Virus record (IMG/VR): IMGVR_UViG_3300049001_000044
Coordinates: 279,230-343,229 of that record
DNA: 64,000 nt
Reading direction: 5' to 3' (one strand)
In this document: piece by piece, positions 1 to 64,000 of the stretch
How the letters are laid out: each line of letters starts with the position of its first letter
Position numbering within the stretch: the first letter of the stretch is position 1
The notes under the pieces: generated by a model
The model's database searches: none
Seen by the model: only the letters and a program-made list of their open reading frames with translations
What the model was told of the DNA's origin: nothing
Program-made: the position numbers and the translations under genes

Positions 1-3000
1 GCTGGTGCAGCTGCTTGCGCTGCCATCGCAGGGCCGGCTTCTGTCACCTTACGACGCTCAAACTGCGCGCACCAACGGTCAAATGCTTTTTGCAGTTTTG
101 GTTGACCTGACGCAACGTCTTCTGGATCAAGATCGAGCGCAGGGAGAACATAGATCGTGTTGCCCTTGACGGTGATTGAATCAACGGTTACAACGGTTTG
201 ATTTTGAATAAAGCTGTCGTCACCCTCTTCTTCACCAAAGATCGCGTCTTCTTTCTTAGCCGCACTTAGTGCACGCAGTTTCGATGCTGTTGCGGGGATT
301 TCGATCCTATACTTAACATTCTTCACCGCTTCCTTCAGATCACCGGTAACGGCGTCAATGCCCAGCTGCTCAGCGACCATCTTCAGGTACTGACGAATCT
401 TGGCGTTGGAGTTAGCGAGCTTAGCACGTGAACGCAGAGCAGTGCGGAGGGTAGCACGACCCAGACGCTCGACCGATTCTGGCAGACCAACCTTCTGCAT
501 GATTTCCAGAATCATCTTCTGCATTGCATTGCCCAGCTCATCGTGCAGGGTTGCTTCTTGCGGGCTGGTGTTCGCCTTCATCAGTTCTTCAGTCAGGCGA
601 TTAACCCAATTACGGAACTGGCTGTCCTTCAGGAACTTGTCCGAAGCTTCAGCGACCGACTTGCGAAGGTCTGCCTTCTTCAAAGTCATGGCTTCGATTG
701 GTGCGCCGAGCAGGTACAGCAGAACGACCATTGCCTTCGACCCGCGGTTAGGGAACGACTGCAGCAGTTTGGTTACTTCAGCAGGAAGAGTTGCGGCTTC
801 AGCGGCCGATTGAACTTCCTCTTTGTCTTCTACTTTCTTTGGAGCTTTCTTTTCGGTAAGAAGCTTCGATTTGAACTGTTGTCCGAATGTCATGTTGTGG
901 GACTCCTCTGTCTTTTTGGGTTTGGTGGCATTTTCTTCATCATCGTCTTCTTCCTCTTCATCGTCGGTGCCAGATGGTGGTGGTGGTGGTGTTTCGTCAT
1001 CATCGCCCTCTTCAGGAGGAGTGTCATCATCGCTTGGTGCTGCAACTTCACCGCCTACGACTTCATCATCGTTGTCAGTGTCGTCAGTCGTATCGTCGAG
1101 TTCAGATGTGGTGTCATCCGACGAAACGGCGTCTGGATTATCTACCTCGTCCGGCGTGGTGTCAGCGGCAGGTTGATCTTGGACATCAATGTTGTCGTCG
1201 TCGCCAGGTGAACCGCCTTCATCATCGTCGTCAGAAAAGACCGTGGTGTCGATACCAGAATCAGTGGTCTCGCCTGCCGGCTCAGGAGTTGACTCGTAGT
1301 CTTCTTCCTCTTCTTCCTCTTCCTCGCCATTCTGTTTGATGTCGCCCAAGTTGATGACTGGGTTAACTGAAGGGGTAATATCGGTGTTCGTGTCGGTAAC
1401 CTCTGCGCTGGCATTGGCGTCACTAGCTACTGGATCGCTAGAACCCTCGACGCCGGTTTCAGCATCAACGCCAACTGGGGTTTCACCAGTCGACTGGAAA
1501 TTCTGTGGCCATTCAACGTCAACGATGTCAAAGGTCATTGCCAGATCGTTGATCGCTTCTTCAGCATCGTCGGTCTCACCAAGTTTCTGCGACAGAGCGT
1601 CTTCAAAGCCGTCGGCTTGGGTGGCATTGACGTAGACCTTTGCGATCGAGCCATCATCCATCTCCAGACCGAAAGCAACGGTGTCAACCTCATCGTTTAA
1701 CTCGTGCGCCTTGTCAAGGTAGCGAGTAACGTCCGCGTCAGTCACGTTGTCACCAACGCTTGCGTTGTTTCTCAGCTGTTTGAACTCGACATCGTTCTGG
1801 GCGCTAACCGTATCATCGACGTCAGTAGCATTTTGGTTCATGACGTCGAACTCTACCAACTGCAGAAGAGATTCATTTACGCCAGGCTTTGCGAATTTCT
1901 TCTTCACGACGAAGGTTCGCTTACGCTTGACAATGTTCTTTCCAGACCCGATTGATTGTGGAAGCGGTGCGATAGCATCCGCTCCTGTTGTTGCTGGCTG
2001 CTGCGGAACGACACCAGCGGGAACACCGCTTGGTGCAACGTCTTCCTCGCTCAATGCCTTCAGCAAGCTGAATGATTCTTTCACTTTATCGCTCCCTTTG
2101 AAAAGCGATTGGATAGTTCTACCGTACAGCGACATGATGAGTTCAGCCGGGGTCTCCGACTTATCAACAGCCTGATCAATCAAGTTGATGTCGCGCTTAA
2201 TCTCTGCGAATGCAGTGAGGGTGCGCTTGATCACGGTAGGGGACAGTCCGATCTCTCTCCCAGTCTTTAACTTTAGTTTGTAGGTGTCAGCTTCAGCCTT
2301 GAACTTGTCAACGATCTCATCTACTTCTTCGATCGTATTCTGCAGAATGGCTGAAACCTTTTGGCGCATCGCTGGGAAACTCTGGATGTGAGTCACCTTT
2401 GCGATATTTTCGGCGGTCTCTTGGGGAGTCGCGCCTTTGAACTTAGCGATGGTCTTTCGTGCGGACGAAGACACCGCCAATTCTCGGATGCCCAGCAAAC
2501 GGGCAATACGAATCTTTGCTTGACCAAATGCACCACCTCGCTTATCTAGTGGGGCGTCTTGATCGTCAGTAACAACCGGTCCACTCGCTACATCGCGAAT
2601 GGAATTGTTGAAGCTATTAAGTGCAGTGAACACGTCGCGATCAACCAACTTCACTTGGTCGCCGGTGTCGGGATCACGAAGTATCACACCTTCAACGCCG
2701 GTGTCTTCGCTTGGATCCAGCTCGTCTGCTTGGAGTTGTGGCTTGATCTTCCTGACGTAGTTGTTCAGTAGGATTTCCTTGATGGGCAGCTTATAAGTCT
2801 GAAGGATGACGCTAAGGATTCGCTCCCTTTCCGCCTTCATCTTCTCCCTACCTGCCTTCTCAACACTACCTAGCTTAACCTCTGCGACCTCTTTGTTGGT
2901 CATATCAGAGTACGTGGCGTTTGACTTGCGTAGGAACTTTTCCAGCTCCTTCAACTTCTTCAGTGCGTCGGCGGTGTTCACCTTCGAATTGTCGACTGGG

Positions 3001-3557
3001 CGAACCTGCGTAAACTCCCACTGCAACTGTTCCTCGTTGTATTGGAGTTGGTCACCATCAGGTGAATCAACTACCGTAGAGGTGACGTTGACAATGGTGT
3101 TGTCTAGGCGATTGCCAAGAGCGTCAACCTTCTTTGAATCGGCAGTGATGGGACGAAGGATGACGATGTAATTCTTACCATCCATGTCATATGTGACGGT
3201 GTTCGGTTGACGACCGAAGAGAACTTCAATCTCGACGATATCACCAACAGCGAGAACCTTGAGGATGGTTTTCTTAACCTGTTCCAGGGCTAGGTGAGCA
3301 GCGCGGAATCCATTGAAGGCAGCGATAACTGGATAGTCGTCTACGGAGTAGAATCTACCGTTGCGCTTACCCTTACCTTCTCGCGAAGTGAAGAAGCCCT
3401 TCTCATCGACGCCGATCCATAGATTCGCGCCATCGAGCTTCTCAGTAGCAACCTTGCTCTTGAGATTCTCTACGGTGTCGATAAATTTTTCTAGTGGCAG
3501 ATCCTCGAGATGGGCGATGCCCTCTCTGATCACTTCGCCTTTTTGAATTCTGCTCAT
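1..3557 (-). CDS. Very large (>1185 aa, 3'-truncated by window) putative head-packaged polyprotein: N-terminal ligase-type nucleotidyltransferase domain, long Asp/Glu-rich linker, helical domains
   Basis: Manual translation from ATG 3557 (MSRIQKGEVIREG) stays open to base 1; it is absent from the ORF track because no stop lies in the window. Motifs ATEKLDGANL (I), VEGVILRD (IV), VKLVD (V). Recurrent [LVI]-x-E-[S/A] sites. Confidence 0.8.
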   Translation of the reverse strand, partial: MSRIQKGEVIREGIAHLEDLPLEKFIDTVENLKSKVATEKLDGANLWIGVDEKGFFTSREGKGKRNGRFYSVDDYPVIAAFNGFRAAHLALEQVKKTILKVLAVGDIVEIEVLFGRQPNTVTYDMDGKNYIVILRPITADSKKVDALGNRLDNTIVNVTSTVVDSPDGDQLQYNEEQLQWEFTQVRPVDNSKVNTADALKKLKELEKFLRKSNATYSDMTNKEVAEVKLGSVEKAGREKMKAERERILSVILQTYKLPIKEILLNNYVRKIKPQLQADELDPSEDTGVEGVILRDPDTGDQVKLVDRDVFTALNSFNNSIRDVASGPVVTDDQDAPLDKRGGAFGQAKIRIARLLGIRELAVSSSARKTIAKFKGATPQETAENIAKVTHIQSFPAMRQKVSAILQNTIEEVDEIVDKFKAEADTYKLKLKTGREIGLSPTVIKRTLTAFAEIKRDINLIDQAVDKSETPAELIMSLYGRTIQSLFKGSDKVKESFSLLKALSEEDVAPSGVPAGVVPQQPATTGADAIAPLPQSIGSGKNIVKRKRTFVVKKKFAKPGVNESLLQLVEFDVMNQNATDVDDTVSAQNDVEFKQLRNNASVGDNVTDADVTRYLDKAHELNDEVDTVAFGLEMDDGSIAKVYVNATQADGFEDALSQKLGETDDAEEAINDLAMTFDIVDVEWPQNFQSTGETPVGVDAETGVEGSSDPVASDANASAEVTDTNTDITPSVNPVINLGDIKQNGEEEEEEEEDYESTPEPAGETTDSGIDTTVFSDDDDEGGSPGDDDNIDVQDQPAADTTPDEVDNPDAVSSDDTTSELDDTTDDTDNDDEVVGGEVAAPSDDDTPPEEGDDDETPPPPPSGTDDEEEEDDDEENATKPKKTEESHNMTFGQQFKSKLLTEKKAPKKVEDKEEVQSAAEAATLPAEVTKLLQSFPNRGSKAMVVLLYLLGAPIEAMTLKKADLRKSVAEASDKFLKDSQFRNWVNRLTEELMKANTSPQEATLHDELGNAMQKMILEIMQKVGLPESVERLGRATLRTALRSRAKLANSNAKIRQYLKMVAEQLGIDAVTGDLKEAVKNVKYRIEIPATASKLRALSAAKKEDAIFGEEEGDDSFIQNQTVVTVDSITVKGNTIYVLPALDLDPEDVASGQPKLQKAFDRWCAQFERRKVTEAGPAMAAQAAAP

Positions 3558-3582
3558 AATCTGGTATGTGTATTCAACGGGT

Positions 3583-3590
3583 TATTTATT
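3583..3590 (-). promoter_or_regulatory. T4-type late promoter-like site (AATAAATA)
   Basis: NTAAATA box ~25 nt upstream of ATG 3557. Confidence 0.55.
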
Positions 3591-3636
3591 GACCGAACCA
3601 GTCTAGCGGAAATGAGGAGCCGAAGCTCCCCACCTC

Positions 3637-3846
3637 TTACGATCCCAACTCTTGCTTGACGATCGCAGCCAGCTCCATGTCGATCTGTCGAATAGCTGCT
3701 TCAGTCTTCAAGGCGGCTTCCCTTTCCTTCTCCAACTCAACCTGCCATCGATGCCGAAGAGCGACCAAGTCCTGCACTTGCTCACTGAACTTGGAGAGTG
3801 AGTAGCTGGTGTCGTCGATGATGATCTCAGAAATTTGTTGAACCAT
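3637..3846 (-). CDS. Small coiled-coil hypothetical protein
   Basis: 69-aa ORF abutting the helicase stop. Confidence 0.6.
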   Translation of the reverse strand: MVQQISEIIIDDTSYSLSKFSEQVQDLVALRHRWQVELEKEREAALKTEAAIRQIDMELAAIVKQELGS

Positions 3847-3847
3847 C

Positions 3848-5185
3848 TTAACCTCCCGTTTGGAACAAGTTCATTACGTCGTTACCCTTCTTCTGTCCGC
3901 CAATCGCGATCGGTGTTTCAGGGATAACGACTTGACGCTTACCAGGAACCTTCAGCTCTTGCTTCTTGCCAGCCCTCGAAGAAACAACCAGCGATACTGG
4001 ATCCCAACCAAGTCGTACGCTTGCACCAACACCGCCAGAGTTACGGGACTTCAAGATGTCGTACTGGATTTCGCCTTGCGACCGCATCAGATCATCTTGC
4101 TTGATACCAATCACGTAGTCAGAAGTGTTGATCTTGGAGATACCACCCTGAATGTGCGATTGATTCAGCTTCTCTGCTTCGATAGCTGCACGACCCAGCT
4201 GAGCTGCAGAAACCATGATGCAGTTGTAGTCAAAGCCCAGCGAACGAATCTCCTCTGTGACGTACTTATCCTTGATGAAGAGATTGTCAAGGGAGATGTT
4301 GTGAGTGGTGCCCATGATGTCGATGTAGTCGACGATGATGAAGTCAGGACGGAAACCATTCGCTTGTTCCAACTGTTGGAGATAAGCTTGGATGGTGTGG
4401 ATGTTGGTACGATTCTCTGCAAATCGCTTCACGAAGAATCTTCCGTAGCCCTTTGCACCAGCTTTCTCAACCGCTGCTGCGACCTTGTGCATGTTCTTCA
4501 GCAGATCAGCCTGGCTGATCGCGGACACCATCGAGTCTAGACGTTTCGTCACCACGCCTTCGGCCATCTCCAATGTGATGTAGATGCCGTTAAGACCTTG
4601 CTTCAGGAAGTTGTGGGCCAAGTTCAACATGTTCATCGACTTACCACCGCCTGAGTTAGCGAGGAACGTGATGAGTTCTTGTCGAGCCAGACCGCCACCG
4701 ATCAGCTCGTCAATCTCTGGAAGACCAGTGCTGATGCGTGATTGCGTCTGCAAAGTTGCTTCAAGACGAGCGGTTGGATCGGCGAAGTAATCGATACCAA
4801 TGTCCTTCTGCAGGCCAGTGGTAATGGCGTTCTTCAAGTTCTCAATAATGGCGCCCATGTCACCCTTCTTCAAGAGCTCTGGGCCAGCCAAGATCGCTTC
4901 AGTCACCGCACTATCGCGGCAGAACTTTTCGATCTCTTCACTGATGTATGTTGTCTCTGCACGAGAGATGACGCCAACATCATCCAACAGTTGGCCAGTT
5001 TCGGCACGGATGATTTGGATCTTTGGTACGTCTTTGTATTGGTTGAAGTAGTCGCTGAGGAACTTGACGGTCTTCTTCAGCGATGGGTCAAAATAGCTGG
5101 GCTTCAGGAGACCGGCAGTCAGTGCCATGAGGTCTCGGTTTGCGCACAGCGCGGAGAGGATCAGTCTTTGCTTTTCAATATCCAT
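3848..5185 (-). CDS. Replicative DNA helicase (T4 gp41/DnaB-like)
   Basis: Walker A ANSGGGKS, YITLEM, Walker B IIVDYID, KSRN; next to primase. Confidence 0.92.
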   Translation of the reverse strand: MDIEKQRLILSALCANRDLMALTAGLLKPSYFDPSLKKTVKFLSDYFNQYKDVPKIQIIRAETGQLLDDVGVISRAETTYISEEIEKFCRDSAVTEAILAGPELLKKGDMGAIIENLKNAITTGLQKDIGIDYFADPTARLEATLQTQSRISTGLPEIDELIGGGLARQELITFLANSGGGKSMNMLNLAHNFLKQGLNGIYITLEMAEGVVTKRLDSMVSAISQADLLKNMHKVAAAVEKAGAKGYGRFFVKRFAENRTNIHTIQAYLQQLEQANGFRPDFIIVDYIDIMGTTHNISLDNLFIKDKYVTEEIRSLGFDYNCIMVSAAQLGRAAIEAEKLNQSHIQGGISKINTSDYVIGIKQDDLMRSQGEIQYDILKSRNSGGVGASVRLGWDPVSLVVSSRAGKKQELKVPGKRQVVIPETPIAIGGQKKGNDVMNLFQTGG

Positions 5186-5194
5186 GTTTTACCT

Positions 5195-5455
5195 TTAGTT
5201 GTCTTCGTCTCGCCACATAGCTCTGTTGCAGAGCTCTTTGTATGTAATGTTCTCTCGCTTCATGGCATGTTCAAGGAGCGCATTCAGTTGCTCCAACAAG
5301 TTGTATGAAACGAGTGGCCACTCCCTGCTCATGATGGTGATCTCGTCGTGGATACGAAACACCTCCATCACAGGAGAATCAACCGTGAGCTTGGAGATGT
5401 GAGTGTAGAGAGTGTCGTCGTTTACTTCGTGTCGTTGAAAGATCAGTCGTCTCAT
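5195..5455 (-). CDS. Hypothetical protein
   Basis: 86-aa ORF coupled between primase and helicase. Confidence 0.65.
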   Translation of the reverse strand: MRRLIFQRHEVNDDTLYTHISKLTVDSPVMEVFRIHDEITIMSREWPLVSYNLLEQLNALLEHAMKRENITYKELCNRAMWRDEDN

Positions 5456-6435
5456 TTGCAGTTGAAGGCGATGGCCAGCCTTGCTGAGGCTTCGTCAGCA
5501 GGGATGTTCTTGATGAGTTGTCGGGCTGTCCAGGAACGGCCAAAGCGTTGTACGGATTTGTTTAGATCGGCGGCTCCATCTGGAGCGAAGGTGATATCCC
5601 AGCCAGCTCGAATGACAGAGTCAGCAAAGCTGGCCCCGTTCTTGTCCTTGTCGATGACGAACACCAACCTACGGTTCGTCTTAGCAAGCAACTCCACTTT
5701 TGCTTCACTGAGCTTGCTGCCCAGCACTGCGATGCCGTTGAACATCATCGCATCGAAGATGCCCTCACATACGAGGAGAGGAGTTGGTGAGTAGCTTTGG
5801 AGCTGGTCGAAATTGAAGATGACCGCGTCGCGAGACACAATCGCGTTGTCGTACCGCTTCTTCTCATTTGGGTCGATGCTACGTGCTTGCCAGTAAATGA
5901 GATTGCCATTGCGATAGAAGGGGACAATCACTCGATCCTTCATGCGTGGATCGAGCGAGAAAAAGAATTGGTATTTGTCGAAGTCGATGCAGCGATTGAC
6001 GAGGTAATCGACGATGCGTTCTTGCAAGTCTAACCCTTCGTCTGTCTCACCAAGCTTGAAGGACTTCAGTGGGAGTTTAACCGGAGGAGTGGCGGTGTTC
6101 ACCTTCTGCAGTGCGCCTAAGGTGATCTTGCCGGTCTCCTCCTTCTTGTTGAAGAACGCCGAGTTGACTACAGAACTGATGGAGGAGTCGTCGACGCCGA
6201 ACGCATTCAAAATGCGTCGCATGCTCTTACTCATCTCACCACTGTACTCCTCGTACTTCCCTGTCTTACCACAGTTGAAGCACGAGTATCCTACAGCACC
6301 ACCGTCAAACTTGAATCCACCACGATCCTTGTAGTCATGGCAGAGGACACACTTGCAAGTGTACCAGCCAGTAGACGTCGGACGTAAGTTGATGGACTCG
6401 AGTATGAGGTCTTCGAGTTTCTGTTGTTTAATCAA
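5452..6435 (-). CDS. DNA primase (T4 gp61-like), TTG start
   Basis: Zn finger CVLC...CFNC; TOPRIM motifs VCEGIFDA and IDKDKNG. Confidence 0.92.
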   Translation of the reverse strand: MIKQQKLEDLILESINLRPTSTGWYTCKCVLCHDYKDRGGFKFDGGAVGYSCFNCGKTGKYEEYSGEMSKSMRRILNAFGVDDSSISSVVNSAFFNKKEETGKITLGALQKVNTATPPVKLPLKSFKLGETDEGLDLQERIVDYLVNRCIDFDKYQFFFSLDPRMKDRVIVPFYRNGNLIYWQARSIDPNEKKRYDNAIVSRDAVIFNFDQLQSYSPTPLLVCEGIFDAMMFNGIAVLGSKLSEAKVELLAKTNRRLVFVIDKDKNGASFADSVIRAGWDITFAPDGAADLNKSVQRFGRSWTARQLIKNIPADEASARLAIAFNCK

Positions 6436-6480
6436 GATGAGGACAGAATTAAGAGGTTAACGCTGTCCTCCAAAACCAAC

Positions 6481-7107
6481 TTATAGTCGGTCAGACTCTA
6501 GCGATTTGATGTTCTTCAAGACGCTAATCGTGTAACGATTAGTGCGGGGATTTTTGGATTTGGCACCGTGAGGACCTAAGTTAAATGCTAGTGCCAACTT
6601 AGCTATTGTAACATAGCCTAGCCGGCTTAAAACTAGCGTGTACTTAGACGCGACTGATGCATTGAATCGTTCGTCATTCTTCAACTTGGAGATGACCTCC
6701 TTATCCGACTTTCCGCGGAAGCCAAATTCTTCCCAGAGAGATGGATAAGCCCGCAGAGCTTCACGCGCCGCGACCAATTTGATTTGAAAGATTCCGTAGC
6801 AATCACTTCCTTTACGGAGCTTGGTTTCCCCAGCATTGGTTTCCTGCAAGAGGAGACCTTGAAGAAGCTGCGGGTGTTCATGCCCATCGTCCTTCGCTAC
6901 TTGGTAGACCATCGTGAGCAGCTTGGCCTGGTGTTCGCTAAAACGTTTGGACAGGTTCAAAGAAAATCCATCAGGAACGACGGTCTCAGGTGCAACATCT
7001 GTGACAGGCGTAGTGGTGGACGCGATGACAGGAATCACAGTAAGTGAAGATGTGATTCCAAATGAAAGCGCTGCAACGAGCGCTAGAGCGGAATTGCTCC
7101 ATTTCAT
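6481..7107 (-). CDS. Lytic transglycosylase (SLT fold) with N-terminal signal/anchor
   Basis: LLQET catalytic Glu, YGIFQIK, LAFNLGP; hydrophobic N-terminus MKWSNSALALVAALSFG; RBS AAGGAG favours start at 7107. Confidence 0.8.
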   Translation of the reverse strand: MKWSNSALALVAALSFGITSSLTVIPVIASTTTPVTDVAPETVVPDGFSLNLSKRFSEHQAKLLTMVYQVAKDDGHEHPQLLQGLLLQETNAGETKLRKGSDCYGIFQIKLVAAREALRAYPSLWEEFGFRGKSDKEVISKLKNDERFNASVASKYTLVLSRLGYVTIAKLALAFNLGPHGAKSKNPRTNRYTISVLKNIKSLESDRL

Positions 7108-7142
7108 AGGTAAGGCTCCTTTCCTTGTGTCATAACACATAC

Positions 7143-7237
7143 GCTGGAGCTTACTAGAAGCGCCCAGAGGTGTTAGGACCGTTAAGATGATAGCTTCATC
7201 ATCATTAAGCAGCAGGACCTCTGGGAGGTCCTGCTGC
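7143..7237 (+). repeat. Dispersed ~90-bp intergenic element, copy E1
   Basis: Starts GCTGGAGCTTACTAGA (identical 16-mer to E5); ends in 12-bp perfect hairpin GCAGCAGGACCT-CTGGG-AGGTCCTGCTGC. Confidence 0.75.
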
Positions 7238-7342
7238 GAGGCGGTGGTCTACTTTCGATTTAGAGAGCAGAGCTTCGTTTTTATATTGCCCAGGTTGCAC
7301 GACCGAAGACTCCGACGGTCTCTGAGCTTGCTGCTTGACAGG

Positions 7343-7350
7343 TATTTATA
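7343..7350 (-). promoter_or_regulatory. Late promoter TATAAATA
   Basis: Exact T4 late consensus, ~235 nt upstream of transglycosylase start. Confidence 0.65.
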
Positions 7351-7367
7351 TGCTTTGCAGTGAGTAC

Positions 7368-7399
7368 ATTTTAACAAAATGATAACCTGGCGAAAACTG
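7368..7399 (-). promoter_or_regulatory. Early-type promoter CAGTTTTC-N18-TAAAAT
   Basis: Matches a motif repeated with identical spacing at about 10 intergenic sites. Confidence 0.65.
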
Positions 7400-7400
7400 C

Positions 7401-7428
7401 GCAAAATAAAAGGGCCCGAAGGCCCTTT
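7401..7428 (-). terminator. Rho-independent terminator
   Basis: AAAGGGCC-TTCG-GGCCCTTT followed by T-tract on minus strand. Confidence 0.8.
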
Positions 7429-7464
7429 GTAAACTGAGTGCTTAGGAGTTAGAACGACAGTATC

Positions 7465-8187
7465 TCATTCACCTTCGTAATCGGCGCGGGTACCACTGCG
7501 CCAGCTGCTGGTGTCTACGACGAAGTATTTGTCGTCACTTGGGATGTCTTGGCCTTCATCGTCTTCGGATCCAGTCACGTAGATGAGAACCGAATCTGCA
7601 TCTGGGCATTTAGCAATTTCGATGCCGTGAACGGTCTGTCCCTCAGCATCGAGGTAGTAGGTAACAGATTCAAAGCTACCCTGTTCCCAGTCAGAATTTT
7701 CAAGCATGTCCTTTTCATCTGGCTGTTCCTTGTAGAATGCATCCAGATGCTGCTGGAGATTTTTGCCCTCGTAGCTTGCACCAGCCGATTCGTTTAGGCC
7801 ATCTTCAGTGAGAAGCTTCTCCATTGCGGCCTCGATGTCTTTCGCTTCATCGCCTGTCAGTTCCTTGATGAGCGTGACTTCTGCCTGGTAAACAGCTTCA
7901 CCAGCCATGAGGTTGAAGTTGTCCTCATCGTCCTCGTCATGGTCACTCACCAGCTCGAAAGTAGCCCCGCCAATTGGGCGAAGGAGATGGTTGATTTCCT
8001 GCTCGATGTCTTCCCCGTGCTCGGGGAAGTCATAACGAACTCCCCACGTAATTCGATTACCTTCCACGTAAGGATCAGCCCCTTGAGCACCTCGTACGTC
8101 CAGCGTACGCTTGACCGCTTCCAAGATCAGTGCTTTGACGTCAGGCGCACCTTCTTTCAGTGCCATCAGTTCTTTGATCAGTTGCAT
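7465..8187 (-). CDS. Acidic putative internal head protein
   Basis: Leader MQLIKELMALKE|G; internal LLTE and LNES sites; very acidic. Confidence 0.7.
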   Translation of the reverse strand: MQLIKELMALKEGAPDVKALILEAVKRTLDVRGAQGADPYVEGNRITWGVRYDFPEHGEDIEQEINHLLRPIGGATFELVSDHDEDDEDNFNLMAGEAVYQAEVTLIKELTGDEAKDIEAAMEKLLTEDGLNESAGASYEGKNLQQHLDAFYKEQPDEKDMLENSDWEQGSFESVTYYLDAEGQTVHGIEIAKCPDADSVLIYVTGSEDDEGQDIPSDDKYFVVDTSSWRSGTRADYEGE

Positions 8188-8190
8188 TGG

Positions 8191-8793
8191 TTACTCCTCT
8201 TCTTCGTTGTGGAATGAATCTTCGGATGGTGGAAAGCTGAGATGCACCGCATAGCCGCCATCCTCCATACCCTCGTCATCGGGGATGCCGTCCATGAGGG
8301 ATAATTCCGTGTCACCGTGCATGGCAATCATGTCATTAAACCACGAATGGAAATGTTCCATCTTAGTTTTTCCTTCTGCCTCGGTGACAGCACGGACCCA
8401 CAGGTGCGCTTCACGCTCTTCAGGGTCTTCGAAGTCGATAGAGATTACTGCATCACCGGATTCATGCTCAACGTACATATCCCCTCCAGGATGAGATTCA
8501 TTCACTGACTCAGTAGTCATCGCCTCGACTTTCGTCTTGAACTTCTGCAGGCTGGTCGAATACACTGGACGATTCTTGTCACCATCCATGTCCTCATCAA
8601 TATCAGAGAGGAAGTACACCAGGTCATCTTCGATTTTCTGCACGCGGAGAATATCGCCAGCTTGATGGCCTGCGTTGATACGACCTTGGTCGTACGCGCT
8701 CGCAATGAAATTCTTGGTGACTGTATAAAGGCTACCCTCTTTGATACTCGCGCTGGCCTCAGATAGGGCCAAAAGTTGTTTCAACAGTTCCAT
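8191..8793 (-). CDS. Acidic putative internal head protein
   Basis: Leader MELLKQLLALSE|A; internal TTESVNES. Confidence 0.7.
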   Translation of the reverse strand: MELLKQLLALSEASASIKEGSLYTVTKNFIASAYDQGRINAGHQAGDILRVQKIEDDLVYFLSDIDEDMDGDKNRPVYSTSLQKFKTKVEAMTTESVNESHPGGDMYVEHESGDAVISIDFEDPEEREAHLWVRAVTEAEGKTKMEHFHSWFNDMIAMHGDTELSLMDGIPDDEGMEDGGYAVHLSFPPSEDSFHNEEEE

Positions 8794-8807
8794 ACTTACT
8801 CCTGTTT

Positions 8808-9065
8808 TTAGATTGGAATTTGTAGCATCGTACCAACTTTCATCTCTTCAATGCTCAGGATAACGGTTTTCATTCTTGTAATCTCATCTCTGTCAGACAA
8901 TAATTCTTCTGCATGCGATTCAGAATTGGCAATCACTACGTAGAATTCATCATAGCCCTTATGACCAGGATTTTTGTTATCTCTACGGAATTTAACGTAG
9001 TATGCTTTCGACGTGCCAGCTTTACGACTTGCACTTTCCCTCATAAGTTCTCTCATTAGTTCCAT
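8808..9065 (-). CDS. Small putative internal head protein
   Basis: GGAGG RBS then MELMRELMRE|S (start 9065). Confidence 0.65.
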   Translation of the reverse strand: MELMRELMRESASRKAGTSKAYYVKFRRDNKNPGHKGYDEFYVVIANSESHAEELLSDRDEITRMKTVILSIEEMKVGTMLQIPI

Positions 9066-9128
9066 ATTTCCTCCAAACAACCAGTGTTAATTAAATTATA
9101 CACTGACTTCAGTAGTTTTATACGTGAT

Positions 9129-9311
9129 TTAGCTCGGCATATTAGCTTTAGTCTCTTCTGAATGCTTCTTCCCCATTCTCGCGAGAGCAATATTTCTCCT
9201 GGCTTCCTCACTAATTGGCTTGCGAGGCTTCCTAGGCTTTGCGCTTCTTTCAAAGCTTTGTACGGCGCGACTCCATGAATTAACTCCTATAGAGTCGTGC
9301 TGTTTTGTACC
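9129..9311 (-). pseudogene. Homing-endonuclease remnant carrying NUMOD3-like motifs
   Basis: Frame reads RKPISEEARRNIALARMGKKHSEETKANM; the RBS+ATG at 9276 is out of frame and closes after 8 codons. Confidence 0.6.
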
Positions 9312-10805
9312 TCAGGCGTAAAGCTTCACCAAAGTCTCCCAATTTGCTGCACCAGAAGCCGCCAAGTTCAGTGCACGTACAAGTGTACGCAGGGAGACTT
9401 CTTCCCTACGCTTACCTTCCTTGACCGTCCCCAGAACGTTTTCACGCTGCTTCTTGGTCAGGCTGAGGCCGTCTTCCAGAGGAATCTTGTGGAGGATCTG
9501 TTCCATACGCTCCAGCAGTTCTTCTGGAGTTGGGTTGATCGAGATGACGAAAGCGCGGGTACGCAGCGCTTTGTCAGGGTCCAGCTTGTTCAGTGACAGG
9601 TTTGAAATGAAGATGATTCGGCCTTCGAAGTTGAAGTACTTCGGAATACGGTCGTCATCATCTTCAAGATTCTCCACGTCTTCAAACTCAGGGTCGATCA
9701 TATTCGAAGACTTTTTGTTCCAAACCAGCTTACGAATCTTCTTGGTGTCGGTTGCAGCCTTGATCAGGTTACGTGCGTCTTGGTCAGCGAGTGCGCCGTC
9801 CGAGTCGTCGAACAAGATGATGTCTTTGCGGTGGTGGAAGAGCAGCGAGTAGATACCGATTGCAGAAGCTGAACCAGTGTTCTTGAAGTAGCCATCACCG
9901 TCACGGAGACCTGCTTCATGCAGAGTGTCTTCAACGGTTTGGGTCTTACCAGTACCACCTTTACCTGCAACGAACAGTGCGTTGAAGGAGCCCTTGATCA
10001 GACCTTGAGTCAGACCTTGCAGGTGTTCTAGGGAGTCAGCGAACGGGATACGGTCAGCAGGATCTTCCAGCTCTTCTTGCGAAGTTGATTGGTATGTTTC
10101 GTTGGTACCGCCAGCCGTAACTAGCAGCTCGCCGTCACCGTGCGCAAGCACTGCTGCAGCCAGTGTGTCTGTATCAACACCTGGAGCCAGCTGAATACGC
10201 TTGCCTTGCTTGACGAGCTGTTCGTCGTAGTCGCCATTTACCAGCACGTCGAAAGCTTCAACAGTGGAGATGTGGTACTTGACGATCCAGTCAGTGCGGG
10301 TGCAGCTGGTCTTCTTGATACGGATGAGGAAGTCCTTGAGTGCAGATTCGTACGTGTACTCACCACGCTTTGCCTCAGAAAGGATGGCTTCGCTTTCAGC
10401 GACCATTGCTTTTTCTGGCTTGGCGGCGAAGACAGTGAAGGTGCCTTTCTTCGGATTAGCGACGGCGCCGGCCAGCGCGGGGAGAATCTTGACGAACGAA
10501 ATGCCGTCAGTCTTCATGGTGTAGGATGGGTCCTTCTTGCCGTCGAATACGTCGATCGACATGATGGAGCTGGACTTACCAGTTTTTGGTTCCGATTCCC
10601 AGTTGAAGCGGATGCACTTGGTGCTGCCGTCAAACACGTAGCGGAGACCCCAACCAGCAGTTTTGCTGTTCTTGAAGTGTTCGACGCCGGGAACTTTGAT
10701 GAGTCGTGCACCTACTGCACGCTCCAAGTAGGAGATAACTTTGGTCATCGCGGCATCGACTTTGTGGCTACCGATTCGCGCTTCAAATAGGTCTTGTAGT
10801 TTCAT
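9312..10805 (-). CDS. AAA+ ATPase with uncharacterised N-terminal domains, putative head cargo
   Basis: Walker A GKGGTGKT, Walker B ILFDDSD, sensor-1 IFISN, ALRTR; leader MKLQDLFE|A. Confidence 0.85.
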   Translation of the reverse strand: MKLQDLFEARIGSHKVDAAMTKVISYLERAVGARLIKVPGVEHFKNSKTAGWGLRYVFDGSTKCIRFNWESEPKTGKSSSIMSIDVFDGKKDPSYTMKTDGISFVKILPALAGAVANPKKGTFTVFAAKPEKAMVAESEAILSEAKRGEYTYESALKDFLIRIKKTSCTRTDWIVKYHISTVEAFDVLVNGDYDEQLVKQGKRIQLAPGVDTDTLAAAVLAHGDGELLVTAGGTNETYQSTSQEELEDPADRIPFADSLEHLQGLTQGLIKGSFNALFVAGKGGTGKTQTVEDTLHEAGLRDGDGYFKNTGSASAIGIYSLLFHHRKDIILFDDSDGALADQDARNLIKAATDTKKIRKLVWNKKSSNMIDPEFEDVENLEDDDDRIPKYFNFEGRIIFISNLSLNKLDPDKALRTRAFVISINPTPEELLERMEQILHKIPLEDGLSLTKKQRENVLGTVKEGKRREEVSLRTLVRALNLAASGAANWETLVKLYA

Positions 10806-10840
10806 TTAGGATTTGTCCTAGAATAGGGTTGAACGCGTCT

Positions 10841-10848
10841 TATTTATG
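10841..10848 (-). promoter_or_regulatory. Late promoter-like CATAAATA driving the 10805-7465 operon
   Basis: NTAAATA just downstream of a terminator. Confidence 0.6.
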
Positions 10849-10850
10849 CG

Positions 10851-10875
10851 AAAAGGGAGTCATCATGACTCCCTT
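10851..10875 (-). terminator. Rho-independent terminator
   Basis: AAGGGAGTCAT-G-ATGACTCCCTT plus T-run on minus strand. Confidence 0.7.
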
Positions 10876-10902
10876 GCGTACGGCGTTTTGCGTGCTTAGC
10901 TG

Positions 10903-11154
10903 TTAGCTGCTCGGCGTGAACTCAACATCTTCGATAATGTCTTCGGGAGCATCTGCAAATCTAACCACCGAAATCCTTGACTTATGCATCGGAAGGATCA
11001 TGACTTTGTTGTCTGGGAAGTACTCTGCAATCGATGCTTTGGCTTGCTCGATGTAACGAGTAGCAGCAGATTGCGGCATCATCCCTAAGTCAAGCTCCAC
11101 CACCAACACATCGCCCGGATTTACGGTGAGTGTCTTAATGGTGGAGTCGTCCAT
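10903..11154 (-). CDS. Hypothetical protein
   Basis: 83-aa ORF coupled to upstream gene. Confidence 0.65.
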   Translation of the reverse strand: MDDSTIKTLTVNPGDVLVVELDLGMMPQSAATRYIEQAKASIAEYFPDNKVMILPMHKSRISVVRFADAPEDIIEDVEFTPSS

Positions 11155-11594
11155 TAGTTACCTGCGCGGTCGAAACGGCGAGTGGTAGGATCCAACATTG
11201 CTTCAGCTGGGTTGGTGAAGTCAGCACCGATCATTGCGTCGTTGACGTTACCTGCATCAGCCAGACCGCCTGCTGCAGCGCGTGCACCCTTCGGACGCTT
11301 CACTTTGACGCAGTTTGAGTGGAAGAAGTCCAGCGCGTTCATACCATTTGAGAGCTTGGACATAGCCAGCAGTTCCCACATAGAGTACTTGTCAGCGTGA
11401 GGACCAGTAACGATCTTCTTCAGACGTGCTTTGTCGATTTGGTGAAGTGGATCGATGTCGATGTAGTAGATCGAACCATCTTTAAACTCTTTCACTAGAG
11501 CGATTTCACGAAGCAGACCGGAGTCGTCGATGTCGCACAGAAAGATGTGTGGGAGGGAAGTCGGTTTCAGATCGATTTTGTCTTTTGCGGCCAT
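11154..11594 (-). CDS. Hypothetical late protein
   Basis: Likely start MAAKDKID (RBS AAGGAG); CATAAATA at 11683-11690. Confidence 0.7.
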   Translation of the reverse strand: MAAKDKIDLKPTSLPHIFLCDIDDSGLLREIALVKEFKDGSIYYIDIDPLHQIDKARLKKIVTGPHADKYSMWELLAMSKLSNGMNALDFFHSNCVKVKRPKGARAAAGGLADAGNVNDAMIGADFTNPAEAMLDPTTRRFDRAGN

Positions 11595-11779
11595 GGTAAT
11601 GCTCCTTTGAGTATGAGGGGATAACGTGTAACGTTTTGACAACCCCAGAAATAAAAACAGGCCGTCTTGATTGACGGCCTGGTATTTATGCTTCACTCAA
11701 AGGTGAATGTCAGGTTATCTTCCAAACAAAAATGGACCAGTTCCTTTCGGATACTGGTCCATTTTTGGGTGAAGCTATT

Positions 11780-12235
11780 TTATTCGAAGCGAACTCGGAA
11801 GCACGTCTTGTCCTTCAGCGAAGTGTACGCCGTGGCGATGAAGCTGGGCTTAGGTTCAGGAATTTCTTCACCACGCTCACGAGCTTCCCACAGCTTTTGC
11901 TGCTTTGCTTCACGGCGCTTCTCCTTGAAGTAGTGGAAGCTGATCAGGCAGCCGATTGCCGTGGCAATGAGTAGCAGGCCGATGATGACCTGCGCACCGA
12001 GATGCGGATCGAGATTGAACCATAGTCCCGTGGTAACCATCGCCGCAAGGTATGCGAAGAAGTCACCAAGGAAGAACATCATCATCGTGCCGACGAACAG
12101 GAACATCAGGCCGATGATGCCACCGAAAATTGCCGATCGAACGTAGTGGCAGAAGTCCGGGCGGTACTCGTTGTACTCACCCAGCTTTGCCAACTTGTAG
12201 TGCCAGGAGTTCTTGCTGAAGTTCAGTTCTTTCAT
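11780..12235 (-). CDS. Membrane protein (2 TM)
   Basis: Two long hydrophobic segments. Confidence 0.7.
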   Translation of the reverse strand: MKELNFSKNSWHYKLAKLGEYNEYRPDFCHYVRSAIFGGIIGLMFLFVGTMMMFFLGDFFAYLAAMVTTGLWFNLDPHLGAQVIIGLLLIATAIGCLISFHYFKEKRREAKQQKLWEARERGEEIPEPKPSFIATAYTSLKDKTCFRVRFE

Positions 12236-12239
12236 CGTA

Positions 12240-12410
12240 TTATCCGTAGAATTTCGGGTTGATCGCCAGTACTTCCGGGAATTGCATCATCGATGTATCG
12301 ACGCTCTTGCCACGGTGCATGTAGTGGTACATCGCACGTAGTGCCAGGTCCAGCTTGTTTGCGTCTTTCGCTTTGATCGCGTCGTCAATATTCTGTTGCA
12401 GGTCTTTCAT
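12240..12410 (-). CDS. Small hypothetical protein (56 aa, not in track)
   Basis: MKDLQQNIDDAIKAKD..., overlaps upstream stop. Confidence 0.55.
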   Translation of the reverse strand: MKDLQQNIDDAIKAKDANKLDLALRAMYHYMHRGKSVDTSMMQFPEVLAINPKFYG

Positions 12411-12670
12411 TCTTCGTCTTCCTCGTCAATGAATTGTTCGATGTCTTCCATGGTCAGTACCGAGATGCCCATCGATTCAGCAGTGCATCCTGCCGGCAGG
12501 GTAATCGTGCGGTAGCTGAAGTCACCACCGGCGCAGCCGTAGTCGTCATAGTCCATGCGACCAGCATCGCTAGCTTTCTCCAGCGCGTCGATGACGGCGG
12601 GGTCCAGCACATAATCAACGTCGAAGCTGCCATCCGATTGATCGGTCAACAGTACAAAGAGAGTTACCAT
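12407..12670 (-). CDS. Acidic hypothetical protein
   Basis: 87-aa ORF with RBS AAGGAG. Confidence 0.65.
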   Translation of the reverse strand: MVTLFVLLTDQSDGSFDVDYVLDPAVIDALEKASDAGRMDYDDYGCAGGDFSYRTITLPAGCTAESMGISVLTMEDIEQFIDEEDEE

Positions 12671-12703
12671 TCGTCATGCTCCTTTAATTAGAGTTCATCA
12701 AGT

Positions 12704-12751
12704 AAGTGTTGATGATGACATTTTATACATCATCAACACTTTAAAAAACTG
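12704..12751 (-). promoter_or_regulatory. Early-type promoter whose -10 lies inside a 14-bp perfect inverted repeat
   Basis: CAGTTTTT-N18-TAAAAT (12720-12751); arms 12704-12717 and 12728-12741. Confidence 0.65.
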
Positions 12752-13762
12752 TTAGAACGTCAGGAGCGAAGGCTTCTTCTTTGCAAGCTGATTGCTCACG
12801 ACACCATTGGGGCTCATGACCTTCTTGCCATTCGCAGAGAACATGTCAGCGAAGGTCTGAGCGTTTTCTGCGATTTGAGCCAAACCGAATTTGCCACAGA
12901 ACTTGGTGAAGTGGAAGTGCGAGAACTTGCCATGATGTTCCAGCTCGTAGTCGAGGGTCTCTTTCACCAGCTGGCGGATGTCTTCTGGCTGCGCGTGCAG
13001 ATCCATCAGCAGTTTGTTCTCTTCAAACAGCTCGCAGGTTTTGTAGTGAGTGACTTCACCGGTTTCAGGGTCAGTAAAATCCCACTCATGATTCAGCAGC
13101 TGAGTCAGCATGTAGTCGTCCGTCATTGCCTTCGCCAACTTCGTCTTCAGAACGCGCGGATAAGCTGTCATGACGTTATCGCCTGGATCGCCACGGAAAC
13201 ATTTCTCGAACATGAAGAAGTGAGGGTCGTCGCAAGTGCGTGGCTTGCCATCGTTAGGATCGATCAACGTGAAGTTCTTGTACTTCAGGAGTTGGACGAA
13301 GTCACGGTCACCGGAGATGCCAATGATTTCGTCTGCGCCTTCCAGCAAAGATTCGTCTTCCACACCATAGCGCTCAACGAAGCCAGCGAACAGATCATCA
13401 CCCTCAAGGCGAGGAGCGGAGAGGCAAGCTACTGCAGTGTGAGTGCGAGCCAGATCCTCAAAGCCCTTGATCAGTTCGAAGAACGGTTCCATCGAAGCGT
13501 CCTTCACTCGGTTACCCTTGTACAGCTTCTTCGACTTGCACTGTGCGGACTTGGTGTATTCCTTACGCCAGTTCTGACCACCTTCGAAGGTGACGACGAG
13601 TTGATCAGGGCGATACTTCTTGTAGTACTTGTTGAGGGTATTCAACGCGATGTGCATCGCAAGACCGGCCTTCTCCTCGGGGGTACCGGCAGGGCCGTAC
13701 TTGCCATGGGCTGCTGCAACTCGGAACAGAACGTTCGCGGTGTCTACAATCATTCGTTTCAT
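12752..13762 (-). CDS. rnh: RNase H / 5'-3' flap exonuclease (T4 rnh-like)
   Basis: IVDTAN, EGDD, SGDRDFVQL, RGDPGDNV motifs. Confidence 0.85.
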   Translation of the reverse strand: MKRMIVDTANVLFRVAAAHGKYGPAGTPEEKAGLAMHIALNTLNKYYKKYRPDQLVVTFEGGQNWRKEYTKSAQCKSKKLYKGNRVKDASMEPFFELIKGFEDLARTHTAVACLSAPRLEGDDLFAGFVERYGVEDESLLEGADEIIGISGDRDFVQLLKYKNFTLIDPNDGKPRTCDDPHFFMFEKCFRGDPGDNVMTAYPRVLKTKLAKAMTDDYMLTQLLNHEWDFTDPETGEVTHYKTCELFEENKLLMDLHAQPEDIRQLVKETLDYELEHHGKFSHFHFTKFCGKFGLAQIAENAQTFADMFSANGKKVMSPNGVVSNQLAKKKPSLLTF

Positions 13763-14112
13763 TCTTCGTCTTCCTCTTGATCCAGTTTTGCTGCACGAGC
13801 TGTTGCTTTTTCCACCATGCTCTCAAGCACGTTGTAACCAACCTGACCACCGCACATGTTGATGAACTCGTGATAGAATTCTTCGCTGCATGGCTGGTCA
13901 CTGACGCCCATTTCGAAGTCGTCGAATGAGTAGAATTGCAGAAATTCATTCGTGCCGAAGTAGTACTCGTCATCTTCAGTTAGAACGTTGGCGTCGAAAG
14001 CAAGTTGAACTATCGACATGTTCTTGTTGAACTCACGCTTGTCAGCAACGAAGCAGCAGTCGACATCGAACTCATCCGCATAGTCATGGGACATCTTTAC
14101 AAAAACGTACAT
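13759..14112 (-). CDS. Acidic hypothetical protein
   Basis: Likely start MYVFVKM with RBS GGAGA. Confidence 0.6.
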   Translation of the reverse strand: MYVFVKMSHDYADEFDVDCCFVADKREFNKNMSIVQLAFDANVLTEDDEYYFGTNEFLQFYSFDDFEMGVSDQPCSEEFYHEFINMCGGQVGYNVLESMVEKATARAAKLDQEEDEE

Positions 14113-14113
14113 C

Positions 14114-14416
14114 TTATCTCCGGAGAATGTTTGCTTCGTTGGTGAGGTTTGGAGTTGCCGAAGGATTGATGGTGTCATCTTCTTCAAGCAGGGATTCAGG
14201 CAGCATCTGAGTCGAGAGGTAGAACATCTGCACCATCTCTTCTTCAGTCTGGCCTTCATAACCAGCAACTTTCAGGGTGTGGATGAATGCGTCGTTCCAG
14301 CTCATGGTGAACTCAAGACGTCCATCGATAGGACCAGTGGTTTCAAAACTTGCCCAGGGCTTCTTCGACTTCTTCCGAAGAAGCTCCTGTAGTTTGGACA
14401 GGAGCGACCTTTTCAT
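14114..14416 (-). CDS. Hypothetical protein
   Basis: 100-aa ORF in replication operon. Confidence 0.7.
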   Translation of the reverse strand: MKRSLLSKLQELLRKKSKKPWASFETTGPIDGRLEFTMSWNDAFIHTLKVAGYEGQTEEEMVQMFYLSTQMLPESLLEEDDTINPSATPNLTNEANILRR

Positions 14417-14790
14417 TACAGACCTTTCGAGATAGAGAGACGATCGACGTTGTCGATGGCACGGGAGAGAGGAGGACCCAGCTTGCTGACTACGTGTTCA
14501 GTCAGAAGTTCGATGATGAACTGTTGCGCTAGGGAGTGGGCGATAGTGTGCTTGTCGTCGATGAAGTACTTCGCGTGCGTCTGCGACAAAACCTTCGTCA
14601 CTACTTTACCACCAGCTTCGCCAGTGATGTGGACGTCATACGCACCGTTGTTAGGGGTGACCTGAACATTGAAGTCGATCTTCCAATCGACCAGCTCTTT
14701 GTTCGCTTCGGCCAGTTGCTGTTGAAGCAGCTTGATGCGGTTGGTGGCCTCAGTCATTTCAGTGAGGTTGGCTACTGCTCGTTGATCCAT
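14416..14790 (-). CDS. Hypothetical protein
   Basis: 124-aa ORF, coupled on both sides. Confidence 0.7.
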   Translation of the reverse strand: MDQRAVANLTEMTEATNRIKLLQQQLAEANKELVDWKIDFNVQVTPNNGAYDVHITGEAGGKVVTKVLSQTHAKYFIDDKHTIAHSLAQQFIIELLTEHVVSKLGPPLSRAIDNVDRLSISKGL

Positions 14791-15518
14791 TAATCGTCTC
14801 CGTCAATTTGAGAGAATACGTACATTGGGTGGCCATGTACGAGGAGGTTGATGGTGCCTGCGCCGCCAACGGTGAAGCTTACGCCATCGTCAGTTTGAGC
14901 AGTGCGGAAAAGAGTACTGAGAATGTCCGTGTTGTAGTAGTGGACTAGGGTCTCCAGATCATCTTCGTGGATGTCTTCCAGCCTCTCTACTTGGTCATCC
15001 AGCTCGATGGTCATGCGGTCATTGTTGGAATCGGCAGTGTCGAAGAAGACCTTGCCGTCCTTCTTGATCGACAAAGTGATTTGCTTTGCGCCCATTACCT
15101 TGATGGAGTTGAGGACTAGCTGGAGTTGGTCCTTCTTCACTTTGATCTTCGCGACTGGTTCGTCGTTGAGTTTCTTCGGTGCCTTGATGAGGGCAGTGGA
15201 CGTGCAGCGGAATTGGATCTTACTTTTACCAGCAACGATCTCCAGCTGAACAATTTCACCACGCTCACTTTCCTTGGCATCGATCGTGACGTCAGGGTTG
15301 TTCACGAGGAGATCCAGCCGTTGGCGCAGCAGATTCAAACGGGACAGACCAATTTTCTGGCCGAAGGAAGGGATGTCGTTGTCAGAAATGAAGACGGCGT
15401 TCTTATTGTTCAAGCCGCTGGCCAGACCATTTTCGATAACGATCGCATCGATTCCGCCCAACGCAACCGTCGCCAGAAGGTTGTTCAGATTTACAGCATC
15501 AGCACGGGATAATTTCAT
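14790..15518 (-). CDS. DNA polymerase sliding clamp (gp45-like)
   Basis: 242 aa, two-domain clamp-like size and composition, beside the polymerase. Confidence 0.65.
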   Translation of the reverse strand: MKLSRADAVNLNNLLATVALGGIDAIVIENGLASGLNNKNAVFISDNDIPSFGQKIGLSRLNLLRQRLDLLVNNPDVTIDAKESERGEIVQLEIVAGKSKIQFRCTSTALIKAPKKLNDEPVAKIKVKKDQLQLVLNSIKVMGAKQITLSIKKDGKVFFDTADSNNDRMTIELDDQVERLEDIHEDDLETLVHYYNTDILSTLFRTAQTDDGVSFTVGGAGTINLLVHGHPMYVFSQIDGDD

Positions 15519-15739
15519 GGGTATTGGATGTAGTCGATTGATTGGATTTTCTTCTTGCGCTTCTTCGCCAGCTCTTTCTCAACAGCGTTCTTGATGAAGT
15601 ACTCAGCTTGTGCTTGGCTGTCAAAGGACTGAACTTCAGAGTAGGAAGTGAAGTTGTACCAGAAGAGGAAGGTCTTGTACTGAGGGAAGTAGGTCTTGGA
15701 ATCATCACCTTTCGTGATGACCTTAATACGTGTTTTCAT
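15515..15739 (-). CDS. Small hypothetical protein
   Basis: 74 aa; motif YFPQYKTFLFW. Confidence 0.65.
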   Translation of the reverse strand: MKTRIKVITKGDDSKTYFPQYKTFLFWYNFTSYSEVQSFDSQAQAEYFIKNAVEKELAKKRKKKIQSIDYIQYP

Positions 15740-15744
15740 TTAGT

Positions 15745-15776
15745 ATTTTACCCCGCTTATTAGGCGGGGTAATCTC
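15745..15776 (-). promoter_or_regulatory. Early-type promoter GAGATTAC-N18-TAAAAT with GC hairpin in spacer
   Basis: Same 18-nt spacing; CCCCGC...GCGGGG inverted repeat in spacer. Confidence 0.5.
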
Positions 15777-15779
15777 GCA

Positions 15780-18476
15780 TCAGAATTCAAGCAGACGTTT
15801 TACATGAACGCCTTGAGGAGTTGGGACTTCATGACCAAGAGCAGCGAACACACCACCCAGTTTCGCATCGAACATCTTCTGCTCCGTCTTCTTAATGTCG
15901 ACGCTGAAGTTCTCCACGAACCATTTCGGGAATCGCAGCAGTTCGGCTGGCAGGGCGATCGACTTCATCCCATAGTTGTTGGGCTTGAGGTAGTAAACCA
16001 GACCCTTGTCACCGCTTCGAATCGACTTTGCACCCTTGTCGAACTCATCCAACAGCATGTTGTAGTTCATAGCTGCCATCGCGTGACCTGGGACACGAGG
16101 CTTCTTACCTATGCCACCGTTCTTCTGCCAAACGAAGTACTCAGCTGTGTACTGCTCCAAGTTGTTGATTTGCTTTGCCACACCCAGCAGGAAGACGTTG
16201 TCAGGGTTCTTCAACACAATCCTACGCTGGCTGTTCACGTAGTCAGAGACGGTGTCGAGGTCTTCACCATTCAAGATCATGTCCACAGTCTCTTTCAAGA
16301 ACTTCTGGATAATCTTCGGGGTATCGGCCTTCTTAATCTCCGAGCCTTGCGACTTCATCTTGTCGACGCGCTTGCCTTCGATGTCGAAGCACTTGATCAT
16401 GTACTTCTTCTTCGCTTGGAACAGGCCACGAACACCAACAACTTCCCTTGCCGCTTGGATGTGGGTGTCAAAGCCAGGCTGACACAGGAATCCATTCCTC
16501 ATCAAGTCAGGGAACGAGTCATTCACTAGCTTTGCCACTTCATCAGCGATCGCCACTGCGGTGTCATTGTCCTCTGCACCCACGCACTTGAAGTAACCAG
16601 AGTCGGTGTCAGAGTAGATGATCGCATCGCTGTCGATCGTGTAAAGAATCTGCAGATCGCCTTTGTCGTCGATGATGCGCTGCTTCTTCAGTGGGACTTG
16701 CTCACCAGTCAGGTAGAAGTTCAGCGTCTCCAACATGTGCTTGGTGATTCGACGGCCAGATGCGGTAACTGATGCACCCATTCGTTCGTCACCGAAGCGG
16801 AAGGCCACGTTCAGCAGAGCGCCATACAGCGAGTTCATCGAGATTTTCTTGGTCAGCTGGAGAAGATCAAACTGCTCAGCCAACTTCTCGTACTCTGCCT
16901 TCTTGACTGGATCCTCTTCCTTGTCCGCCAACTTGGAGTATTTCTTCTTTTCTGCCTGAAGACGAATACGCTCAGTGTACCAGAAACCAAGAATGTCTGC
17001 AACGACACCCCTTCCGTTACCTTGATCGAAGACAGTGCCGTAGCCAGAGACTGCCCACTTGTTGTCGATGAGGATCTGTTTCCATTCAGCAGCAGTCTTC
17101 ACATGCTGGGTGCCATCTTCCAGAATCAGTGTGCAACGTACTGCGTGATCGCCACGGTTGATTGCTTCCCAATCTGCTTCATCTTCAGTGTTGGTGAACT
17201 GACCGATGATCTTCTCAGGGGAGATGTTGATGGAACGAATGACGTTTGGATACAGCGACTTGATGTCAACTGATGCTGGCAGATCATGCATGCCAACCTT
17301 TGGCGACAATACAACCGCGCCCTCAACCTTGTTGTTCTGCCCAATGACCTTATCATGGACGATCTTGTTCAGAACTCTGTGTGCGTGGTTGGTAATGCCC
17401 GTCTCCACGTACTTCACAGTACCAAGAATAGCTGCGAAGTCGACGGTGTTTTCGTGCGCCATCTGATTGACTAGCGCAATGAACTTGAACTTCTGATCCA
17501 GCTTTACCAGCACTTCAACGTCTCGTGCGTTGTATGTGATGAAGTGGATGAAGTCGTTTAGGTACAGTTCTTCCAGGGTACCGTCATAGTCCAGCTTTGG
17601 TACGTCCAGCTCTTCGTTCGCGATGTTTGCCAGCGCATAGGAGGTGCGACCTTCGAACGTGAACTTCTCGAACAGTTGGCGGTAGTCAAGGTGCGAACGA
17701 CCTTGGAACTTGTAGACTGGTTCTTCGTTGCCGAAGTGGTTCATCATCTCCTTGCGAGGAGGACGGCAGCCGGGCAGCTCCAGACTTGACAGAGCTTTTT
17801 CACCCATGAGCAACTTGATGCGTTCGCAGACGTAGGGTACGTCATAGAACTCCGAGTTCCAACCACTGATGATGTCAGCGTCTTGGATCAAGTCAAGGGT
17901 TCGTTCGAGCAGTTCCAGCTCGTCTCGGCAAATGATGATGTTGGGCTCGAAGCCCATCTTCTGCTGTTTCCAATTCTCATGGATTTTATCCATGAACGTC
18001 TCATCTATCACATAGCCTGGCGGAGGAACAGCTAAGGTGATGTACTCGTTAGTCCACGAGCTGTAGATAGTGTTGGCGTTGATTGGGGCGTAAGGGTTCG
18101 AAGGGCCTGCAAAGCCAATCGACTGTTTGTAATCAACCTCAATGTCGAAGAAGACGAAGTTGACAGGAGGGGTGGGACGTCCGTAGTACATATCCATCAG
18201 CACTCGGGCGAGTGGACGAATATCGGACTCAAACTTGACTGGACATGCACGAGAAAGGTAGTCGAACTCCTCTTTGGAGTCTGCGTCAACCCTCGCAAGC
18301 TTGTCACCAAAGATCGACTCATACTCACCATCTTCGTCAGGGACGTAGAAGTAGTAAGGAGGTTTCACTAAGGTGGTGAAGCGCTCACGCGTCTCGATGT
18401 CGCGTTCTACAACGACGACTCGATCTTGCTTGTAGTCCATCCAAGCAGCGATGTAATTGCTAGTGGCTTCAGTCAT
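15780..18476 (-). CDS. Family B DNA polymerase (T4 gp43-like)
   Basis: Exo FDIEV; pol DIKSLYP, KISMNSLYG, YSDTDS; no intron or intein evident. Confidence 0.97.
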   Translation of the reverse strand: MTEATSNYIAAWMDYKQDRVVVVERDIETRERFTTLVKPPYYFYVPDEDGEYESIFGDKLARVDADSKEEFDYLSRACPVKFESDIRPLARVLMDMYYGRPTPPVNFVFFDIEVDYKQSIGFAGPSNPYAPINANTIYSSWTNEYITLAVPPPGYVIDETFMDKIHENWKQQKMGFEPNIIICRDELELLERTLDLIQDADIISGWNSEFYDVPYVCERIKLLMGEKALSSLELPGCRPPRKEMMNHFGNEEPVYKFQGRSHLDYRQLFEKFTFEGRTSYALANIANEELDVPKLDYDGTLEELYLNDFIHFITYNARDVEVLVKLDQKFKFIALVNQMAHENTVDFAAILGTVKYVETGITNHAHRVLNKIVHDKVIGQNNKVEGAVVLSPKVGMHDLPASVDIKSLYPNVIRSINISPEKIIGQFTNTEDEADWEAINRGDHAVRCTLILEDGTQHVKTAAEWKQILIDNKWAVSGYGTVFDQGNGRGVVADILGFWYTERIRLQAEKKKYSKLADKEEDPVKKAEYEKLAEQFDLLQLTKKISMNSLYGALLNVAFRFGDERMGASVTASGRRITKHMLETLNFYLTGEQVPLKKQRIIDDKGDLQILYTIDSDAIIYSDTDSGYFKCVGAEDNDTAVAIADEVAKLVNDSFPDLMRNGFLCQPGFDTHIQAAREVVGVRGLFQAKKKYMIKCFDIEGKRVDKMKSQGSEIKKADTPKIIQKFLKETVDMILNGEDLDTVSDYVNSQRRIVLKNPDNVFLLGVAKQINNLEQYTAEYFVWQKNGGIGKKPRVPGHAMAAMNYNMLLDEFDKGAKSIRSGDKGLVYYLKPNNYGMKSIALPAELLRFPKWFVENFSVDIKKTEQKMFDAKLGGVFAALGHEVPTPQGVHVKRLLEF

Positions 18477-18534
18477 AGGAATAGGAAAATGGCTCTAAGA
18501 GTACATACTTAGAGCCGTGGTAAATCAAGTTTGC

Positions 18535-18831
18535 TTACATGTCACGAATGATGGCAAGAACGTCTGCTTCAGCCATGATGGTGAAGACTTCGCCTTCAAC
18601 CTTCACTTCTTGGCCAACGTTCTTGGCGAAGATCACAGTGTCACCTGCTTGAACTTGCAGTGGCTTCACATTGCCGTTCTTGTCTTCACGGCCTGGACCG
18701 ACTGCAATCACAACACCACGGTCAGGGCGTTCGCTCGAAGTGTCGGGGATGTACAGACCACTTTCGGTCTTCTTGACGGTGTCTGCTTTTTGGACTACGA
18801 TGCGGTCCAGGATAGGATTGATTTGTGCCAT
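18535..18831 (-). CDS. groES: Co-chaperonin GroES
   Basis: PILDRIVV, TESGLYIP mobile loop, AVGPG. Confidence 0.95.
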   Translation of the reverse strand: MAQINPILDRIVVQKADTVKKTESGLYIPDTSSERPDRGVVIAVGPGREDKNGNVKPLQVQAGDTVIFAKNVGQEVKVEGEVFTIMAEADVLAIIRDM

Positions 18832-18834
18832 TTC

Positions 18835-19188
18835 TTATTCCTCAATGCTGTTGAATTGTGCGGATGCGGCGATGGAAGTGTTCAGCATCAGCGCTTCCAG
18901 GGCCATTTCCATTTTCTCGATCTCTGCCTTCTTCTGATCAAAGTTGTTGTTGAAGAACAGGGAGACCAGAGTCATGAACATCTTAGGCTCGATGCCAAGC
19001 TTCTCAACTGCGCTCTCCTTCAGCGTCTTGATCGACTCTTGTTCATCGAGGATTTTGGTCTTGCATCGCACTGCTTCGTCGACATAGTTCTGGAGTTTTG
19101 CACGATCGGACGGGTTGTTCAGAATTTCGTGGACATCACGGAACTTCGAAGCTTTCTTACCGGTCGTTGTGAGTTGATTCTTGGCCAT
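18835..19188 (-). CDS. dsDNA-binding protein (T4 DsbA-like)
   Basis: Helical ~115 aa; IKTLKESAVEKLGIEPKMF pattern. Confidence 0.55.
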   Translation of the reverse strand: MAKNQLTTTGKKASKFRDVHEILNNPSDRAKLQNYVDEAVRCKTKILDEQESIKTLKESAVEKLGIEPKMFMTLVSLFFNNNFDQKKAEIEKMEMALEALMLNTSIAASAQFNSIEE

Positions 19189-19272
19189 CTAAATTTCTCC
19201 TAAAATGAGGTGGTGCTTAACTATGAAATTGTAATTTGCTAGCCATCGTAAAGTTACTTCGGCCTGCCTGAC

Positions 19273-19635
19273 TTAGATCGTATTACTGAGGGAGATGTGC
19301 GCGCTAATGGAGTAAAGAATCTCTTCAGTCTCTTTGTACTCTTTCGCCTTCGCCACATAGAGTCGTGCGACTTGCTTGTCGGCAAACTCAACCTTCTCTT
19401 CGTCTCGATCGCGGAATTTGGATACGACGATGAATTGCTCGTCGCTGACTTTGTTCAGCAGCGCGCACAGCCGATGCATGAGGCCTTGAAGCTGGTTTAG
19501 GCACTCATCATAGGTTGGGTAGTAGTGTGAGGTGATGATCATCTCGGCCGCGTTTTTGGCAATGGAAACCAGGGGCTCCACAGCAAGGAGCCGGCAGCTC
19601 TTAGAGAGCCGAGCATTGTAGATGTATTTGGACAT
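19273..19635 (-). CDS. Hypothetical protein
   Basis: 120-aa ORF. Confidence 0.65.
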   Translation of the reverse strand: MSKYIYNARLSKSCRLLAVEPLVSIAKNAAEMIITSHYYPTYDECLNQLQGLMHRLCALLNKVSDEQFIVVSKFRDRDEEKVEFADKQVARLYVAKAKEYKETEEILYSISAHISLSNTI

Positions 19636-19637
19636 GG

Positions 19638-20189
19638 TCAGTGCAGAGAAGCCGGTGTTGGTGGGATTTCTCGATGAGCAGACGTTGCACGGGTTGCTTC
19701 TTCCTCCATCATCTTTCCCTTCTCATCCATGTAGACGTTAGGGTTGATGGCGATTCGCATCTTGATCTTGTAGTTGGCTGCCTCTAACTGCATACGGACA
19801 GCAACGTAGTCGCCGAGAGGATCAAACCGTCGGGTGACGACTACTGGAAATTGGTTGTCTTCCTTCACCAAACTCTCTGCGTACTCTTCAGCGATCGCCT
19901 CTTGCGTCAACTGCTCTTCAGTGGGTTCGATGGTAGGAATCGAAGGGAAGAATTCAGGGTTGTAATCCACCGATTCGGTGTAGTCATCATGGTCAAGCTT
20001 GTTGTTCTCAAGCATGAAGTCGACTGCTTCTTGCCCTGCCGAAGCAGCCTCCATGTCGTTGGTGAAATCGTAAGAGCCGATGGTTACCCGCTTGACGCCG
20101 AAGTTTTGGCCTAACAGGAATTCCAAGCTCGCTGCTTCACCCTCCAAATCCAAGATGTAGAGGGCGGGCAGAATCTTGTTTGCGATCAT
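19638..20189 (-). CDS. Hypothetical acidic protein
   Basis: 183-aa ORF, coupled. Confidence 0.65.
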   Translation of the reverse strand: MIANKILPALYILDLEGEAASLEFLLGQNFGVKRVTIGSYDFTNDMEAASAGQEAVDFMLENNKLDHDDYTESVDYNPEFFPSIPTIEPTEEQLTQEAIAEEYAESLVKEDNQFPVVVTRRFDPLGDYVAVRMQLEAANYKIKMRIAINPNVYMDEKGKMMEEEATRATSAHREIPPTPASLH

Positions 20190-21250
20190 ACTGGTCCAAG
20201 AATTTTCTTGCTCGCAAAGCGTGCTTCTTCTGTGTCAGTCACAACTGCTGATGAGGATCCAACCGTGAAAAGATCGGTTGAGATGTAAGCCTCAGGTACC
20301 AGCATTAGAGGTGGGAACAACTCCGAGAGAAGTGCTTGGCTGGCGGTGAGTCTTCCACTATCGTGGGCCGTGTTGAAGTCATCCGATAGAATCGACTGAT
20401 CAACTACAAAGTTTAGGTACCTGTCGGTTGATTGGTAAGGGGTAGACGCGAGTAAGAAGAAGGCCTCATCGCTCACATCGTTCTTCACAACTCTAATCTT
20501 ACCAGCGGTCAGACCTGCGATTACGTCCGTGCTGTACAGGTACCACTTCGAAGTTCCACCATTCGCCTCAGCCTGCACGACGTAATCTATGTTCGACCAT
20601 GAACCACGAGTGAGGGATGGCAACAGGGTTTTGTTGCGCGTCAGGGTAAGAGTGCGAGTGGTAGTTGACTTTTCGGTATAGATGATAATATCAACGATCG
20701 CGCCAGCAAAAATCTGTGTCCTGAACGTGATGCGAGACGGCTCCAGAAGGAAGTCAGTCGTATCAACGCCATTCACCCGCACGGTGATTCTACCCTCGTC
20801 AATAGCCAGCTGGTCAAAGCGCAGGTTCTTGCCAACACTGTCCTTGCCAGAAATCAGCGTAGTGCTGGCGGAGGGCTTGAATTGATACTGCTGATAGGCG
20901 ACATCGCCCACTCTCTTCTGCTCTAGCGAGATGGTGAGCTGGGTAGGAAGGGCAGTTGGAGAGTCGCTTCGCACCGCCAACACCAAGCTTCCTGTCGCAG
21001 AGGTGGAGAGGGTAAAGTTTGGAGTGACAGATACTGCTCCAGCTTTGGCATGAGTCACGCCACGAGCATACCACTCCTCAACACCGTTCACTGCCTTAGT
21101 AGCAGTGGGTTGGGCGGTTTCTTTCGTTGGGATAAGCCTACCTAGGCAACCCTTTGTGATCGTGCAGCTGTCCGGCGTTACACGAAGGTTGTCCTTGACA
21201 AAGCTCTTGCTTCTTCGGCACGTGGTGCACTCGTAGTTTACGTAACTCAT
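20186..21250 (-). CDS. Putative virion structural protein with N-terminal Cys motif
   Basis: CTTC...C...C; beta-rich; GATAAATA at 21276-21283. Confidence 0.6.
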   Translation of the reverse strand: MSYVNYECTTCRRSKSFVKDNLRVTPDSCTITKGCLGRLIPTKETAQPTATKAVNGVEEWYARGVTHAKAGAVSVTPNFTLSTSATGSLVLAVRSDSPTALPTQLTISLEQKRVGDVAYQQYQFKPSASTTLISGKDSVGKNLRFDQLAIDEGRITVRVNGVDTTDFLLEPSRITFRTQIFAGAIVDIIIYTEKSTTTRTLTLTRNKTLLPSLTRGSWSNIDYVVQAEANGGTSKWYLYSTDVIAGLTAGKIRVVKNDVSDEAFFLLASTPYQSTDRYLNFVVDQSILSDDFNTAHDSGRLTASQALLSELFPPLMLVPEAYISTDLFTVGSSSAVVTDTEEARFASKKILGPV

Positions 21251-21286
21251 GATTTTCCAAATAGGTGGGATGGAATATTTATCCCA

Positions 21287-21478
21287 TCACTTACCCTCTA
21301 CAACCTCATACAGCTGCTCCATCGGCACCCACTTCTTCCAATCGAAGGTGTCGTCAACAGGCGTGATCTCGACAAGCGACATCTCACGTGGCGGCTTGCC
21401 TGGGACGGTGGTGACTCGTTTGACGGCCTTGCGACCCGTCAGCTTAACTTCGGTTCCATCAAACACAAATGTCTTCAT
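21287..21478 (-). CDS. Small hypothetical protein
   Basis: 63 aa with RBS GGAG. Confidence 0.65.
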   Translation of the reverse strand: MKTFVFDGTEVKLTGRKAVKRVTTVPGKPPREMSLVEITPVDDTFDWKKWVPMEQLYEVVEGK

Positions 21479-21523
21479 GCACTACTCCAAGATGTTGGCT
21501 GTCGAATGACAGCCTCCACCTAT

Positions 21524-21733
21524 TTACTTCTTCGCGTAGTGCTTTTCCAGACGAGCAATCGATCGACCAACCCATGCTAGACTCTGCTCGATGTCTTGCA
21601 TCGTATCTTGGAATTCCTTCCAATGTTTTTCCCAAATGTGGTCTGGCATCCGCATGTAGTCAAGGGGCTTTTCCTCCTTGACTTTCTTAACCTTCTTTGC
21701 AGGATCGCTCATGTCATCAACACCCATATCCAT
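21524..21733 (-). CDS. Small hypothetical protein
   Basis: Up to 69 aa; start uncertain. Confidence 0.5.
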   Translation of the reverse strand: MDMGVDDMSDPAKKVKKVKEEKPLDYMRMPDHIWEKHWKEFQDTMQDIEQSLAWVGRSIARLEKHYAKK

Positions 21734-21809
21734 AGGATTATAGCCGGAATCCAGAAAAGAATTCGATCCCTTCTGAATTTCCGATTGTGCTTCTCAATCT
21801 GCTCTTCGG

Positions 21810-22436
21810 TCATAGACCCAAAGCTTCTTTGACGAGCATACGAACCACTGCGCAGGTCTCAAGCGTCTGGCTTGCATCTTGCAGTGCGTCATGTTGACCA
21901 CGTTCGTTGAAGCCCATCGCCTCGAACAGGAGGTCTGACTTGAACAGGCCCATGGTGATAAAGCCCAGCGCTGAAGTGTCCAACACTACGTGGTGCATTT
22001 GGATCCATCCTTCGCTGTTGGTGGTGCGCTCTACACTGAACTCGATACCAACGGTCATCGTCAGCTGGTTGGTAAAGCGGCGGTCGAACTCAGGGTTGTG
22101 GCCCAAGAACATCACCTTGTTATCAGGACCCCAATATTTCAGGATTAGTTCGAGTAGGGCGCCTGCCGCTTCTTCCTGTGTGAAGCCATTCTCTTCCAGG
22201 TACTCACGGGTCAAACCATGGATCTTCTCTGCCTCAGGCGACCACTTGTACTTCGAGGCGTCGAACTTGATATCGATCTTCAGCTTCTCGACAGGGGAGA
22301 AGTCCTTCGTGCGGAACACGATGATACCAATCTGGATGCCTTGGTACTCAATCGATGAGTCCTTGCCCCATGCTGCGCCCGACGTTTCCCAGTCAACACA
22401 GAGGCCGAATTCCGGGGTTACTTGCTTAGTAGCCAA
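21810..22436 (-). CDS. DEDDh 3'-5' exonuclease (DnaQ-like)
   Basis: VDWETSG, GHNPEFD, HDALQDA; TTG start at 22436 with AGGAG RBS. Confidence 0.85.
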   Translation of the reverse strand: MATKQVTPEFGLCVDWETSGAAWGKDSSIEYQGIQIGIIVFRTKDFSPVEKLKIDIKFDASKYKWSPEAEKIHGLTREYLEENGFTQEEAAGALLELILKYWGPDNKVMFLGHNPEFDRRFTNQLTMTVGIEFSVERTTNSEGWIQMHHVVLDTSALGFITMGLFKSDLLFEAMGFNERGQHDALQDASQTLETCAVVRMLVKEALGL

Positions 22437-22621
22437 ATTACTACTCCTAAAGTGTAGATGATTAGCATGTGACTCGCGCATGTTGGGAGGCTGTTCATCC
22501 AGCGATAGGGTAATGGCTTCGTCGTGATGGCTTGACACAGTAGCGCAGGCCAGATCAATAAGACGGTGATGGCCATACCAATAGACCAGATGATGTTCCA
22601 TCCAACGGCGCGAGTCAGCAT
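22418..22621 (-). CDS. Small membrane protein
   Basis: Hydrophobic N-terminal helix; fills gap between genes. Confidence 0.45.
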   Translation of the reverse strand: MLTRAVGWNIIWSIGMAITVLLIWPALLCQAITTKPLPYRWMNSLPTCASHMLIIYTLGVVIWLLSK

Positions 22622-22622
22622 G

Positions 22623-23207
22623 TTAGTCTTGTTTCATACGTTCGATCACCTCAACGAGACGGTAGTCGATGTGAATGGATTCGATGATAGCGTGAGGAAG
22701 ACCGCCACCCACAACGAAGTCTTCGACCTCCTTGGCGTGGAACTCTCTACTCGCTTCATCAGCTCTGTTCGCTTCCGCAACGAATGGGATTTCTTCGCGG
22801 ATAGGAACGATCAGTTGGCGTCGATACATTGTGCCTGCCAGATAGCGGCACGTTGCTTTGTAAGCGGAGAGGCGGTCTTGATCAACCTTTCCACCTAGAC
22901 GATTCGACCACAGCTTCGCATAGCCCCATAAATCTGCAGGGGTACGATCAACTAAGGTGACGATGCCACTTTTGGTAATTTGCAGATCGCGATCATACAT
23001 TGCTTGCATGATCGCATCTTGCAGGGCCCACATATTTTCTTCGGACTCCTGCGCGTACTTCAGGGAGTCCCAACCCAACACCGCTTGCGCAGTGCGAGAG
23101 AGTTGGGTATCTACCACAGGGTACCCGGCAGCTTTCACGGCTTGTAGAATGGTGCTCTTTCCGGTACCATGGGTACCGCAGAGACCGACGACGGATAGTT
23201 CTGTCAT
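22623..23207 (-). CDS. P-loop nucleotide kinase/ATPase (thymidylate kinase-like)
   Basis: GTHGTGKST, LVDRTPAD. Confidence 0.75.
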   Translation of the reverse strand: MTELSVVGLCGTHGTGKSTILQAVKAAGYPVVDTQLSRTAQAVLGWDSLKYAQESEENMWALQDAIMQAMYDRDLQITKSGIVTLVDRTPADLWGYAKLWSNRLGGKVDQDRLSAYKATCRYLAGTMYRRQLIVPIREEIPFVAEANRADEASREFHAKEVEDFVVGGGLPHAIIESIHIDYRLVEVIERMKQD

Positions 23208-23683
23208 TTGCCCTCGTAATCTTTTGCTTCGGCGCAGTTCAAGCCATCCACATTCGGCCAGACATGAGTGAAGTCGCCGTCAGGAATGTTGGTGAGGAAC
23301 CACGTCTTGTTGGATTTGATGTGATAGAAGGTTGGGCCCCTCAGGAAAAACCAACCATCCCAGTTGTCATCATCGGTATCCTTCTTATCGAAGAGAATGA
23401 AGTAACCGTTGCGATCTTCGAGATAACAGATCTTCTGCGTCTTGTACTCACGGAAGAGAGCTGCATAGGCATCATCCAACGTCAGCTCATCTTCCTTCGG
23501 CCCCAGCTCCTTGGCCTGCACTGCAGCTTCGACCTTCACCGTCTTCTCGCTGTAGCGACCATAGATGAGAGTGATGAGGATCAGGATCGAGACAATCACG
23601 ATAGCTGCTGCCGCGAACATGTTTACATTCTTGTACCACGGCCGCTTGATCGGAGGTTCGTAGTTGGGGTTGTTGTAGCTCAT
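23204..23683 (-). CDS. Single-TM membrane protein
   Basis: TM helix AAAAIVIVSILILITLI. Confidence 0.7.
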   Translation of the reverse strand: MSYNNPNYEPPIKRPWYKNVNMFAAAAIVIVSILILITLIYGRYSEKTVKVEAAVQAKELGPKEDELTLDDAYAALFREYKTQKICYLEDRNGYFILFDKKDTDDDNWDGWFFLRGPTFYHIKSNKTWFLTNIPDGDFTHVWPNVDGLNCAEAKDYEGK

Positions 23684-24288
23684 TTTGCCAGGTCTTTCGA
23701 TTTGAGGAAGTCGACGAACTCAAACAGCTCGTCAGTTTCTTGGATGAGATACTTCGCGCCGGACGTCGGCTCAATCCACTCGTAACGTACCACGCCATTT
23801 TCGAACTTGCGACGCAGATTGAAGATGTAGTCAGGCAGAACGACCGCGACTGCAGTCATCAGACCGCCCAGTGAATCTTCATCTTCATGGAAGGGCGCGA
23901 AGGGGAATCCACTCTTCTCAGCCAACACCAGTGCCTTCTTGATGTCCACGTGACGGCCGCCGTTCAGCGTGATGTAGGTTTTGTAGTTGTCGGCCCAGTC
24001 AGCAACCATTTCGGTGTGACGAGGTTCAACGGCTGCCATTGGGTGAACGTACTTGCGGATGATGTCCACAGATGCGTGGCCGGTTTGGATGCCCTGCTGG
24101 ATCGAGCTGAGGTAGAAGTTGACGAAGGCGTACAGACGCAGCTCAGGTTTGTACGTTGGTTCCGGACCGGCTTCGTCCTCTTCCTTGTCAAGGACGACGA
24201 AGCCGGCGTCTTCGAGAGCCTTGCGCAGTTCCGCAGGGGTTATCTCTTCCAGCTTCTTCATCGCGTATTCGAAAAATGCTTGATTCAT
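23680..24288 (-). CDS. Pth2-like (peptidyl-tRNA hydrolase II fold) protein
   Basis: IQTGHA, KTYITLNGG, FHEDEDSLGGLMTAVAV resemble the Pth2 QxxHA/KxVL/TA motifs. Confidence 0.5.
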   Translation of the reverse strand: MNQAFFEYAMKKLEEITPAELRKALEDAGFVVLDKEEDEAGPEPTYKPELRLYAFVNFYLSSIQQGIQTGHASVDIIRKYVHPMAAVEPRHTEMVADWADNYKTYITLNGGRHVDIKKALVLAEKSGFPFAPFHEDEDSLGGLMTAVAVVLPDYIFNLRRKFENGVVRYEWIEPTSGAKYLIQETDELFEFVDFLKSKDLAK

Positions 24289-24296
24289 AGTTCTCC

Positions 24297-24455
24297 TTAG
24301 GGTGAGATTCGATGTTGTTTGTATTTGCGGAGGCCGCACGTCTGGCATTCCCGCTCTTGAATGAACGAGTAGCCTTTCACCGCGCCAGTGCGTGAGCTAA
24401 TGATTTCAGTTTTGTGGATGGTGCTCCAGCGGCCCCAACTATGGAAGTGAAACAT
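24297..24455 (-). CDS. Small CxxC protein (52 aa, not in track)
   Basis: AAGGAGG RBS; ...RECQTCGLRK; early-type promoter 24478-24509 upstream. Confidence 0.6.
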   Translation of the reverse strand: MFHFHSWGRWSTIHKTEIISSRTGAVKGYSFIQERECQTCGLRKYKQHRISP

Positions 24456-24506
24456 GTTGCCTCCTTATCATACAGCTATTGTAGCTTGATGGCAACCTCA
24501 ATGAAA

Positions 24507-25856
24507 CTACGTCCTGCCCACCAACATGTAGCGATCATATTGGATGAACGTCCTCGTACCCTCATACAGAACTTCCGAAAGATTGAGTGCTTTACGGAGT
24601 TCATGTGAGTTGTTGACGCATGAGACGTGCCCCTCGCCTTGAAGGTAGTTGTTGTTCTGCACAATGATTAGCTTTCCAGCGGGAATCTTCTCACGCCATG
24701 CAGGGATATTTGGGATATGTTCTGACGAAGTGTTGATGATGACGTCAAACTGCGAGTAGTCAAGTTGGTACATGTCCATCGTCATCGTACCAAATCCTTC
24801 GTAGTCGTAATTGAGTTTTTCAGCGATACGATTGGCGCGCGGATCCAAGTCTATCGACGTCACCTTCAATGACAGCTCCTTACAGTGGAGCATGAGAGTG
24901 AGGGTACCGATCCATCCACCAAGAATTGCAACTCTACTTCCCTTCTCCAACACGCCTTCATCTAACATCGACTGAAGTCTCTCAGCCAACCACATCTTGC
25001 TGAGGATTTGCCCATCTGAAATTGCATCCCTAATCTCAGTCAATGGAAGATTTCCCAACACGTAGGGATCGTATAGCGCGCTAGCAATTCGGGTGGTGAA
25101 GAAGAATTCTTGTTTCATTGGATGGTCAGGTGCTGGAGTTGGATCTTTGATAGGATCAATGGTTGGGTCGGTCGAGGGAGCTTCGATCAAATCACCTAGC
25201 AGTTTAAGCATGAAGTCATGGTCATTGATGAACATGAGATCAGCATTTTTCTCTGCCTCCTTCACACCTAATTCTGCGGCTTGCCTGATGATGTCGCTAA
25301 AGTCGCAAGGGATTGGATTCAACCATCTCTTCAATCGATCCTCGGCTTCCATTCTAACGAACTTCGGCTTAATAGGATCCTGTGTTGTCCTCCACAACTT
25401 TGCTGCCTCCCTAAATGCGCCGCGGGCACTACGATAGTGATCGCTGTTGAAGTGAGTGGTGCAGACAGTTTGCGGGATAACCTTGATGTCCTTCGTCAGA
25501 GTCGTGGTGAAATCAAGCTGAGATTGGACGTTCTTAAAGAAGGCCTTGTTGAATAGCTTGACGCCACCGTACCCATAACTAATGCCTAACGCAGGGTTCA
25601 TCGCGTACCAGACATGGACATAGTTCTCATCACCCTCTTTAGGCTTGTAGGAGAAGTCGAAGGTGGGATGAATAGTGGCGTCAGCATCGACCACGTAGAA
25701 GAACTTGGTGAGAGCTTTCTTCGAGGCGGCAATGTGAGCGTTGGCGATACCCTTTACTCCGTGGACACGGCGGGCATGAGGAAAGCGAGCCTTCAACGCA
25801 GCGAAGTTCTTGTCTGCGTTGGGCTCGTCGTATGAGATGAAGATGATGTCTAGCAT
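24507..25856 (-). CDS. Fusion of GT-A-like glycosyltransferase and class I SAM methyltransferase
   Basis: N-terminal VVDAD (DxD), paralogous to 43578-44501; C-terminal AILGGWIG, SIDLDP, IINTSSEH; CGTAAATA at 25861-25868. Confidence 0.7.
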   Translation of the reverse strand: MLDIIFISYDEPNADKNFAALKARFPHARRVHGVKGIANAHIAASKKALTKFFYVVDADATIHPTFDFSYKPKEGDENYVHVWYAMNPALGISYGYGGVKLFNKAFFKNVQSQLDFTTTLTKDIKVIPQTVCTTHFNSDHYRSARGAFREAAKLWRTTQDPIKPKFVRMEAEDRLKRWLNPIPCDFSDIIRQAAELGVKEAEKNADLMFINDHDFMLKLLGDLIEAPSTDPTIDPIKDPTPAPDHPMKQEFFFTTRIASALYDPYVLGNLPLTEIRDAISDGQILSKMWLAERLQSMLDEGVLEKGSRVAILGGWIGTLTLMLHCKELSLKVTSIDLDPRANRIAEKLNYDYEGFGTMTMDMYQLDYSQFDVIINTSSEHIPNIPAWREKIPAGKLIIVQNNNYLQGEGHVSCVNNSHELRKALNLSEVLYEGTRTFIQYDRYMLVGRT

Positions 25857-25878
25857 GCCGTATTTACGGCACGTAGAA

Positions 25879-26124
25879 TCACGGTAGGAAGTAGATGTAC
25901 TTGGAGTCGATGCTCGTGACGTTCGTGTCGGTCATCGACGCCTTGTTCTTCAGGACACGGCCATCAGTGGAATCGGTCATGCGAGACAGCGTACGATCGA
26001 CGAAGGCCTTTGGATAGCGACGGCCCAGCTGCGTCTCGACGATGTGATGGAGCTGATTGCTGTCAGAGCGGACAGTGGTTTTCAGTGCGTTGATAATGAT
26101 GGATGGAACAGTTTGCTTTGCCAT
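25879..26124 (-). CDS. Small basic hypothetical protein
   Basis: Start MAKQTV; downstream of promoter 26159-26190. Confidence 0.6.
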   Translation of the reverse strand: MAKQTVPSIIINALKTTVRSDSNQLHHIVETQLGRRYPKAFVDRTLSRMTDSTDGRVLKNKASMTDTNVTSIDSKYIYFLP

Positions 26125-26158
26125 GGTGATACCTTTCATCGAAGTTAGTTAACGTAAA

Positions 26159-26190
26159 ATTTTAGAACGTAGGAGGTGCTCGAAAAACTG
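26159..26190 (-). promoter_or_regulatory. Early-type promoter CAGTTTTT-N18-TAAAAT overlapping element E2
   Basis: Motif match with exact spacing. Confidence 0.65.
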
Positions 26191-26251
26191 CGTGTAGTGG
26201 CTGTCAACAGCTTTGCATGGAGGTCTCTGAGCACCTCTGGTAAGTCCCAGC
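26171..26251 (-). repeat. Dispersed element copy E2
   Basis: Minus strand GCTGGGACTTACCAGAGGTGCTCAGAGACCTCC...CTACA...GAGCACCTCC; begins right after the yqeY-like stop. Confidence 0.75.
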
Positions 26252-26683
26252 TTATTGCTGCTTCAACAGCTCGTCGATGATCTGCGAAGCCAGCTTACCG
26301 TCGAACTTGCCTGCGAAGTTGTCCTTCAGGTACTTCATGCAGGTACCTTTGTTCAGCTGCAGACCAGATGCAGCCAGCGCATCCATGATCTCCTGGCCAT
26401 TCATTTGTTTCGGCAGATAGGCAGACAGAATCTTCTTCTCTTGCTCCATCGTCTCAGCACTGTCGTACGACCTTTGAGCGTAGAGGATAGTGAGGGTGTC
26501 ATCAACACCCTTGATGAATTTCTTGATGACTTGAATGACCTCTTGGTCGTTCGTCTCGCGGTTGCCGTCGTTTTTACCGATGGTTGCCGCCTCACCGATC
26601 AGGGTGGTGAGCAAAGTTGCTTCTGCCTTGTTGCCGTTCTTTCGTGCTTGCAGTTGGTCTGCTTTCAGTTGTTGCATCAACAT
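26252..26683 (-). CDS. GatB/YqeY domain protein
   Basis: LKADQLQARK...EKKILSAYLPKQM. Confidence 0.85.
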   Translation of the reverse strand: MLMQQLKADQLQARKNGNKAEATLLTTLIGEAATIGKNDGNRETNDQEVIQVIKKFIKGVDDTLTILYAQRSYDSAETMEQEKKILSAYLPKQMNGQEIMDALAASGLQLNKGTCMKYLKDNFAGKFDGKLASQIIDELLKQQ

Positions 26684-26685
26684 GA

Positions 26686-27804
26686 TTAGTCCTTTTCTTT
26701 CAGTAGGAATTTGTTCGAGATGGTCTTGAAGGAGAACAGGCCGTCCATACGCTTGTAAACCAGACCTTCACGGATTGGGTGAGTGATGGATGGACCTTCG
26801 GCTTTTGCCAGCAGGTCTTCGATGGTTGTGCCAGCTGGAATCTTAAACTCTTGTTCCAGGATAGGGACGTGCTTGAAGTTCTTACCCATCTGGAAGTTGT
26901 GAGTGATGATCTCAAACAGCTGCCACCTTGCTTCCGGCGCCATGTATTCCTGGCGATCGATGTCGAAGATGTCGAAGACGTGGAACTCGAAGTCCTTCAG
27001 ATTCTCCCTGTTGCCTTGGATACCAGGACCCATCAGCTCGCCTTGAATTGCGATGTTGCGGCCCAGATTCTGCAGCATGTTCAGCACACCAGTGGTAGTG
27101 GCGGTCTTGATGAGGGTGTTGTCCTTGTTGTCCTCGTTTACCTTCAGTTCCAGGTTACGCGAGCAGACACCGACTTCACCGTTGAAGTGGTAGATGGTCA
27201 GCGACGAGCCATCCAGCTTCATCGTGACTTCGTACTCTGCTTCATTGTCGTTCACGACGTTCGGCATATTCTGAACGCGCTCTTGATCAGTCTTGCGAAT
27301 GAACGACGGGAACATACCCTTCACTTGACCAACCAGCTGCGGCGGGATCGGCGGTTCCCACTTGACAACACCCAGCAGTTCAGCGAAGTCTTGCTCGCGG
27401 ATGGCAGTCAGATGTTCGCCAGCCTTGGCGACGACATCGTTCAGATCAGCGCACGTACCGAAGTCAGGGATAGTGCTGATGATGTGCCGTGCGATCTCAG
27501 GGAACTTGCGCAGTGGGATCGAGAAGCCTTGGCTGACTTGACCACGCAGCTTGATGGTGCGCAGACGGTGGCCACGCTTGCCTTCGTACTCCCTCCCTGC
27601 CTTGTCGACCAGGTCTTGCCAACGTTCATCACCATCTGGCAGGAAGCTGTCGATCTCGAAGTAGACCGCGAAGTCACCTTGCTGGTAGTTGCCTTTCTGG
27701 CTTACGACGTTCCAGCCTTCAATGGTGATGCGCTCGATGCTGTCGGCACCTTCGATGGGATTTACCGCCGACACTTGGCGGACTGTTACCAGTTTACGTG
27801 TCAT
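26686..27804 (-). CDS. RNA ligase, Rnl2/DRB0094-type
   Basis: FPSFIRKTDQER, TMKLDGSS, QGELMG, REGLV, FKTIS; likely start MTRKL. Confidence 0.9.
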   Translation of the reverse strand: MTRKLVTVRQVSAVNPIEGADSIERITIEGWNVVSQKGNYQQGDFAVYFEIDSFLPDGDERWQDLVDKAGREYEGKRGHRLRTIKLRGQVSQGFSIPLRKFPEIARHIISTIPDFGTCADLNDVVAKAGEHLTAIREQDFAELLGVVKWEPPIPPQLVGQVKGMFPSFIRKTDQERVQNMPNVVNDNEAEYEVTMKLDGSSLTIYHFNGEVGVCSRNLELKVNEDNKDNTLIKTATTTGVLNMLQNLGRNIAIQGELMGPGIQGNRENLKDFEFHVFDIFDIDRQEYMAPEARWQLFEIITHNFQMGKNFKHVPILEQEFKIPAGTTIEDLLAKAEGPSITHPIREGLVYKRMDGLFSFKTISNKFLLKEKD

Positions 27805-27814
27805 GTTGTTTTCC

Positions 27815-27967
27815 TTATTTGATTTCGATATCGTGGATGTCGCCACCCATGTCTTCAGCCAGAATGTGGAGAGACTCCTTCACCATCTCCATGTTCGCAT
27901 GGTAGTTTTCGTCGGCGAAGAATTCTTCTGGCAAGCAATGGATGGTGACGTACAGTTTCAGTTCCAT
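27815..27967 (-). CDS. Small acidic protein (50 aa, not in track)
   Basis: MELKLYVTIHCLPEEFFAD..., coupled. Confidence 0.55.
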   Translation of the reverse strand: MELKLYVTIHCLPEEFFADENYHANMEMVKESLHILAEDMGGDIHDIEIK

Positions 27968-28269
27968 TATTTGCTCCAGCTCTTCCAATCATGAGGACAG
28001 ATGTCCTGCACTGGGCATTGATCGCAGTACCAGTCGTCGTGGTAGTAGTGCTCACCCTTCGCTTTGGCTTCTGCTTCATAGGTGAGAATGCAGCCCCATG
28101 GCTTGATGTTTTCGGGGTCACCCTTCCTACCACCCCAACCCCAGTCAACCGGCATTGTGTCGCAGATCTTGGTGCAGAGCTCTTGGAGCTTTTTCCCCTG
28201 CATGTCCAAGTGCAACTTCTGCTTTTCCTTCAGCGCATCGTACTCTTCTTGTGTGAGGATGTACTGCAC
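27967..28269 (-). CDS. Cys-rich hypothetical protein
   Basis: WGC...YCDQCPVQDICP. Confidence 0.7.
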   Translation of the reverse strand: MQYILTQEEYDALKEKQKLHLDMQGKKLQELCTKICDTMPVDWGWGGRKGDPENIKPWGCILTYEAEAKAKGEHYYHDDWYCDQCPVQDICPHDWKSWSK

Positions 28270-28572
28270 TTAATCACCTTGGAAGATGTAGTGAATGAGG
28301 TCAGCGATGATCTTGTGCGCTGCCTTGTTGTCATGCGGCCACGCTCGACCATCAGGGCATTTTTCGATGTCGCCAGGGACCACGCCATAGCGGACCAGGG
28401 GATCAAACACTTCATACTGCCACGAGCTGTTGCCGAACGGTCGCTTGCCGCTGAAGCCTTCTTCCTCATACCACAGGGTGGTGAGGAGACGTTGGAGGTA
28501 CTCACGGATGGTGAGCGTCTCGTTCAGATCATCACTGCGAAATTTCAACTCTGCGATGTCTCGTAGTTCCAT
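28270..28572 (-). CDS. Hypothetical protein
   Basis: Start MELRDIAE; WYEEEGFSGKRPFGNSSW. Confidence 0.7.
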   Translation of the reverse strand: MELRDIAELKFRSDDLNETLTIREYLQRLLTTLWYEEEGFSGKRPFGNSSWQYEVFDPLVRYGVVPGDIEKCPDGRAWPHDNKAAHKIIADLIHYIFQGD

Positions 28573-28724
28573 TATTTCCCCGTGAGCTTGGCAATGATCG
28601 CTAGTGGGATCATCAGAAATTGTTGAAAGAGAGTAGGTTTGCGGCGGTCGAAAGCGGTGATGAATGCGCTGCCACAACCCGCCACGAACCACAACAGTGC
28701 GAAGAAGAGAATCCAGCCTACCAT
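28572..28724 (-). CDS. Small membrane protein (50 aa, not in track)
   Basis: MVGWILFFALLWFVAG... Confidence 0.55.
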   Translation of the reverse strand: MVGWILFFALLWFVAGCGSAFITAFDRRKPTLFQQFLMIPLAIIAKLTGK

Positions 28725-28969
28725 TAGAACACCACCGCGCAGAGCTTCAAACCTTCTTCCTTAGGATCGCGTTCGTAGTATTCCAGGTCTTGACCCGTCA
28801 AACACTCACGCGACTTCGGATCGTAGTAGTTGGCATGTTCTCCAGATGGGATGAATTCAACACCACGAACGTAGTGGTAGCCATTGCCTTCATCATCTTC
28901 TTGCATGACGAGCGGAATGCTGTCGTCAAGTTCTGCGAGGTCTCGTTTAAGATCACCGATCGTGTACAT
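28724..28969 (-). CDS. Hypothetical protein
   Basis: 81 aa, coupled. Confidence 0.65.
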   Translation of the reverse strand: MYTIGDLKRDLAELDDSIPLVMQEDDEGNGYHYVRGVEFIPSGEHANYYDPKSRECLTGQDLEYYERDPKEEGLKLCAVVF

Positions 28970-29221
28970 TTAGGTTGCCTTGTTTTCGTAGGAGAAGTGG
29001 ATGAAGCAGCCCGTGCCACCGCAACCACATTGGACGATGTTGTGGTTGTTGCCTTTCAGCTCCACTTCACCGCGGTTGATCTTGCTGTTTCGAATGGCTT
29101 CGTCCAGCTTGACGATCGCCATGTCATACAGTGTGTAGAAGCGCCGACCGTTTCCACGGCTCAGCTTGTTGCCAACGAGGCGTTTGATTGAACGCTTCGA
29201 ATGCGGAATACGCTTACTCAT
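28970..29221 (-). CDS. Basic hypothetical protein
   Basis: 83 aa; CGCGGTGC. Confidence 0.6.
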   Translation of the reverse strand: MSKRIPHSKRSIKRLVGNKLSRGNGRRFYTLYDMAIVKLDEAIRNSKINRGEVELKGNNHNIVQCGCGGTGCFIHFSYENKAT

Positions 29222-29369
29222 CCTCTTCTCCTTTCCATTGACGATACTCGGCGAGAGCTTCCCAGTACCATTCCCAGTTATCTACGCCACCATTGATAAG
29301 TGAATTCAACTTCGCCGAATCATCGAGGAGCTTTTCATACTCCTCTTTTGAAATAGTAACAGTTCCCAT
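29214..29369 (-). CDS. Small protein (51 aa, not in track)
   Basis: MGTVTISKEEYEKLL...GVDNWEWY. Confidence 0.6.
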   Translation of the reverse strand: MGTVTISKEEYEKLLDDSAKLNSLINGGVDNWEWYWEALAEYRQWKGEEDE

Positions 29370-30496
29370 TATTCTGCCTCTGCCGTGCTGTCCATTAACG
29401 CCAGTTGGCGCAATGTGTACTCTTGACGGAGGATGTTCCGCTCGAAGTACTCCTTGTAGGATGGCTGCTTTCCAGTGAAGGCTGCCATGATCAGGCCACG
29501 ATGAGTGTGGTCCTTGTACTTGATCGCAAAGTCCTTCCGCTCCATCTCACCATCCACACGCAGTGCATCTTGAACGGTGTTGTGCAGATTGATGAGCTGA
29601 CTTACTACGCGGTTCTCGATCTTCAAAATGTCTTCGATGTTTACACCATCGCCGACGAGCATGGACTTGACATCATCCAAGCCTTCGTCCAGCACAAGCT
29701 GAGCGATGTCACGCTCACGGAGGAAGGTCATTGCGCGGTGACGCTTCAAATACCAGTCGGTCTTGACCTTCACCATTTCGCCGTTGTCGTACTGCGCAAT
29801 CCAACCTTCGATGTTTTCGCTGGTCTTCGCTGCATCGAGCAGCATTTGGAGGGTGGCGAATTCAACATTGAACTCTTCCACTACCTTTACCTTGAAGATC
29901 ACGGCAGCTGCTCGCACTTCTTCCACTGGCCAGTACACACCAGTCCGGTTGTTGCGGATATGTAGCACCTGCAACTCTGCCTTCTTGTAAGGCAGAACGA
30001 TGCGAGCGTCCGGAGCGGTGTATTCGAAGATCACGGTATGACCAGCCATCGCCATCTTTTCGGCGAAGATGAAGAAGGAGAAGTTCTCTGGCTCATTGAT
30101 CCATGCAGTGGCTTGTCTTGCAACGTCCGAGTCAAACGACTTCTTCGACTTCAGAGCGAAAGTATAGCCACCTTCATTCTCCACCTTCACAGTGTGGATC
30201 ATCGAACCGTCACGCTTGTCCATCAAGCGAGTGATCTTGGACGGCAGATTTTCTGGACGAGTCTCTTCACGTTCGTTCACATTGAAGAACTTGTGCAGGG
30301 GGCGACCGACCACTTCGCCAGTCCGCTTGTCAAACACGATACCACGGCACTCACGTGACCACGCATCGTCAAAGGTTCCTTCAGCCGACACCATGTAGCA
30401 GAACGAGATTAGGTTGGGTGCAATCTCTGCTTCCCGAATCTCTTGCTTGCGCGCAACCTTGGAACGAAATTCATCGAGTGAGTTGATAGTTAGCAT
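29369..30496 (-). CDS. RNA ligase 1 (T4 RnlA-like)
   Basis: KFFNVNE, MDKRDGSMI, FEY, IEGWI, KVKTDWY; early-type promoter 30520-30551. Confidence 0.88.
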   Translation of the reverse strand: MLTINSLDEFRSKVARKQEIREAEIAPNLISFCYMVSAEGTFDDAWSRECRGIVFDKRTGEVVGRPLHKFFNVNEREETRPENLPSKITRLMDKRDGSMIHTVKVENEGGYTFALKSKKSFDSDVARQATAWINEPENFSFFIFAEKMAMAGHTVIFEYTAPDARIVLPYKKAELQVLHIRNNRTGVYWPVEEVRAAAVIFKVKVVEEFNVEFATLQMLLDAAKTSENIEGWIAQYDNGEMVKVKTDWYLKRHRAMTFLRERDIAQLVLDEGLDDVKSMLVGDGVNIEDILKIENRVVSQLINLHNTVQDALRVDGEMERKDFAIKYKDHTHRGLIMAAFTGKQPSYKEYFERNILRQEYTLRQLALMDSTAEAE

Positions 30497-30596
30497 GTGT
30501 AGCTCCTTGTGAGAGTTGTATTGTATGCTTTGCGACGTCAGATGAAATCTTTATTCAGCGGAATAAATATGACTTTCAACCAAAGGAGAAAGTCCC

Positions 30597-30785
30597 ATGA
30601 ACTACGAGGAACTGAAAGAGAGCATGCCTTCTGCATCTCACGTCTACTACGGTGTTGCACAGGATGTGATCGAATCTCTCACCGTCTCGGCATGGTGGGG
30701 ACAAGACAGGGGTACCTACTATATGGGTACTGAAGAGCCAGTCGAGGAACTGGCCGCGCTGGAAGTTCTGCCAGCAAATTCCTAA
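30597..30785 (+). CDS. Small hypothetical protein
   Basis: AAGGAG RBS, 62 aa. Confidence 0.6.
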   Translation: MNYEELKESMPSASHVYYGVAQDVIESLTVSAWWGQDRGTYYMGTEEPVEELAALEVLPANS

Positions 30786-30850
30786 AATCAGGGTCAACCT
30801 GATAAATAATGCCTGACCAAGATGGTCAGGCTCTAAGTGAGGTACGCATT

Positions 30851-31321
30851 ATGCTATTCGACGGTATTGAACTGATCGACTCATCAACAGCTGTAAATTT
30901 AACAATAGATAACGGCCCGAACTTCCCATCGGGAACTAAAGGCGAACTCTTCTTCAAGGACGGAGTTGGTCTGTTCGTCTTTGATGGCGCTACGTGGGTC
31001 CGCGTTCAAGGACAAACAGCCGCTAACTGTGTGACTGGCAATTTTCCAGGTGATGTGAAGCAAGTGGCAGGCACCGCTCGCTTTTATCCACGCGATGTTA
31101 TCGCGGTGACATCTATCTCTGCTTGGCTGTCTAGCAACGCAACTACTGATGTTGTTGCCACTGTTAGAAAGAATGGGAATGTGGTGACTAACATCACCAT
31201 CAAGGCGGGCGATTCGATGACGAAAATTGCTGCCAACTTTAGCGTGCTAACAACCGACTATCTGACGATGGACGTCGTAAGTGGTGTTGGCAAGGATCTA
31301 ACTATTCGACTGGACTACTAA
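30851..31321 (+). CDS. Putative tail-associated structural protein
   Basis: GATAAATA at 30801-30808, RBS GAGGT, start 30851; GELFF...FDGATW motif. Confidence 0.65.
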   Translation: MLFDGIELIDSSTAVNLTIDNGPNFPSGTKGELFFKDGVGLFVFDGATWVRVQGQTAANCVTGNFPGDVKQVAGTARFYPRDVIAVTSISAWLSSNATTDVVATVRKNGNVVTNITIKAGDSMTKIAANFSVLTTDYLTMDVVSGVGKDLTIRLDY

Positions 31322-31322
31322 C

Positions 31323-32150
31323 ATGCAAGCAAAATATGTTGCTCTGGGTTCTTACACTCAGGCGAACCTAATCTCTGACCTTGCTGCCATTCTTTGTGGC
31401 GCGCAAGTTGCAGACCTCTCAGCAACTTGCGACAAGGCAAACACCACGATCGTAAGCACTGTTGCCCCTGGCTGGACTCTGGTAGATGCCAACGCATCTA
31501 ACTTAGGTAAAGTCATCTCTGCCCCAGATATGAATGGCAATCCGAAGTATGTGTACATCTACGCATCAGGCACTTCGCAGATTGCTATCAGAGTGTATGA
31601 GACTTGGAACAGTACCACCCACACTGGTACTAACCCAAGTGGCGCATACGTCTTGAGCAATGGTACGAGCTTCATGGTCTTTGGTACCCCGCAAACAGCA
31701 TACATCTCCGGTGGTGCTGACGGTTTTGGTGTGCTCGAAGTGTCTCGTGATGTCGCATACCTGCAAAACAACACTACCTACCCCGCTACCGTTGCTGGCG
31801 GAGCATACGGTTTTAGTAGCCCGACGGCCATGTCAATGCCTAGGGGCAAGAATATGACAGCTGCCGGTGACACCCTACCGTACCCTGTTCAATCCGCAAC
31901 GATCACGGCAAGATCCAGCAGTTCGATTTTGGCTGGAACCACTGCACGGCAAGACGCCAACGGTGTTCAGTACATTGAAGTACGTCCTATTTGGATCGCT
32001 CTATCCGACAACACGATCATCGGCCGCCTCTACGATATCGCAGAGATCACTCGTGGTGGCTACACTGTGTTCGACACGTTCAGCGACGGTGTTGACACGT
32101 GGATGGTTCTCCCAGGCTATAGTGGTTTGATGGCTCTCAAGGTAAAGTAA
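31323..32150 (+). CDS. Tail/virion paralog 1 of 3
   Basis: Shared motifs DLS..CDK, PGWT, YETWN..THTGTN, DT.SDG, ALKV. Confidence 0.75.
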   Translation: MQAKYVALGSYTQANLISDLAAILCGAQVADLSATCDKANTTIVSTVAPGWTLVDANASNLGKVISAPDMNGNPKYVYIYASGTSQIAIRVYETWNSTTHTGTNPSGAYVLSNGTSFMVFGTPQTAYISGGADGFGVLEVSRDVAYLQNNTTYPATVAGGAYGFSSPTAMSMPRGKNMTAAGDTLPYPVQSATITARSSSSILAGTTARQDANGVQYIEVRPIWIALSDNTIIGRLYDIAEITRGGYTVFDTFSDGVDTWMVLPGYSGLMALKVK

Positions 32151-32164
32151 GGAAAGGAATTCTC

Positions 32165-33061
32165 ATGTTCGCAAAATACGTAACCACTTCTTCGCCTACT
32201 CAGGCAAATGTGATCGCTGATATCGCCGCTCTTTTGGCGGGCGCAGCAATTACTGACTTGTCCTCTTCTTGCGACAAGTCTAACTCAACCCTCTTGAGCA
32301 CTGTTGCCCCAGGTTGGACCATTACTGACAACAATGCTGGCAGCTCAGGATACATCCTTTCAGCGCCAGACCTGGCTGGCAACACCAAGTACGTCAAGCT
32401 ATTTGCTTCTAATGCAACGTACTTGGATATTCAGGCGTATGAAACCTGGAATTCCACCTCGCACACTGGTACTAATCCAACCACCGCACTTGGTGCAGTG
32501 TCGACCTCTCCAGGCGTGACAGTAAATGTTGTCAATTACTTTTTCATTTTTGCAACCGCGAGATCATTCATTGTTATGGGTGGCGGCTCTAATCCAGCAG
32601 GCGGTGGCGGTATTGGTGCATTTGAATTCACGAGAGAAGCAGCTTATCTCCAAGGAACCACCTACCCAGCAGTATGCGTCGGTATGTTGGCAGGTCTTAC
32701 CAATAGTAACAAAAACATGAACATTTCACGTACTAAGAATCTCACTGCCGCAGGAGATACTGTACCAACGACTGCTCTCTCCGCAACAATTGCCGCTCGC
32801 AATGTCGCCGCTGGGGGCATTACCTCGCCAACCTCCTACCTCATAGATGCGAATGGCACATACTACAATGAAATTCGCCCTATTTGGCTAGCTACTTCTG
32901 GCGCGGGGGCGGCAATCTATGGCAAGTGCATTGATGTGTTCGAGACGACTAACTTAAGCGCGGTCGGTAACCCTCTTGACACTCTGTCAGATGGCACCGG
33001 TACTTACATGATCTTGGTGCAGACCACTGGTGTTGGGACTTTGATCGCTAAGGTAGCATAA
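32165..33061 (+). CDS. Tail/virion paralog 2 of 3
   Basis: Same motif series as paralog 1. Confidence 0.75.
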   Translation: MFAKYVTTSSPTQANVIADIAALLAGAAITDLSSSCDKSNSTLLSTVAPGWTITDNNAGSSGYILSAPDLAGNTKYVKLFASNATYLDIQAYETWNSTSHTGTNPTTALGAVSTSPGVTVNVVNYFFIFATARSFIVMGGGSNPAGGGGIGAFEFTREAAYLQGTTYPAVCVGMLAGLTNSNKNMNISRTKNLTAAGDTVPTTALSATIAARNVAAGGITSPTSYLIDANGTYYNEIRPIWLATSGAGAAIYGKCIDVFETTNLSAVGNPLDTLSDGTGTYMILVQTTGVGTLIAKVA

Positions 33062-33071
33062 GGAGAAACAC

Positions 33072-33986
33072 ATGCTGGTAAAATACGTAACTAATGCGTC
33101 TGTGACGACCATAAACATTATTAACGATGTGGCTTTGCTCTGCACCGGCGGAAGCATTTCTGACTTGTCTACAGGCTGCGATAAAGTGTACACGACAATC
33201 TTGGCTAAGATTGTTAACCCTGGTTGGACTCTAGTTGACAACGCCGCTCCAAATACCGGCGTTGTCATTTCATCACCAGACGTGGATGGCAACATCAAGT
33301 ATGTGAGGCTATCTCTGGTGGGCGCAAGTAATAATGTAAGCTTTGACTTGTTCGAATCATGGAACGCTACGACTCACACTGGTACTAATCAATCTTCCTA
33401 CCCTGCAGCTGTAACAGCCACCGGCGGGTCGAAGCAAACTTTTTATCTTTACGTCACCCCAAGAACAATCTACTTTGCTAAACCTGCAACTATCTCTAAT
33501 GGTATCGTGACTCACAATGGTGGTGGAACATTTGAGGTCTCTAGGGATGCCCTCTATCTAAAGGGTACAAACTACCCCGCGTTTTGCACGGGAGCCGACC
33601 AGGGGCTAATACCATATGGAAGCGGCAACAGTTATTCAATGGTGTTCCCAAGAATTAAAAATCAGTCTGGTGTTGGTGATGTTACGGGCACAAGCGCGCT
33701 TGGCATGACTGGTACAATATGCGCCAAATACTACGGTGCCGGGGGCACGGTTGGCTCGCCAGGAAGGCCGAATAGAACCGCTACTGATGCCACATACTAT
33801 GACTTCCGTGACATGTGGGTACTTTGTAGCCTTTCAGGAAGCAATGGAACTATCCTAGGCAAGATGTATGATGTCAAAGAAATTGCGTATGGCGCTGCAA
33901 ATACGGGTGACACTTTCAGTGATGGTACAGATACTTACATGGCATTCTTGACTAACTATGGCTGCTTTGCATTGAAGGTGGCATAA
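33072..33986 (+). CDS. Tail/virion paralog 3 of 3
   Basis: Same motif series, more diverged. Confidence 0.75.
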   Translation: MLVKYVTNASVTTINIINDVALLCTGGSISDLSTGCDKVYTTILAKIVNPGWTLVDNAAPNTGVVISSPDVDGNIKYVRLSLVGASNNVSFDLFESWNATTHTGTNQSSYPAAVTATGGSKQTFYLYVTPRTIYFAKPATISNGIVTHNGGGTFEVSRDALYLKGTNYPAFCTGADQGLIPYGSGNSYSMVFPRIKNQSGVGDVTGTSALGMTGTICAKYYGAGGTVGSPGRPNRTATDATYYDFRDMWVLCSLSGSNGTILGKMYDVKEIAYGAANTGDTFSDGTDTYMAFLTNYGCFALKVA

Positions 33987-34327
33987 TGGCAGCACTTGCA
34001 ATTAAAGGCATTGTGGTGTTCACAAGCTCACCCCTTTCATCATTCAACGTCGCGACAAGAAAATTTGGTATTGGGCGTAACGTAGCAACAGGGACGCCAG
34101 CATTAAGCTACTCCTTGGCGAAAGTAGCTGCTGGTGGTAGAAGCGTGGGTTTTGATCACGGCTTGGCTCTTAAAATGGTCTCGTCCGCTCAAGCCATCTC
34201 GTCTAACATGTACTATCCCGGCGTGCGCAGCTTTGGACAGGCGGTTGGCTCTAGTGGCAAGGTAGTGATGAACTCTACAACAGCAGGTTCAAGTGGTGGT
34301 TCTTCTCTATCGTTCTACTGGAAGTAA
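33986..34327 (+). CDS. Small Gly/Ser-rich protein closing the cassette
   Basis: Coupled TAATG; ends SFYWK. Confidence 0.65.
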   Translation: MAALAIKGIVVFTSSPLSSFNVATRKFGIGRNVATGTPALSYSLAKVAAGGRSVGFDHGLALKMVSSAQAISSNMYYPGVRSFGQAVGSSGKVVMNSTTAGSSGGSSLSFYWK

Positions 34328-34370
34328 AATAGGCGTTCGTAATTAGGGCTTAGCTCATAGCTCACAAAAC

Positions 34371-34400
34371 AAAGGGGACCTTAAGGTCCCCTTTTCTTTT
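34371..34400. terminator. Bidirectional terminator
   Basis: AAAGGGGACC-TTAA-GGTCCCCTTTT between convergent genes. Confidence 0.85.
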
Positions 34401-34417
34401 ACTTCTACTGACTAAGA

Positions 34418-34834
34418 TTAGTCAAGGAAGATCACGCGTGCAGTGCCTGCCTGAGCAGCTGAGAACTGCAGTTCAACCGTATTTTCATCAATGATTCTGA
34501 TGAGGTCGGGGAGGATGACAGCTTTGTTCTCATCGAAGGCCTGGATGATCACATTCTCAGAATCGAGATTGTGTTCAATGGTCCAGACAGTTTCAGGAGA
34601 AGCAACCGCGAGTACGAACTTACGCACACTAGACAGGCCGCCAGCACCACCTAGGTTGGTACCAGTCAGCACACCATTCACCATAGCCAGAACTTGGCCT
34701 TCTGTCATGGTGACGCCATCGAACTGTCGAGCACCAGGACCACGACGAACAATGATCGACTCTTGAGGAACGTCTACATCCAGGTAACCACGCTTAGGAA
34801 GTTCCCGTTGGATGAAGTCTTCAAACGCGCTCAT
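34418..34834 (-). CDS. Virion/tail protein
   Basis: WTIEHNL...VIIQAFD motif. Confidence 0.7.
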   Translation of the reverse strand: MSAFEDFIQRELPKRGYLDVDVPQESIIVRRGPGARQFDGVTMTEGQVLAMVNGVLTGTNLGGAGGLSSVRKFVLAVASPETVWTIEHNLDSENVIIQAFDENKAVILPDLIRIIDENTVELQFSAAQAGTARVIFLD

Positions 34835-36495
34835 TATGCGGCCTCCGTAATATCAACCATCAAAGTACCAGTCGTGTTGGACTGTGCGTATGCAGAGTCA
34901 GTGAGGAAGAGATACCCACCGTTAGGGTCATACTGACCTTGCGCGTTCACAATGGTGAAGCCCTGGAAGTGGTCAACAGTATCCTTGAACAGAGTCAGGT
35001 TGTTCGCAGTACCAGAGTACTTTGCGGTTACCTTGTCGATGTTGCCGATAAGAGTGCCGATTGCGTGGTATTGCTCGAACGCTGCGAAGGTGATAGTGCG
35101 AGTTGCGAAACCACCAACAGTGTAACTTGCTCCAGCCGTGATCGTATTACCAATGACGCTTGCTTGGTTGGTCATCACCAAGTTGCTGAAGGTCTGTGCG
35201 CCTTTTGCATCGCCATCGACAATGCGCAGGGTACGCTGCCAGTTGTTACCAGACTGGGTCCATGCACCCTGCCAAGTACCCGAAGATGCGGTGAGCGAAG
35301 GAGCCGAAGACAGGGTTTCAGTAGGCGTGATGACGACGACGTAGTCAACACCAGTTGGCGAAGACAGCAGACGTGTTGGGTTACCAGTGATCGAGATCGA
35401 AGCGGTAGGAGCTGCGTCTGCGATAACGACCGCGCTAGATGCAGTGGAGACTGCGCCATTGCTGGTCTTGGTAGCCGTGATGGTGTAGTTATTCGAACCC
35501 GTTACGTAGGTACCAGACACGCGGGTAACGGTCTTCGACGCTGCGTAAGTAGATGGGTTCGCAACCGACAGGTTAGCAGAAGTCGTGTATGCCACAGTAT
35601 CTGCGTTGGTGATGGTAGCAGTGACGGTAGCTGATTCAGTACCCTTCAGAGCTGTTTGGCCAGCAGGATAAGTGATCGTACGTGCGCCAATCGTTGGGTA
35701 GGTTTGGTTCAGCGTGACGGTGTTGGTAGAGACGAACGTGTTACCAAAGGTACCAAGTGCATTCCTTCCGTGTGCCGAAACAGTCTGTGCGCCAGCACCC
35801 GAACCAACAGTGAAGGTACCACTGAAGGACTTGTAACCAGTGCCAAAGGAGTCGTCGCCGCCAAGGGTGAGCGAAGACAGACTACCAGCTGCGCCGCCAG
35901 CAATAATTTCTACATAGGTCGCAGCATTTTCAATACGACCGGAAATTTGTACCACGTCGCCCGACTTAACTTCAGTCTGAGAACCTGGTAGAGCGCCAAT
36001 CAGCAGGGTGTCCATCTGTGGGCCTGCTGCTGCGCGATGAACGACGCAAGTCGCAACACCGCCAGTCGAAGAGGTTGCGGTGACAGTGACGTCAGCAGTT
36101 ACGTTAGTGAGGTCAACGTAGCCAGTGAAGAAGCGTTTGTCACTTGCATCCTCAACCAGCGCCACGGTTGCTGGCATGCCTGGCAGGGGTGGGTTGGTAT
36201 CAACAGTGATCGTTGGGGAATAGAATTGCCCACCACCCTCAGCGATTAGAGTAACACGAACGTTGTTCGTGTCAGTCGTACCATCAGTGATGACCTTGTT
36301 TGAAGGAACGGTGTTAGGAACATACTGCTTTGCACCTACGTTACCAGTGGAAGTAGGTGCGATGTTCGTGAAGAAGACGCCACCGCCTGCACCCTGCGTA
36401 AGAGCAGAGACAAGGCGGTCAACGTACTGCTTCGTTACGGCGTCCATGTTCTGCGTTGGATCGTCCGAGAGTGATGCGTGTTGATAAATTTTCAT
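34834..36495 (-). CDS. Thr/Gly-rich beta-structured tail fibre or virion surface protein
   Basis: DAVTKQYVD repeat motif; Ig-like composition; CATAAATA at 36526-36533. Confidence 0.7.
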   Translation of the reverse strand: MKIYQHASLSDDPTQNMDAVTKQYVDRLVSALTQGAGGGVFFTNIAPTSTGNVGAKQYVPNTVPSNKVITDGTTDTNNVRVTLIAEGGGQFYSPTITVDTNPPLPGMPATVALVEDASDKRFFTGYVDLTNVTADVTVTATSSTGGVATCVVHRAAAGPQMDTLLIGALPGSQTEVKSGDVVQISGRIENAATYVEIIAGGAAGSLSSLTLGGDDSFGTGYKSFSGTFTVGSGAGAQTVSAHGRNALGTFGNTFVSTNTVTLNQTYPTIGARTITYPAGQTALKGTESATVTATITNADTVAYTTSANLSVANPSTYAASKTVTRVSGTYVTGSNNYTITATKTSNGAVSTASSAVVIADAAPTASISITGNPTRLLSSPTGVDYVVVITPTETLSSAPSLTASSGTWQGAWTQSGNNWQRTLRIVDGDAKGAQTFSNLVMTNQASVIGNTITAGASYTVGGFATRTITFAAFEQYHAIGTLIGNIDKVTAKYSGTANNLTLFKDTVDHFQGFTIVNAQGQYDPNGGYLFLTDSAYAQSNTTGTLMVDITEAA

Positions 36496-36534
36496 GGGAG
36501 CCCTTGAAAAGAAGAAAGTTCGGAGTATTTATGG

Positions 36535-38025
36535 TCAGAATACCTTAACCTGGTATTTGCTTGCAAATCGCTCACCATCTTCTACGGTGTTTACAAGAGG
36601 TTCGCCTTTGATGTTCAGCGAAGTGTTCAGCAGAACAGGGCAGCCGGTCTTCTCATACCACGCCTCTAGCACAGCATTGAAGAAGGGCGACTCATCGTGC
36701 GTAACGGTCTGTAAACGACCAGTACCATCAGCATGGGAGACTGCTGGTAGAGTTGTAGGAACCTTTACGACGCAGACCGCCTGCATGTATGGCACCTTGT
36801 CCAACTTTCCAGGCATGATGAAGTGATCGTGCTTGTATCTGTCCAATACAGCAGGAGCAAATGGTCGGAACTTCTGTCGCTTCTTGATTTCATTGACGCG
36901 ATCCTTCATCAAGTTACTGCGAGGGTCACCAAGTAGAGAGCGATTGCCAAGAGCTCTTGGCCCAAACTCAGCTCTACCAGTCATCACACCACAAACGCCC
37001 GTCGTAAGCAGCTCTTTCACCACGTCTGATGGGTCGATGTCAGAGTCGATGTTCGTACCAAGCATCGCGTTCTTCCAATTCAGTTGAGTGCGCAGATTAT
37101 TCGCGATCGCGCCTAAGGAGTTACCAGCATCGCCAGGATTAGGCATGATCCAGAAGTTGTCGAACTTATCGCCCAGTTTGGTTACTACTTCAGCGTTCGC
37201 AAGACAGTTCAAAGCAACGCCACCTGAGTAAACGATGTTCCTGCAGTTTGTCATGTCCAATGCCATCTCAATAACGCGCGAAATCTTGTGTGTTATGAGA
37301 GTCTGCGCCGCGAGAGCCAAGTCATATCTGCCTTGTTCGCCTTTCGCTTGACAAGCAAACTGGCTGCCTCTCATACCTCGATGGAGATTGGTTGTTTGGT
37401 GAAGATGACCATCGAAGAATTCCTCCTGCATTTCTGCTGCGATGAGGTCTGCACTTGAAGGATTGCCGTATGCGGCCATACCCATCAAGATGTACTCTTC
37501 TTCATTGGGCTTCAGACCTACCAAGTCGGTTACGGCACTGTAGAACAGACCGAGTGAGTGAGGATACTTCAGTGACCACACCCGCTTTAAGTTCGAACCT
37601 TTCCCATGCCAAATGGATGCAGTGGTTAGCTCGCCGATTGCGTCGATGACAACGCACACTGCCTCATCAAAACCTGAAGTGTAGAATCCACCGGCTGCAT
37701 GGGACTGGTGGTGATCGGAGTATTCGATCGGCGCAACAATTCCAAACTGCTTCATGTACTCTTTCGGAAAAGCCTGCATGACCTTGTCGAACTGCCCAGC
37801 CTTTATGAATCTCGCTTTTCTTCCCCATGGGTTCTCAAACCAAACGACCTTGCCTGGGGAACCAAACTGCAAAGCGTCTTGAATCAATTCGTTGTTGAGG
37901 TGTTCGTCGTTCTTAATCCTACTGTACCTTTCGGCATGGCCAGCAAAGAGGATGTCTTTCGTGACCGAATCTACGACCGAAATCGAAGCATCATGGTTAT
38001 CGGCGTTGACGCCCCAGATAATCAT
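36535..38025 (-). CDS. Carbamoyltransferase (NodU/CmcH/TobZ family)
   Basis: HDAS, ERYSRIK, HHQSHA, GGVALNC, EFGPRALGNRS, RPFAP, LNTSLN. Confidence 0.93.
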   Translation of the reverse strand: MIIWGVNADNHDASISVVDSVTKDILFAGHAERYSRIKNDEHLNNELIQDALQFGSPGKVVWFENPWGRKARFIKAGQFDKVMQAFPKEYMKQFGIVAPIEYSDHHQSHAAGGFYTSGFDEAVCVVIDAIGELTTASIWHGKGSNLKRVWSLKYPHSLGLFYSAVTDLVGLKPNEEEYILMGMAAYGNPSSADLIAAEMQEEFFDGHLHQTTNLHRGMRGSQFACQAKGEQGRYDLALAAQTLITHKISRVIEMALDMTNCRNIVYSGGVALNCLANAEVVTKLGDKFDNFWIMPNPGDAGNSLGAIANNLRTQLNWKNAMLGTNIDSDIDPSDVVKELLTTGVCGVMTGRAEFGPRALGNRSLLGDPRSNLMKDRVNEIKKRQKFRPFAPAVLDRYKHDHFIMPGKLDKVPYMQAVCVVKVPTTLPAVSHADGTGRLQTVTHDESPFFNAVLEAWYEKTGCPVLLNTSLNIKGEPLVNTVEDGERFASKYQVKVF

Positions 38026-38098
38026 TGTCTGATCTCCATTATATAAAGTGCGATGAAGTACTTATTCAAATTGATTTGTAACAAGTTTTACACTTAAC

Positions 38099-38130
38099 CT
38101 GTTTACAATCAGCGCGAACTTTAGTACAAT
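38099..38130 (+). promoter_or_regulatory. Strong early-type promoter CTGTTTAC-N18-TACAAT
   Basis: GTTTACA/-10 arrangement like T4 early promoters. Confidence 0.7.
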
Positions 38131-38162
38131 AAATCCATACTAACTCTCAGCGAGGTTTAAAA

Positions 38163-39029
38163 ATGAAGAAAATCAATGTGGCGGCAACTGTCCTGGTATC
38201 GATGATCCTCTCGGCCTGTGGCGGTGGAGGCGGTGGTAGTTCCACCCAAACCCCACCAGTCGCACAAGTCCCGGTCTCCCTGCCTATCCTCAACATTAAC
38301 GACCAACTCACCAAGTCCGCAAATGCTGACACCCTGGGCTTCGAGCCTGCGAACATGTCCCACACCTCGGGCGAACTGCAAACCAACACTGGGTTCTGGG
38401 GAGTGAAGTCGGCTTCCGCCTACTACGAGAACGTGGTGGGGACGATCGACCCGAATACGAACATCGCCAACGTCACCTTCAACTGGGACATCACGTCCTC
38501 GCAAACCCCTGGCGTTGTGAACTTCTCCAACATCACCTACGGCCTGCACCCTGGCTCCGCCTTCTCCACCACGAAGAAGCTCCCTGTGCGAGTGACGAGC
38601 ATGGGAGACCAGGTGGTAAATGCGGATGTGAAGACGAGCTGCGAGACCACGTGCTCCTACCAAACGATGCTGGACGTCTTCGTGATGAGTTCGAATAGCA
38701 CGAGCAACGCGGACATCGGAACCGAGATCGTCATTCTGACGGATCGCAACATCGGTCCTTCTGATCTGACGGGTGAAACAGCAACGATCGGCGGCGTCAC
38801 CTACAAGGTCGTGCACAACGGCTTCATCACCAACTGGAACGCCATCCAATACTTCGCGCCCATCGGTACCCCGATTAACTCGATGAAGATTAATGTCAAG
38901 GACTTCGTCAACGACGCTTTGCAACGTGGCTGGATTAAGAGCACCGACTACCTGGTCTCCATCGAACTGGGCACGGAAGTAATCCAGGGTAAGGGCAAGA
39001 CCGAGATCAAGAATCTGCACTTCAACTAA
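38163..39029 (+). CDS. Glycoside hydrolase family 12-like (endoglucanase fold) lipoprotein
   Basis: Lipobox LSAC plus poly-Gly; NFSNITYG, YQTMLDVF, GTEIVIL (nucleophile Glu), YLVSIELGTEV (acid/base Glu). Confidence 0.72.
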   Translation: MKKINVAATVLVSMILSACGGGGGGSSTQTPPVAQVPVSLPILNINDQLTKSANADTLGFEPANMSHTSGELQTNTGFWGVKSASAYYENVVGTIDPNTNIANVTFNWDITSSQTPGVVNFSNITYGLHPGSAFSTTKKLPVRVTSMGDQVVNADVKTSCETTCSYQTMLDVFVMSSNSTSNADIGTEIVILTDRNIGPSDLTGETATIGGVTYKVVHNGFITNWNAIQYFAPIGTPINSMKINVKDFVNDALQRGWIKSTDYLVSIELGTEVIQGKGKTEIKNLHFN

Positions 39030-39050
39030 ATCCTTTCCCTGCAAACAACG

Positions 39051-39075
39051 AAGGGTAGCGTAGGCTACCCTTTTT
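39051..39075 (+). terminator. Rho-independent terminator after GH12 gene
   Basis: AAGGGTAGC-GTAG-GCTACCCTTTTT. Confidence 0.8.
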
Positions 39076-39082
39076 GACGTGC

Positions 39083-39171
39083 GGACCTCCCAGAGACCTC
39101 CTACCTACTTGATGTAGAAGTTAGTGTCGAAATAGGCTATGCATCTCTGGACCTCTCTGGTAAGCTCTAGC
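39083..39171 (-). repeat. Dispersed element copy E3
   Basis: 55/75 ungapped identity to E4 by manual alignment; begins at the stop codon of 39167-39946. Confidence 0.8.
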
Positions 39172-39946
39172 GATAGTAAGAGTGATGCATGTCCTTGATT
39201 GCGTAGAAGTCATCTACTGAATCCATGCCCAAGACCTCTGCTCGATACATGATCTCTGGGAAGTTACTAGCAACCTTCATGTCCAAGTTAATGGCCTGTC
39301 CGTACTTCGTAAGCCTGGTCCCTGGTCCAAGAACATGATAGTTATCGATCCTCCGTTTTGGCGCTTCACCCTCGCGAATCTTTCGGAAGATATCGCAGAC
39401 CAGATCCATACCCCACGAGTCACCGAAGAAGATGCAATCTGACGCATTGAATTGGTTGTACTCTAATCCCATTCGATAGTTGTGCGGGAAGTAAATCGTG
39501 CGATCACCAATCCAATTGTCTCTTAATTGATCCATCACGCTGGTGTCAGGGTCAAAGACGTTATCGTACCGACATTTGAACACGACATCGTAGCGGAAGC
39601 CCATCTCAATCTCATGTGCACGCTTAAGATGGTTGGCAATCATCATCGACCAATACAAACTGCCAAAAGGAACGTATCCCATTGGCTCCTGCGCCTTGAA
39701 CAAATCTTCTTGCGTCTCAATGACGTAGGAAATTGGATTGAATTGTAACAGCTGTTCAGTCAACCAGTCCTTGTCAAGTTGTTGGTACTCGCCTATTGAA
39801 TGATCAGGAAGTTTCCAAGTGTTGTAGTCCCAAGCATGACAGAAGAAGTCAACTTGAACTCCTTCTGCATTAAAATATCTGAGGATAGATTTCCGAGCGA
39901 ACTCAATCGACCTAGGTTGCCCGGATAAACAGACTGCGATTCTCAT
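39167..39946 (-). CDS. Putative glycosyltransferase-like protein
   Basis: MRIAVCLSGQPR, FFCHAW, YDVVFKCRYD, SDCIFFG. Confidence 0.6.
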   Translation of the reverse strand: MRIAVCLSGQPRSIEFARKSILRYFNAEGVQVDFFCHAWDYNTWKLPDHSIGEYQQLDKDWLTEQLLQFNPISYVIETQEDLFKAQEPMGYVPFGSLYWSMMIANHLKRAHEIEMGFRYDVVFKCRYDNVFDPDTSVMDQLRDNWIGDRTIYFPHNYRMGLEYNQFNASDCIFFGDSWGMDLVCDIFRKIREGEAPKRRIDNYHVLGPGTRLTKYGQAINLDMKVASNFPEIMYRAEVLGMDSVDDFYAIKDMHHSYYR

Positions 39947-40451
39947 AATTGACACACTCAGTGGATAGGGAAAGGGTTTGCAGATGGTAATAGAACTTGG
40001 CGGCGTCATCTACGCTTGGACCGCGGATTTGATTGACGGGAATGTTCTTGAGATTAGTGTGGTACTCACACGCCCTATCGAATTCCCAACTGCGAGCGAT
40101 GAACACGCATGGGTTAACACTCGTCAGCCAATGCTTCTTGTCGAAGCCACCTGTCATGTAGTAGATGAAGTTCTTTTGAAGGTCGACCTTCTTGTCAGCA
40201 TCGTACACCATCTCGATGTGCCTTACGTCGAACATCACATCAGTGTCGTACGCCATACAGATTTTGAATTCGACGTGAGTCTGAAATTCAGCTGTCTTCT
40301 TCTTGTGCGATACAGTTTCGAGGGCAAGAAACTTGTCTTCGTCAAAGTGATGGAAGAAGGTCATTGGGAATGGGAACCACTTCTGAAGCTTAGCTTGAAG
40401 TTCAGTGGTGTCCACACTCTTGGTTCCGTAAAAGCAAACTGCGTAAGTCAT
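39912..40451 (-). CDS. Hypothetical protein, distantly similar to downstream gene
   Basis: YAVCFYG start; late glycan operon context. Confidence 0.6.
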   Translation of the reverse strand: MTYAVCFYGTKSVDTTELQAKLQKWFPFPMTFFHHFDEDKFLALETVSHKKKTAEFQTHVEFKICMAYDTDVMFDVRHIEMVYDADKKVDLQKNFIYYMTGGFDKKHWLTSVNPCVFIARSWEFDRACEYHTNLKNIPVNQIRGPSVDDAAKFYYHLQTLSLSTECVNYENRSLFIRAT

Positions 40452-40458
40452 GTCAACC

Positions 40459-40551
40459 TCAGTAGATGAACGGATCGGATTTGTTCTTCTTTCGCTTGTA
40501 CTGGCGATATGCCATCTTCCAGGATTCGAGTAAGTTCTTAATGAAGGTCAT
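40459..40551 (-). CDS. Very small basic protein (30 aa, not in track)
   Basis: MTFIKNLLES...KRKKNKSDPFIY, coupled. Confidence 0.5.
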   Translation of the reverse strand: MTFIKNLLESWKMAYRQYKRKKNKSDPFIY

Positions 40552-41390
40552 AGGATGTTTCTCATCTTGATTTGATCGTGCAGATATTTAGCCCACGCCG
40601 CATGTCCTGACTCCAATGGGTGACCACCATTTCCTGTTGGATTTTCAGGATAGGACCATTCGCAGAACCACGTTGTCTCCACATTGCTGAACAGCTGGCG
40701 CAGCGTGAAATTTTCTGGCGCGTAAATGAAGTTAGGAGCATTGAAGTTGACCAACTCAAACATCGTCTGTAGCTCTTCAGACTCGACGGCTTTCTCAACG
40801 TCATCCCTTTCGTAGTATTGCTGGATTGAAGACACGAGCGAATGGGTGAATACGTACTTGATCTTCTTCGACTCCAAGAATGTCTTCAGTGAGATGATAC
40901 TTTGCAGGTAGTTGGTAATGTTGTAGATGGGATCACCACTTACCCACTTAACGTGCTTCTTCAGGTAGTCTAGAAATTCAGGTGACAGATCAGTGGTGTT
41001 CTTTTGGATCTGTGCGACAAGATCAGGGATGAACTGTCGCCATTGCCCACGATGTCTAGTCTCAAACCGCTCGTATGCCGTCCATCCGACGATCACGAAG
41101 ATGTCTTCAGGCTTGTGTGTCTTGAGCAACTTGCCAACCGCTGAGATGGTAGTGCGAGCAATCCTTTCGTTGCTGCTTCCGCCCAGACCTTCGTTAAGTA
41201 CCTCCATGCCGAGCGAGCGAGCCAACACCGCAGGCCACGCATGATACTCCATATGAGCGTAGTGTTGAGGGGTCAACGCGCTGTAAGTGCGGCTAGTTGC
41301 AACACCAAACTTCTTTTCATCCCATCCAAATTGTTTATTGCCAAGTTCGCTACCCTCAGTTAGCGAACACCCGTTCGCGTACAAAATCAT
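40548..41390 (-). CDS. SGNH/GDSL hydrolase-like (acyl-esterase/transferase fold)
   Basis: ANGCSLTEG (block I Ser), GGSSNE, GHPLESGH. Confidence 0.7.
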   Translation of the reverse strand: MILYANGCSLTEGSELGNKQFGWDEKKFGVATSRTYSALTPQHYAHMEYHAWPAVLARSLGMEVLNEGLGGSSNERIARTTISAVGKLLKTHKPEDIFVIVGWTAYERFETRHRGQWRQFIPDLVAQIQKNTTDLSPEFLDYLKKHVKWVSGDPIYNITNYLQSIISLKTFLESKKIKYVFTHSLVSSIQQYYERDDVEKAVESEELQTMFELVNFNAPNFIYAPENFTLRQLFSNVETTWFCEWSYPENPTGNGGHPLESGHAAWAKYLHDQIKMRNIL

Positions 41391-41980
41391 GTTACGTCCT
41401 TCATGGTGATAAGAGTGTGCGGGTCAACTTTAACCACTGTCGCCTTCGAAGCACGTGCCGCAGCTATCCCACTTGGTGAATCTTCGAAGATAACAGTATC
41501 ATCGTAATTCACCGAAAGCTTTTCCATTACTTTTTGAAAGATTTCTGGATCAGGCTTAGGCTTGCTAACCTCATCTCCTGCAATGACTAAATCGAGGTAT
41601 GGCTTTACGCCGATCTTTTCCAAGATCAGATCAACATACAGACGACGAGAGTTACTTGCGACAGCAATGTAGAAGGGATTTGCTGAGAAATGTTCCATCA
41701 CCCTAATCGCTTCTTCGTTGCTAGGCAGGTTGGACATCAGCGACATCGTCGCCTCTTGCTTTAAGAGATCAATCTTGCGGACGTCTGCTGCTTTGAGTTG
41801 GTACTTAGCGCGCAAAACTTCCAACTTGTCAATGGTGCGAACGCCGTCGCTTGCATCAAGAAGAGGAAGTTTGGATGCTTCCTCACCAATGACTTCAAGT
41901 ACGGCTTGACGGAATGCGGAGGTGTGAATGGATGAGGTGTCGACTAACACCCCATCGAGATCAAATATTGCAAGTTTCAT
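41387..41980 (-). CDS. HAD-superfamily phosphatase (beta-PGM-like)
   Basis: FDLDGVLVD, KPKPDP, FEDSPSG. Confidence 0.9.
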   Translation of the reverse strand: MKLAIFDLDGVLVDTSSIHTSAFRQAVLEVIGEEASKLPLLDASDGVRTIDKLEVLRAKYQLKAADVRKIDLLKQEATMSLMSNLPSNEEAIRVMEHFSANPFYIAVASNSRRLYVDLILEKIGVKPYLDLVIAGDEVSKPKPDPEIFQKVMEKLSVNYDDTVIFEDSPSGIAAARASKATVVKVDPHTLITMKDVT

Positions 41981-42413
41981 GTGTGACGATGGACACGTAG
42001 TCCGTGCAAATGCCGTAGATGCTCTTATCTATTGCGTTTACGTCGCCAATCAGTTCAGGCATAACTGCGATCGAGTGCCTGCTCAGTTGTTTCCCAGGGT
42101 AGGTCCAAATATAACCTGACGACGTCAATGTGAAGTCGTCTTCTTGGTGCCAGAAGTAATGCTTGGTCTTACAAATACGAAGAGTGTTTAGGGCAGCGAA
42201 GTTCTTCGCATGGCACCATAACCCTGGCGTTTTTAGGAATGAAGGATTGACATGGTAGGTGGGCGCGTCGTGTCCTAACCAGATACCGCCTTGGTGGAAC
42301 CATACATCAATCTCCACGTCATATCCCGCTGCGAGCGCCTCCTCAATGTAGGAGGGCTCATTCTCGCGGTTAGACGGGCCGTTCCTATTACCTCGGTGCG
42401 CGATCAGTCTCAT
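41961..42413 (-). CDS. Short glycerophosphodiesterase-like protein
   Basis: IAHRGN, ENEP, DVEIDV, LGHD, ICTDY. Confidence 0.75.
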   Translation of the reverse strand: MRLIAHRGNRNGPSNRENEPSYIEEALAAGYDVEIDVWFHQGGIWLGHDAPTYHVNPSFLKTPGLWCHAKNFAALNTLRICKTKHYFWHQEDDFTLTSSGYIWTYPGKQLSRHSIAVMPELIGDVNAIDKSIYGICTDYVSIVTHETCNI

Positions 42414-43110
42414 GCTTGATGTATGCCTCTAAATCTTCAGGAGTTCCCACACCATGCATTTCGTCAACTGGCATGGTAATTACTTTGTGACCCAGCGCTA
42501 CGTTTTGAGTGTAGACTGGAGCAACGTAGAATTCGTTCTTGTAGCGGATGTTCTTCTTAATCATTAACTCCGCTGCATCAACGAACTGACTACCCTTGTA
42601 CCAAAAGTAGAGACCTGCTGTGGCATGAGTGCTGACGGGTACCTTCTCAACGACTTCAGTTACGAACCCATGCTTATCCAGCTTCGCGAAGCTCCACTTT
42701 GGATCGGTATCTTCGAACGTCATGATCACACCATCAGCGTGTGTGTAGAGAGGAGTGACACTTGCTTCGTTGAACTTGATGATGTTGTCAGAGTTCATGA
42801 TCGCCAATGGCTCATCATTGTTAATGAGGTGCTTTGCTTGAAGCACGGTACATGCGGCTCCCTCAGTCACGCCATCAATGACGACCACATCACATCCTTC
42901 GTATCGTTCTTGAAGGAAGTTCTTCACGTCGTATTTCTCAACGTGCTCTTTCTGGACGATAAAGATCAGATGTCTAATTGCAAGAGGGAACGAATCTACG
43001 ACATGCTCAATCATCGTCTTACCAAGGAACTTGATGAGGGGCTTTGGGTCAGTGTATCCCGCCGCACTGAAGCGGGACCCTAAACCCGCCATTGGAATGA
43101 GAAGGTTCAT
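42388..43110 (-). CDS. Sugar-phosphate nucleotidyltransferase
   Basis: IPMAGLGSRF, PKPLI, GAACTVL, VVEK, GVGTPEDL. Confidence 0.85.
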   Translation of the reverse strand: MNLLIPMAGLGSRFSAAGYTDPKPLIKFLGKTMIEHVVDSFPLAIRHLIFIVQKEHVEKYDVKNFLQERYEGCDVVVIDGVTEGAACTVLQAKHLINNDEPLAIMNSDNIIKFNEASVTPLYTHADGVIMTFEDTDPKWSFAKLDKHGFVTEVVEKVPVSTHATAGLYFWYKGSQFVDAAELMIKKNIRYKNEFYVAPVYTQNVALGHKVITMPVDEMHGVGTPEDLEAYIKHETDRAPR

Positions 43111-43111
43111 C

Positions 43112-43303
43112 TTAATCACCCAACTTCAGTTCGATGCTCGCGCCCATCTTCAGAAGTTCCTCTAGAGATACCTCCATAACAGAGGCGTACTCCTCACCAC
43201 GAGTGCGAACGTAGAGGTAGTATTTCCCATCTCGTTCGTTAAGCGAGACATAGGCGGGGAGGGTTTGACCGGTTACTTCAGTGTATGCGTAGATGTTGTT
43301 CAT
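43112..43303 (-). CDS. Small hypothetical protein
   Basis: 63 aa; PAYVSLN. Confidence 0.6.
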   Translation of the reverse strand: MNNIYAYTEVTGQTLPAYVSLNERDGKYYLYVRTRGEEYASVMEVSLEELLKMGASIELKLGD

Positions 43304-43311
43304 TTGATTCC

Positions 43312-43581
43312 TCAGGGGTTCTTTTTAACGTATCGAATATTAGGAGGTTCATCTACCTCAACTGCGCCATCAAACATTGATGTATCAATCCAGTCAACAT
43401 CATAGTTGTTTGGGCCGGTGCTGACTCTATACTGCTCACTTGGAAGACCAGCATTTCGTGGCCCTGTCTCTACGAACACTGTCTCACCCGCGTAATCACC
43501 ATGCTCAGGTTTATCAGCGAGTCGATAGCACTTCCCAATCTGTGGTCTAAACGTGGCCTCAAATAGTTCCGCCATTTTCAT
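43312..43581 (-). CDS. Small putative internal head protein
   Basis: Leader MKMAELFE|A. Confidence 0.6.
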   Translation of the reverse strand: MKMAELFEATFRPQIGKCYRLADKPEHGDYAGETVFVETGPRNAGLPSEQYRVSTGPNNYDVDWIDTSMFDGAVEVDEPPNIRYVKKNP

Positions 43582-44501
43582 TTGTTAGCCTCGACTTCGG
43601 TTAGGACTGCATTTAAATTGCGCTTGGGCGCTTCGTAGACGGACTTGAAGAAGGATGATGCGTCAGCGGTCATGTCAGCAATGTTCATACCCAGATCTTT
43701 CTTCAGTGGAATGAGCAGGTCTGCGCTCGCCTTCAACAGGCTTTCTTCGGTTGCAAACTTCGGTTTGATCTCTTCATGGAAGTACTTCTTGAACCAATCG
43801 TAGTCAGAAATCTGTGCGATGTCGAAGTCGGCTTCGATGTTGGCCATGTAGATGCCGAGCCTAGTGCCGTAGACAGCCCACACTCCGTTCTCTACGTCAG
43901 CACCAACAGAAGCCCAAATCAGCAGGCGCTTGTAGTTGGTTGCGTAGACAGAGTTTTGAATGAGACCTGTTGCTTTCGCACCGCGATCAAGAGTCATCTT
44001 CACACCTTCACGGAAGCCTGCGCGGAAGGCTTGGAAGGGCGAGCCATTAATGCACGTGTCGGAGTAGGTGTTGTTGAGCTGGACGTAGTTGTCGTCCCAG
44101 CAGAAGTCTACTTTTTCTTCGTCACGTGTTGCGTTCTCATGAGTGCGCATGTTCAACACGAAGTCTTTGGTCCACAGCTTCAGACCACCGTTGCCGTAGT
44201 GGAGACCGTTGACGATGTTCCTTGCTCCCCAGCTCAGCGTCTTGTCATCGAGATGGGCGGGGATGTCCAACTCCAAATCGAAGAACTCGTCGTAGACTAG
44301 GTTGTCGCCGTCGACAGTGATGAACTTATCAGTACTAGATGCGTTCGCGCAGGCCTTGTGCGCGCTATCAAATCCCTTTACTCCATCAACGCGTTGAGCC
44401 CATGGACACTGATCTTGCAGCTTTGCCCAGAACTCTTCCTTTTGCGGTTCATCATAGGAGAGGTAGAAGAGATCGAAGTCTGAGATGGAATGTTTAGCCA
44501 T
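43578..44501 (-). CDS. GT-A-like glycosyltransferase
   Basis: ITVDGD (DxD), YGNGGLKLW, AFRAGFREG; paralog of the 24507 N-terminal domain. Confidence 0.7.
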   Translation of the reverse strand: MAKHSISDFDLFYLSYDEPQKEEFWAKLQDQCPWAQRVDGVKGFDSAHKACANASSTDKFITVDGDNLVYDEFFDLELDIPAHLDDKTLSWGARNIVNGLHYGNGGLKLWTKDFVLNMRTHENATRDEEKVDFCWDDNYVQLNNTYSDTCINGSPFQAFRAGFREGVKMTLDRGAKATGLIQNSVYATNYKRLLIWASVGADVENGVWAVYGTRLGIYMANIEADFDIAQISDYDWFKKYFHEEIKPKFATEESLLKASADLLIPLKKDLGMNIADMTADASSFFKSVYEAPKRNLNAVLTEVEANK

Positions 44502-45123
44502 TTTGGAATGATACGGATAGAGGCCCCCTCACCGCGAACACTGAGAGATCATCAACGTCTTTCAGGTTAAGGCGAATTGGATTGGGCCAGGATGGGAGGT
44601 TGTTGTAAGTGGTGATTTCGTTGAGGATATTTACGTCCAACGAGAAGGCGCACTTCAGGTACGTCATGTCACCCTCCCTCGTAAAGTACATCTTGACGGG
44701 ATTTGAGATCGTCTTCAGCTTTTCCCCATCGTAGTAAATCTCCACAACACCTTCATCCTTCAACACCTTCAGTCGAATGTCATCCCAGTCATTAGGCTTC
44801 ACCTCATAAATGCCCAACCCAATATCTACGCGATTCAGTTTGACAGTGTGCGGTTGAATCTTTTGGAAGACAAACAACTTGTCATCAGGTATGATCGACC
44901 ACGAGATTGGATTCTCTTCGCCGGTGATGAACTTCAAACCCAACTCATAATCCACTTCTAAACATTTCTCATCTTCCACCGTCACGTCACACGAGCTAAT
45001 CGACTTAATTTGCAGAGTGGTGCTGTTAAAGTGGACGTAGAATTTTGGTTCGACGGGTGCGGGTGCGGGTGTTGGCGCAAAGTCTTGCGTGCTAGACAGC
45101 ACTTGCATGAGCTGTTCGATCAT
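44494..45123 (-). CDS. Hypothetical protein
   Basis: 209 aa, coupled in operon. Confidence 0.65.
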   Translation of the reverse strand: MIEQLMQVLSSTQDFAPTPAPAPVEPKFYVHFNSTTLQIKSISSCDVTVEDEKCLEVDYELGLKFITGEENPISWSIIPDDKLFVFQKIQPHTVKLNRVDIGLGIYEVKPNDWDDIRLKVLKDEGVVEIYYDGEKLKTISNPVKMYFTREGDMTYLKCAFSLDVNILNEITTYNNLPSWPNPIRLNLKDVDDLSVFAVRGPLSVSFQNG

Positions 45124-45977
45124 ACTCCCAGCTTCCTTTCCATTGTGTTGATCATTTTATCGGTCATGAACTCTTTCACATGATAATGAAGAGGCAGCTG
45201 TTGAGCGTAGTTACCAATCTTCAACGAGCAATCCCTATTGAAGTAGTAGGGGACAATCTTAGTCCAGTCTTCGACCATGAACTGACCTTCAGGCCAACCT
45301 TGCAGTTGCGACTTCATGTGGACGAACGTAGGCAGGTCCGATTCAGAGTAGAGGTTGTAGGATGGGTAGTCTAGAATCTTTGCCGCGATACCGAACACAA
45401 CGTCAGTTGATACGAACTTTGGTCGATGTTCTGGCTCCAAGAATTCGTAGAAGCAGCGCTCCCAGTTGTTGAAGATGAACTCACAAAGACGGAAGAACTC
45501 AAAGTTCAAATCGTTCTTCTTGAAGTAGAACATCGCGCTGTAGACATTAGGAAGGTTCGACTCGGTGAAGGTCTTACGATAATAATCGCTAGTGATAACC
45601 TCCCCACGATACGTCTTCGCCTTCGTACAGAACACGCCTTCGCTGTCAGACAGCATATCCCACCAGTGAGAGATGTCACCAGGGAAAATCATGTCCGCAT
45701 CCAACTTGATTGTCTCATCGTAAGGCGTCATGTAGATCGCCTTCCATTCATTCTCCAACTTCCACGTGCTGTTCTTTGCGTGGTCTTCCCAAGGAATTTC
45801 AACCACTTGATCGAACACTTCCAGGTACTTGGCAGGAATGTTTGTGATCTCATCCTTCGTTACACCAATCGACAGATCATTTGGTCCTGTCTGGGACAGC
45901 TTCAACGACAGTGCGCATGCGTAAGCGAGACGTTGATACGATTCGCCTTGGGCAATAGTGAAGAAACCTCTACTCAT
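45120..45977 (-). CDS. GT8-like glycosyltransferase
   Basis: TPYDETIKLDADM, NVYSAMFYF, STDVVF, FVHMK. Confidence 0.75.
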   Translation of the reverse strand: MSRGFFTIAQGESYQRLAYACALSLKLSQTGPNDLSIGVTKDEITNIPAKYLEVFDQVVEIPWEDHAKNSTWKLENEWKAIYMTPYDETIKLDADMIFPGDISHWWDMLSDSEGVFCTKAKTYRGEVITSDYYRKTFTESNLPNVYSAMFYFKKNDLNFEFFRLCEFIFNNWERCFYEFLEPEHRPKFVSTDVVFGIAAKILDYPSYNLYSESDLPTFVHMKSQLQGWPEGQFMVEDWTKIVPYYFNRDCSLKIGNYAQQLPLHYHVKEFMTDKMINTMERKLGV

Positions 45978-46138
45978 TTGTACCACTCCGGATGTTCTTC
46001 TCTCAATTTAGCGTATGCTTCCTGCTCGTGCTGTCGATATTCAACAGCACGTTCTTCCCATCCAGGACCACCTTCATATCGAATCATGGTCGAATAGAGC
46101 ATCATGATCTGGTATTCTGCTTTTTCTTTCTCCGTCAT
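45974..46138 (-). CDS. Small protein (54 aa, not in track)
   Basis: MTEKEKAEYQ...EHPEWYK, coupled both sides. Confidence 0.55.
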   Translation of the reverse strand: MTEKEKAEYQIMMLYSTMIRYEGGPGWEERAVEYRQHEQEAYAKLREEHPEWYK

Positions 46139-47007
46139 TTGAGTGCCTCCATGATTTCGTTCATGTTGTTGAGTAGGGAAAGCTTGTTCATGCAGTGTAC
46201 GTTCAAACCGTTAGTCGTCACACCTTGGTACTTCCAAGTCTCTTGACGATCCTGGTGGAAGAAGTGTAATTTTGCTGGTGAGCTAATGCCGAAGAATTGG
46301 TCGGTATCAAGTGCAGATAGGATCGTTGGATCTGGTAGAGACACAACGTAGTTCGACTCTTCGAACAGACCGTTCAGAATGTGGATCGCAATGGAGAAGG
46401 CGTAGTCATTCCTAAACAAGGCGCCCGGAAAATCGTACGTTAGCTGATAGAAGTCCCAGTTGTCTTTGACGTGCTCTACCAAATCGAATAATCTCTTTGC
46501 CTTCTCGCCCTTTCGGAAGTAGATGACAGTAGCCCAGTACATTGGGATGCCGTATGGGTTCAACCTATCTTCCGCACCTTGAAGTTTGTTGTGGAAGAGG
46601 TCAGTCGCATACTTGTTGATTTGGAATTCCTCCTCACTGCCCCATACATGGGAGAGGACGTCGTTGCAGACGAGGAAGTCGCAGTCGATTAGGAGGGTCT
46701 CATCGTATGGAGACAAGTCATAGACCGTGCTTCTGCTTTCGTTCTTGAATTGGGCTTCGAACCCATAGTATTGAGTGTCACGATATCGACGGTTGTTGAC
46801 GAACTTTTGTTCTTGTTCTTCAATCAACACCACAGAGTCGAACAGTGTGTAGACGTCATGGCGAGGATCGACGGAGCCTTTATCGCTGATCAGGCAGACG
46901 TTGGTGCCTGGCATGTTCTTGCGGATAAAGGATGCGCACATAATCGCAAGCTGGACGTAATCAATACGGGCGTTATTGACGCCGAAGATTACAACACCAC
47001 GAGACAT
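46135..47007 (-). CDS. GT8-like glycosyltransferase paralog
   Basis: SPYDETLLIDCDF, WATVIYF, RNDYAF, VHCMNK. Confidence 0.75.
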   Translation of the reverse strand: MSRGVVIFGVNNARIDYVQLAIMCASFIRKNMPGTNVCLISDKGSVDPRHDVYTLFDSVVLIEEQEQKFVNNRRYRDTQYYGFEAQFKNESRSTVYDLSPYDETLLIDCDFLVCNDVLSHVWGSEEEFQINKYATDLFHNKLQGAEDRLNPYGIPMYWATVIYFRKGEKAKRLFDLVEHVKDNWDFYQLTYDFPGALFRNDYAFSIAIHILNGLFEESNYVVSLPDPTILSALDTDQFFGISSPAKLHFFHQDRQETWKYQGVTTNGLNVHCMNKLSLLNNMNEIMEALK

Positions 47008-47008
47008 G

Positions 47009-47392
47009 TCACACTCCTAGTACGTCAGCGGTGTTTCGCTTTTGTCTGATCGACTTGTATTCGACCATAAATTCGTTCATGACTTCGTAGTACTTGCCAA
47101 CGATGTCATCTTGGAATTTTGCGAGATCAGTGATTTCGATTGGATTCCTATTCGCATCGTTCAAGATGACGTTCTCTTGGCCCATACCAAGAAGCGTCTG
47201 TACGAAGGAGATAAGTTCAGGGGTGATTTTGAAGATGCCGCCATTCACAGAGTAGGTGAGACCTTTGTCTGCTTTGATGCGAGCGTTTTCGACTTGGTTG
47301 TTGAGGGTGATGCGGTAGTTGGCTTTAGCGATTACGTCCTCGAGACGAGTGTCGATCGCTGCCTTGATTTCAGGCTGAGAATTTCTCTTCAT
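47009..47392 (-). CDS. Hypothetical protein, first gene of late glycan operon
   Basis: GCTAAATA at 47454-47461 upstream. Confidence 0.65.
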   Translation of the reverse strand: MKRNSQPEIKAAIDTRLEDVIAKANYRITLNNQVENARIKADKGLTYSVNGGIFKITPELISFVQTLLGMGQENVILNDANRNPIEITDLAKFQDDIVGKYYEVMNEFMVEYKSIRQKRNTADVLGV

Positions 47393-47465
47393 GATGGGTA
47401 TATCCGATGGGAGTTGGAGAGAGCTTCCACTCTCTCCATTTTGGTAACAAGACTATTTAGCCTTA

Positions 47466-49205
47466 TCAGGTTCCTGCTGCTGCGCTGAGGAAGGTTCCTG
47501 CTGCCGAGACAGAAGGGACAACCACTGCTGGGGTATCGATGTATGGCAGGCCGGCGACGGTTGCTGCGGATACACGAACGTCGGTTGCGACAGTCACCTT
47601 GCTGATGACTTGGCCTGCTGCGTAGTCTTCGTTGAAGATCAAGCTCACAGTCAATTTCGCGGTGGCTGAGTTGTACACTGCATTCACGACCAAACTGCCT
47701 GTACCGTACGCACCACTACGGTTGAACGATGCGATCGTTCTTGCTGTGGTATTCAAGTCGTAGAAGCCGTAGGTAGTCGTGCCGCCCGAGTTGTACGCGC
47801 CATTGAAACCGATCTTCGTGCCAGTGTAGTCAAGCACGATACCTGACGTGTTCAGACCCGCATTGACGATGGTGTTGTACCACTCATGACCAACGCCTGC
47901 GCCATCGGTAAGGGAGATGGTAAAGCGCGCAGAACCAGCTTGATTGAAGAAGGCGTACGCTGCTGCATTCGATGCAAAGGTAAACGTCAAATCCAACTGG
48001 CGTGTGGAAGCCCAAGTACCAGTCGTTGCATCAGAACGAAGCGAGGAGATGTTCATACTTGCTGCGTTAGGCGAGAAGCGGTTTGCCTCAAGCGCGTCGA
48101 CACCTGCAGTGAGAGCATTCCAGTTAGTAACGATACCTTGGATACCATAACCACTCCATCCAGCAACCCAATTGACGTTTGGCGAATACGCATTTGCGGT
48201 AGCGTGAGAGCCGCGGCCATCATAAATGAAACCGATCGAGCCAGTATTGTCAGCTGCCGCTGTGTGACGAAGAGCTTTTTTCAGACGGGACAGAAGGATG
48301 GTCCACTTAACGTTGTCAAACTGCGAAGGAGTGTTCATGTTAGTGAAGACTTCCAACGTATCAGTTTGACCCCAACCCCACTGATTGTCTGCGGGATCAG
48401 GAGCGGAACCAGAAGTTGATGGTGCGCCAATGACTCTGTTGATTCGGGTTGCCAGCGCATTGTACTCGTTATAGGAAGCGTAGCGAGTAACGCTTGGCCA
48501 TACCTGTGCCCATGAGCTGTTGAAGTATAGTGGCTGATCGGCTGTCGATTGCATCGAGTTGTCTACGCGCACGTACAGAATCTTCTCTGACGTCGACCAC
48601 CACAGACTACCAACTGTGGAAGCAGCCCCAGCTGTTGGAGGGGTAGCAGTTGTGGTGACGCCCTGACCTGCGCCAACGTTCGTCCAAGTACTAGTCGAAG
48701 CGTCATACACTTTCAGCACGCCAGAGCTGGTGTCAAACCACAGCTGACCAGTCTGAGGATTTGCTGGTGCGGTTGCGGATGGTTGACCACCTCCGCCAAC
48801 GCTAGTCCACTGGGTACCATTCCACACCTTGAGGGTAGTGGTGGTGTTGTCGAACCACATGTCACCGAGTTGTGGCGCGGATGGTTGCGTGCTAGATGGA
48901 AGAACACCACCGACGAGGTGCCACGTTTGGTCAATGCCGTATACTTTCAGCTTCGTGCTTACTGTATCATACCATGCTTGACCAACGGTAGGGTGTGAGG
49001 GTGCTGTTTTGGAAGCGAAGTTCTCCAACAGACGGATGAAGTTTTCCTGTTGGATTTCACCGTAGTTTGGAACGCCTTTACCCGTAAGGGTGAGGGAAGT
49101 AGAAGTAGCGTCTACTACGCTTTGTGGCAAGTCAATGGTTGTCTTGCCTGGGATCGATGGCGAAGTCTCAATACCACCGCTTTGGTAGTCTACCTTGTAG
49201 CTCAT
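47466..49205 (-). CDS. Tail fibre/baseplate-associated protein
   Basis: YGEIQQENFIRLLENFA; repeated P..G[QD]xW[YF]D...LKV modules; AATAAATA at 49273-49280. Confidence 0.75.
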   Translation of the reverse strand: MSYKVDYQSGGIETSPSIPGKTTIDLPQSVVDATSTSLTLTGKGVPNYGEIQQENFIRLLENFASKTAPSHPTVGQAWYDTVSTKLKVYGIDQTWHLVGGVLPSSTQPSAPQLGDMWFDNTTTTLKVWNGTQWTSVGGGGQPSATAPANPQTGQLWFDTSSGVLKVYDASTSTWTNVGAGQGVTTTATPPTAGAASTVGSLWWSTSEKILYVRVDNSMQSTADQPLYFNSSWAQVWPSVTRYASYNEYNALATRINRVIGAPSTSGSAPDPADNQWGWGQTDTLEVFTNMNTPSQFDNVKWTILLSRLKKALRHTAAADNTGSIGFIYDGRGSHATANAYSPNVNWVAGWSGYGIQGIVTNWNALTAGVDALEANRFSPNAASMNISSLRSDATTGTWASTRQLDLTFTFASNAAAYAFFNQAGSARFTISLTDGAGVGHEWYNTIVNAGLNTSGIVLDYTGTKIGFNGAYNSGGTTTYGFYDLNTTARTIASFNRSGAYGTGSLVVNAVYNSATAKLTVSLIFNEDYAAGQVISKVTVATDVRVSAATVAGLPYIDTPAVVVPSVSAAGTFLSAAAGT

Positions 49206-49385
49206 TTTATCTCCTTGCGCCGGCTCACAATATTTGGGATGACGTAGAAAATCCGGTATACTCTACGTTCACATATTTATTCAGGAGACGAAAACAACGC
49301 TGGGATGAGCCCTCCTTCAAAGTCTCATCCCAGGTCCAATTGTTGTTCTGCTTGTCTTCGCTACGGTCAGTGCTGACTCACTGAG

Positions 49386-50201
49386 TTAGGCTGTGCCGAG
49401 GAGACTTGCAGGGCGTCGATAGTCCGATCTAGTTGCTTGAGTTCTAGGTAGTTCAGGTGCGGTCCTCCCATTGTCAGGTGCGTCAAGAAGTTTAACGAGC
49501 TTTTTGCATAGATCAGATCGAACAACGTCGCTCTGATAGAATTCGCAGTATTGAATGTCGGGGTCTTTGGCTGCCAATTTACGGATGGCGTACTGAAGAC
49601 CGTTCTCCCATGGAGTCTTTTCGTCGTAGTCGCGTGGTTGTCGAATATCGCACTGACCGAGATCACCGTTGATTGCAAAGCTACTTCCTTCACCAACACG
49701 AGTAAGGAACAGCTTCATCTGTTTGACTGTCGCATTTTGCGATTCGTCGAGGATGAGGTAAGCGTAGTTGAAGGTCCGACCGCGCATGTAAGCAAGCGGT
49801 GCAATTTCAATCTTGCCGTCCTCAATCAACTTCTTAGCCATCACTGGGCCGACAAATTCTTCGATAGCGTCGAAGAGCGGCTTCAAGTATGGATCAAGCT
49901 TTTGTTCGAGGGTACCAGGGAGGAAGCCAAGGTTCTCGCCTTCTGCTTCAACGACTGGACGGGTTAGGACGATCTTGGAAACTTTATTGGAGAGCAGTTT
50001 CTCTAGAGCGATGCCTGTGGCCAACCAAGTCTTTGCGGAACCAGCTGGGCCGTTCGCAATGGTAATGGGGTTGTTTTTCAGTGACTCAATGTAAAGCTCT
50101 TGAGCCATATTCTTTGGAACGATTCGTGTTTTCAGCTTGACTTGCTGGCCTGCTACCGATGCGGGAACATCTTGTGGGTAGCGCTGCTTTCTTTTGGTCA
50201 T
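49386..50201 (-). CDS. phoH: PhoH family ATPase
   Basis: TRPVVE, LGFLPG, YMRGRTF, LDESQN, GDLGQCD, VVRS; atypical Walker A GPAGSAKT. Confidence 0.93.
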   Translation of the reverse strand: MTKRKQRYPQDVPASVAGQQVKLKTRIVPKNMAQELYIESLKNNPITIANGPAGSAKTWLATGIALEKLLSNKVSKIVLTRPVVEAEGENLGFLPGTLEQKLDPYLKPLFDAIEEFVGPVMAKKLIEDGKIEIAPLAYMRGRTFNYAYLILDESQNATVKQMKLFLTRVGEGSSFAINGDLGQCDIRQPRDYDEKTPWENGLQYAIRKLAAKDPDIQYCEFYQSDVVRSDLCKKLVKLLDAPDNGRTAPELPRTQATRSDYRRPASLLGTA

Positions 50202-50318
50202 TAGACCCCCGAAAAAGTGGTTTACGAAAAGGACTCCAACACCGAGGTACAATCATCCGGAGAAAGGAAGGATCAGCTTCCTTTCGAAAAAGCGGTTTTG
50301 GGAGAACATCGTGCGGAC

Positions 50319-50399
50319 TTAGGAAAGAACGATAGAGGACGGTCGGTGTTCCGTCATTGTCGTTTCAGGGGCTTTGAGATGGATTTGCTCTAGCTTCAT
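50319..50399 (-). CDS. Possible 26-aa leader ORF upstream of phoH
   Basis: TATAAATA 50442-50449, AGGA RBS, MKLEQIHLKAPE... Confidence 0.3.
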   Translation of the reverse strand: MKLEQIHLKAPETTMTEHRPSSIVLS

Positions 50400-50510
50400 A
50401 TGAAATTCCTGTTGGGTGTTCGTTATTGAACTTGCACTTGGTATTTATATGGGCCGGTTGATGGCGTGGGCAGTAAATAATCCTGTTATCAACTATCAGA
50501 GAGGATCATC

Positions 50511-50720
50511 ATGGAAGACAATCAAATTCCACCGAAGAACGAGTGGCCTAATCTTTCGGTTTCCCAACTGCACGATGTCAAGAACGCCCTTCTCAACAAG
50601 TACTGGGCCATGCGTGGGATCAATGCGTCATTTGCGAACTCATATTTGGGCTTCGTTAACCACGTAGACGCGATCATCGCGTACAAAGAGAACGAAGCCC
50701 AAACAGCTGAACACGATTAA
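50511..50720 (+). CDS. Small late hypothetical protein
   Basis: GAGG RBS; AGTAAATA 50472-50479. Confidence 0.65.
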   Translation: MEDNQIPPKNEWPNLSVSQLHDVKNALLNKYWAMRGINASFANSYLGFVNHVDAIIAYKENEAQTAEHD

Positions 50721-51256
50721 GTCCAGAAGTGGTGGCGCCAAGCCACGATGCGGTGGAGCATGTCATCGCACTTCTTGATATGCTCTTCTTCTTTCTCCCA
50801 ACTGAAGCCATTCGCTACGTGGTCGAACTCCCACTGCCCAGTGACGTACCACTCGTACATCCAGATCAGCTCCATGTAGGTGAGATAACGGGTCGTCATC
50901 TGGTCACGGGTGAATCCGCACTCTTCGACCGGTGCATTTTCGCCGTAGTACTTCTCCACATATTCACGCATTTCTGCAATGTTGGTGTGGCACTTCTGCT
51001 TGTGCTTGCTACCCCAGTCGACGAAGGGCTGTTCACCTTCAATGAAGTCGACGAAGATGGTGAACATTGCATGAAGGAGAACGTAGTCGCGATCATGCCA
51101 TCCACGTCCCATGTTCTTTACCTTGATGACATTCCAAGGGAAGAAGATGTCCTTGACGCCAATGTACGCGCTTCGAATTTTCGAGCGAATGCGGCGGGCG
51201 CGGTCCTTCCAGGACGGCTTGTAATCTTTGAGAAGTTCGTCAAAATCGATTTCCAT
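50717..51256 (-). CDS. Trp-rich hypothetical protein
   Basis: 179 aa; WHDRD...LHAMF; promoter 51281-51312. Confidence 0.7.
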   Translation of the reverse strand: MEIDFDELLKDYKPSWKDRARRIRSKIRSAYIGVKDIFFPWNVIKVKNMGRGWHDRDYVLLHAMFTIFVDFIEGEQPFVDWGSKHKQKCHTNIAEMREYVEKYYGENAPVEECGFTRDQMTTRYLTYMELIWMYEWYVTGQWEFDHVANGFSWEKEEEHIKKCDDMLHRIVAWRHHFWT

Positions 51257-51315
51257 ATTTGCTCCTTTGTCGTATAGCTTATTTTATACGAGAAGCAACC
51301 TTACGAAATCAATAT

Positions 51316-51414
51316 CCTGGGGCTTACCAGAGGTGCTCAGAGATGTGTGAGTAAGTTCAACACTAACAACTACATCGAAGTAGTAGGAGGTCTCTGAGCA
51401 CCTCTGGTCCCAGC
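51316..51414 (+). repeat. Dispersed element copy E4 with 18-bp perfect terminal inverted repeat
   Basis: ACCAGAGGTGCTCAGAGA (51326-51343) / TCTCTGAGCACCTCTGGT (51391-51408). Confidence 0.8.
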
Positions 51415-51415
51415 G

Positions 51416-51446
51416 CAAAAAAAATCCCACTCGAAGTTGAGTGGGA
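51416..51446 (-). terminator. Rho-independent terminator
   Basis: TCCCACTC...GAGTGGGA plus long T-run on minus strand. Confidence 0.75.
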
Positions 51447-51479
51447 CAAAAAGGGATCGATGATCCCTGCTGAAGAAGG

Positions 51480-51884
51480 TTACCGAATGGGTGTATACCT
51501 AGGTGCCATCGACCTGAACACGATGACTCCCCAGATCTGGTACACCATGTACCACCACCATGCAAACAGTCCAATCGAGAAGATGTTCGGGCATTGCCAG
51601 CAGAACGTGAAGCCCTTGCACACCATGTCGAAGAAGAAAATGATCGGAGCAACCGGCGCTTCCCAGAATTGGAAGCCAGGGCGTTCGAGGAAGTCGGACA
51701 TCATGAAGCTGCCGATCTTGTAGGCCCGCACCGTCTCGCTCCAGAAGAGATAGGAAAGACAGGCTCCCAAAACTTCGACAAGGGCAAGGGACACCGCGGT
51801 TGCGATGATCGCGATGTAGACGGTCAGGGTCTTATAGAGGCCCCACCCCCACAAGCAGAGTCCTACAACAATCAAGGTTATCAT
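51480..51884 (-). CDS. Multi-pass membrane protein
   Basis: Several hydrophobic helices; GGAGG RBS; promoter 51917-51948. Confidence 0.7.
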   Translation of the reverse strand: MITLIVVGLCLWGWGLYKTLTVYIAIIATAVSLALVEVLGACLSYLFWSETVRAYKIGSFMMSDFLERPGFQFWEAPVAPIIFFFDMVCKGFTFCWQCPNIFSIGLFAWWWYMVYQIWGVIVFRSMAPRYTPIR

Positions 51885-52163
51885 GTTCCCTCCTTCGGGA
51901 GTTCGTAGTTAGGAACATAATACACAAGTTTCGTTGAGTTGTAAACTAGAGAAGTGTAAAAGTTGTTACAGCTTTTATCTGAAGAAGATCAACACGTCTG
52001 CTGAGACTAGGAACACAATCCCAAAGGACAGGCCAGTCACCCATCTAGATAGCGTGCCAACCTTCTTGACCAGTGGATCAAAGTTGGTTTCTCTGAATTT
52101 GTCGAACTCTTCCTGTGTGAAGAGATCATTTCCATGATATTTCATTTCTGTTCCTTTTGCGAT

Positions 52164-52637
52164 TTAGACGCCCAAATAGTCGTGGTAGATATGCATGAAC
52201 GCCTCGCGGTCAAAGTGATCTCCGTGGAGGTTGCGTTCGATGTCTTTGATCTGTTTCAAACGGTAGTAATCACCGTTATCGTCTTTGACGAGCAGGCCTT
52301 TGCTTGGACCTACTGTTTTAGATTTGAGCTTGAGGCCTTGCACCTCAACCATTTTCTCCTCATCACCAATGATCAGCTTGTCGTCTGGCTGAGGCAGGTG
52401 CTGGGCACGTGTAATCTTGCCAAGAGCATTGAACACCTTCGAGCCTTTAACCAGCTCAACAGGAACATCATTGATCTCAGCAATGTCGAAGAAGTAGATT
52501 AGGGTGAGTGACTTGTCACCCCTCATTTTTCCATAGACCGCAGGTCCGCCATCCTTGTAGTTCGTGTACGACACTACCTTGTAGGATTGCTTGTCCTTAG
52601 TCTTGATTTGGTCTTTGTCAATTGGGACAACTAGCAT
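52164..52637 (-). CDS. Hypothetical protein
   Basis: 157 aa. Confidence 0.7.
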   Translation of the reverse strand: MLVVPIDKDQIKTKDKQSYKVVSYTNYKDGGPAVYGKMRGDKSLTLIYFFDIAEINDVPVELVKGSKVFNALGKITRAQHLPQPDDKLIIGDEEKMVEVQGLKLKSKTVGPSKGLLVKDDNGDYYRLKQIKDIERNLHGDHFDREAFMHIYHDYLGV

Positions 52638-52795
52638 CAGTCTTCCTCATCTTGGATACCGTCGACAATGTCGTCTTCGTCTTCGATCATTTCTTCTTCC
52701 AATTGACGGAGATAGCGTTTGAAGCCGACACGTTGGGCACGCGTCTCCTCAATGCTCTCGTTGAAGCCGCGGTTGTGGAATTTCTTTTGTGACAT
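52637..52795 (-). CDS. Small protein with acidic tail (52 aa, not in track)
   Basis: MSQKKFHNRG...EDEDDIVDGIQDEED; CATAAATA 52836-52843. Confidence 0.6.
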   Translation of the reverse strand: MSQKKFHNRGFNESIEETRAQRVGFKRYLRQLEEEMIEDEDDIVDGIQDEED

Positions 52796-52897
52796 TTGAG
52801 ATTATCCTTGGTAGGAATGTATGGATGATGTTGTTTATTTATGCGTCCTGCATCAGAATTCCGCGCAAAAGAATGCCCGCCGAAGCGGGCAACCTGA

Positions 52898-53359
52898 TTA
52901 GTCGTGAACCCAGAATGTTCGATTCACGTGCTCATCTCCGTAATGGATGAACTGATCATCGATGATCTCACTGATGACAGCCCAATTCCCATTGGCTAGA
53001 CCTGCGCCAATCATCGGGTAGTGAACGTCTTTCTTCAATGTACATGCCGCGACCATCACTGTCTCAAACGCCTGTTGGATGGCCTTGTACGAGACGTATT
53101 TCACTGTGGGGTCTCTGCCATAATTCTGCTGGGTGATCGCGTTGCCGATGATGAGGTCGTCAGTCACTTGAGCCCAAATGACCTCACCCAAAAGCAGACC
53201 GTTTGTCTCGTGCTCTTTGCGGTACACCTCGTACGCCATCGGATACTTGTCACGAATCTGCTTTGCAATGCCACTACCCATGACCCCTTGCGCGTTGCAT
53301 CCGTGGACGATGATTCCCTTCGTCACTGTTAGGATGTCGCCTACCTCAACTCTCTTCAT
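52898..53359 (-). CDS. Macrodomain (ADP-ribose hydrolase/DarG-like; T4 tk.4-like)
   Basis: GDI, IVHGCNAQGVMGSGIA, NAITQ, PMIGAGLANG. Confidence 0.88.
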   Translation of the reverse strand: MKRVEVGDILTVTKGIIVHGCNAQGVMGSGIAKQIRDKYPMAYEVYRKEHETNGLLLGEVIWAQVTDDLIIGNAITQQNYGRDPTVKYVSYKAIQQAFETVMVAACTLKKDVHYPMIGAGLANGNWAVISEIIDDQFIHYGDEHVNRTFWVHD

Positions 53360-53763
53360 TCCAACTCCTCATAGTGGTTCAACACGCGGCTCTTGACAAG
53401 GGCCAGCTCCTTCAGCTCTTCCTGCTTTTGGTTCTGTGCCCAAATCATCTCTGCCATTTTACCAGCTTCAGTAGGTAGCTTGGTCTTGGACGTATTCAGC
53501 ACCAAGTAGTCCATCAACGGCCGCCGCTCCAACTTGAAGCAACCCCATGGAGCAACCCCACTGGCAACTACTTCGCGTAGCTTCCTAACAGCAGCCTTCG
53601 CACTGAACTCGGCATTGAGCGGACAGATGTAGAGCCAGAACTCATACTCACCTGGCCCTACTGGTTTGGCGAGATAGGAAACCCCGCCATTCCTCTGCGG
53701 GGTAACCGTCACTCGATCCTTATTGAAGCGCATAGGCCTCAAGTGACGGAAAATTTCACTCAT
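53356..53763 (-). CDS. Hypothetical protein
   Basis: Likely start MSEIFRH overlapping upstream stop. Confidence 0.6.
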   Translation of the reverse strand: MSEIFRHLRPMRFNKDRVTVTPQRNGGVSYLAKPVGPGEYEFWLYICPLNAEFSAKAAVRKLREVVASGVAPWGCFKLERRPLMDYLVLNTSKTKLPTEAGKMAEMIWAQNQKQEELKELALVKSRVLNHYEELE

Positions 53764-54292
53764 CTTCTGATCCAGCCTCACGTGCTCTTGCAAGGGATTC
53801 GCGAGCTTGTCTACGTGCTTCGTCTTGCATGAGACTGTTGCCACCCTCTACCCATGGATGCTGGTCAGCACCATCAAAATACGAGTAGATGACTTTTGCT
53901 TCTTCCTCGATTTGTTCAGCATAGGCCGCCGCTTGTCGAGCTCGCGCTGCTTCAGCAATTTTCTCGATCACATCATAGATCATCCTTTCGAACTCTACAA
54001 ACAGATCCAAATTTCCCGAGATGTCTTCCATCCAGCTTTCAAGCCCGTAGACGGTAGTTGGGTTCATCAAGTTACCTTGCAGCCAGACTTGAGTTGGATA
54101 ATCGTTGCTGTCGATGAAGATGCTCGACTGTCCGTCGACGTTGAAGTGCCAGCTCAGCTTGTCGTACGTGCCTTGTTCAGCGATTTCAGGGTCAACATGC
54201 GAGAGCCAGTTGAAGACCTTCTGAAGAACAGATGCCAGCAACTGCCTGTCAATGGCTGTCTTCGGTGTGTAAGTGGTGTTTACGTAAGTCAT
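53756..54292 (-). CDS. Hypothetical protein
   Basis: 178 aa; HPWVEGGNSLMQ. Confidence 0.65.
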   Translation of the reverse strand: MTYVNTTYTPKTAIDRQLLASVLQKVFNWLSHVDPEIAEQGTYDKLSWHFNVDGQSSIFIDSNDYPTQVWLQGNLMNPTTVYGLESWMEDISGNLDLFVEFERMIYDVIEKIAEAARARQAAAYAEQIEEEAKVIYSYFDGADQHPWVEGGNSLMQDEARRQARESLARAREAGSEDE

Positions 54293-55188
54293 ACTGCCAT
54301 TTCTCCTGTGATAGCGGCGTGGTGTTGGTAACCAACCAGCTTGAAGTCGTCCATGGTAAAGCCATTGATATCCTTCACGTCAGGGTTGATCCAGAGTTTC
54401 GGTGGGTCGAACGGCTTGCGAGTCAGCTGCTCCTTGACCTGCTCAATGTGGTTCGAGTAGATGTGCGCATCGCCGATGGTCATGATCAGCTCGCCTACTT
54501 CCAAGCCAACGACTTGTGCGATCATGTGAGTGATGATGGCATAGCCAGCGATGTTGAATGGTGCGCCTAGGAACATGTCGTTCGAACGCATGTAGACTTG
54601 GCATGACAGCTTCCCACCACTCACGTAGAACTGGGCGAACATGTGGCAGGGCGGCAGAGCCATTTGATCAAACTCGCCAATGTTCATCGCAGTCAGAATC
54701 ATGCGACGATCAGTTGGGTCGTTCTTCAACTTGTAGATTAGCATGTCAAGCTGATCTACGTAGTCGTACTTACCGAAGAAGGCCTTTACCTTCTGGACAA
54801 AGGTGACAGGGGTCTTGCGCCAGTTGCGCCATTGAACGCCATACACACGACCAAGGTCACCAGCAAACTTGGCCTTTGGAGTCCAATAATCGGCTTCTGC
54901 GTTGCCTGACCAGATGGTGCGTTTCAGTGGATCACGAGTTCCATGCAGAATTTCTGCAAGCCTACGCTCATCACTCGAGCCCTCGATGAAGAACAGATCT
55001 TCAGATACGACTGACTTGAATGCGAGACGTTTGGTGGTGATGGCGGGGAATGCTTTCGACAGATCGAATCGCATTTGACGGCCAAAGACTGAGATGGTAC
55101 CGACGCCAGTACGATCCATTCGCTCCTCACCGTTAGTGAGGATGTCTTGGTATAGGTCTAGGAGTTGTTGTTCAGGGTAGTAGGACAT
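54289..55188 (-). CDS. thyA: Thymidylate synthase
   Basis: DRTGVGT, ALPPCH, RSNDMFLGAPFN, HIYSNH. Confidence 0.96.
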   Translation of the reverse strand: MSYYPEQQLLDLYQDILTNGEERMDRTGVGTISVFGRQMRFDLSKAFPAITTKRLAFKSVVSEDLFFIEGSSDERRLAEILHGTRDPLKRTIWSGNAEADYWTPKAKFAGDLGRVYGVQWRNWRKTPVTFVQKVKAFFGKYDYVDQLDMLIYKLKNDPTDRRMILTAMNIGEFDQMALPPCHMFAQFYVSGGKLSCQVYMRSNDMFLGAPFNIAGYAIITHMIAQVVGLEVGELIMTIGDAHIYSNHIEQVKEQLTRKPFDPPKLWINPDVKDINGFTMDDFKLVGYQHHAAITGEMAV

Positions 55189-55721
55189 GTTTTGATAAGC
55201 AGACCCTCTTCGTCGAGGATCCGAAATGCGGAGGTTAAAATCTTGGAGGCGTGCTGGAAGTGGAAGCCGTGTGCCTTGTCTCGATCAGCATTTCCTGCTA
55301 CGTTGAGGCACTCGACGTTGTTATTTACGATGAAGTAGACCAGCTCGGCTGCCTTCATGTCGTAGTCTACGCCATCAAGAAGGAGGGAGAGGCATGGCTT
55401 CTTTGCTGCATTCACATAGCGGAGAGTTAGCACTTCCCCTGCAGTGTCAAAGTTGGATGCTAGTCGGACGGTGGCGTCGCCTTCATACGCATTGGCCCTA
55501 GTGCGCGGTGGATAGTCTCTCGATGAGGAGACCGTCAAATTGAATTGGGCGAGAGTGGGATCATCACCTAACGCAGTGCGATAGCCTCGTGCAATGTGCC
55601 CACCTGTCTCAATTTGAAAGTCACGAGCAACAAACAGACCGGCCTGATCTGCACCGGTCTGTGCGCCGCTGATGACCTTACGTAACCCTGTGTAGGGCAG
55701 GTCAAGTAGCTTGTGATTCAT
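55158..55721 (-). CDS. SLOG-superfamily protein (putative molybdenum-carrier/YpsA-like)
   Basis: [20 protein letters not shown]. Confidence 0.75.
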
Positions 55722-56568
55722 TCTCTTCCATCTTGTATTTGGTTTGGTCGATGAATGCTTGGATCTGTTCAGGGGTCAGATCATCGAGCTTCGGAATCAC
55801 AGGCATAACCCGCAGTAGTAGGTCACCCCTGTTGCTCTGCTTGGCGTCAGTCCAATACCCCTTGCCCTTGATCTTCAGCAGCTTGCCTGCTTCGAATCCA
55901 GATGGGATGCGGACAGTGCCAGTGCTGCCATCTACTGTGAAGACCGACTTGAAACCGCCCGTCATGATAGTGAACCAATCCACGAACATGGTTTGAGTGA
56001 TGTTGCCACTTCCTTCCTTTGCACCACCATACAGCCATGGCTCAGTAGCCCACACGACATTCGCATCTTCAACGTCAATGTCGAGCACCAAATCGATCGT
56101 ATAGTCTAGCCCACCATTCTTGCCAGCGACGGTCTTCAACTTCATGCCAGGCTTCATACCTGGACCGATGTCTACCGTCTCGATGTAACCGGCAACCTTC
56201 GTCAAGTCGACTTTCTTCGTGACACCAGTGAATGCTTCCTTCAGGGAGATTTTGATGGTGACTTGGTAGTGGCGAGCCCGTTTCATCTGCTCATGTTGGC
56301 TTCGAGCTCTGTTGATCTCTTCCTCGAAGTCATTCATGGTCTTGCTGTAGTTGGACCAGAAGTTCGGATTGACGGGGTCTTCCTGTTTGGATTCCAGGAA
56401 CTCGTACGCCTCTTTCATCTCCTTGAACTTTCCCTCGACCTCTGCTTCCTTGCCGGGATTTCGATCAGGGTGGTACTTCATGGATAGCTTACGATACGCC
56501 TTCTTGATCTCGTCATCAGAAGGTTTACCAGTCAGGCCCAACAGTGCGAGTGCTTTCGCTCGATTCAT
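55702..56568 (-). CDS. dnaJ: DnaJ/CbpA-like chaperone lacking Zn finger
   Basis: J domain KYHPDRN; C-terminal KGKGY...GDLLL. Confidence 0.88.
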
Positions 56569-56591
56569 CTTACACTTTCAAAAATCAGGAA

Positions 56592-56676
56592 GGCCCAGAG
56601 ACCTCCAGGCTTTCCTATGTAGTTGCTTATGACTTTGCAGTGAGAGGTGCTCAGAGCACCTCTAGTAAGCTCCAGC
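56592..56676 (-). repeat. Dispersed element copy E5 with perfect palindrome AGAGGTGCTC-A-GAGCACCTCT
   Basis: Palindrome at 56643-56663; begins 2 nt after stop of 56679-57077. Confidence 0.8.
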
Positions 56677-56678
56677 AG

Positions 56679-57077
56679 TTATGCTTTTGCAGCGCACAGA
56701 ATCTTTTCGACATCGATCTGCGTACGCAGTTCTTTCAGGAGGAACAGGAGCAGGAAGCTCAAGCCCAAGTTGATCAGGTCGATCGTACCGATTAGCCAGT
56801 GACCGGTGAAGACGAGGTAGATGGTGGTGAGGATCGAGACAGCGCGCGAGAACATCAGCATTAACTTTTTCGGTTCCTCGGGCATCGTCGCCTTCGACAG
56901 GTCTGCCTTTGCGATTGCAACGAAGACCACACTAACCAGCAGCACCTGCAGCAGAGTCATCCCTACGATGATGAATGCCGCAATGTTGTAGAAGCCTTCC
57001 ACGCCGGTCAGCTCCTTCGCAGCGAGCAGAGCAGGGACAAGGGCGACCAACAGCAGAGTTTTCAGGTTTTTCATCAT
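56679..57077 (-). CDS. Membrane protein
   Basis: 3-4 hydrophobic helices. Confidence 0.7.
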   Translation of the reverse strand: MMKNLKTLLLVALVPALLAAKELTGVEGFYNIAAFIIVGMTLLQVLLVSVVFVAIAKADLSKATMPEEPKKLMLMFSRAVSILTTIYLVFTGHWLIGTIDLINLGLSFLLLFLLKELRTQIDVEKILCAAKA

Positions 57078-57382
57078 TCATCTTCCTTTGGTAAGAGCGG
57101 TACAATGGTGTTCGAAGTCAGCCATGAGCGGTAACCACGATCGTTGTCGATGTAGGCGGTCACTTGAGCATCTTTTGGTTCGACCTTCGTGTAACGAAGA
57201 CAGCCAGTTGGGCGAGGAAACTTCTCACAACGGCATTGGTGTTGGAAGCAGAGGATATCCAGCTTCACTTCCACCAGCGTGTCGCGATCTGGTAATCGCT
57301 GGTGTTCAACTTTTGGATCGTCAGATCGAACGATCACTGCACGGAACTTCGTGTCCTCGTGCCACATTACTGGAAGAACCAT
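57074..57382 (-). CDS. Hypothetical protein
   Basis: About 100 aa; start uncertain. Confidence 0.55.
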   Translation of the reverse strand: MVLPVMWHEDTKFRAVIVRSDDPKVEHQRLPDRDTLVEVKLDILCFQHQCRCEKFPRPTGCLRYTKVEPKDAQVTAYIDNDRGYRSWLTSNTIVPLLPKEDE

Positions 57383-57648
57383 GCAAGGGACTCCTTAATG
57401 ATGGACAGGCTTACTTCTTGACAGATGATCCACTTTGCCCAGGCGAATGGCCATAAGAAGAAGTCGATGATTGCCCAGAATCCGCTGTGGTGGATATGGT
57501 AGCCGATTGTAGCAGTGATGATGGCGATAATGAAGTACAGAGGTTTCATCAGTTTTCTCCGGATAGTTGGAAAGAGAATTTCAAAAAGGATTTCTCGCCC
57601 ATGTTCACTGGCGCTGAGCTTGTAAATTCCAACGAGCAACTTGAACAT
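57367..57648 (-). CDS. Small membrane protein
   Basis: Hydrophobic; true start probably internal (MKPLYF). Confidence 0.5.
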   Translation of the reverse strand: MFKLLVGIYKLSASEHGREILFEILFPTIRRKLMKPLYFIIAIITATIGYHIHHSGFWAIIDFFLWPFAWAKWIICQEVSLSIIKESLAWFFQ

Positions 57649-57683
57649 CGTGAACCTTTCTTGAGGGCCGACGCCCTCATTAC

Positions 57684-57884
57684 TTACATCGTTGGGATTG
57701 GTGGTGCTTCGTACTTCACCACTGCTTGGGCAAAGCGACTACGTGGTCCACACATTGTGTTCTCAGTGTAGGCACTGATACCTCCTTGTGGTTGCCAACC
57801 AAGTCGAATCCAGCTAGCGACCATAACAATCAGCTCAGCCTTGTCTTCGCCGACAACCACAGAGTAGTCGATGATGTTAGGCAT
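57684..57884 (-). CDS. DUF1737-like small protein
   Basis: YSVV...GWQPQGGIS. Confidence 0.6.
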   Translation of the reverse strand: MPNIIDYSVVVGEDKAELIVMVASWIRLGWQPQGGISAYTENTMCGPRSRFAQAVVKYEAPPIPTM

Positions 57885-59286
57885 CGTACTTGAACTCCTT
57901 GAGTTCGCGCTTGTACATCTCCTTGGCGCTGTCTGCTTCGAGGGCTGCGAGCTTTCCTTTCACTGCCTCGATGTCTTTCTTCAGCTCTTCGATCTTGTCG
58001 CGAGTGAGGTTCCACATCGGCATTGCTAGGAGTCGGTCGTAGTCTTCGAACTTGTTCTTCAGCAATAGGGTGACCAGGTCGTCCTTGCGCTTGTTCTTGA
58101 ACTGCTCGACATTAGCGAGATAGAAGAGAATGAAACGCAACTTCTCGCTCAGCCAGCGAATTTCTTCCTTCGTGACTGCTATCAGCTTTTGGCGGCGATC
58201 TTCATAGCGAGCCAAACGCCATACCACGAATCGTTCGACGATATCTTCGGCAGTATCGAAGCGCTCCAAGATACCTTTCTCGTTCCAAAGGGTGAAGTTC
58301 TCCGTGTCGCGGCTGATCAGCTTGAACTTCTGATACAGAACGTCCATGTCCAGCTGCGTGGTAGTGCGAGGAGCAATGATTTTGAAGTCAAAGGATTCTT
58401 CGGTGGAAGTATCCTCGTACTCCTTGATGAAGCCGCTGTCTTCCAGCTTGTTGAGGAATTCCTTGTATTGGTCGAGGTAGACGCCCACTGGGAGTTCAGT
58501 GATTCGGATCGTCGTGCTGTTCTCCACCTGCAGCTTGCCAGTGATAACCACCTGGCCGGTGTCTTCAACACGATCGACCTCGCCGCTGAAACCTTTGAAC
58601 CACGGAATAAGCGAGTCCATCGGCAGCTTCTTGCCCATCACTACCTTGAGGCATGCATCGCGCACGTGCTCTGGGTGGTAGGACATAATAAGGTTGGCGT
58701 GACCAGTACCGGTACCTTGACTACCATTCACCAGCACCATCGGGAGCAGGGGAATGAAGTACTTGGGCTCGATCTTTTCACCATCAACGAGGATGTGCTC
58801 GAGGATTGAGTCGTCTTCCTTCTTGAAGAGCTTGCGGAAGTTCTCGCTGAACTTGGTGTTGATGTATCGACCAGCGGAAGCTTCCTTCGTCAAGCGCGAA
58901 CCAAACTGGCCGTTAGGCATCAGAATGTTCATGTTGTTGGTGCCAGGATAATTCACTGCCATACCAACGATCGTGCTCTCCAGGGAGCCGACGCCGTGGT
59001 GATAATCGGTCGCCGAAGCGATTTGAGCTGCAACTCGTTCGACTTGAATCTCAGCAGCATTCTCACCACGGAGTTGCATACCATAGATCGTCTTGCGATG
59101 AGCTGGCTTCAGACCATCGAAGAGGGTTGGGATCGAACGAACGTTGTCATAGAGCGAGAACTCCTTGAACGCGGTGTTGAAGAAGTTCGATGCCTTGATC
59201 GAGCGCAGCAACTGCTGACGTTCGCCCTTGCTATTCTTTTGCTGTCCAACCAGCGTTGGATCTTGCTTACTGTTTTTAAATGCCAT
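57877..59286 (-). CDS. Type II topoisomerase, GyrA/ParC-like subunit (gp52)
   Basis: DGLKPAHRK, YHHG, GQFGSR, ASAGRY catalytic Tyr. Confidence 0.95.
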   Translation of the reverse strand: MAFKNSKQDPTLVGQQKNSKGERQQLLRSIKASNFFNTAFKEFSLYDNVRSIPTLFDGLKPAHRKTIYGMQLRGENAAEIQVERVAAQIASATDYHHGVGSLESTIVGMAVNYPGTNNMNILMPNGQFGSRLTKEASAGRYINTKFSENFRKLFKKEDDSILEHILVDGEKIEPKYFIPLLPMVLVNGSQGTGTGHANLIMSYHPEHVRDACLKVVMGKKLPMDSLIPWFKGFSGEVDRVEDTGQVVITGKLQVENSTTIRITELPVGVYLDQYKEFLNKLEDSGFIKEYEDTSTEESFDFKIIAPRTTTQLDMDVLYQKFKLISRDTENFTLWNEKGILERFDTAEDIVERFVVWRLARYEDRRQKLIAVTKEEIRWLSEKLRFILFYLANVEQFKNKRKDDLVTLLLKNKFEDYDRLLAMPMWNLTRDKIEELKKDIEAVKGKLAALEADSAKEMYKRELKEFKYDA

Positions 59287-59315
59287 ATGATGGTCCTCGT
59301 TGACACAGATGAGTT

Positions 59316-59347
59316 ATTGTAATTTGTTCAGCTACTTACAAAAACTG
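59316..59347 (-). promoter_or_regulatory. Early-type promoter CAGTTTTT-N18-TACAAT
   Basis: Motif match with exact spacing. Confidence 0.65.
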
Positions 59348-59350
59348 TAA

Positions 59351-59551
59351 TCAGAGAGTTCTCAGCTTCGTCTCATTGATCAGGTCTTGTAGTGCGTCTA
59401 GATGACGAGGAGAAATTCCACTGGCGCCAACATGGGAAATCAGGTTGGTGTGGAACGTATTCATCAACTCCAACTGTTTTTCTGCTTGAGCCTTCGCCGC
59501 CTTCCTTCGCTGCTCGTACTCGTACTCATAACCGCTATCGTAGTGACCCAT
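59351..59551 (-). CDS. Small hypothetical protein
   Basis: 66 aa. Confidence 0.6.
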   Translation of the reverse strand: MGHYDSGYEYEYEQRRKAAKAQAEKQLELMNTFHTNLISHVGASGISPRHLDALQDLINETKLRTL

Positions 59552-60015
59552 TACTTGAACTCCGCGGTCACGTCTTGGAGTTGGATGTCGTTAGGAGTGT
59601 ACTCCACTTTGAACGACTCGCAAACTCGAGTGTAGAACTCGCCACTGCCAATCCCCAGATCATAGAGGAAGTCGTATGCACCGTCCATGTACTCAGGACG
59701 ACCATCTTCATCTTCAGGAATCTCATCCAGCAGCCATTCAGCATTTGCCTTCACCCACTCTTCGTGCTTTACCGCAACGCTGCGAATAGCGACGGCGAGG
59801 CGGTAGATTTCATCATCGCTGGGTTCGTACATGTTGCCGAAATCGCTCGGACCATTCCACGAGCTCCTATCGAATAGCTTCAGAATATCAGTAAGGAAGT
59901 AAACTTCTGCTTTCTCCAAACCTTCTTTAATTTCGGTGTTGTAGTTGTCTCCGTCATTTTCCCAAGTGGTGACGGTGAGACGATAACCAGCTTTGATGGT
60001 CGTGAATTTGGTCAT
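59551..60015 (-). CDS. Acidic hypothetical protein
   Basis: TWENDGDNY motif. Confidence 0.7.
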   Translation of the reverse strand: MTKFTTIKAGYRLTVTTWENDGDNYNTEIKEGLEKAEVYFLTDILKLFDRSSWNGPSDFGNMYEPSDDEIYRLAVAIRSVAVKHEEWVKANAEWLLDEIPEDEDGRPEYMDGAYDFLYDLGIGSGEFYTRVCESFKVEYTPNDIQLQDVTAEFK

Positions 60016-60695
60016 GCTTTTCCTTTTCGTTGTTTTTGGAATTCAGGGTGGATTTCAAACCCCATCTGTTGTAGAGTGGGAGTCAACTTCAGTTGCTTAT
60101 CGGCCTTGCGTTCATCTAAACCGATCGACACCTCAGTCGTTACACCTCGCTCTTTCTTCTTTTGCTCGGCCTTGTTGTTGTGGACTTCAGCGCCGTGCTT
60201 GTCCAACATCTCACTCATCTGATCCTCAAGCGCGCTTGCCTTGCCCTTGTAGCCGATGATGAGCGGTATCATGAGGATAGCAACGTGCTCATTGTCCAGG
60301 TATTTCTGGATGAGAACATTTCGCATCCACGCGCATCTGCCCGCCTCTAGACTCTTGGTGTCGCCCGCGTACTTCGTTAGCCTCTCGTTGAAAGGCATCA
60401 TGAAGCGATCCCAAATGTCGTCGAAGTTGTTTAGCGGTCTACGAACCTTGAACATCCTCTCAAGCCTAGTCTCCGTGATTTCGGCCGTGCCTACTTTCCA
60501 GAGACAGCTCTTGACGAGCTCACTATATTCTTTGTTTTGGACTTGTGCGCGGAGTTGCAGCTCACTTTCGAAGCACGTGACTGCGTATCCATTGAAGAGG
60601 CCCGGTACCATCGGGCCATATGAAGATTTCCAGAGCTGGTATGCTGCGGTGCGGTACAGGAGTTGGGTTCGGACTGGTGAAATGAGCTTAGCCAT
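60012..60695 (-). CDS. Hypothetical protein
   Basis: 227 aa. Confidence 0.7.
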   Translation of the reverse strand: MAKLISPVRTQLLYRTAAYQLWKSSYGPMVPGLFNGYAVTCFESELQLRAQVQNKEYSELVKSCLWKVGTAEITETRLERMFKVRRPLNNFDDIWDRFMMPFNERLTKYAGDTKSLEAGRCAWMRNVLIQKYLDNEHVAILMIPLIIGYKGKASALEDQMSEMLDKHGAEVHNNKAEQKKKERGVTTEVSIGLDERKADKQLKLTPTLQQMGFEIHPEFQKQRKGKA

Positions 60696-60796
60696 TTACA
60701 GGGAAGAGAAGGAAACTCGAGGTGGTCCTCGGGCTATGTTGGAGTGCATCAAGAGACATCGTATCATCCTAGCTTTCAAAAGAAATCTTTCTTCCG

Positions 60797-60868
60797 TTAT
60801 TTGCGGAGGGGACAGTCACGGCCTTGTCGGCAGTTCTGGTTGCAGCACTTGATGGGGATGGTGATCAT
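60797..60868 (-). CDS. Cys-rich micropeptide (23 aa, not in track)
   Basis: MITIPIKCCNQNCRQGRDCPLRK. Confidence 0.4.
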   Translation of the reverse strand: MITIPIKCCNQNCRQGRDCPLRK

Positions 60869-60897
60869 AAAGAGGAAGGGGCCGAAGCCCCTTGTGA

Positions 60898-62904
60898 TTA
60901 CTTGGCAGTAGCTAGCACGAAGTCTTCGAAGTTTGCAGCAGGAGTTTCCAGCCACACCTTACGATCGTCTGCTCGAGAAGAGCTAAATGCCAGATCGATT
61001 GCGTTGCGGTCTTCGTCGTCTTCCATGTCAATCCTAAACAGGTAGTTGTCCATGTTCGACAGGTAGTGCGTGAACTCCGCTGCGGTCGAAGTACCCAATC
61101 CCTTATAGTACTTGTGAGACCAGCCCTTCGTCGTCTTGCCTTCAGTGTGTTCCCATTCCCTGAACTCGCGCTCAGTGAAGAACTCCAGAGTAGGTTTGCC
61201 CTTGATCGTGACCTTCACCAGTGGGGTACGGAAGATGTTGATGACACCCATTGCGAAGAGCTCAGGCCAGAACTTCTCGAAGAGATTCATGAGCAGACCA
61301 CAGATGTGTGCACCGTCAACGTCAGCATCAGTAGAGAATGCGACGCGACCGAAGCGAAGCTGACTAATGTCAGTGACAGGAACACCAATCTCCAATCCCA
61401 TGATCGTCAAGATCTTTTGGATCGTGTTCGGTTCTTTCTTCTTGTCCTTGTCATCCTTGGCAGCAGTCTTACCTTTCTTCTTCATGCCGAGAATCTCGAG
61501 CACTTCCTTTTCCCTCACGTTCAGAGGTTTGCCTTTCAAAGGCATCGAGCCAATGTACGGAGACTTGCCACGACCGGCTTGAACCGCTTTCGCTGCCGAA
61601 TCACCCTCAGTCAAGAACAAGATGCACTTGCTACGATCTTTCTTTTCGATCGCATCACTGAACTTGTCAACACGACGAGGATCAGCCTTGCTCATGTCCT
61701 TGATTGCGCCGCGAGCCAACTTCGCATCTTCAGCTGCTTGCTTTGCAGCAGCCCAGTCCAAGATGTTTTGGATGATTGGTAGCTTGATGACCTTGTTGAT
61801 GAACTTATCGGAGACTTCATACGACGTCTTGTAGTCTTTTACTTCCGTGATGAGGTCATCCTTGGTCTGCGAGGAATATCTTGGATTGACGATGGTCGCA
61901 TCAATGAACAACGTCATGTGCTGACGCAGCTCGGAAGGCTTGACATCCACCTTGTGCTTCTTCTTGATGTGTTCGCGAATACGTTCCCAGATCTGCATAC
62001 CCACATACAGAATGTGAGTGCCACCAATCTTAGTGCGAGTGGTGTTTACAAAGGAAACGTGTTGGAAGCCATCTTCAGAAGGAGCAACACCCACTTTGAA
62101 ATGCTGACCTTCATCGTAAGCGTAGTTGTCTTCGCCTACGAACATCTCGATGTAGTCTTTAAAGCTACGGGTAGGAATACGATCGCCGTTGAAGTAGACC
62201 TTGAGGTGCGTGTTACATGCTGCGATCTCTACAACACGCGCGAACAACATGTCAAAGTTGTCTTGATCAAGCGCGAAGGTACCATCGTCCAGTTGCATAC
62301 CCAGCTTTTCATAATCTGGTATGTAGCTGATCTTGGTGTAACCCTTACTGCCTTCTGCTGGAGTTACCTTTGGAGGATTCCGAGTTTGAGAATTGTCTTC
62401 AAACACCATCTTGAACTTCTTCTTCGAATCGCAGGTCTCAACCACAAACCGCGTAGAGAAGATATTGGTAAGACCAGCACCTTCACCATTCTGACCCGTC
62501 AAAGTGGATTCGTCTTCGTCATCGAAGTTCGAACCGGCCCGCAGTTCAAAAATCATTTCCGGTACGTACTGATTCTGCTCCTTGTGGATTACGACAGGAA
62601 TTCCGCCGTTATCGTAGATCGAAATCTCTCCGTTCTTCGGATCGACTTCCACCTTGATAATATCCAGATGCTTACCTTCTTCTCGTTTCGAGTGGTCAAC
62701 CGAATTACTTACCACTTCATCGAAGAGTTTGAGGAAGCCGGGATTGTAAGTAACGTTCCGCTTCAACATCGTCTTGCTCGAGGGATTAGGCATCCACTCT
62801 TCGCCTTCATGCGGTTTGACCGAGCCAATGTATCGGCCAGGTCGAAGTAAGACGTGCTCAACCTCATTCAGCTTTCGAAATTTTTGTTCGATAGATTTAG
62901 TCAT
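60898..62904 (-). CDS. Type II topoisomerase, GyrB/ParE-like subunit (uninterrupted gp39+gp60 equivalent)
   Basis: DEVVSNSVD, GQNGEG, LTEGDSA, PLKGK, DADVDG, YYKGLG; likely start MTKSIE. Confidence 0.95.
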   Translation of the reverse strand: MTKSIEQKFRKLNEVEHVLLRPGRYIGSVKPHEGEEWMPNPSSKTMLKRNVTYNPGFLKLFDEVVSNSVDHSKREEGKHLDIIKVEVDPKNGEISIYDNGGIPVVIHKEQNQYVPEMIFELRAGSNFDDEDESTLTGQNGEGAGLTNIFSTRFVVETCDSKKKFKMVFEDNSQTRNPPKVTPAEGSKGYTKISYIPDYEKLGMQLDDGTFALDQDNFDMLFARVVEIAACNTHLKVYFNGDRIPTRSFKDYIEMFVGEDNYAYDEGQHFKVGVAPSEDGFQHVSFVNTTRTKIGGTHILYVGMQIWERIREHIKKKHKVDVKPSELRQHMTLFIDATIVNPRYSSQTKDDLITEVKDYKTSYEVSDKFINKVIKLPIIQNILDWAAAKQAAEDAKLARGAIKDMSKADPRRVDKFSDAIEKKDRSKCILFLTEGDSAAKAVQAGRGKSPYIGSMPLKGKPLNVREKEVLEILGMKKKGKTAAKDDKDKKKEPNTIQKILTIMGLEIGVPVTDISQLRFGRVAFSTDADVDGAHICGLLMNLFEKFWPELFAMGVINIFRTPLVKVTIKGKPTLEFFTEREFREWEHTEGKTTKGWSHKYYKGLGTSTAAEFTHYLSNMDNYLFRIDMEDDEDRNAIDLAFSSSRADDRKVWLETPAANFEDFVLATAK

Positions 62905-62930
62905 ATTGTGCTCCACAAAAGTATGAGTAT

Positions 62931-62962
62931 ATTTTATTAGCAACAACTCATAGAAAAAACTG
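62931..62962 (-). promoter_or_regulatory. Early-type promoter CAGTTTTT-N18-TAAAAT
   Basis: Motif match with exact spacing. Confidence 0.65.
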
Positions 62963-63068
62963 CGAGTTGAGTTCCTACTTATAGTAGCATTGTACTCCAT
63001 AGTCCTGCCAACAAAAACTCAACTCAGACAGCTAAATATGCGTAAGATCATCTTCTCCTCCAACAAAA

Positions 63069-64000
63069 ATGAAAACATTCAAACAATTCCTCTCCGAAGC
63101 CGAGAACGCAGGATACCACTACGGCGATCTTCAGTATGGTAGAGACACCGCCCTCGGGCGAATGAGTGGCAGGTCGACAGGCCATTTCGGTACCGGCGTC
63201 TACTTCCTCTCTCAACCAATGTCAAACACAGGTCGCGACGATCGCCCCGTCAAGAAAGTCGATCTTAGTAAGTACCACCTCGCCAAACCTCGAGGAAAAT
63301 CCGGCGCAAAACAACTTCACGACGCCCTCAAGAAAATCAACTCACTCTTACATAATGAAGACAAAGATGAAGAACCACGCCTGATTAGAAAAGCCGCTTT
63401 CGAACTATGGTTGGCCCTCATGCCTGCGAACGAAGATAAGATCATCGACATTATTAAGAAGAGCTTGGAAGTTGTGCGTGCTAAGTACGACGTCGTAAGC
63501 CATACCTCCGAATACGCAGAGAGTTGCTCCACTCTCGTAATGAAAGAATTAGGATATGATGGAGTTGACGTCAGAGGAATTGACGGCTTTGACAACACCG
63601 ATTATGGCACAGTCATCTATGCGAGAGAACTATCGCAAGACGATCTTACTGAAGCAAAATTCGACAAGAATGTAGATGTTGAAGAACACGGCGACGGCTA
63701 TTACACCTTCACTGTCAACGGTAAGTTCTACCTCTGCAGCTTCTCTCCTGAGGAAAACGTTAGCAAATACGGTCCAAACTTTAGCTTCGGTCTCTACGAC
63801 GAAAAAGCGGAAGGTAGCGATATCTCAGTCACTGGTACGGGTAATGAATATGAAGTCTTCTCTACTGTAGTTAAGATCCTTCGCGATTGGATGGAGTTAA
63901 AGAAAGCTGACTTCCATTTCACTGCAGCGAAAGACGAACCTTCCCGCGTAAAGTTGTACGATAGAATGGTAAAGCGGCTGAAGTTGGTTGATGGTTGGAA
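63069..64000 (+). CDS. Putative head-packaged protein (3'-truncated): ADP-ribosyltransferase-like domain plus second domain
   Basis: Leader MKTFKQFLSE|A; GYHYG...GHFGTGVYF...LGYDGV...YGTVIY; LTEA junction; GCTAAATA 63031-63038; open to window end. Confidence 0.7.
   Translation, partial: MKTFKQFLSEAENAGYHYGDLQYGRDTALGRMSGRSTGHFGTGVYFLSQPMSNTGRDDRPVKKVDLSKYHLAKPRGKSGAKQLHDALKKINSLLHNEDKDEEPRLIRKAAFELWLALMPANEDKIIDIIKKSLEVVRAKYDVVSHTSEYAESCSTLVMKELGYDGVDVRGIDGFDNTDYGTVIYARELSQDDLTEAKFDKNVDVEEHGDGYYTFTVNGKFYLCSFSPEENVSKYGPNFSFGLYDEKAEGSDISVTGTGNEYEVFSTVVKILRDWMELKKADFHFTAAKDEPSRVKLYDRMVKRLKLVDGW

What the first reader, a model, noticed from the sequence alone, without database searches (positions are those of the whole stretch)
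7143..56676. Family of five dispersed, ungapped-collinear ~90-bp intergenic elements with fixed motif geometry
Seen in sequence: copies at 7143-7237(+), 26171-26251(-), 39083-39171(-), 51316-51414(+) and 56592-56676(-). All begin with a GCTRGRGCTTACYAGA-like 16-mer (E1 and E5 identical). Measured from the G of GCTTAC (A in E2), CTACA sits at offset +48 in four copies (CATCA in E1). A CTC(TG) core sits at +70 in all five, preceded by GGAGGT in three. No indels are needed. E3 and E4 match at 55/75 positions without gaps. Three copies start within a few nt of a stop codon; two sit downstream of a terminator in reverse orientation; two overlap or abut early-type promoters. Inference: substitutions are tolerated but spacing is not, which suggests a two-site protein-binding DNA element (recombination/resolution site, origin, packaging or nucleoid-anchoring site), a structured small-RNA family, or a REP/PeSL-like mobile regulatory cassette that marks gene-shuffling junctions. 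None of the annotated genes explains it.
Basis: partly seen in the sequence, partly recalled or inferred. Interest (0 to 1): 0.85.

Follow-up and report, generated by a model that had tools for sequence, protein, structure and literature searches.

The report
Fixed-geometry intergenic repeat family, jumbo phage
Five ~90-bp intergenic stretches in this giant-phage genome are copies of one conserved DNA element, made of short motifs held at exact distances, that is also found in a distantly related cultured Ralstonia phage and most likely serves as a docking platform for an unknown DNA-binding protein rather than as an RNA or a jumping element.

Summary
The window is the last 64 kb of a 343-kb uncultured jumbo myovirus (IMGVR_UViG_3300049001_000044). 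I found 11 copies in that genome and 8 in close relatives. At least 5 diverged copies occur in cultured Ralstonia phage RsoM2USA, whose DNA polymerase is 47% identical.

All 19 close copies align over 100 columns with no gap. The element is built of pentamers one helical turn apart: YRGAG at -10, YAGAG at 0 and +10. An inverted CTCTG sits at +64, sometimes with another at +74. Between the arms is an A+T-richer spacer with a weak central motif.

Between orthologues the left module is 91% identical, the spacer 58% and the flanks 44-56%. The two arms are complementary only at consensus level. There is no covariation and no shared fold. Copies lie in both orientations relative to transcription.

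I found no Rfam match, no sigma-70 promoter inside any copy, no target-site duplication and no transposase nearby. I saw no presence/absence polymorphism.

Best reading (about 0.45): a cis-acting, protein-bound DNA platform that is bent or looped. The bound protein and the downstream role (replication, insulation or genome organisation) are unknown.

The parts
7144..7234 (+). E1, a full element. It is antisense to the flanking minus-strand genes. It lies between a late-promoter-like TATAAATA (minus strand, 7343-7350) and the start of gene 6481-7140.
   Evidence: HMM E=4e-19. Weight-matrix score 78.8 with anchor 7155. The orthologue L005a/L048 is retained.
7144..7169 (+). E1 left module: box CTGGAGCTTAC plus two phased pentamers. 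The first is degenerate (TAGAA); the second is CAGAG at 7165-7169.
   Evidence: Ungapped alignments.
7213..7225 (+). E1 right module, with inverted pentamer CTCTG at 7219-7223. It is embedded in a 13-bp-stem local hairpin.
   Evidence: Two pairs of this hairpin changed on both sides between E1 and its orthologue (read directly).
26160..26250 (-). E2, a full element. It is in sense orientation and fills the 112-nt spacer between genes 26252-26683 and 25879-26139.
   Evidence: HMM E=6e-16. Weight-matrix score 64.1 with anchor 26239. The orthologue L038a is retained.
26225..26250 (-). E2 left module, with CAGAG at 26235-26239 and 26225-26229.
26169..26181 (-). E2 right module. It is degenerate: CTCCT at 26171-26175.
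39080..39170 (-). E3, a full element in sense orientation. The stop codon of gene 39167-40009 lies inside its box. A bidirectional terminator follows at 39051-39072.
   Evidence: HMM E=8e-19. Weight-matrix score 81.2 with anchor 39159. Terminator.
39145..39170 (-). E3 left module: three phased pentamers, TAGAG at 39165-39169, CAGAG at 39155-39159 and CAGAG at 39145-39149.
39089..39101 (-). E3 right module, GGAGGT followed by CTCTG at 39091-39095.
51317..51407 (+). E4, a full element and the most palindromic copy. It is antisense and lies between minus-strand terminators (51424-51468) and a late-promoter-like TATAAAAT (minus strand, 51281-51288) upstream of gene 50717-51256.
   Evidence: Weight-matrix score 91.8 with anchor 51328. 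Terminators. The orthologue L052a is retained. A copy at the syntenic position and in the same orientation exists in RsoM2USA at 332,184.
51317..51342 (+). E4 left module, with CAGAG at 51328-51332 and 51338-51342.
51386..51406 (+). E4 right module: GGAGGT, CTCTG at 51392-51396 and a second inverted pentamer at 51402-51406.
56585..56675 (-). E5, a full element. It is in sense orientation and fills the spacer between gene 56679-57077 and the J-domain gene 55702-56568.
   Evidence: Weight-matrix score 81.5 with anchor 56664. HMM E=7e-19.
56650..56675 (-). E5 left module: TAGAG at 56660-56664, with the second pentamer replaced by CTGAG. This makes a local 9-bp hairpin.
56594..56606 (-). E5 right module, GGAGGT followed by CTCTG at 56596-56600. 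It doubles as the stem of a terminator-like hairpin followed by a T-run.

Best explanation
The copies are members of a conserved cis-acting DNA element that works as double-stranded DNA.

**Anatomy**
- The left half is three 10-bp units: YRGAG-CTTAC, YAGAG-GTGCT and YAGAG-A(CC/TG). The three pentamers therefore lie on one face of the helix.
- One or two inverted pentamers, (GGAGGT)CTCTGRG, face them 54-64 bp away. That is about 5 and 6 helical turns, so they lie on roughly the same face.
- The arms are separated by an A+T-richer spacer of fixed length. It carries a weak central motif, AGATAnTAnCnnCTACATC.

**Proposed mechanism**
An oligomeric, sequence-specific DNA-binding protein occupies the phased pentamers of both arms. 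It bends or loops the spacer into a defined nucleoprotein complex. The protein is most likely phage-encoded, because the element is confined to one jumbo-phage lineage and conserved across it.

**Shown versus inferred**
- Shown: the family, its geometry, purifying selection on the modules, its age, and the lack of evidence for a common RNA or ssDNA fold.
- Inferred: protein binding and looping.
- Unknown: what the complex does. In my order of preference the candidates are (1) a transcriptional insulator or regulator at gene boundaries, (2) a replication-initiation or helicase-loading site, and (3) a genome-organising site like parS.
For: **Fixed geometry**
- 19 copies align over 100 columns with no gap.
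- Spacer identity among copies within one genome is only 37%, against 27-29% in the flanks.
- Pentamers sit at 0 and +10 in nearly all copies, and at +64 in 15 of 19.

**Selection on sequence, not on pairing**
- Five orthologous pairs come from genomes 70-79% identical.
- Identity is 91% in pentamers 1+2, 78% in the box, 80% in the right pentamer, 58% in the spacer and 44-56% in the flanks.

**Age**
- RsoM2USA's DNA polymerase is 47% identical to the window's.
- It has significant full-length matches at 206,975/206,897, 182,608, 18,440, 332,184 and 304,607 (scores 9-31), plus further half modules.
- The best scores in 10 whole-genome shuffles ranged from -7.8 to 7.6.
- All of these significant matches are intergenic, and most full-length ones keep the 0/+10/+64 spacing (304,607 lacks the right pentamer, 39,950 is shifted by 1 bp).
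- The copy at 332,184 is syntenic with E4 and in the same orientation.

**No RNA signal**
- Arm pairing is 68.2% against 69.9% in shuffles, and 478 of 500 shuffles do at least as well.
- The consensus fold energy is -0.09 kcal/mol.
- Hairpins in the spacer have no common axis.
- Different copies would pair in different registers, yet the linear positions of the pentamers are the same.

**Other points**
- Copies occur in both orientations relative to transcription and in different transcript contexts: 5' UTR, intercistronic, 3' UTR, and between a terminator and a promoter.
- The spacer is 57-78% A+T from +25 to +54 and the arms 35-55%.
Against: - No binding protein is identified, and nothing here demonstrates binding.
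- The arms are an inverted repeat at consensus level. E4, E1 and E2 fold significantly better than shuffles (z = -6.8, -4.7, -2.6), so hairpin or cruciform formation in some copies is not excluded.
- E1's local hairpin shows two compensatory pair changes against its orthologue.
- The test for missing indels between orthologues is weak. MAFFT places 2 gap events inside the elements (net length between the modules unchanged in all copies) and 12 outside, P=0.14. The length argument therefore rests mainly on the copies within one genome and on RsoM2USA.
- A family of dispersed copies must once have spread, so a mobile origin is likely.
- RsoM2USA also has left modules without the full architecture. 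The module, not the 90-bp unit, may be the functional site.
Confidence: 0.45

Rival explanations
1. The copies are a miniature non-autonomous mobile element (MITE-like). The arms are terminal inverted repeats bound by a transposase encoded elsewhere, in the phage or in the host. The copies are selfish insertions into short intergenic spacers.
For: - The arms are up to 22 bp of inverted repeat at consensus level.
- Copies are dispersed from 39 kb to 336 kb of the contig, with unrelated flanks.
- They occur in both orientations and fill spacers that are otherwise tiny.
- Flanking genes are mostly ORFans.
- One 410-bp gene insertion/deletion begins exactly in the right arm of copy L006a.
Against: - No target-site duplication is visible at the copies with the longest inverted repeats (E4, L030a, L052a; sequences).
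- No transposase, recombinase or HUH nuclease turned up among about 55 window or flanking proteins searched.
- In about 35 kb of orthologous comparison, every copy is present in both genomes.
- The modules are 91% conserved between orthologues while the flanks are near saturation. E4's locus is kept even in RsoM2USA. Neutral decay of a selfish insert does not predict this.
- The left and right ends are strongly asymmetric.
- No copy occurs in 185,579 bacterial or archaeal genomes beyond chance matches to the search seed.
Confidence: 0.2
2. The element acts as RNA: a long imperfect hairpin in the transcripts that serves as an RNase III-type processing site, a 3' stabiliser or a terminator. A palindrome could do this in either orientation.
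For: - E4, E1 and E2 fold better than shuffles on both strands.
- E2, E3 and E5 begin at the stop codon of the upstream gene.
- E5's right module forms a terminator-like hairpin with a T-run.
- E1's 3' hairpin has two compensatory pair changes against its orthologue.
Against: - There is no covariation, and pairing is no better than in column shuffles.
- The consensus fold energy is about zero.
- E3 has z = -0.5 on both strands.
- The pairing register differs among copies while the linear spacing is fixed.
- E4 lies between two terminators and the next promoter-like motif, so it may not be transcribed.
- No Rfam family matches, even at E<=10, apart from generic hairpin noise.
- A fixed loop length is not needed for a hairpin.
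Confidence: 0.15
3. The copies are PeSL-like regulatory cassettes. Their repeated sequence serves as short homology for recombination, shuffling adjacent ORFan genes between phages.
For: - The phage has T4-type replication and recombination genes.
- Neighbours are mostly ORFans.
- One gene insertion/deletion sits flush with a copy (L006a against L050a).
- Downstream of E2, the neighbouring gene is only 43% identical to its orthologue, and the next gene (449 aa) is absent from the relative.
- The genes flanking the E4 locus differ between the window and RsoM2USA, although the element is kept.
Against: - The defining promoter plus stem-loop is absent (definition in PMC4122927).
- Gene indels are frequent everywhere in these comparisons, at least 5 in about 35 kb. 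One flush case among 10 element flanks is not enrichment.
- Recombination homology does not require fixed internal spacing, nor conservation of pentamers only.
Confidence: 0.1

Closest known systems
SAS/ESAS repeats of Cluster K mycobacteriophages (PMC3203893)
   Same: - Between 11 and 19 dispersed copies per phage genome.
- An asymmetric conserved motif plus imperfect inverted repeats, with the left repeat better conserved than the right.
- Conserved at orthologous loci across subclusters.
- Contains a GGAG-like core.
- Function unknown; a host or phage factor is suspected.
   Different: - SAS sites sit immediately upstream of start codons, and nearly all are in one orientation.
- The ESAS spacer is short and variable (4-13 bp).
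- Here both orientations occur, there is no fixed relation to start codons, and the spacer is long and of invariant length.
- There is no sequence similarity between the two.
PeSLs of T4-type phages (PMC2839356, PMC4122927)
   Same: A dispersed, repeated intergenic motif in a T4-related genome, found next to ORFan genes. One copy borders a gene insertion/deletion.
   Different: PeSLs are a sigma-70-type (or Mot-type) promoter followed by a terminator-like stem-loop, oriented with transcription. Here there is no promoter consensus, copies lie in both orientations, and the conserved parts are phased pentamers.
REP/BIME elements of enterobacteria, especially BIME-1/RIP: two inverted REPs around an IHF site (from my own knowledge)
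   Same: - Intergenic, often just after stop codons.
- Occur in both orientations.
- Two inverted arms around a central protein-binding or bendable segment.
- Bound by DNA-architectural proteins (IHF, gyrase).
   Different: - REPs are chromosomal and number in the hundreds.
- Each arm is itself a stable palindrome conserved as a structure.
- They are linked to RAYT transposases.
- None of these features is seen here, and no copy is found in bacterial genomes.
Two-arm bent sites such as P1 parS or lambda cosB, and iteron/AT-rich/inverted-site origins such as lambda ori or HSV oriS (from my own knowledge)
   Same: Short repeated boxes on two arms, in direct and inverted orientation, flank a bendable or A+T-rich centre. 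Helical phasing between the arms is critical. This is the geometry seen here.
   Different: Those sites are present once, or a few times, per replicon and have known binding proteins. This family has at least 11 copies per genome, and no partner protein is known.
Stoperators of Cluster A mycobacteriophages (from my own knowledge; mentioned in PMC3203893)
   Same: Tens of dispersed protein-binding sites in short intergenic spacers near stop and start codons of a phage genome.
   Different: Stoperators are single 13-bp asymmetric sites, oriented with transcription and bound by the immunity repressor of temperate phages. This element is a composite of about 90 bp, occurs in both orientations, and belongs to a T4-like phage with no repressor found in the parts searched.

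Membership tests
PeSL (promoter-early stem-loop) | A sigma-70-type promoter (TTGACA-N17-TATAAT or a close variant) inside the motif. | tested here: not met
   Promoter scans around all five copies find none inside an element. Definition from PMC4122927.
PeSL (promoter-early stem-loop) | A terminator-like stem-loop adjacent to the promoter, oriented with transcription. | tested here: not met
   Only E5 has a terminator-like hairpin within the element. Orientation is mixed.
Structured RNA family (Rfam or novel) | A match to a curated covariance model. | tested here: not met
   No hit at gathering thresholds in 64 kb. Only generic hairpin or terminator noise at E<=10.
Structured RNA family (Rfam or novel) | A conserved secondary structure supported by covariation. 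| tested here: not met
   Pairing is 68.2% against 69.9% in shuffles. RNAalifold energy is -0.09 kcal/mol, with 4 invariant pairs. The spacer has no common hairpin axis.
MITE / non-autonomous transposon | Terminal inverted repeats. | tested here: inconclusive
   The consensus arms are inverted repeats of up to 22 bp. The conserved left end extends 11 nt further with no right-hand counterpart in most copies.
MITE / non-autonomous transposon | Target-site duplications and filled/empty site polymorphism. | tested here: not met
   No duplication flanks E4, L030a or L052a. All five copies with an orthologous locus are present in both genomes.
MITE / non-autonomous transposon | A cognate transposase in the same genome or in the host. 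| tested here: inconclusive
   None among about 55 proteins searched. About two thirds of the 343-kb genome was not available, and the host is unknown.
REP/BIME | High-copy chromosomal elements of the host, with each arm a structure-conserved palindrome. | tested here: not met
   No full-length copy in one genome from each of 185,579 bacterial and archaeal species. No structural conservation.
Cluster K SAS/ESAS | Position immediately upstream of start codons, in a single orientation. | tested here: not met
   Distances to the next start codon vary from about 16 to more than 200 nt. Three copies lie between convergent genes. Orientation is mixed.
Phased-iteron protein-binding site (generic class) | Short repeats at integral helical-turn spacing, conserved in sequence and spacing but not in the intervening bases. 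| tested here: met
   Pentamers at -10, 0, +10, +64 and (+74). The same spacing occurs in RsoM2USA.
Phased-iteron protein-binding site (generic class) | Demonstrated binding of a specific protein. | not testable with these tools
   Needs EMSA, pull-down or DAP-seq.
Integron attC | R''/L''-L'/R' boxes (RYYYAAC ... GTTRRRY) and a structure-conserved single-stranded hairpin of variable length. | tested here: not met
   The core boxes are absent from the consensus. The length is invariant and there is no structural covariation.

The most novel reading that the evidence does not exclude
The elements are the cis sites of an undescribed system in non-nucleus-forming jumbo myoviruses. A phage-encoded protein would assemble head-to-head on the inverted, helically phased pentamers and act on the A+T-rich 49-bp spacer. 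This could be a set of a dozen or more dispersed replication-initiation or helicase-loading sites. Alternatively it could be a parS-like chromosome-organising or insulating system for a 340-kb phage genome.
Probability: 0.15. Interest if true: 0.85.

Novelty: new variant of a known kind. Interest (0 to 1): 0.62.

Why it matters
Dispersed cis-element families in phage genomes are rare entry points into phage-specific regulation. PeSLs, stoperators and SAS/ESAS are the known examples, and several remain unexplained.

This family has an unusually strict architecture: phased pentamers, an invariant 64-bp geometry and a freely evolving spacer. It has been kept at the same loci since before two genus-level jumbo-phage lineages diverged. 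That argues for a function important to the phage.

The family also occurs in the cultured phage RsoM2USA, which infects Ralstonia solanacearum. The binding factor and the function can therefore be sought directly by experiment.

Tried and rejected
- **Rfam and tRNA/tmRNA scans:** nothing.
- **BLAST against 50,697 isolated phage genomes:** no similar sequence with E4 or with the RsoM2USA copy as query. The RsoM2USA members were found only with the profile and weight matrix.
- **Bacterial and archaeal genome scan with the 17-mer:** 19 hits, all matches to the search seed only.
- **Metagenome scan:** only the same small phage clade.
- **The search for related loci with the J-domain neighbour of E5:** returned only unrelated J-domain proteins, which cost one scan. 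It did fix the window's position at contig 279,230-343,229.
- **Promoter readings from the sequence:** sigma-70 scan negative. By eye, sigma-54 and MotA-box spacing do not fit. A possible extended -10 on the reverse strand (TGGTAAGCT) is not conserved, and for sense copies it would fire antisense.
- **SD+ATG reading of GAGGTGCTCAGAGATG:** it opens only 3-9-codon ORFs, and half the copies have ACC instead of ATG. One RsoM2USA module does supply a real start codon.
- **Type III restriction site idea:** CAGAG is the StyLTI site (from memory), and head-to-head pairs are the cleavable arrangement. But CAGAG and CTCTG are neither depleted nor strand-biased in the window: 70 and 60 occurrences against a 5-mer mean of 62.
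- **Central dyad or hairpin in the spacer:** no common axis.
- **Indel deficit between orthologues:** not significant, P=0.14.
- **Enrichment of gene indels at element borders:** one flush case, not distinguishable from the background rate.

Full report
**Where the window comes from**

The window is identical to the last 64 kb (about 279,230-343,229) of IMG/VR contig IMGVR_UViG_3300049001_000044, which is 343,229 bp long. It encodes T4-type functions:
- a family-B DNA polymerase
- a DnaB-like helicase and a Toprim primase
- both topoisomerase II subunits
- two RNA ligases
- a DsbA-like protein and a GroES-like protein
- thymidylate synthase and PhoH

Most genes are on the minus strand. The polymerase's best match among isolated phages is Ralstonia jumbo phage RsoM2USA, at 47% identity. 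No isolated phage matches at the nucleotide level.

**Checking the observation**

A profile HMM and a full-length weight matrix find exactly these five in the window, far above shuffled controls. The phased sub-patterns occur only inside copies.

**Extending the family**

Pattern scans of viral and metagenome collections, followed by HMM confirmation, added two sets of copies.
- Six more copies lie in the same genome, at contig positions of about 39.0, 71.2, 154.6, 194.6, 231.8 and 236.4 kb.
- Eight copies lie on contigs of closely related phages, which are 70-79% identical at the nucleotide level.

The pattern scans can only find copies with a near-consensus core. They would have found 3 of the 5 window copies. 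The true number in the genome is therefore probably about 15 or more; this is my inference. Hits in bacterial and archaeal genomes are chance matches to the search seed only.

**Anatomy**

I anchor coordinates on the first YAGAG: E1 7155 (+), E2 26239 (-), E3 39159 (-), E4 51328 (+), E5 56664 (-). MAFFT aligns all 19 copies over 100 columns without a single gap.

The conserved parts are as follows.
- **Left module, -11 to +14.** It consists of three 10-bp units. It reads TAGAG in E3 and L001a, and GAGAG in L006b.
- **Right module, +58 to +70.** It reads (GGAGGT)CTCTGRG. CTCTG sits exactly at +64 in 15 of 19 copies, and a second inverted pentamer sits at +74 in several.
- **Central motif, +30 to +48.** It is weak: AGATAnTAnCnnCTACATC.

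The spacer is 57-78% A+T from +25 to +54 and the arms are 35-55%. Centre-to-centre distances between pentamers are 10, 54, 64 and 74 bp. These are close to whole numbers of helical turns; that is my inference from the positions.

**RNA or DNA?**

At consensus level the arms are reverse complements. E4, E1 and E2 fold well on either strand; E5 folds only marginally and E3 does not. Across the family, however, the evidence is against a shared fold.
- The 22-bp arm helix is paired in 68.2% of cells, against 69.9% in column shuffles. Of 500 shuffles, 478 do at least as well.
- RNAalifold finds no consensus structure; the energy is -0.09 kcal/mol.
- Small hairpins in the spacer have axes scattered from +25 to +52.
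- Copies whose left arm ends in ACCTCC mostly lack GGAGGT on the right, and the reverse. They would therefore pair in a register shifted by 10 nt. Yet the linear positions of the pentamers are unchanged.

What is conserved is therefore sequence at fixed linear positions, not pairing.

**Position relative to transcription**

Transcript context differs from copy to copy.
- E2 and E5 are in sense orientation between two genes of the same direction.
- E3 is in sense orientation in a 3' UTR, ahead of a bidirectional terminator.
- E1 is antisense, downstream of a TATAAATA late-promoter-like motif (minus strand, 7343-7350).
- E4 is antisense, between two terminators (51424-51468) and a TATAAAAT motif (51281-51288).
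- L006a and L001a lie between convergent genes.

The closeness to stop codons mostly reflects that the element fills spacers that would otherwise be tiny.

**Selection and age**

Five copies have orthologues in the related phages, and all five are present there. Identity between orthologues breaks down as follows.

| Region | Identity between orthologues |
|---|---|
| Pentamers 1+2 | 91% |
| Box | 78% |
| Right pentamer | 80% |
| Spacer | 58% |
| Flanks | 44-56% |

Among copies within one genome, the modules are 71-84% identical, the spacer 37% and the flanks 27-29%.

A direct count of gaps between orthologues is not significant: 2 gap events inside (net length between the modules unchanged), 12 outside, P=0.14. 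The length argument therefore rests on the copies within one genome. Their spacers have diverged almost to randomness, at roughly one substitution per site, without any net indel. At the flank ratio of about one gap event per 23 mismatches, I would expect about one indel per lineage. This is a rough inference.

The strongest evidence comes from RsoM2USA. I assembled the seven fetched segments and scanned them with the weight matrix.
- Significant full-length matches lie at 206,975(-)/206,897(+), 182,608(+), 18,440(-), 332,184(+) and 304,607(+). Their scores are 9-31.
- A borderline match lies at 39,950(+).
- The best scores in 10 whole-genome shuffles ranged from -7.8 to 7.6.
- Several left modules occur alone, for example the same 22-mer at 304,567(-) and 96,332(-).
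- All of these lie in annotated intergenic spacers; two further double-pentamer hits (218,021 and 303,690) lie in coding sequence and may be chance.
- Most keep the 0/+10/+64 spacing (39,950 is shifted by 1 bp; 304,607 lacks the right pentamer).
- The copy at 182,608 even keeps ACTTACC before the first pentamer.
- The copy at 332,184 lies between the homologues of the window's PhoH and Macro-domain genes, in the same orientation as E4. The immediately flanking small genes are not homologous.

Retention of sequence modules and spacing at a syntenic locus, across this much divergence, is not expected of a neutrally decaying insert.

**Mobility and gene shuffling**

Three hallmarks of a mobile element are missing.
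- No target-site duplication is visible.
- No transposase or nuclease gene lies in the neighbourhoods or in the window.
- No filled/empty site polymorphism was seen.

One 410-bp segment carrying a 111-aa ORFan is present in the reference genome and absent in the relative. Its breakpoint lies inside the right arm of L006a. Gene indels are frequent throughout these comparisons, so a single case is not enrichment. The family must have spread at some time, so a mobile origin followed by retention remains plausible.

**Comparison with known elements**

The element fails the defining features of several known families; see the membership table.
- PeSLs: promoter plus stem-loop (PMC4122927).
- REP/BIME.
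- attC.
- SAS/ESAS: a fixed position at start codons and a short, variable spacer (PMC3203893).

In how it seems to work, it most resembles two kinds of composite site. One is the bent site built of short boxes on two arms, such as P1 parS or lambda cosB. The other is the iteron/A+T-rich/inverted-site origin. That comparison comes from my own knowledge, not from a test here. Among phage repeat families, SAS/ESAS is the nearest descriptive parallel.

**Verdict**

The rivals rank as follows: mobile element 0.2, RNA hairpin 0.15, PeSL-like recombination cassette 0.1. The partner protein and the biological role remain unknown. Because the family is present in a cultured phage, both can be tested directly.

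Noticed in passing
window 7143-7400, compared with L048:14420-14728: The whole 250-nt intergenic region containing E1 is about 90-95% identical to the relative, although the genomes are about 78% identical overall. It contains a TATAAATA late-promoter-like motif (minus strand, 7343-7350). The changes cluster in E1's arms. There, the 13-bp-stem hairpin at 7209-7237 shows two pair changes on both sides. This could reflect a locus-specific RNA or DNA hairpin, or templated mutation of a quasi-palindrome.
   Followed up: partly
L006:2066-2475 (contig about 231.9-232.3 kb), compared with L050:2561-2565: A 410-bp segment with a 111-aa ORFan (L006:2071-2406, minus strand) is present in the reference phage and absent in the relative. 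Its left breakpoint lies inside the right arm of element L006a.
   Followed up: partly
window 24348-25879: A 449-aa ORFan (24507-25856, minus strand; no PHROG or Pfam hit) is missing from the related contig L038, which has about 500 nt there instead. The small gene between it and E2 is only 43% identical to its orthologue, while neighbouring genes are 65-73% identical.
   Followed up: partly
RsoM2USA record 304,480-304,654 (L125:4480-4654): The 159-nt spacer upstream of gene 430 (GroES/Cpn10-like) holds three pentamer modules: two direct ones 67 nt apart and one inverted. The ATG of one module is the annotated start codon of gene 430. The window's Cpn10 homologue (18535-18831) has no such module.
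   Followed up: partly
window 38163-39029 (+): A glycosyl hydrolase family 12 gene lies on the plus strand, among minus-strand genes. It converges on the gene that carries E3 and shares a bidirectional terminator with it (39051-39072).
   Followed up: no
window 34371-34394: A perfect 24-nt palindrome lies between convergent genes 33986-34327 (+) and 34418-34834 (-). It is probably a bidirectional terminator.
   Followed up: no
window 26252-30496: This stretch looks like an RNA-repair gene cluster. It holds two RNA ligases, one at 26686-27846 (PHROG RNA ligase family) and one T4 Rnl1-like at 29369-30496, next to a YqeY/GatB-like protein (26252-26683). A further RNA ligase with weak HNH-like N-terminal hits lies at L037:9357-10412, just downstream of element L037a.
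   Followed up: no
RsoM2USA record 71,222-71,346 (L128:21222-21346): A stretch inside annotated gene 100 matches the family's central motif and outer right arm (GATGATAGCAACTACATC ... GAGCACCTCTGG) but lacks the left module. Its weight-matrix score is only 2.3. It may be a partial element or a chance match.
   Followed up: no
window 6481-7140 and 39167-40009 (both minus strand): Two genes adjacent to elements score poorly with a codon-usage model trained on the window's long genes, although both match PHROG families. This may indicate atypical composition or recent acquisition.
   Followed up: no

What the first reader, a model, noticed from the sequence alone, without database searches (positions are those of the whole stretch)
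7465..10848. Late operon of capsid-targeted cargo proteins including an AAA+ ATPase
Seen: four genes after CATAAATA begin MKLQDLFE|A, MELMRELMRE|S, MELLKQLLALSE|A and MQLIKELMALKE|G. Similar leaders occur at 43581 (MKMAELFE|A), 63069 (MKTFKQFLSE|A) and 3557. Established: T4 internal proteins use a ~10-aa MKT(Y/F)xEF(I/L)xE capsid-targeting sequence that is removed by the prohead protease. Inference: a genome-wide injected-protein arsenal. A packaged AAA+ ATPase with an unknown N-terminal domain would be an unusual cargo, possibly remodelling host defence complexes on entry.
Basis: partly seen in the sequence, partly recalled or inferred. Interest (0 to 1): 0.68.

Follow-up and report, generated by a model that had tools for sequence, protein, structure and literature searches.

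The report
Capsid-targeting leaders in a jumbo phage
A 343-kb T4-related environmental phage puts a short N-terminal peptide, like the one T4 uses to load proteins into its head, on about thirty otherwise unrelated proteins, one of them a widely conserved AAA+ ATPase, so it probably packages a large protein cargo; no experiment on this phage has tested that.

Summary
Four minus-strand genes (10805-7465) lie between two intrinsic terminators, behind CATAAATA. They begin MKLQDLFE|A, MELMRELMRE|S, MELLKQLLALSE|A and MQLIKELMALKE|G.

- **Leaders are far above chance.** About 29 genes in the 343-kb genome carry one of three leader classes. The class-A pattern sits at 14 N-termini against 0.06 expected. 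The mature parts are mostly unrelated.
- **The T4 machinery is present.** The genome encodes a gp21-type prohead protease, a gp23 capsid protein and a gp55 late sigma factor.
- **ATAAATA behaves as the late promoter.** It occurs 48 times between genes, against 2-13 for same-composition words. It heads structural genes and sits about 35-40 nt before the AAA+ gene in all six related loci read.
- **The 497-aa protein has four parts:** leader, alpha/beta domain, winged helix, AAA+ module. It has over 120 full-length orthologues. L6-x-E8 and a second linker site, L142-x-E144|A, are kept in all 32 aligned.
- **The other three genes vary.** Genes 3 and 4 are acidic near-orphans. Relatives carry different leader-bearing genes there.
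- **Indirect virion evidence.** In the cultured relative RsoM2USA, two leader-bearing proteins are published virion proteins.

Verdict: a T4-type capsid-targeting system, expanded. Packaging, cleavage and injection are inferred, not shown.

The parts
10851..10873 (-). Intrinsic terminator (GC-rich hairpin plus TTTT) that closes the upstream unit, directly before the promoter
   Evidence: Read from the sequence. The same hairpin-then-promoter layout precedes the AAA+ orthologue in L028, L029, L072, L073 and L074.
10841..10848 (-). CATAAATA, a T4-type late promoter (gp55-dependent class), 35 nt upstream of the ATG
   Evidence: ATAAATA occurs 48 times in intergenic DNA against 2-13 for each of the 20 same-composition permutations, most often 20-40 nt before start codons. 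It heads the protease, sheath-like, baseplate-wedge, tape-measure-like and fibre genes. It is conserved about 35-40 nt before all six AAA+ orthologues read. A gp55 homologue is present.
9312..10805 (-). Gene 1, 497 aa. Leader residues 1-8 (10805-10782); alpha/beta domain 13-125 (10769-10431, NdhV/DUF2996-like fold); disordered linker 131-147 holding the conserved site L142-x-E144|A (E144 codon 10376-10374); winged-helix domain 150-240 (10358-10086); AAA+ module 255-497 (10043-9315)
   Evidence: More than 120 full-length orthologues. E8 and E144 are invariant with a hydrophobic P3 in 32/32 sequences. AF2 mean pLDDT 81, residues 1-12 and 131-147 below 50. Foldseek matches RuvB, NorQ/CbbQ, NSF and RFC at E about 1e-6. 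Winged-helix matches have Z 5-6.5. phrog_1250 E 1e-35, homologous to T4 NrdC.10.
9138..9260 (-). Remnant of a GIY-YIG/NUMOD3 homing endonuclease gene, with no start codon, inside the AT-rich gap 9311-9066
   Evidence: tblastx gives 51% identity over 41 aa to the intact 307-aa endonuclease gene at the same position (L074 2342-3265) in a phage whose AAA+ protein is 81% identical. Gap GC is 0.42 against 0.50 for the genome.
8808..9065 (-). Gene 2, 85 aa, leader MELMRELMRE|S (9065-9036). AT-rich (GC 0.38), so probably arrived with the endonuclease
   Evidence: No Pfam or PHROG family and no tblastn match among phages.
8191..8793 (-). Gene 3, 200 aa, leader MELLKQLLALSE|A (8793-8758). Mature part is acidic (pI 4.35, 23% D+E)
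   Evidence: Only itself found by word search. 37% identity over 243 aligned residues to a stretch of L072 that spans two adjacent ORFs, each with its own leader.
7465..8187 (-). Gene 4, 240 aa, leader MQLIKELMALKE|G (8187-8152). Mature part is acidic (pI 4.08, 25% D+E)
   Evidence: Only itself found by word search. No usable Atlas hit. Only the leader aligns with gene 3.
7409..7428 (-). Intrinsic terminator closing the unit
   Evidence: 8-bp stem, 5 GC pairs, T-rich tail.
43312..43581 (-). Another class-A leader gene in the window (89 aa, MKMAELFE|A)
63069..64000 (+). Class-B leader gene (MKTFKQFLSE|A). It runs over the record end and continues across the 127-bp terminal overlap to 330 aa
   Evidence: The same ten-residue leader is on RsoM2USA ORF89, a reported virion protein with an unrelated mature part.

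Best explanation
The window comes from a 343-kb T4-related jumbo phage of the XacN1/RsoM2USA lineage. The unit 10873-7409 is a late transcription unit: terminator, CATAAATA, four genes, terminator. Each product starts with an 8-12-residue amphipathic propeptide ending in hydrophobic-x-Glu followed by Ala/Ser/Gly. That is the form of the T4 capsid-targeting sequence and of sites cut by the T4-type prohead protease. The likely mechanism has three steps. First, the leader docks the protein on the scaffolding core of the prohead. Second, the gp21 homologue removes it after Glu. Third, the trimmed protein stays in the head with the DNA and is available for ejection into the next host. About 29-38 genes of the genome carry such leaders in three length classes, so the phage probably loads a large and varied cargo. 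Gene 1 is the conserved member: leader, alpha/beta domain, winged helix, AAA+ ATPase. It has a second invariant L-x-E|A site in its disordered linker, so the mature form may be the winged-helix-AAA+ piece (residues 145-497). Genes 2-4 occupy a fast-changing slot that in relatives holds other leader-bearing genes. Shown here: the sequences, their enrichment, conservation, folds, promoter motif and machinery genes. Inferred: targeting, cleavage, packaging and injection.
For: Leaders:
- Enriched about 250-fold at N-termini.
- Attached to unrelated mature proteins.
- Encoded with varied synonymous codons, so selection acts on the peptide rather than the DNA.

Machinery:
- Peptidase_S77 (gp21), 84.7 bits.
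- Gp23 capsid protein, 312 bits.
- gp55 late sigma factor, E 1.5e-27.
- The capsid protein, the vertex paralogue and the protease each carry L-x-E|G/S near the N-terminus.

Control:
- The same scan on T4 returns IPII and IPIII.
- The class-B leader MKTFKQFLSE differs little from T4's MKTYQEFIAE.

Orthologue conservation:
- E8 and a hydrophobic P3 are kept in 32/32 AAA+ orthologues at 49-81% identity, while P2 varies.
- The NUDIX hydrolase and the P-loop kinase keep a leader in both this phage and RsoM2USA, and the NUDIX leader changes class.

Late class:
- The motif statistics and its conservation before the AAA+ gene in six loci of 38-53% GC.
- Leader genes are 4.5 times more often directly behind the motif than other genes (P = 0.002).

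Virion evidence in a relative:
- RsoM2USA ORF89 and ORF132 carry leaders and are reported virion proteins. Their masses match the paper to 0.02 kDa. Chance is about 0.01.

Literature:
- T4 propeptides of 10-20 residues target proteins to the core and are cut after Glu (PMC5694885).
- T-even internal proteins share only the targeting sequence (PMC3012670).
Against: - No virion proteomics, N-terminal mapping or transcript data exist for this uncultured phage.
- No cultured phage in the collection has a full-length orthologue of the AAA+ protein, so nothing experimental bears on it directly.
- 17 of 29 leader genes have no exact ATAAATA in their own unit by my operon rule.
- Some cargo types, a NUDIX hydrolase and a nucleotide-kinase-like P-loop protein, are not classical head proteins.
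- Genes 3 and 4 are very acidic, unlike the basic T4 internal proteins.
- The ATPase-domain homologue in T4 (NrdC.10) has no leader.
- A TATAAT hexamer inside the AT-rich insertion, about 30 nt before gene 2, could give non-late transcription of genes 2-4.
Confidence: 0.65

Rival explanations
1. The leaders do target proteins to the prohead, but some or all of these four products are assembly or core components. They would be degraded or expelled at maturation, as T4 gp22, gp67 and gp68 are, rather than injected as effectors.
For: Mature genes 3 and 4 are strongly acidic (pI 4.1-4.4) and carry 2-4 internal [LI]-x-E sites. The putative scaffold protein next to the capsid gene starts with a similar motif (MDEILQKLLSSE). 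Two conserved linker sites in the AAA+ protein (E137, E144) would allow fragmentation. T4 core proteins are cut into short fragments (PMC5694885).
Against: Core or scaffold genes are normally conserved and sit in the head module. Genes 2-4 are near-orphans in a variable slot far from it. Enzymes such as the NUDIX hydrolase, the P-loop kinase and the AAA+ ATPase make little sense as scaffold. Leader-bearing ORF89 and ORF132 persist as visible bands in mature RsoM2USA virions.
Confidence: 0.2
2. The shared N-terminus has nothing to do with the capsid. It could be a common amphipathic helix for another purpose, such as another localisation, regulated turnover, or efficient translation initiation.
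For: No direct evidence ties these proteins to capsids. Some cargo types are unexpected. Not every leader gene is demonstrably late.
Against: Codons vary synonymously, which argues against an mRNA signal. The invariant features are exactly P3 hydrophobic and P1 Glu, with P2 free. The match to the T4 targeting sequence is close. There is association with late promoters, and virion detection in RsoM2USA.
Confidence: 0.1
3. The pattern is an artefact of paralogy or chance: recently duplicated genes that still share their first codons.
For: Three class-B pairs are real paralogues, and a fourth, weaker class-B hit links two of them. Genes 3 and 4 are adjacent and share leader class C.
Against: 25-fold or greater excess over any chance model. 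The 15 class-A proteins have no pairwise similarity beyond residue 14. Leaders persist across orthologues at 49% identity, and the same leader sits on non-homologous proteins in different phages.
Confidence: 0.03

Closest known systems
T4 internal proteins IPI-III and Alt (capsid targeting sequence, cut by gp21)
   Same: Short N-terminal propeptide with the same hydrophobic register ending in Glu. The cargo proteins are otherwise unrelated, transcribed late, scattered and variable. A cognate S77 protease and a gp23/gp24 shell are present (PMC3012670, PMC5694885).
   Different: About 30-38 carriers rather than about 4-5. There are three leader length classes (8, 9-10 and 11-12 residues). The cargo includes predicted enzymes and an AAA+ ATPase. 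Genes 3 and 4 are acidic. There is no sequence similarity of any cargo to the T4 proteins except the NrdC.10-like ATPase domain. Nothing has been shown experimentally.
T4 gp24 and gp23 propeptides
   Same: The capsid, vertex and protease homologues here also carry L-x-E|G/S near the N-terminus.
   Different: Those are shell or protease proteins, not cargo.
Ejection proteins of phiKZ-like giant phages (SPN3US, phiKZ)
   Same: Many packaged proteins are processed after Glu by a gp21-related protease. A possible long N-terminal propeptide, if E144 is used, would resemble the propeptides of more than 100 residues in SPN3US (PMC5694885, PMC10052503).
   Different: Different phage lineage, a different cleavage motif context, and long rather than 8-12-residue propeptides as the rule.
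T4 NrdC.10 (phrog_1250), function unknown
   Same: The AAA+ module is homologous (E 2.8e-20, 30% identity over residues 258-494).
   Different: NrdC.10 is 326 aa and has no leader. It shows no match to residues 1-257 here, which hold the alpha/beta and winged-helix domains. It lies in the nrdC-mobD block of T4.
Ralstonia phage RsoM2USA virion proteins ORF89, ORF132, ORF86
   Same: Closest cultured relative (capsid protein 64% identical). ORF89 and ORF132 carry class-B leaders and are virion proteins. ORF86 is a double-AAA virion protein.
   Different: Their mature parts are not homologous to the window's four proteins. Its NrdC.10-like ATPase has no leader and carries an HExxH insert. The paper does not mention leaders or processing.

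Membership tests
T4-type CTS-bearing head cargo (IP/Alt class) | N-terminal propeptide of about 10-20 residues, amphipathic, ending in (L/I)-x-Glu | tested here: met
   All four genes and about 25 others. The register is the same as T4 IPII/IPIII recovered by the same scan. Class A is 8 residues, slightly shorter than any T4 example.
T4-type CTS-bearing head cargo (IP/Alt class) | Cognate gp21-type (S77) prohead protease and T4-type capsid genes in the same genome | tested here: met
   PF03420 84.7 bits against a 27-bit cut-off. PF07068 312 and 158 bits.
T4-type CTS-bearing head cargo (IP/Alt class) | Late expression from a TATAAATA-type promoter with gp55 | tested here: inconclusive
   The promoter motif and gp55 are present and conserved. 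There are no transcript data. Genes 2-4 follow a 245-bp foreign insertion.
T4-type CTS-bearing head cargo (IP/Alt class) | Leader conserved while cargo diverges or is exchanged | tested here: met
   E8/L6 are invariant in 32 orthologues. Different leader-bearing genes occupy the slot after the AAA+ gene in L028 and L072-L074. The NUDIX orthologues carry leaders of different classes.
T4-type CTS-bearing head cargo (IP/Alt class) | Protein present in virions with its N-terminus starting after the Glu | not testable with these tools
   Only indirect: RsoM2USA ORF89 and ORF132 are in virion gel bands (PMC8504454). Their N-termini were not mapped.
T4-type CTS-bearing head cargo (IP/Alt class) | Ejection into the host with the DNA | not testable with these tools
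   No data.
AAA+ ATPase | Walker A, Walker B, sensor 1, Arg finger region and helical lid with sensor-2 Arg | tested here: met
   Invariant G281-T288 (GxGGxGKT), D333-D334, N402, R415/R417 and R473/R477. The model shows an alpha/beta core plus lid. Foldseek matches RuvB, NorQ, CbbQ, NSF and RFC with probability 1.0, TM by target up to 0.59.
AAA+ ATPase | Curated Pfam AAA family score | tested here: not met
   AAA_16 scores 17.9 bits against a 32.6-bit cut-off, and AAA_25 scores 14.5 against 27. Membership rests on fold and motifs, not on a Pfam family.
AAA+ ATPase | Ring assembly and ATP hydrolysis | not testable with these tools
   Not attempted.
T4 NrdC.10-like proteins (phrog_1250) | Profile match over the family's length | tested here: met
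   phrog_1250 E 1e-35, profile positions 72-322 of 327, protein residues 240-494. The N-terminal 240 residues lie outside the family.

The most novel reading that the evidence does not exclude
A widespread clade of uncultured jumbo phages delivers a conserved nucleic-acid-binding AAA+ motor (winged helix plus AAA+) inside the capsid. The motor would be released from a removable N-terminal targeting domain by two conserved protease cuts (after E8 and E144), and would act in the first moments of infection on the incoming genome or on host nucleoprotein or defence complexes. Next to it sits a rapidly exchanging slot of leader-tagged effector genes. Together with about 30 other tagged proteins, including a NUDIX hydrolase and a nucleotide-kinase-like protein, this would be the largest T4-type injected arsenal described.
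Probability: 0.3. Interest if true: 0.8.

Novelty: new variant of a known kind. Interest (0 to 1): 0.6.

Why it matters
The T4 capsid-targeting sequence is the textbook way a phage loads anti-defence proteins into its head, and it is used as a tool to package foreign proteins. This finding suggests the same device was scaled up in the XacN1/RsoM2USA-like jumbo phages. A simple sequence rule then picks out roughly 30-38 candidate packaged proteins per genome, most of unknown function. That gives a ready, testable list of candidate first-minute effectors. One is an AAA+ ATPase conserved in over 120 metagenomic phages. The finding also points to a variable slot next to that gene, where new cargo seems to be swapped in. 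The papers on this lineage that turned up in the library searches do not mention capsid targeting.

Tried and rejected
- Megablast of the unit against 50,697 phage records found no match.
- Pfam and PHROGs found nothing for genes 2-4.
- Word-index searches for genes 4 and 3 found only the query itself. These searches see only close or word-sharing relatives.
- tblastn of gene 2 against phages found nothing.
- The Atlas look-up for gene 4 gave no usable hit, and its Atlas model is poor.
- BLASTP of gene 3 against gene 4 aligned only the leader.
- Fold searches of residues 1-250 gave no Foldseek PDB match at E <= 0.001. VIA gave many winged-helix hits at Z 5-6.5 for 151-225. For 13-118 it gave only middling hits, a phage P1 head chain at Z 6.2 and NdhV at Z 5.7. 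BFVD and Atlas returned mainly uncharacterised phage proteins and DUF2996. I treat the winged helix as likely and the first domain as unassigned.
- The class-B protein at 63069 was tested as an Alt-like enzyme by tblastn of all leader proteins against T4. Only the AAA+ protein matched, to NrdC.10.
- A sigma-70 promoter scan of the unit gave nothing above shuffles.
- No complex prediction was run.
Full report
**Origin of the window.** The window is bases 279230-343229 of a 343,229-bp IMG/VR virus record with 50.5% GC. Its ends share a 127-bp overlap. The genome encodes three T4-type functions:
- a major capsid protein (PF07068, 312 bits) with a vertex paralogue;
- a gp21-type prohead protease (PF03420, 84.7 bits);
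- a gp55-type late sigma factor (phrog_234, E 1.5e-27).

The closest cultured phages by capsid protein are Ralstonia phage RsoM2USA (64% identity) and Xanthomonas phage XacN1 (54%). More distant are the GAP32/CBB group. There is no nucleotide-level match to any deposited phage.

**The observation.** Four minus-strand ORFs lie at 10805-9312, 9065-8808, 8793-8191 and 8187-7465. The order along the transcript is:
- a hairpin plus T-run at 10873-10851;
- CATAAATA at 10848-10841, with the first ATG 35 nt further on;
- the four genes;
- a strong terminator after the fourth gene, at 7428-7409.

So the unit has clear borders. It is not seamless, though. A 245-bp stretch between genes 1 and 2 has 42% GC. 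It holds an unstartable reading frame with NUMOD3-like repeats. That frame matches the C-terminal part of an intact 307-aa GIY-YIG/NUMOD3 endonuclease gene. The intact gene sits at the same place in a metagenomic relative whose AAA+ protein is 81% identical. Gene 2 has 38% GC and probably came in with that mobile gene.

**Are the leaders more than chance?** A six-frame scan finds about 29 genes across the genome in three classes:
- Class A, 8 residues, MK[LVIM]x[EQD]L[FL]E followed by A/S/G/N: 15 genes.
- Class B, 9-10 residues, MRFKx[YF][LI]xE or MKTFKQFLSE: 10 genes.
- Class C, 10-12 residues, such as MELLKQLLALSE: 4 genes, three of them in this unit.

Allowing any residue after the Glu brings the count to roughly 36-38. 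The class-A pattern occurs at 14 called N-termini. It occurs 11 times at 86,706 internal positions, so 0.056 are expected at N-termini. With the first 14 residues removed, only four pairs, all in class B, retain BLASTP similarity. The leader codons vary synonymously: four Leu codons at position 6, and GAA or GAG at position 8. The constraint is therefore on the peptide. The same scan on T4 returns IPII and IPIII (MKTYQEFIAE|A) and few others. The class-B leader is close to that T4 sequence.

**Conservation.** The 497-aa protein has more than 120 full-length relatives in metagenomes, many on contigs of 230-380 kb.
- In an alignment of 32 of them (49-81% identity), Glu8 is invariant, Leu6 is nearly so, position 7 is free, and the next residue is Ala/Ser/Gly in 30.
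- That pattern, hydrophobic-x-Glu, is what the T4 protease recognises. This is established knowledge; PMC5694885 gives the examples ITE-6 and LTE-619 in Alt.
- Only one other such site is kept in all 32: L142-x-E144|A. It lies in the disordered linker (pLDDT below 50) between the first and second domains. A third site at E137 is kept in about three quarters.
- This predicts that the mature protein may start at residue 145.

Two other leader proteins have orthologues in RsoM2USA that also carry leaders. The NUDIX hydrolase has class A here and class C there. The zeta-toxin/kinase-like P-loop protein has mature N-termini that align exactly after the Glu.

**Late promoter.**
- ATAAATA occurs 48 times in intergenic DNA. 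Each of the 20 other words of the same composition occurs 2-13 times. The modal distance to the next start codon is 20-40 nt, and the strand follows gene orientation.
- Of ten genes sampled directly behind the motif, seven matched structural PHROG families, among them tail sheath-like, baseplate wedge, tape-measure/tail lysin-like and fibre or virion structural families. The prohead protease gene is also headed by it.
- All six AAA+ orthologue loci that I read have (T/C/G)ATAAATA about 35-40 nt before the ATG. Their GC ranges from 38 to 53% and their protein identity to the window's AAA+ protein runs from about 50 to 81%. In five of the six the motif follows a hairpin.
- Leader genes are directly behind the motif in 8 of 29 cases, against 32 of 413 for other genes (odds ratio 4.5, P = 0.002).
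- Many of the rest lie inside co-directional gene runs.

**The AAA+ protein.** AlphaFold2 with the orthologue alignment gives mean pLDDT 81 for the whole protein, and 83.5 (pTM 0.73) for residues 1-250.
- Residues 1-12 are unstructured.
- Residues 13-125 form an alpha/beta domain with only middling matches (NdhV/DUF2996-like).
- Residues 150-240 look like a winged helix. Dozens of IscR, PadR, ArsR and Z-alpha type matches appear at Z 5-6.5. This is consistent but not strong.
- Residues 255-497 are an AAA+ module. Foldseek matches RuvB, NorQ/CbbQ, NSF and RFC at E about 1e-6. Walker A, Walker B, sensor 1, the arginines and the lid are invariant.
- Pfam AAA models stay below their cut-offs.
- The module belongs to phrog_1250 and is homologous to T4 NrdC.10, a 326-aa protein of unknown function without a leader.
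- RsoM2USA's member of this family also lacks a leader and has a different N-terminus. A 642-kb uncultured phage has the full architecture and starts MKIKKYQAFYE|A.

**The variable slot.** Word-based searches of 5.8 billion proteins find nothing but the query for genes 3 and 4. Their mature parts are acidic (pI 4.1-4.4). In relatives, the position after the AAA+ gene holds other small genes, and nearly all of them start with class C or class A leaders:
- L072: MEFIKELLSLNE, MDLIKELLQLKE, MTNLIKELMSLKE.
- L073: MTLLKDLLSIVE, MSILKELLALCE, MTKLIKELQQLTE.
- L074: MKISELFE, MKLLKELMSLAE.
- L028: MNFKQFLAE.

Gene 3 matches a stretch of L072 that spans two adjacent ORFs (37% identity over 243 aligned residues), and each of those ORFs has its own leader. 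This resembles the variable internal-protein loci of T-even phages, where only the targeting sequence is conserved (PMC3012670).

**Experimental anchor.** The RsoM2USA paper lists ten virion bands identified by mass spectrometry (PMC8504454).
- By coordinates and mass, which agree to 0.02 kDa, ORF89 and ORF132 are the genes that begin MKTFKQFLSE|S and MKTFKQFLNTLME|A.
- With 8-15 leader genes among 486 ORFs, two or more among ten has a chance of 0.01-0.035.
- ORF86, another band, is a protein with two AAA modules. A packaged AAA+ protein is therefore not without precedent in this lineage, although the authors do not comment on it.
- The N-termini were not mapped.

**Conclusion.** The best reading is a T4-type capsid-targeting and propeptide system, expanded in number and in leader types. 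This unit combines a conserved AAA+ cargo candidate with a fast-changing cargo slot. I put 0.65 on targeting plus cleavage for these four proteins. I put about 0.3 on the stronger claim that the ATPase is injected and acts early. The main rival is a prohead-internal role without injection, at 0.2. The library searches for capsid targeting together with jumbo phages or the named members of this group returned no paper on this lineage that uses the term. The kind of system is known, however, so I rate it a new variant of a known kind.

**Limits.** Gene starts outside the unit come from my own simple ORF and RBS caller. The regexes were written after seeing the data. Operon assignment is heuristic. 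No transcript or read data were obtainable.

Noticed in passing
window 9066-9311 and 8808-9065: AT-rich insertion (GC 0.42 and 0.38 against 0.50). It holds a decayed GIY-YIG/NUMOD3 homing endonuclease gene, which is intact at the same site in L074 (2342-3265), followed by gene 2. A TATAAT hexamer lies about 30 nt before gene 2's ATG.
   Followed up: yes
window 10374-10376 (codon of Glu144 of the 497-aa protein): A second fully conserved L-x-E|A site, in the disordered interdomain linker. A third site at E137 is kept in about 75% of orthologues. The first 144 residues may be a removable targeting domain.
   Followed up: partly
L072:6541-7629: Gene 3 of the window aligns across two adjacent ORFs of this relative (121 and 239 aa). 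Each ORF has its own class-C leader, so cargo modules seem to be split or fused while each piece keeps a leader.
   Followed up: partly
window 3-3557 (-), gene continues beyond the window start: A protein of about 1,250 aa directly behind a terminator and AATAAATA. Its N-terminus is MSRIQKGEVIRE|G. A KLDG motif near the N-terminus recalls nucleotidyltransferase (ligase-type) motif I, but no Pfam family matched.
   Followed up: partly
window 34834-36495 (-): A 553-aa protein matching a tail-sheath PHROG (phrog_15433, E 1e-93) behind CATAAATA. It lies far from the main head and tail module of the genome (about 215-275 kb).
   Followed up: no
window 63069-64000 (+) and the genome start: The class-B leader gene runs over the record end. 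With the 127-bp terminal overlap it closes to 330 aa. No similarity to T4 Alt was found.
   Followed up: partly
G000:C1:56482-56949 and G000:C1:162987-163700: A NUDIX hydrolase and a zeta-toxin/nucleotide-kinase-like P-loop protein carry leaders (MKLHQLFE|A and MVSFKEFISE|S). Their RsoM2USA orthologues, ORF16 and ORF254, also carry leaders (MQLIKNLLQNTE|E and MTTFKEYLLE|G).
   Followed up: partly
G000:C1:217742-219859: Two class-A leader genes (81 aa and 622 aa) lie close downstream of the major capsid gene, separated from it by one 270-aa gene that starts MKLLQELQALANPQ.
   Followed up: no
G000:C1:223925-224551, 231899-232234, 248188-248568: A different shared N-terminus, M(D)xNKLRKLAG(L/M)..., sits on three proteins in or near the head module. 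Two of the three reach an L-x-E|S site within about 20 residues.
   Followed up: no
L026:2336-4858 (RsoM2USA ORF86): A published virion band of 96 kDa is a protein with two AAA modules (Pfam AAA, 54 bits). It has no homologue in the window's genome.
   Followed up: partly
window 31323-33986 (+): Three tandem paralogous genes (275, 298 and 304 aa) with similar N-termini follow a late-promoter gene at 30851. They may be fibre-like or other structural proteins.
   Followed up: no

What the first reader, a model, noticed from the sequence alone, without database searches (positions are those of the whole stretch)
38099..39075. Self-contained early cassette encoding a GH12 endoglucanase-like lipoprotein
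Seen: the gene runs opposite to its neighbours, with its own GTTTAC-N18-TACAAT promoter and terminator, a lipobox LSAC, both GH12 catalytic Glu motifs, and visibly more C-ending codons than adjacent genes. It sits between the carbamoyltransferase and glycan operon, beside element E3. Inference: a host-derived, membrane-anchored beta-glucanase made early in infection. It could strip cellulose or EPS from the infected cell (progeny release, receptor removal/superinfection exclusion) or alter plant-associated host behaviour. It is not a virion depolymerase.
Basis: partly seen in the sequence, partly recalled or inferred. Interest (0 to 1): 0.66.

Follow-up and report, generated by a model that had tools for sequence, protein, structure and literature searches.

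The report
Jumbo-phage GH12 glucanase lipoprotein cassette
A 343-kb soil phage carries a stand-alone gene for a membrane-tethered sugar-chain-cutting enzyme (a GH12 beta-glucanase), and the same cassette recurs in related giant phages, so it is a kept phage tool for acting on the host's surface sugars rather than a one-off stolen host gene.

Summary
ORF 38163-39029 (+, 288 aa) runs against its neighbours. It has a sigma-70-like promoter (TTTACA-N17-TACAAT, 10/12), an SD, a hairpin terminator, a lipobox (LSAC, Cys19) and a Gly/Pro linker. Its GH12 domain passes Pfam (44 bits, cut-off 27), folds as GH12 and keeps both catalytic Glu (E188, E272). GC3 is 0.77, third of 424 ORFs.

"Host-derived" is too simple. 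The window is the end of a 343,229-bp jumbo phage distantly related to Ralstonia phage RsoM2USA. GH12 lipoproteins lie in the same variable sugar-gene island beside a conserved gene block in three other related phage contigs (L016, L020, L039). L005, with a phage gene beside it and no shared block, carries the closest one. Five phage or phage-like copies have a sigma-70-like promoter ending 31-32 nt before the ATG (25 nt in L039). The closest relative (L023) has an FG-GAP lipoprotein in that slot. One bacterial copy (L002) is an AT-rich island.

No GH12 was found in 50,697 deposited phage genomes or in BFVD. Activity, substrate, lipidation and timing are untested: there are no RNA data and the host is unknown. 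The most likely role is early, host-RNAP-driven display of a beta-glucanase that trims envelope or matrix glucan.

The parts
38078..38130 (+). Promoter block. An upstream motif (GTAACAAG TTTTACACTT) is followed by the -35 hexamer TTTACA (38102-38107), a 17-nt spacer and the -10 hexamer TACAAT (38125-38130).
   Evidence: The site scores 10/12 to the sigma-70 consensus. The same ~53-nt block occurs only once more in the 343-kb genome, before ORF 51480-51884. The phage homologue loci L005, L016, L020 and L018 have a sigma-70-like site ending 31-32 nt before the ATG. L023 has TTACAC..GTTTACA-N17-TATAAT at its lipoprotein slot, ending 62 nt before that gene's ATG.
38152..38155 (+). Shine-Dalgarno sequence GAGG, 7 nt before the ATG.
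   Evidence: Read from the sequence.
38163..39029 (+). Coding sequence of 288 aa plus the TAA stop: a GH12 lipoprotein precursor.
   Evidence: ORF list. Pfam PF01670 scores 44.1 bits against a cut-off of 27. The best PDB match is 2jen/2jem, E 2e-13. The AF2 model has pLDDT 81.6, and all 50 Foldseek hits listed are GH12 chains. dN/dS against the L005 copy is 0.24.
38163..38219 (+). Signal peptide with lipobox L-S-A-C. Cys19 (38217-38219) would become the lipidated N-terminus, and residue +2 is Gly.
   Evidence: The leader is MKK, a 13-residue hydrophobic run, then LSAC. The same A/S-C-GGGG leader occurs in most relatives. The N-terminal 38 residues match phage families phrog_32117 and phrog_542.
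38220..38285 (+). Gly-rich then Pro-rich tether, residues 20 to about 41.
   Evidence: pLDDT is below 50 for residues 1-30, and the first strand of the model starts at residue 43. Composition read from the sequence.
38286..39026 (+). GH12 beta-jelly-roll catalytic domain. It holds the NTGFWG motif (residues 75-80), the Cys160/Cys164 pair, the nucleophile E188 (38724-38726), E268, and the acid/base E272 (38976-38978).
   Evidence: E188 aligns with the residue mutated in the nucleophile variants 2jem and 2jen. E268 and E272 align with the EFGTE motif of that enzyme. These residues are invariant or nearly so in 12 and 38 relatives.
39051..39075 (+). Intrinsic terminator between the convergent genes: a 7-10 bp G+C-rich stem, loop GTAG, then a T-run.
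   Evidence: A similar hairpin plus T-run follows the gene in L005, L020, L039 and L002. The L002 stem (GGGTAGCC/GGCTACCC) is nearly the same as the window's.
39087..39170 (.).
   Evidence: It is 73% complementary to the copy at 51317-51396. The family has about 20 loci in the genome, mostly as inverted 17-mers 64 nt apart. Folding gives a long hairpin.
38157..39044 (-). Antisense open frame of 295 aa, judged a shadow of the GC3-rich gene and not a gene.
   Evidence: All homology evidence lies on the + strand frame.

Best explanation
The cassette encodes a secreted, lipid-anchored GH12 retaining endo-beta-1,4-glucanase, and the phage expresses it as an independent unit.

Shown by sequence, fold or comparison:
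- GH12 membership, with both catalytic Glu present.
- A signal-peptidase-II type leader.
- Its own sigma-70-like promoter, SD and terminator.
- Purifying selection since divergence from the closest copy.
- Recurrence of the same cassette in related jumbo phages, inside a variable sugar-gene island downstream of a conserved gene block.

Inferred:
- Host RNA polymerase with its primary sigma factor reads the promoter as soon as the DNA enters. That would be before, or independently of, the phage's nATAAATA (T4-late-like) promoters.
- The precursor is exported by Sec, lipidated at Cys19 and, with Gly at +2, sorted to the outer membrane of a Gram-negative host.
- The catalytic domain hangs on a tether of about 25 residues.
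- There it cleaves a beta-1,4-glucan-type polymer of the host envelope or matrix, such as cellulose-like EPS or another beta-glucan.
- During a long jumbo-phage latent period this would strip or remodel the surface of the infected cell. Infected cells and debris would then stop trapping phage (superinfection exclusion, or receptor or decoy removal), and progeny would escape the matrix.
For: Enzyme identity:
- Pfam PF01670 scores above the gathering cut-off.
- PDB phmmer hits are all GH12. The best is the B. licheniformis xyloglucanase, with query E188 at the engineered nucleophile position.
- The AF2 model matches GH12 structures at TM 0.65-0.85, normalised by target length.
- E188, E268, E272, C160 and C164 are conserved in relatives.

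Lipoprotein:
- The leader is MKK, a hydrophobic run, then LSAC-GGGGGG.
- The leader type is shared by most of the 60 nearest representatives.
- The genome holds about eight other small candidate lipoproteins, so the host pathway is used.

Independent unit:
-.
- A sigma-70-like promoter ends 31-32 nt before the ATG in the window, L005, L016, L020 and L018, and 25 nt before it in L039.
- None of 9/12 or better was found in five bacterial or unclear contexts.
- A late-type motif nATAAATA lies 20-35 nt upstream of roughly two dozen other ORFs (22 at 20-40 nt), including the neighbouring tail-sheath-like gene, but not in exact form before this gene.

Kept by phages:
- L016 has the order PhoH, 484 aa, 126 aa, 300 aa, 289 aa, 211 aa, 325 aa, GH12, then Rnl1 and Rnl2. 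All but the 126-aa ORF (no blastp hit) match the window's genes at 34-69% identity.
- L020 holds GH12 against its neighbours, between a HAD-NTP-transferase fusion and a radical SAM gene, beside the same block.
- L039 holds a convergent GH12 lipoprotein 3.7 kb after the conserved gene.
- dN/dS against the L005 copy is 0.24.

The long latent period (270 min) of the nearest cultured relative, RsoM2USA, is from PMC8504454.
Against: - No enzyme assay, no evidence of lipidation and no transcript data exist. The only run holding the DNA is a soil metagenome of contigs.
- The host is unknown, so no substrate polymer can be named.
- The family lacks the Trp of the usual E-[IL]-M-[IV]-W nucleophile motif (here EIVIL). 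It scores only 44 bits to Pfam, and its more distant phage members fall below Pfam detection. Specificity may therefore differ from characterised GH12 enzymes.
- The -10 region overlaps ATAAATC, one mismatch from the late-type motif and at the usual distance. Late or dual expression is not excluded.
- In L023 the slot holds a non-enzymatic FG-GAP lipoprotein. The selected property of the slot may therefore be surface display in general rather than glucan cleavage.
Confidence: 0.5

Rival explanations
1. Auxiliary metabolic gene. The phage supplies a cell-surface glucanase so that the infected soil bacterium can draw more sugar from plant cell-wall polymers (cellulose, xyloglucan) during a long infection.
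For: - The source is a soil metagenome.
- The best solved match is a xyloglucan-specific GH12.
- The neighbouring carbamoyltransferase falls in a PHROG class named 'moron, auxiliary metabolic gene and host takeover'.
- Virus-encoded glycoside hydrolases have been reported as soil AMGs (own knowledge, not checked here).
Against: - It is a single endo-enzyme with no beta-glucosidase, binding module or transporter beside it.
- It recurs among surface-sugar synthesis genes, not catabolic genes.
- The slot can instead hold an FG-GAP lipoprotein with no catalytic role in carbon gain.
Confidence: 0.2
2. Processing enzyme of the adjacent sugar island. Like the hydrolases encoded in bacterial exopolysaccharide operons (the BcsZ, PslG or WssD type), it would trim or release a glycan that the neighbouring phage genes build or modify. 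Those genes are a GT-like gene, NTP-transferase, HAD, carbamoyltransferase and DUF7796-like.
For: GH12 lies next to nucleotide-sugar or glycan genes in four phage contexts:
- The window.
- L020, beside a HAD-NTP-transferase fusion and a radical SAM gene.
- L039, beside methyltransferase-like ORFs (read from the sequence, no family match) and a UDP-glucose dehydrogenase.
- L005, beside a DUF7796-like gene and a radical SAM gene.

The conserved 307-aa gene next to the island has DxD-like motifs (reading of the sequence).
Against: - It is a separate transcription unit on the opposite strand, with a different promoter type from its neighbours.
- In L016 it follows the conserved block directly, with no sugar genes between.
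- RsoM2USA has the conserved gene and the radical SAM gene but no lipoprotein.
- 79 of 80 related IMG/VR loci lack GH12 within 10 kb.
Confidence: 0.17
3. Recent passenger taken from the host: a bacterial lipoprotein gene captured with little or no role for the phage.
For: - GC3 ranks third of 424 ORFs.
- The gene nests within a clade that includes a chromosomal bacterial copy (L002) and a copy in an integrase-bearing island (L021).
- The other GC3-rich ORFs of the phage, as read from their sequences, look like cellular-type genes: DNA ligase, UvrD-type helicase, NAMPT.
Against: - The gene is present at the same locus in three other related phage contigs of very different GC. L005, a phage-like contig, carries the closest copy.
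- dN/dS is 0.24, and the catalytic residues are invariant.
- The promoter block is phage-type: it is shared with another cassette of this genome and with L005 and L023.
- In L002 the gene is the foreign, AT-rich part.
Confidence: 0.08
4. Catalytically altered binding protein. The GH12 fold would serve as a glycan-binding lipoprotein, masking or binding a receptor, rather than as a hydrolase.
For: - The family diverges from canonical GH12 around the nucleophile (EIVIL instead of E-[IL]-M-[IV]-W).
- The Pfam score is low, and distant members are undetected.
- The alternative cargo in L023 is a binding-type FG-GAP propeller.
Against: - Both catalytic Glu and the NxxWG motif are invariant in the close family. 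E188 and E272 are kept in at least 90% of the 38 relatives.
- That pattern is what would be expected of an active enzyme.
Confidence: 0.05

Closest known systems
Bacillus licheniformis GH12 xyloglucanase XG12 (PDB 2JEN/2JEM) and other solved GH12 endoglucanases
   Same: - Same family by Pfam and the same beta-jelly-roll fold.
- The nucleophile Glu aligns with the engineered residue of 2jem and 2jen.
- The ExGTE acid/base motif is shared.
   Different: - Only 21-22% identity.
- It has a lipoprotein leader and tether instead of a plain secretion signal.
- It lacks the Trp after the nucleophile.
- It carries a conserved Cys160-x3-Cys164 pair.
- It is encoded by a phage.
- Its substrate is unknown.
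Phage morons: independent promoter-gene-terminator units added between phage genes (PMC3594210)
   Same: - It has its own host-type promoter and terminator.
- Its orientation is opposite to the surrounding operons.
- Its codon composition is deviant.
- It is absent from most relatives at that locus.
   Different: - Morons are described mainly in temperate phages and are expressed from prophages. This is a T4-like, lytic-type jumbo phage.
- The cassette, promoter position included, is conserved across distant relatives rather than newly added.
Phage lipoproteins that act on the infected cell surface, such as T5 Llp and Cor of T1/phi80-like phages (own knowledge; Cor is mentioned in PMC13673623)
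   Same: A phage-encoded lipoprotein made in the infected cell and targeted to the envelope. The proposed benefit is the same: no superinfection and no loss of progeny on debris.
   Different: Llp and Cor are small proteins that block a protein receptor (FhuA) by binding. This one is a 27-kDa glycoside hydrolase that would remove or cut a polysaccharide.
Virion-borne or soluble phage polysaccharide depolymerases (tail spikes)
   Same: A phage enzyme aimed at a host surface or matrix polysaccharide.
   Different: - It has no tail-fibre or tail-spike module, and its N-terminus is a lipoprotein signal.
- It is not under the late-type promoter motif.
- The fold is a GH12 jelly roll, not a beta-helix.
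- BFVD holds no viral protein of this fold.
Virus-encoded glycoside hydrolases reported as soil auxiliary metabolic genes (own knowledge, not checked here)
   Same: A soil virus carrying a carbohydrate-active enzyme of cellular type.
   Different: - The family is GH12. No phage GH12 turned up in one whole-word search of the paper library (top 12 of 57 hits read by title and abstract) or in 50,697 phage records.
- It is lipid-anchored.
- It is embedded in a conserved phage locus.

Membership tests
Glycoside hydrolase family 12 (Pfam PF01670, clan GH-C) | Sequence match to the family profile above the curated cut-off | tested here: met
   The score is 44.1 bits against a cut-off of 27, E 3.5e-11, over residues 76-280 and profile positions 7-196 of 207. 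A genome-level search gave 45.3 bits.
Glycoside hydrolase family 12 (Pfam PF01670, clan GH-C) | Beta-jelly-roll fold of two curved antiparallel sheets | tested here: met
   The AF2 model has pLDDT 81.6 and is all-beta. All 50 Foldseek PDB hits listed are GH12 chains, with E down to 8.5e-16 and TM (by target) 0.65-0.85. This is a predicted structure, not a solved one.
Glycoside hydrolase family 12 (Pfam PF01670, clan GH-C) | Catalytic nucleophile Glu | tested here: met
   E188 aligns with chain position 155 of 2jen and 2jem, where the two deposited sequences differ (A or Q). E188 is invariant in 12 relatives and kept in at least 90% of 38 relatives.
Glycoside hydrolase family 12 (Pfam PF01670, clan GH-C) | Catalytic acid/base Glu in the G-x-E motif near the C-terminus | tested here: met
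   The query motif ELGTE (E268, E272) aligns with EFGTE of 2jen, and both Glu are conserved. Choosing the GTE Glu as the acid/base rests on own knowledge of fungal Cel12A.
Glycoside hydrolase family 12 (Pfam PF01670, clan GH-C) | Endo-beta-1,4-glucanase, xyloglucanase or mixed-linkage glucanase activity with retention | not testable with these tools
   Needs the purified protein and substrates.
Bacterial lipoprotein (signal peptidase II substrate) | Positively charged n-region, a hydrophobic h-region of 7-22 residues, and a lipobox [LVI][ASTVI][GAS]C | tested here: met
   The leader reads M-K-K, then INVAATVLVSMI, then L-S-A-C19. The same pattern occurs in most of the 60 nearest representatives.
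Bacterial lipoprotein (signal peptidase II substrate) | Diacylglyceryl modification, globomycin-sensitive cleavage and membrane localisation | not testable with these tools
   Outer-membrane sorting is inferred only from Gly at +2 (the E. coli rule, own knowledge). The host is unknown.
Phage moron | Own promoter and terminator flanking a gene between phage operons | tested here: met
   The gene is divergent from the carbamoyltransferase and convergent with the sugar operon.
Phage moron | Present in some relatives and absent from others at the same position | tested here: met
   GH12 is present in L016, L020 and L039. It is absent within 10 kb of the conserved gene in 79 of 80 IMG/VR loci, and no GH12 was found anywhere in the RsoM2USA record. 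L023 carries a different cargo.
Phage moron | Nucleotide composition unlike the rest of the phage | tested here: met
   GC3 is 0.77 against a genome mean of 0.58 (z 2.5, rank 3 of 424). The excess is smaller or absent in L016, L020 and L039.
Phage moron | Expression independent of the lytic programme (from a prophage) | not tested
The relatives are lytic (PMC8504454). No RNA data exist.
Virion-associated polysaccharide depolymerase | Fusion to a tail-fibre or tail-spike anchoring domain, and late expression | tested here: not met
   The N-terminus is a lipoprotein leader. There is no PHROG tail family match and no significant BFVD structural match. The exact late-type motif is absent.

The most novel reading that the evidence does not exclude
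This clade of giant phages keeps a modular 'lipoprotein display slot'. Its fixed parts are a conserved host-type promoter, a lipobox leader with a poly-Gly tether and, in some members, an Ig-like spacer. Exchangeable effector domains are plugged into these: a GH12 glucanase here and in L005, L016, L020 and L039, and an FG-GAP propeller in L023. The phage would use the slot to re-engineer the host's outer surface early in infection. The slot would also export such genes to bacteria: the L002 copy is an AT-rich island with a nearly identical terminator stem. An enzyme displayed on the infected cell to destroy a glycan receptor would be a mechanism of superinfection exclusion not yet described for phages.
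Probability: 0.3. Interest if true: 0.72.

Novelty: new variant of a known kind. Interest (0 to 1): 0.58.

Why it matters
- Phage enzymes against host polysaccharides are known as virion parts, and phage lipoproteins are known as small receptor blockers. A lipid-anchored glycoside hydrolase, made from a host-type promoter and kept at one locus across distant giant phages, joins the two ideas. It suggests that infected cells are enzymatically 'shaved' from within.
- It gives a concrete, cheap test: one 27-kDa enzyme, two point mutants and a panel of glucans.
- It flags a whole metagenome-only GH12 subfamily, parts of which Pfam does not detect.
- It shows that a compositional anomaly together with an own promoter does not by itself mean a recent theft from the host.

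Tried and rejected
- Close DNA relatives in 50,697 phage records: none for 36000-41000. tblastn with P0001 and with P0158 also found none.
- Pattern scans for the GH12 subfamily found nothing: IMG/VR and 185,579 species genomes. These scans use a few peptide patterns, so they are not exhaustive. The L039 copy in IMG/VR was found only through its neighbour gene.
- A broader alignment (A3) was too diverse for the pattern search.
- Carbamoyltransferase-based relatives (L008-L015) share no synteny beyond that gene.
- Taxonomy of the bacterial carriers and of the host could not be obtained. All family members looked up are metagenome-only and carry no useful names.
- Expression could not be tested. 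No RNA run holds the stretch, and the single DNA holder is probably the source sample.
- The idea that high GC3 marks highly expressed structural genes was rejected. The other top-GC3 ORFs read as ligase, helicase and NAMPT-like genes, not capsid or tail genes.
- The antisense 295-aa ORF was rejected as a gene.
- No complex prediction was run, because no binding claim is made.
Full report
**What the window is.** The window is bases 279,230-343,229 of a 343,229-bp virus record with direct terminal repeats, at 50.5% GC. Its DNA polymerase is closest to that of Ralstonia phage RsoM2USA (47% aa). Next come Xanthomonas phage XacN1 and Stenotrophomonas phage CM1, with Xanthomonas phage Xoo-sp13 close behind (36-38%). 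Its topoisomerase gives the same company. These are lytic jumbo myophages of soil and plant-associated Proteobacteria (PMC8504454). The only public run holding the stretch is a soil metagenome. A 324,809-bp Logan contig from that run covers 36000-41500 without a single difference. The junctions of the cassette therefore do not depend on one assembler, although the reads are probably the same.

**The observation.** Every item holds.
- ORF 38163-39029 (+, 288 aa) lies between - strand genes 36535-38025 and 39167-40009.
- The promoter is GTTTAC (38101-38106) and TACAAT (38125-38130). The scan reads the same site as TTTACA-N17-TACAAT, 10 of 12.
- In the whole genome only 23 sites reach 10/12, 11 of them in the 12.7% of sequence that is non-coding. 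This one ends 32 nt before the ATG.
- GAGG lies 7 nt before the ATG.
- The terminator is GGGTAGC-GTAG-GCTACCC followed by five T, at 39053-39075. It sits between convergent genes and was scored on the - strand too.
- The leader is MKK, 13 hydrophobic residues, then LSAC with Cys19, followed by GGGGGGSS and a Pro-rich stretch.
- GC3 is 0.77 and C3 is 0.48, against 0.48-0.61 and 0.26-0.37 in eight neighbours. The gene ranks third (GC3) and fourth (C3) of 424 ORFs.
- The neighbours are a carbamoyltransferase on one side and DUF7796-like, DUF6071, HAD and NTP-transferase genes on the other.
- The 'element E3' is an ~80-nt palindromic repeat at 39087-39170, a degenerate member of a family with about 20 loci in the genome.

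**What the protein is.**
- Pfam PF01670 (GH12) scores 44.1 bits against a cut-off of 27.
- All significant PDB sequence hits are GH12. The best is the B. licheniformis xyloglucanase (2jen/2jem, E 2e-13).
- The two deposited sequences differ at chain position 155, the engineered nucleophile, and the query's E188 aligns with that position. The query's ELGTE aligns with EFGTE of that enzyme.
- An AlphaFold model built on seven relatives (pLDDT 81.6) is all-beta from residue 43. All 50 Foldseek PDB hits listed are GH12 chains, with TM 0.65-0.85 by target.
- E188, E268, E272, the NTGxWG motif and a Cys160/Cys164 pair are invariant in the close family. They are nearly invariant in 38 relatives. A conserved Cys pair fits an exported protein.
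- The family differs from textbook GH12 in lacking the Trp after the nucleophile (EIVIL).
- I file it as a GH12 member on sequence and fold. Activity and substrate are untested.

**Where its relatives are, which changes the story.**
- The word-indexed search of 5.8 billion proteins found only six relatives at 42-68% identity.
- The exhaustive profile search of 1.84 billion representatives found 30 at E<1e-30 and 1,187 in all.
- Most of the nearest 60 carry the same A/S-C-GGGG lipoprotein leader.
- Those looked up are metagenome-only.
- In a maximum-likelihood tree the window's protein groups with P0002, P0003 and P0005 (support 95). P0004 and P0006 join next (support 100). All sit inside clades of 15 and 40 lipoprotein GH12s (support 99).

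Contexts of the relatives:
- P0006 lies in a bacterial chromosome (L002) beside CheA, CheZ and a TonB receptor. There the gene has GC 0.49 in a 0.66 contig, so it is the foreign part.
- P0160 lies in an island with a TIR protein and an integrase.
- P0158 lies on an 80-kb ENA contig and a 24.5-kb Logan contig (L016, L017); a 119,691-bp contig is also on record. Its gene order is PhoH, 484 aa, 126 aa, 300 aa, 289 aa, 211 aa, 325 aa, GH12, then Rnl1 and Rnl2. All but the 126-aa ORF, which gave no blastp hit, match the window's 49386-50252, 47466-49205, 46135-47007, 45120-45986, 44494-45123, 43578-44501, 29369-30496 and 26686-27846 at 34-69% identity.
- P0010 (L020, GC 0.27) lies against its neighbours between a HAD-NTP-transferase fusion and a radical SAM gene, next to the same block.
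- Of 80 IMG/VR loci fetched around the conserved 307-aa gene, one has a GH12. It is L039, from a 364,576-bp contig. Its convergent GH12 lipoprotein lies 3.7 kb downstream, after two methyltransferase-like ORFs (my reading of the sequence) and a UDP-glucose dehydrogenase.
- The closest locus, L023 (72% identity), has in that place a 469-aa lipoprotein with the same leader and an FG-GAP domain. It is followed by DUF7796-like repeats and a radical SAM gene, the very neighbours of the closest GH12, P0002, in L005.
- L005's upstream gene is a phage nucleotidyltransferase (phrog_388). It matches a G000 ORF.
- RsoM2USA has the conserved gene and the radical SAM gene but no lipoprotein.

The GH12 lipoprotein is thus a recurrent occupant of one variable sugar-gene island in this phage lineage. 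Its GC tracks each phage's GC (0.33/0.27, 0.43/0.40, 0.44/0.40, 0.56/0.50). dN/dS against the L005 copy is 0.24, with dS near saturation.

**The cassette frame is conserved too.**
- A sigma-70-like site ends 31-32 nt before the ATG in the window (TTTACA-17-TACAAT), L005 (TTTACA-18-TATAGT), L016 (TGTACA-17-TATAAT), L020 (TTGACA-16-TATATT) and L018 (TTGACT-17-TACCAT). In L039 it ends 25 nt before the ATG.
- No site of 9/12 or better precedes the gene in L002, L006, L007, L021 or L022.
- Hairpin plus T-run terminators follow the gene in the window, L005, L020, L039 and L002. The L002 stem is almost the same as the window's.
- Within this genome the ~53-nt promoter block occurs just twice. The second copy stands before a 134-aa membrane-protein ORF (51480-51884), which is also GC3-rich and also followed by terminators and the palindromic repeat.
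- By contrast, roughly two dozen ORFs carry nATAAATA 20-35 nt upstream (22 at 20-40 nt), among them the tail-sheath-like gene next door. This is a T4-late-like motif.
- The GH12 gene has only a one-mismatch overlap with that motif (ATAAATC).
- This is the basis for calling expression host-polymerase-driven and probably early. It is an inference, and no RNA data exist.

**Mechanism proposed.** Host RNA polymerase reads the promoter. Sec exports the precursor. It is lipidated at Cys19 and, with Gly at +2, probably sent to the outer membrane. The GH12 domain on its tether then cuts a beta-1,4-glucan-type polymer of the envelope or matrix. I rate the molecular description (GH12 lipoprotein, independent unit, maintained by phages) at about 0.9. 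I rate early timing at about 0.55. I rate the purpose (stripping surface or matrix glucan to stop superinfection and loss of progeny and to ease release) at about 0.4. Rivals, in order:
- An auxiliary metabolic gene for plant glucans.
- A processing enzyme for the glycan made by the adjacent genes.
- A functionless recent capture from the host.
- A non-catalytic binding protein.

**Comparison and novelty.**
- The cassette works like a moron (PMC3594210), but it sits in a lytic-type jumbo phage and is conserved.
- It is like the Llp and Cor lipoproteins in where it would act, but it would act by hydrolysis rather than by blocking.
- It is like depolymerases in target class, but it is not virion-borne.
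- No GH12 is present in 50,697 deposited phage genomes. No GH12-fold protein is present in BFVD. No phage GH12 appeared in the 12 top-ranked papers, read by title and abstract, of a whole-word search that returned 57.
- The distant phage members (L016, L020, L039) are invisible to Pfam.
- I rate it a new variant of a known kind, of moderate to good interest.

Noticed in passing
window 51480-51963 (- strand) and 51317-51410: A second cassette has the same frame as the GH12 one. It has the same ~53-nt promoter block (the only other copy in the genome), a 134-aa multi-pass membrane ORF with GC3 0.75, two hairpin terminators, and then the ~80-nt palindromic repeat in the same relative orientation.
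   Followed up: partly
window 39087-39170, 51317-51410, 26219-26257, 56593-56676, 7143-7169; about 20 loci in G000: A family of ~80-nt palindromic intergenic repeats. Each has CCAGAGGTGCTCAGAGA and its complement 64 nt apart, start to start. Nearly all copies lie between genes. Their function is unknown; terminator, processing site and mobile miniature element are all possible.
   Followed up: partly
G000 genome-wide; in the window, for example upstream of 34834-36495, 9312-10805, 20186-21250 and 47466-49205: The motif nATAAATA, usually with G or C first, lies 20-35 nt upstream of roughly two dozen ORFs. 37 of its 62 occurrences in the genome are within 120 nt of an ORF start. It looks like a T4-type late promoter with a relaxed first base.
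   Followed up: partly
L023:11127-12536 (+): In the closest related phage contig, the slot after the conserved gene holds a 469-aa lipoprotein. It has the same CGGGGGGG leader, an Ig-like spacer resembling that of the L016 GH12, and FG-GAP repeats instead of GH12. A TTTACA-N17-TATAAT promoter precedes it and a hairpin terminator follows it.
   Followed up: partly
L002:10001-10870 and its flanks: In a 257-kb bacterial contig of 65.6% GC, the GH12 lipoprotein gene has 48.9% GC. A 665-aa lipoprotein gene of 59.7% GC stands before it. Its terminator stem is nearly identical to the window's. This suggests the gene and terminator entered the bacterium from a lower-GC source such as a phage.
   Followed up: partly
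window 43578-44501 (-); L023-L102: The 307-aa protein next to the island has no Pfam or PHROG match but carries DxD-like motifs. It has at least 600 relatives in IMG/VR, yet only one among deposited phages (RsoM2USA, 52%). A paralogue lies at window 24507-25856.
   Followed up: partly
L016:8001-9077, L020:3503-4600, L039:14659-15690: These phage GH12 lipoproteins are 28-44% identical to the window's protein and carry an extra Ig-like N-terminal domain. They give no Pfam hit at E 0.01, so routine annotation would miss them.
   Followed up: yes
G000 102097-103491, 41050-42642, 76217-77731 (outside the window): The other most GC3-rich ORFs of the phage look like a DNA ligase, a UvrD-type helicase and a nicotinamide phosphoribosyltransferase. 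This is judged from their sequences only. GC3 richness seems to mark cellular-type accessory genes rather than structural genes.
   Followed up: no
G000 194901-195092, 130120-130685, 80400-80639, 16221-16655, 116449-116694, 59593-59904: About eight further small ORFs (63-144 aa) have typical lipobox leaders. None has the poly-Gly run after the Cys.
   Followed up: no
window 31323-33986 (+): Three tandem paralogous ORFs of 275, 298 and 304 aa share conserved 30-44-nt blocks (repeat families D1 and D13). They lie on the + strand just upstream of the tail-sheath-like gene region.
   Followed up: no
L018:7010-8858: On a phage-like 42-kb contig, two lipoprotein genes stand in tandem: one of 296 aa with unknown function, then a GH12 of 285 aa. 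Each small gene of the region is framed by a repeated hairpin and a TTGACTGG..TACCAT promoter unit.
   Followed up: no
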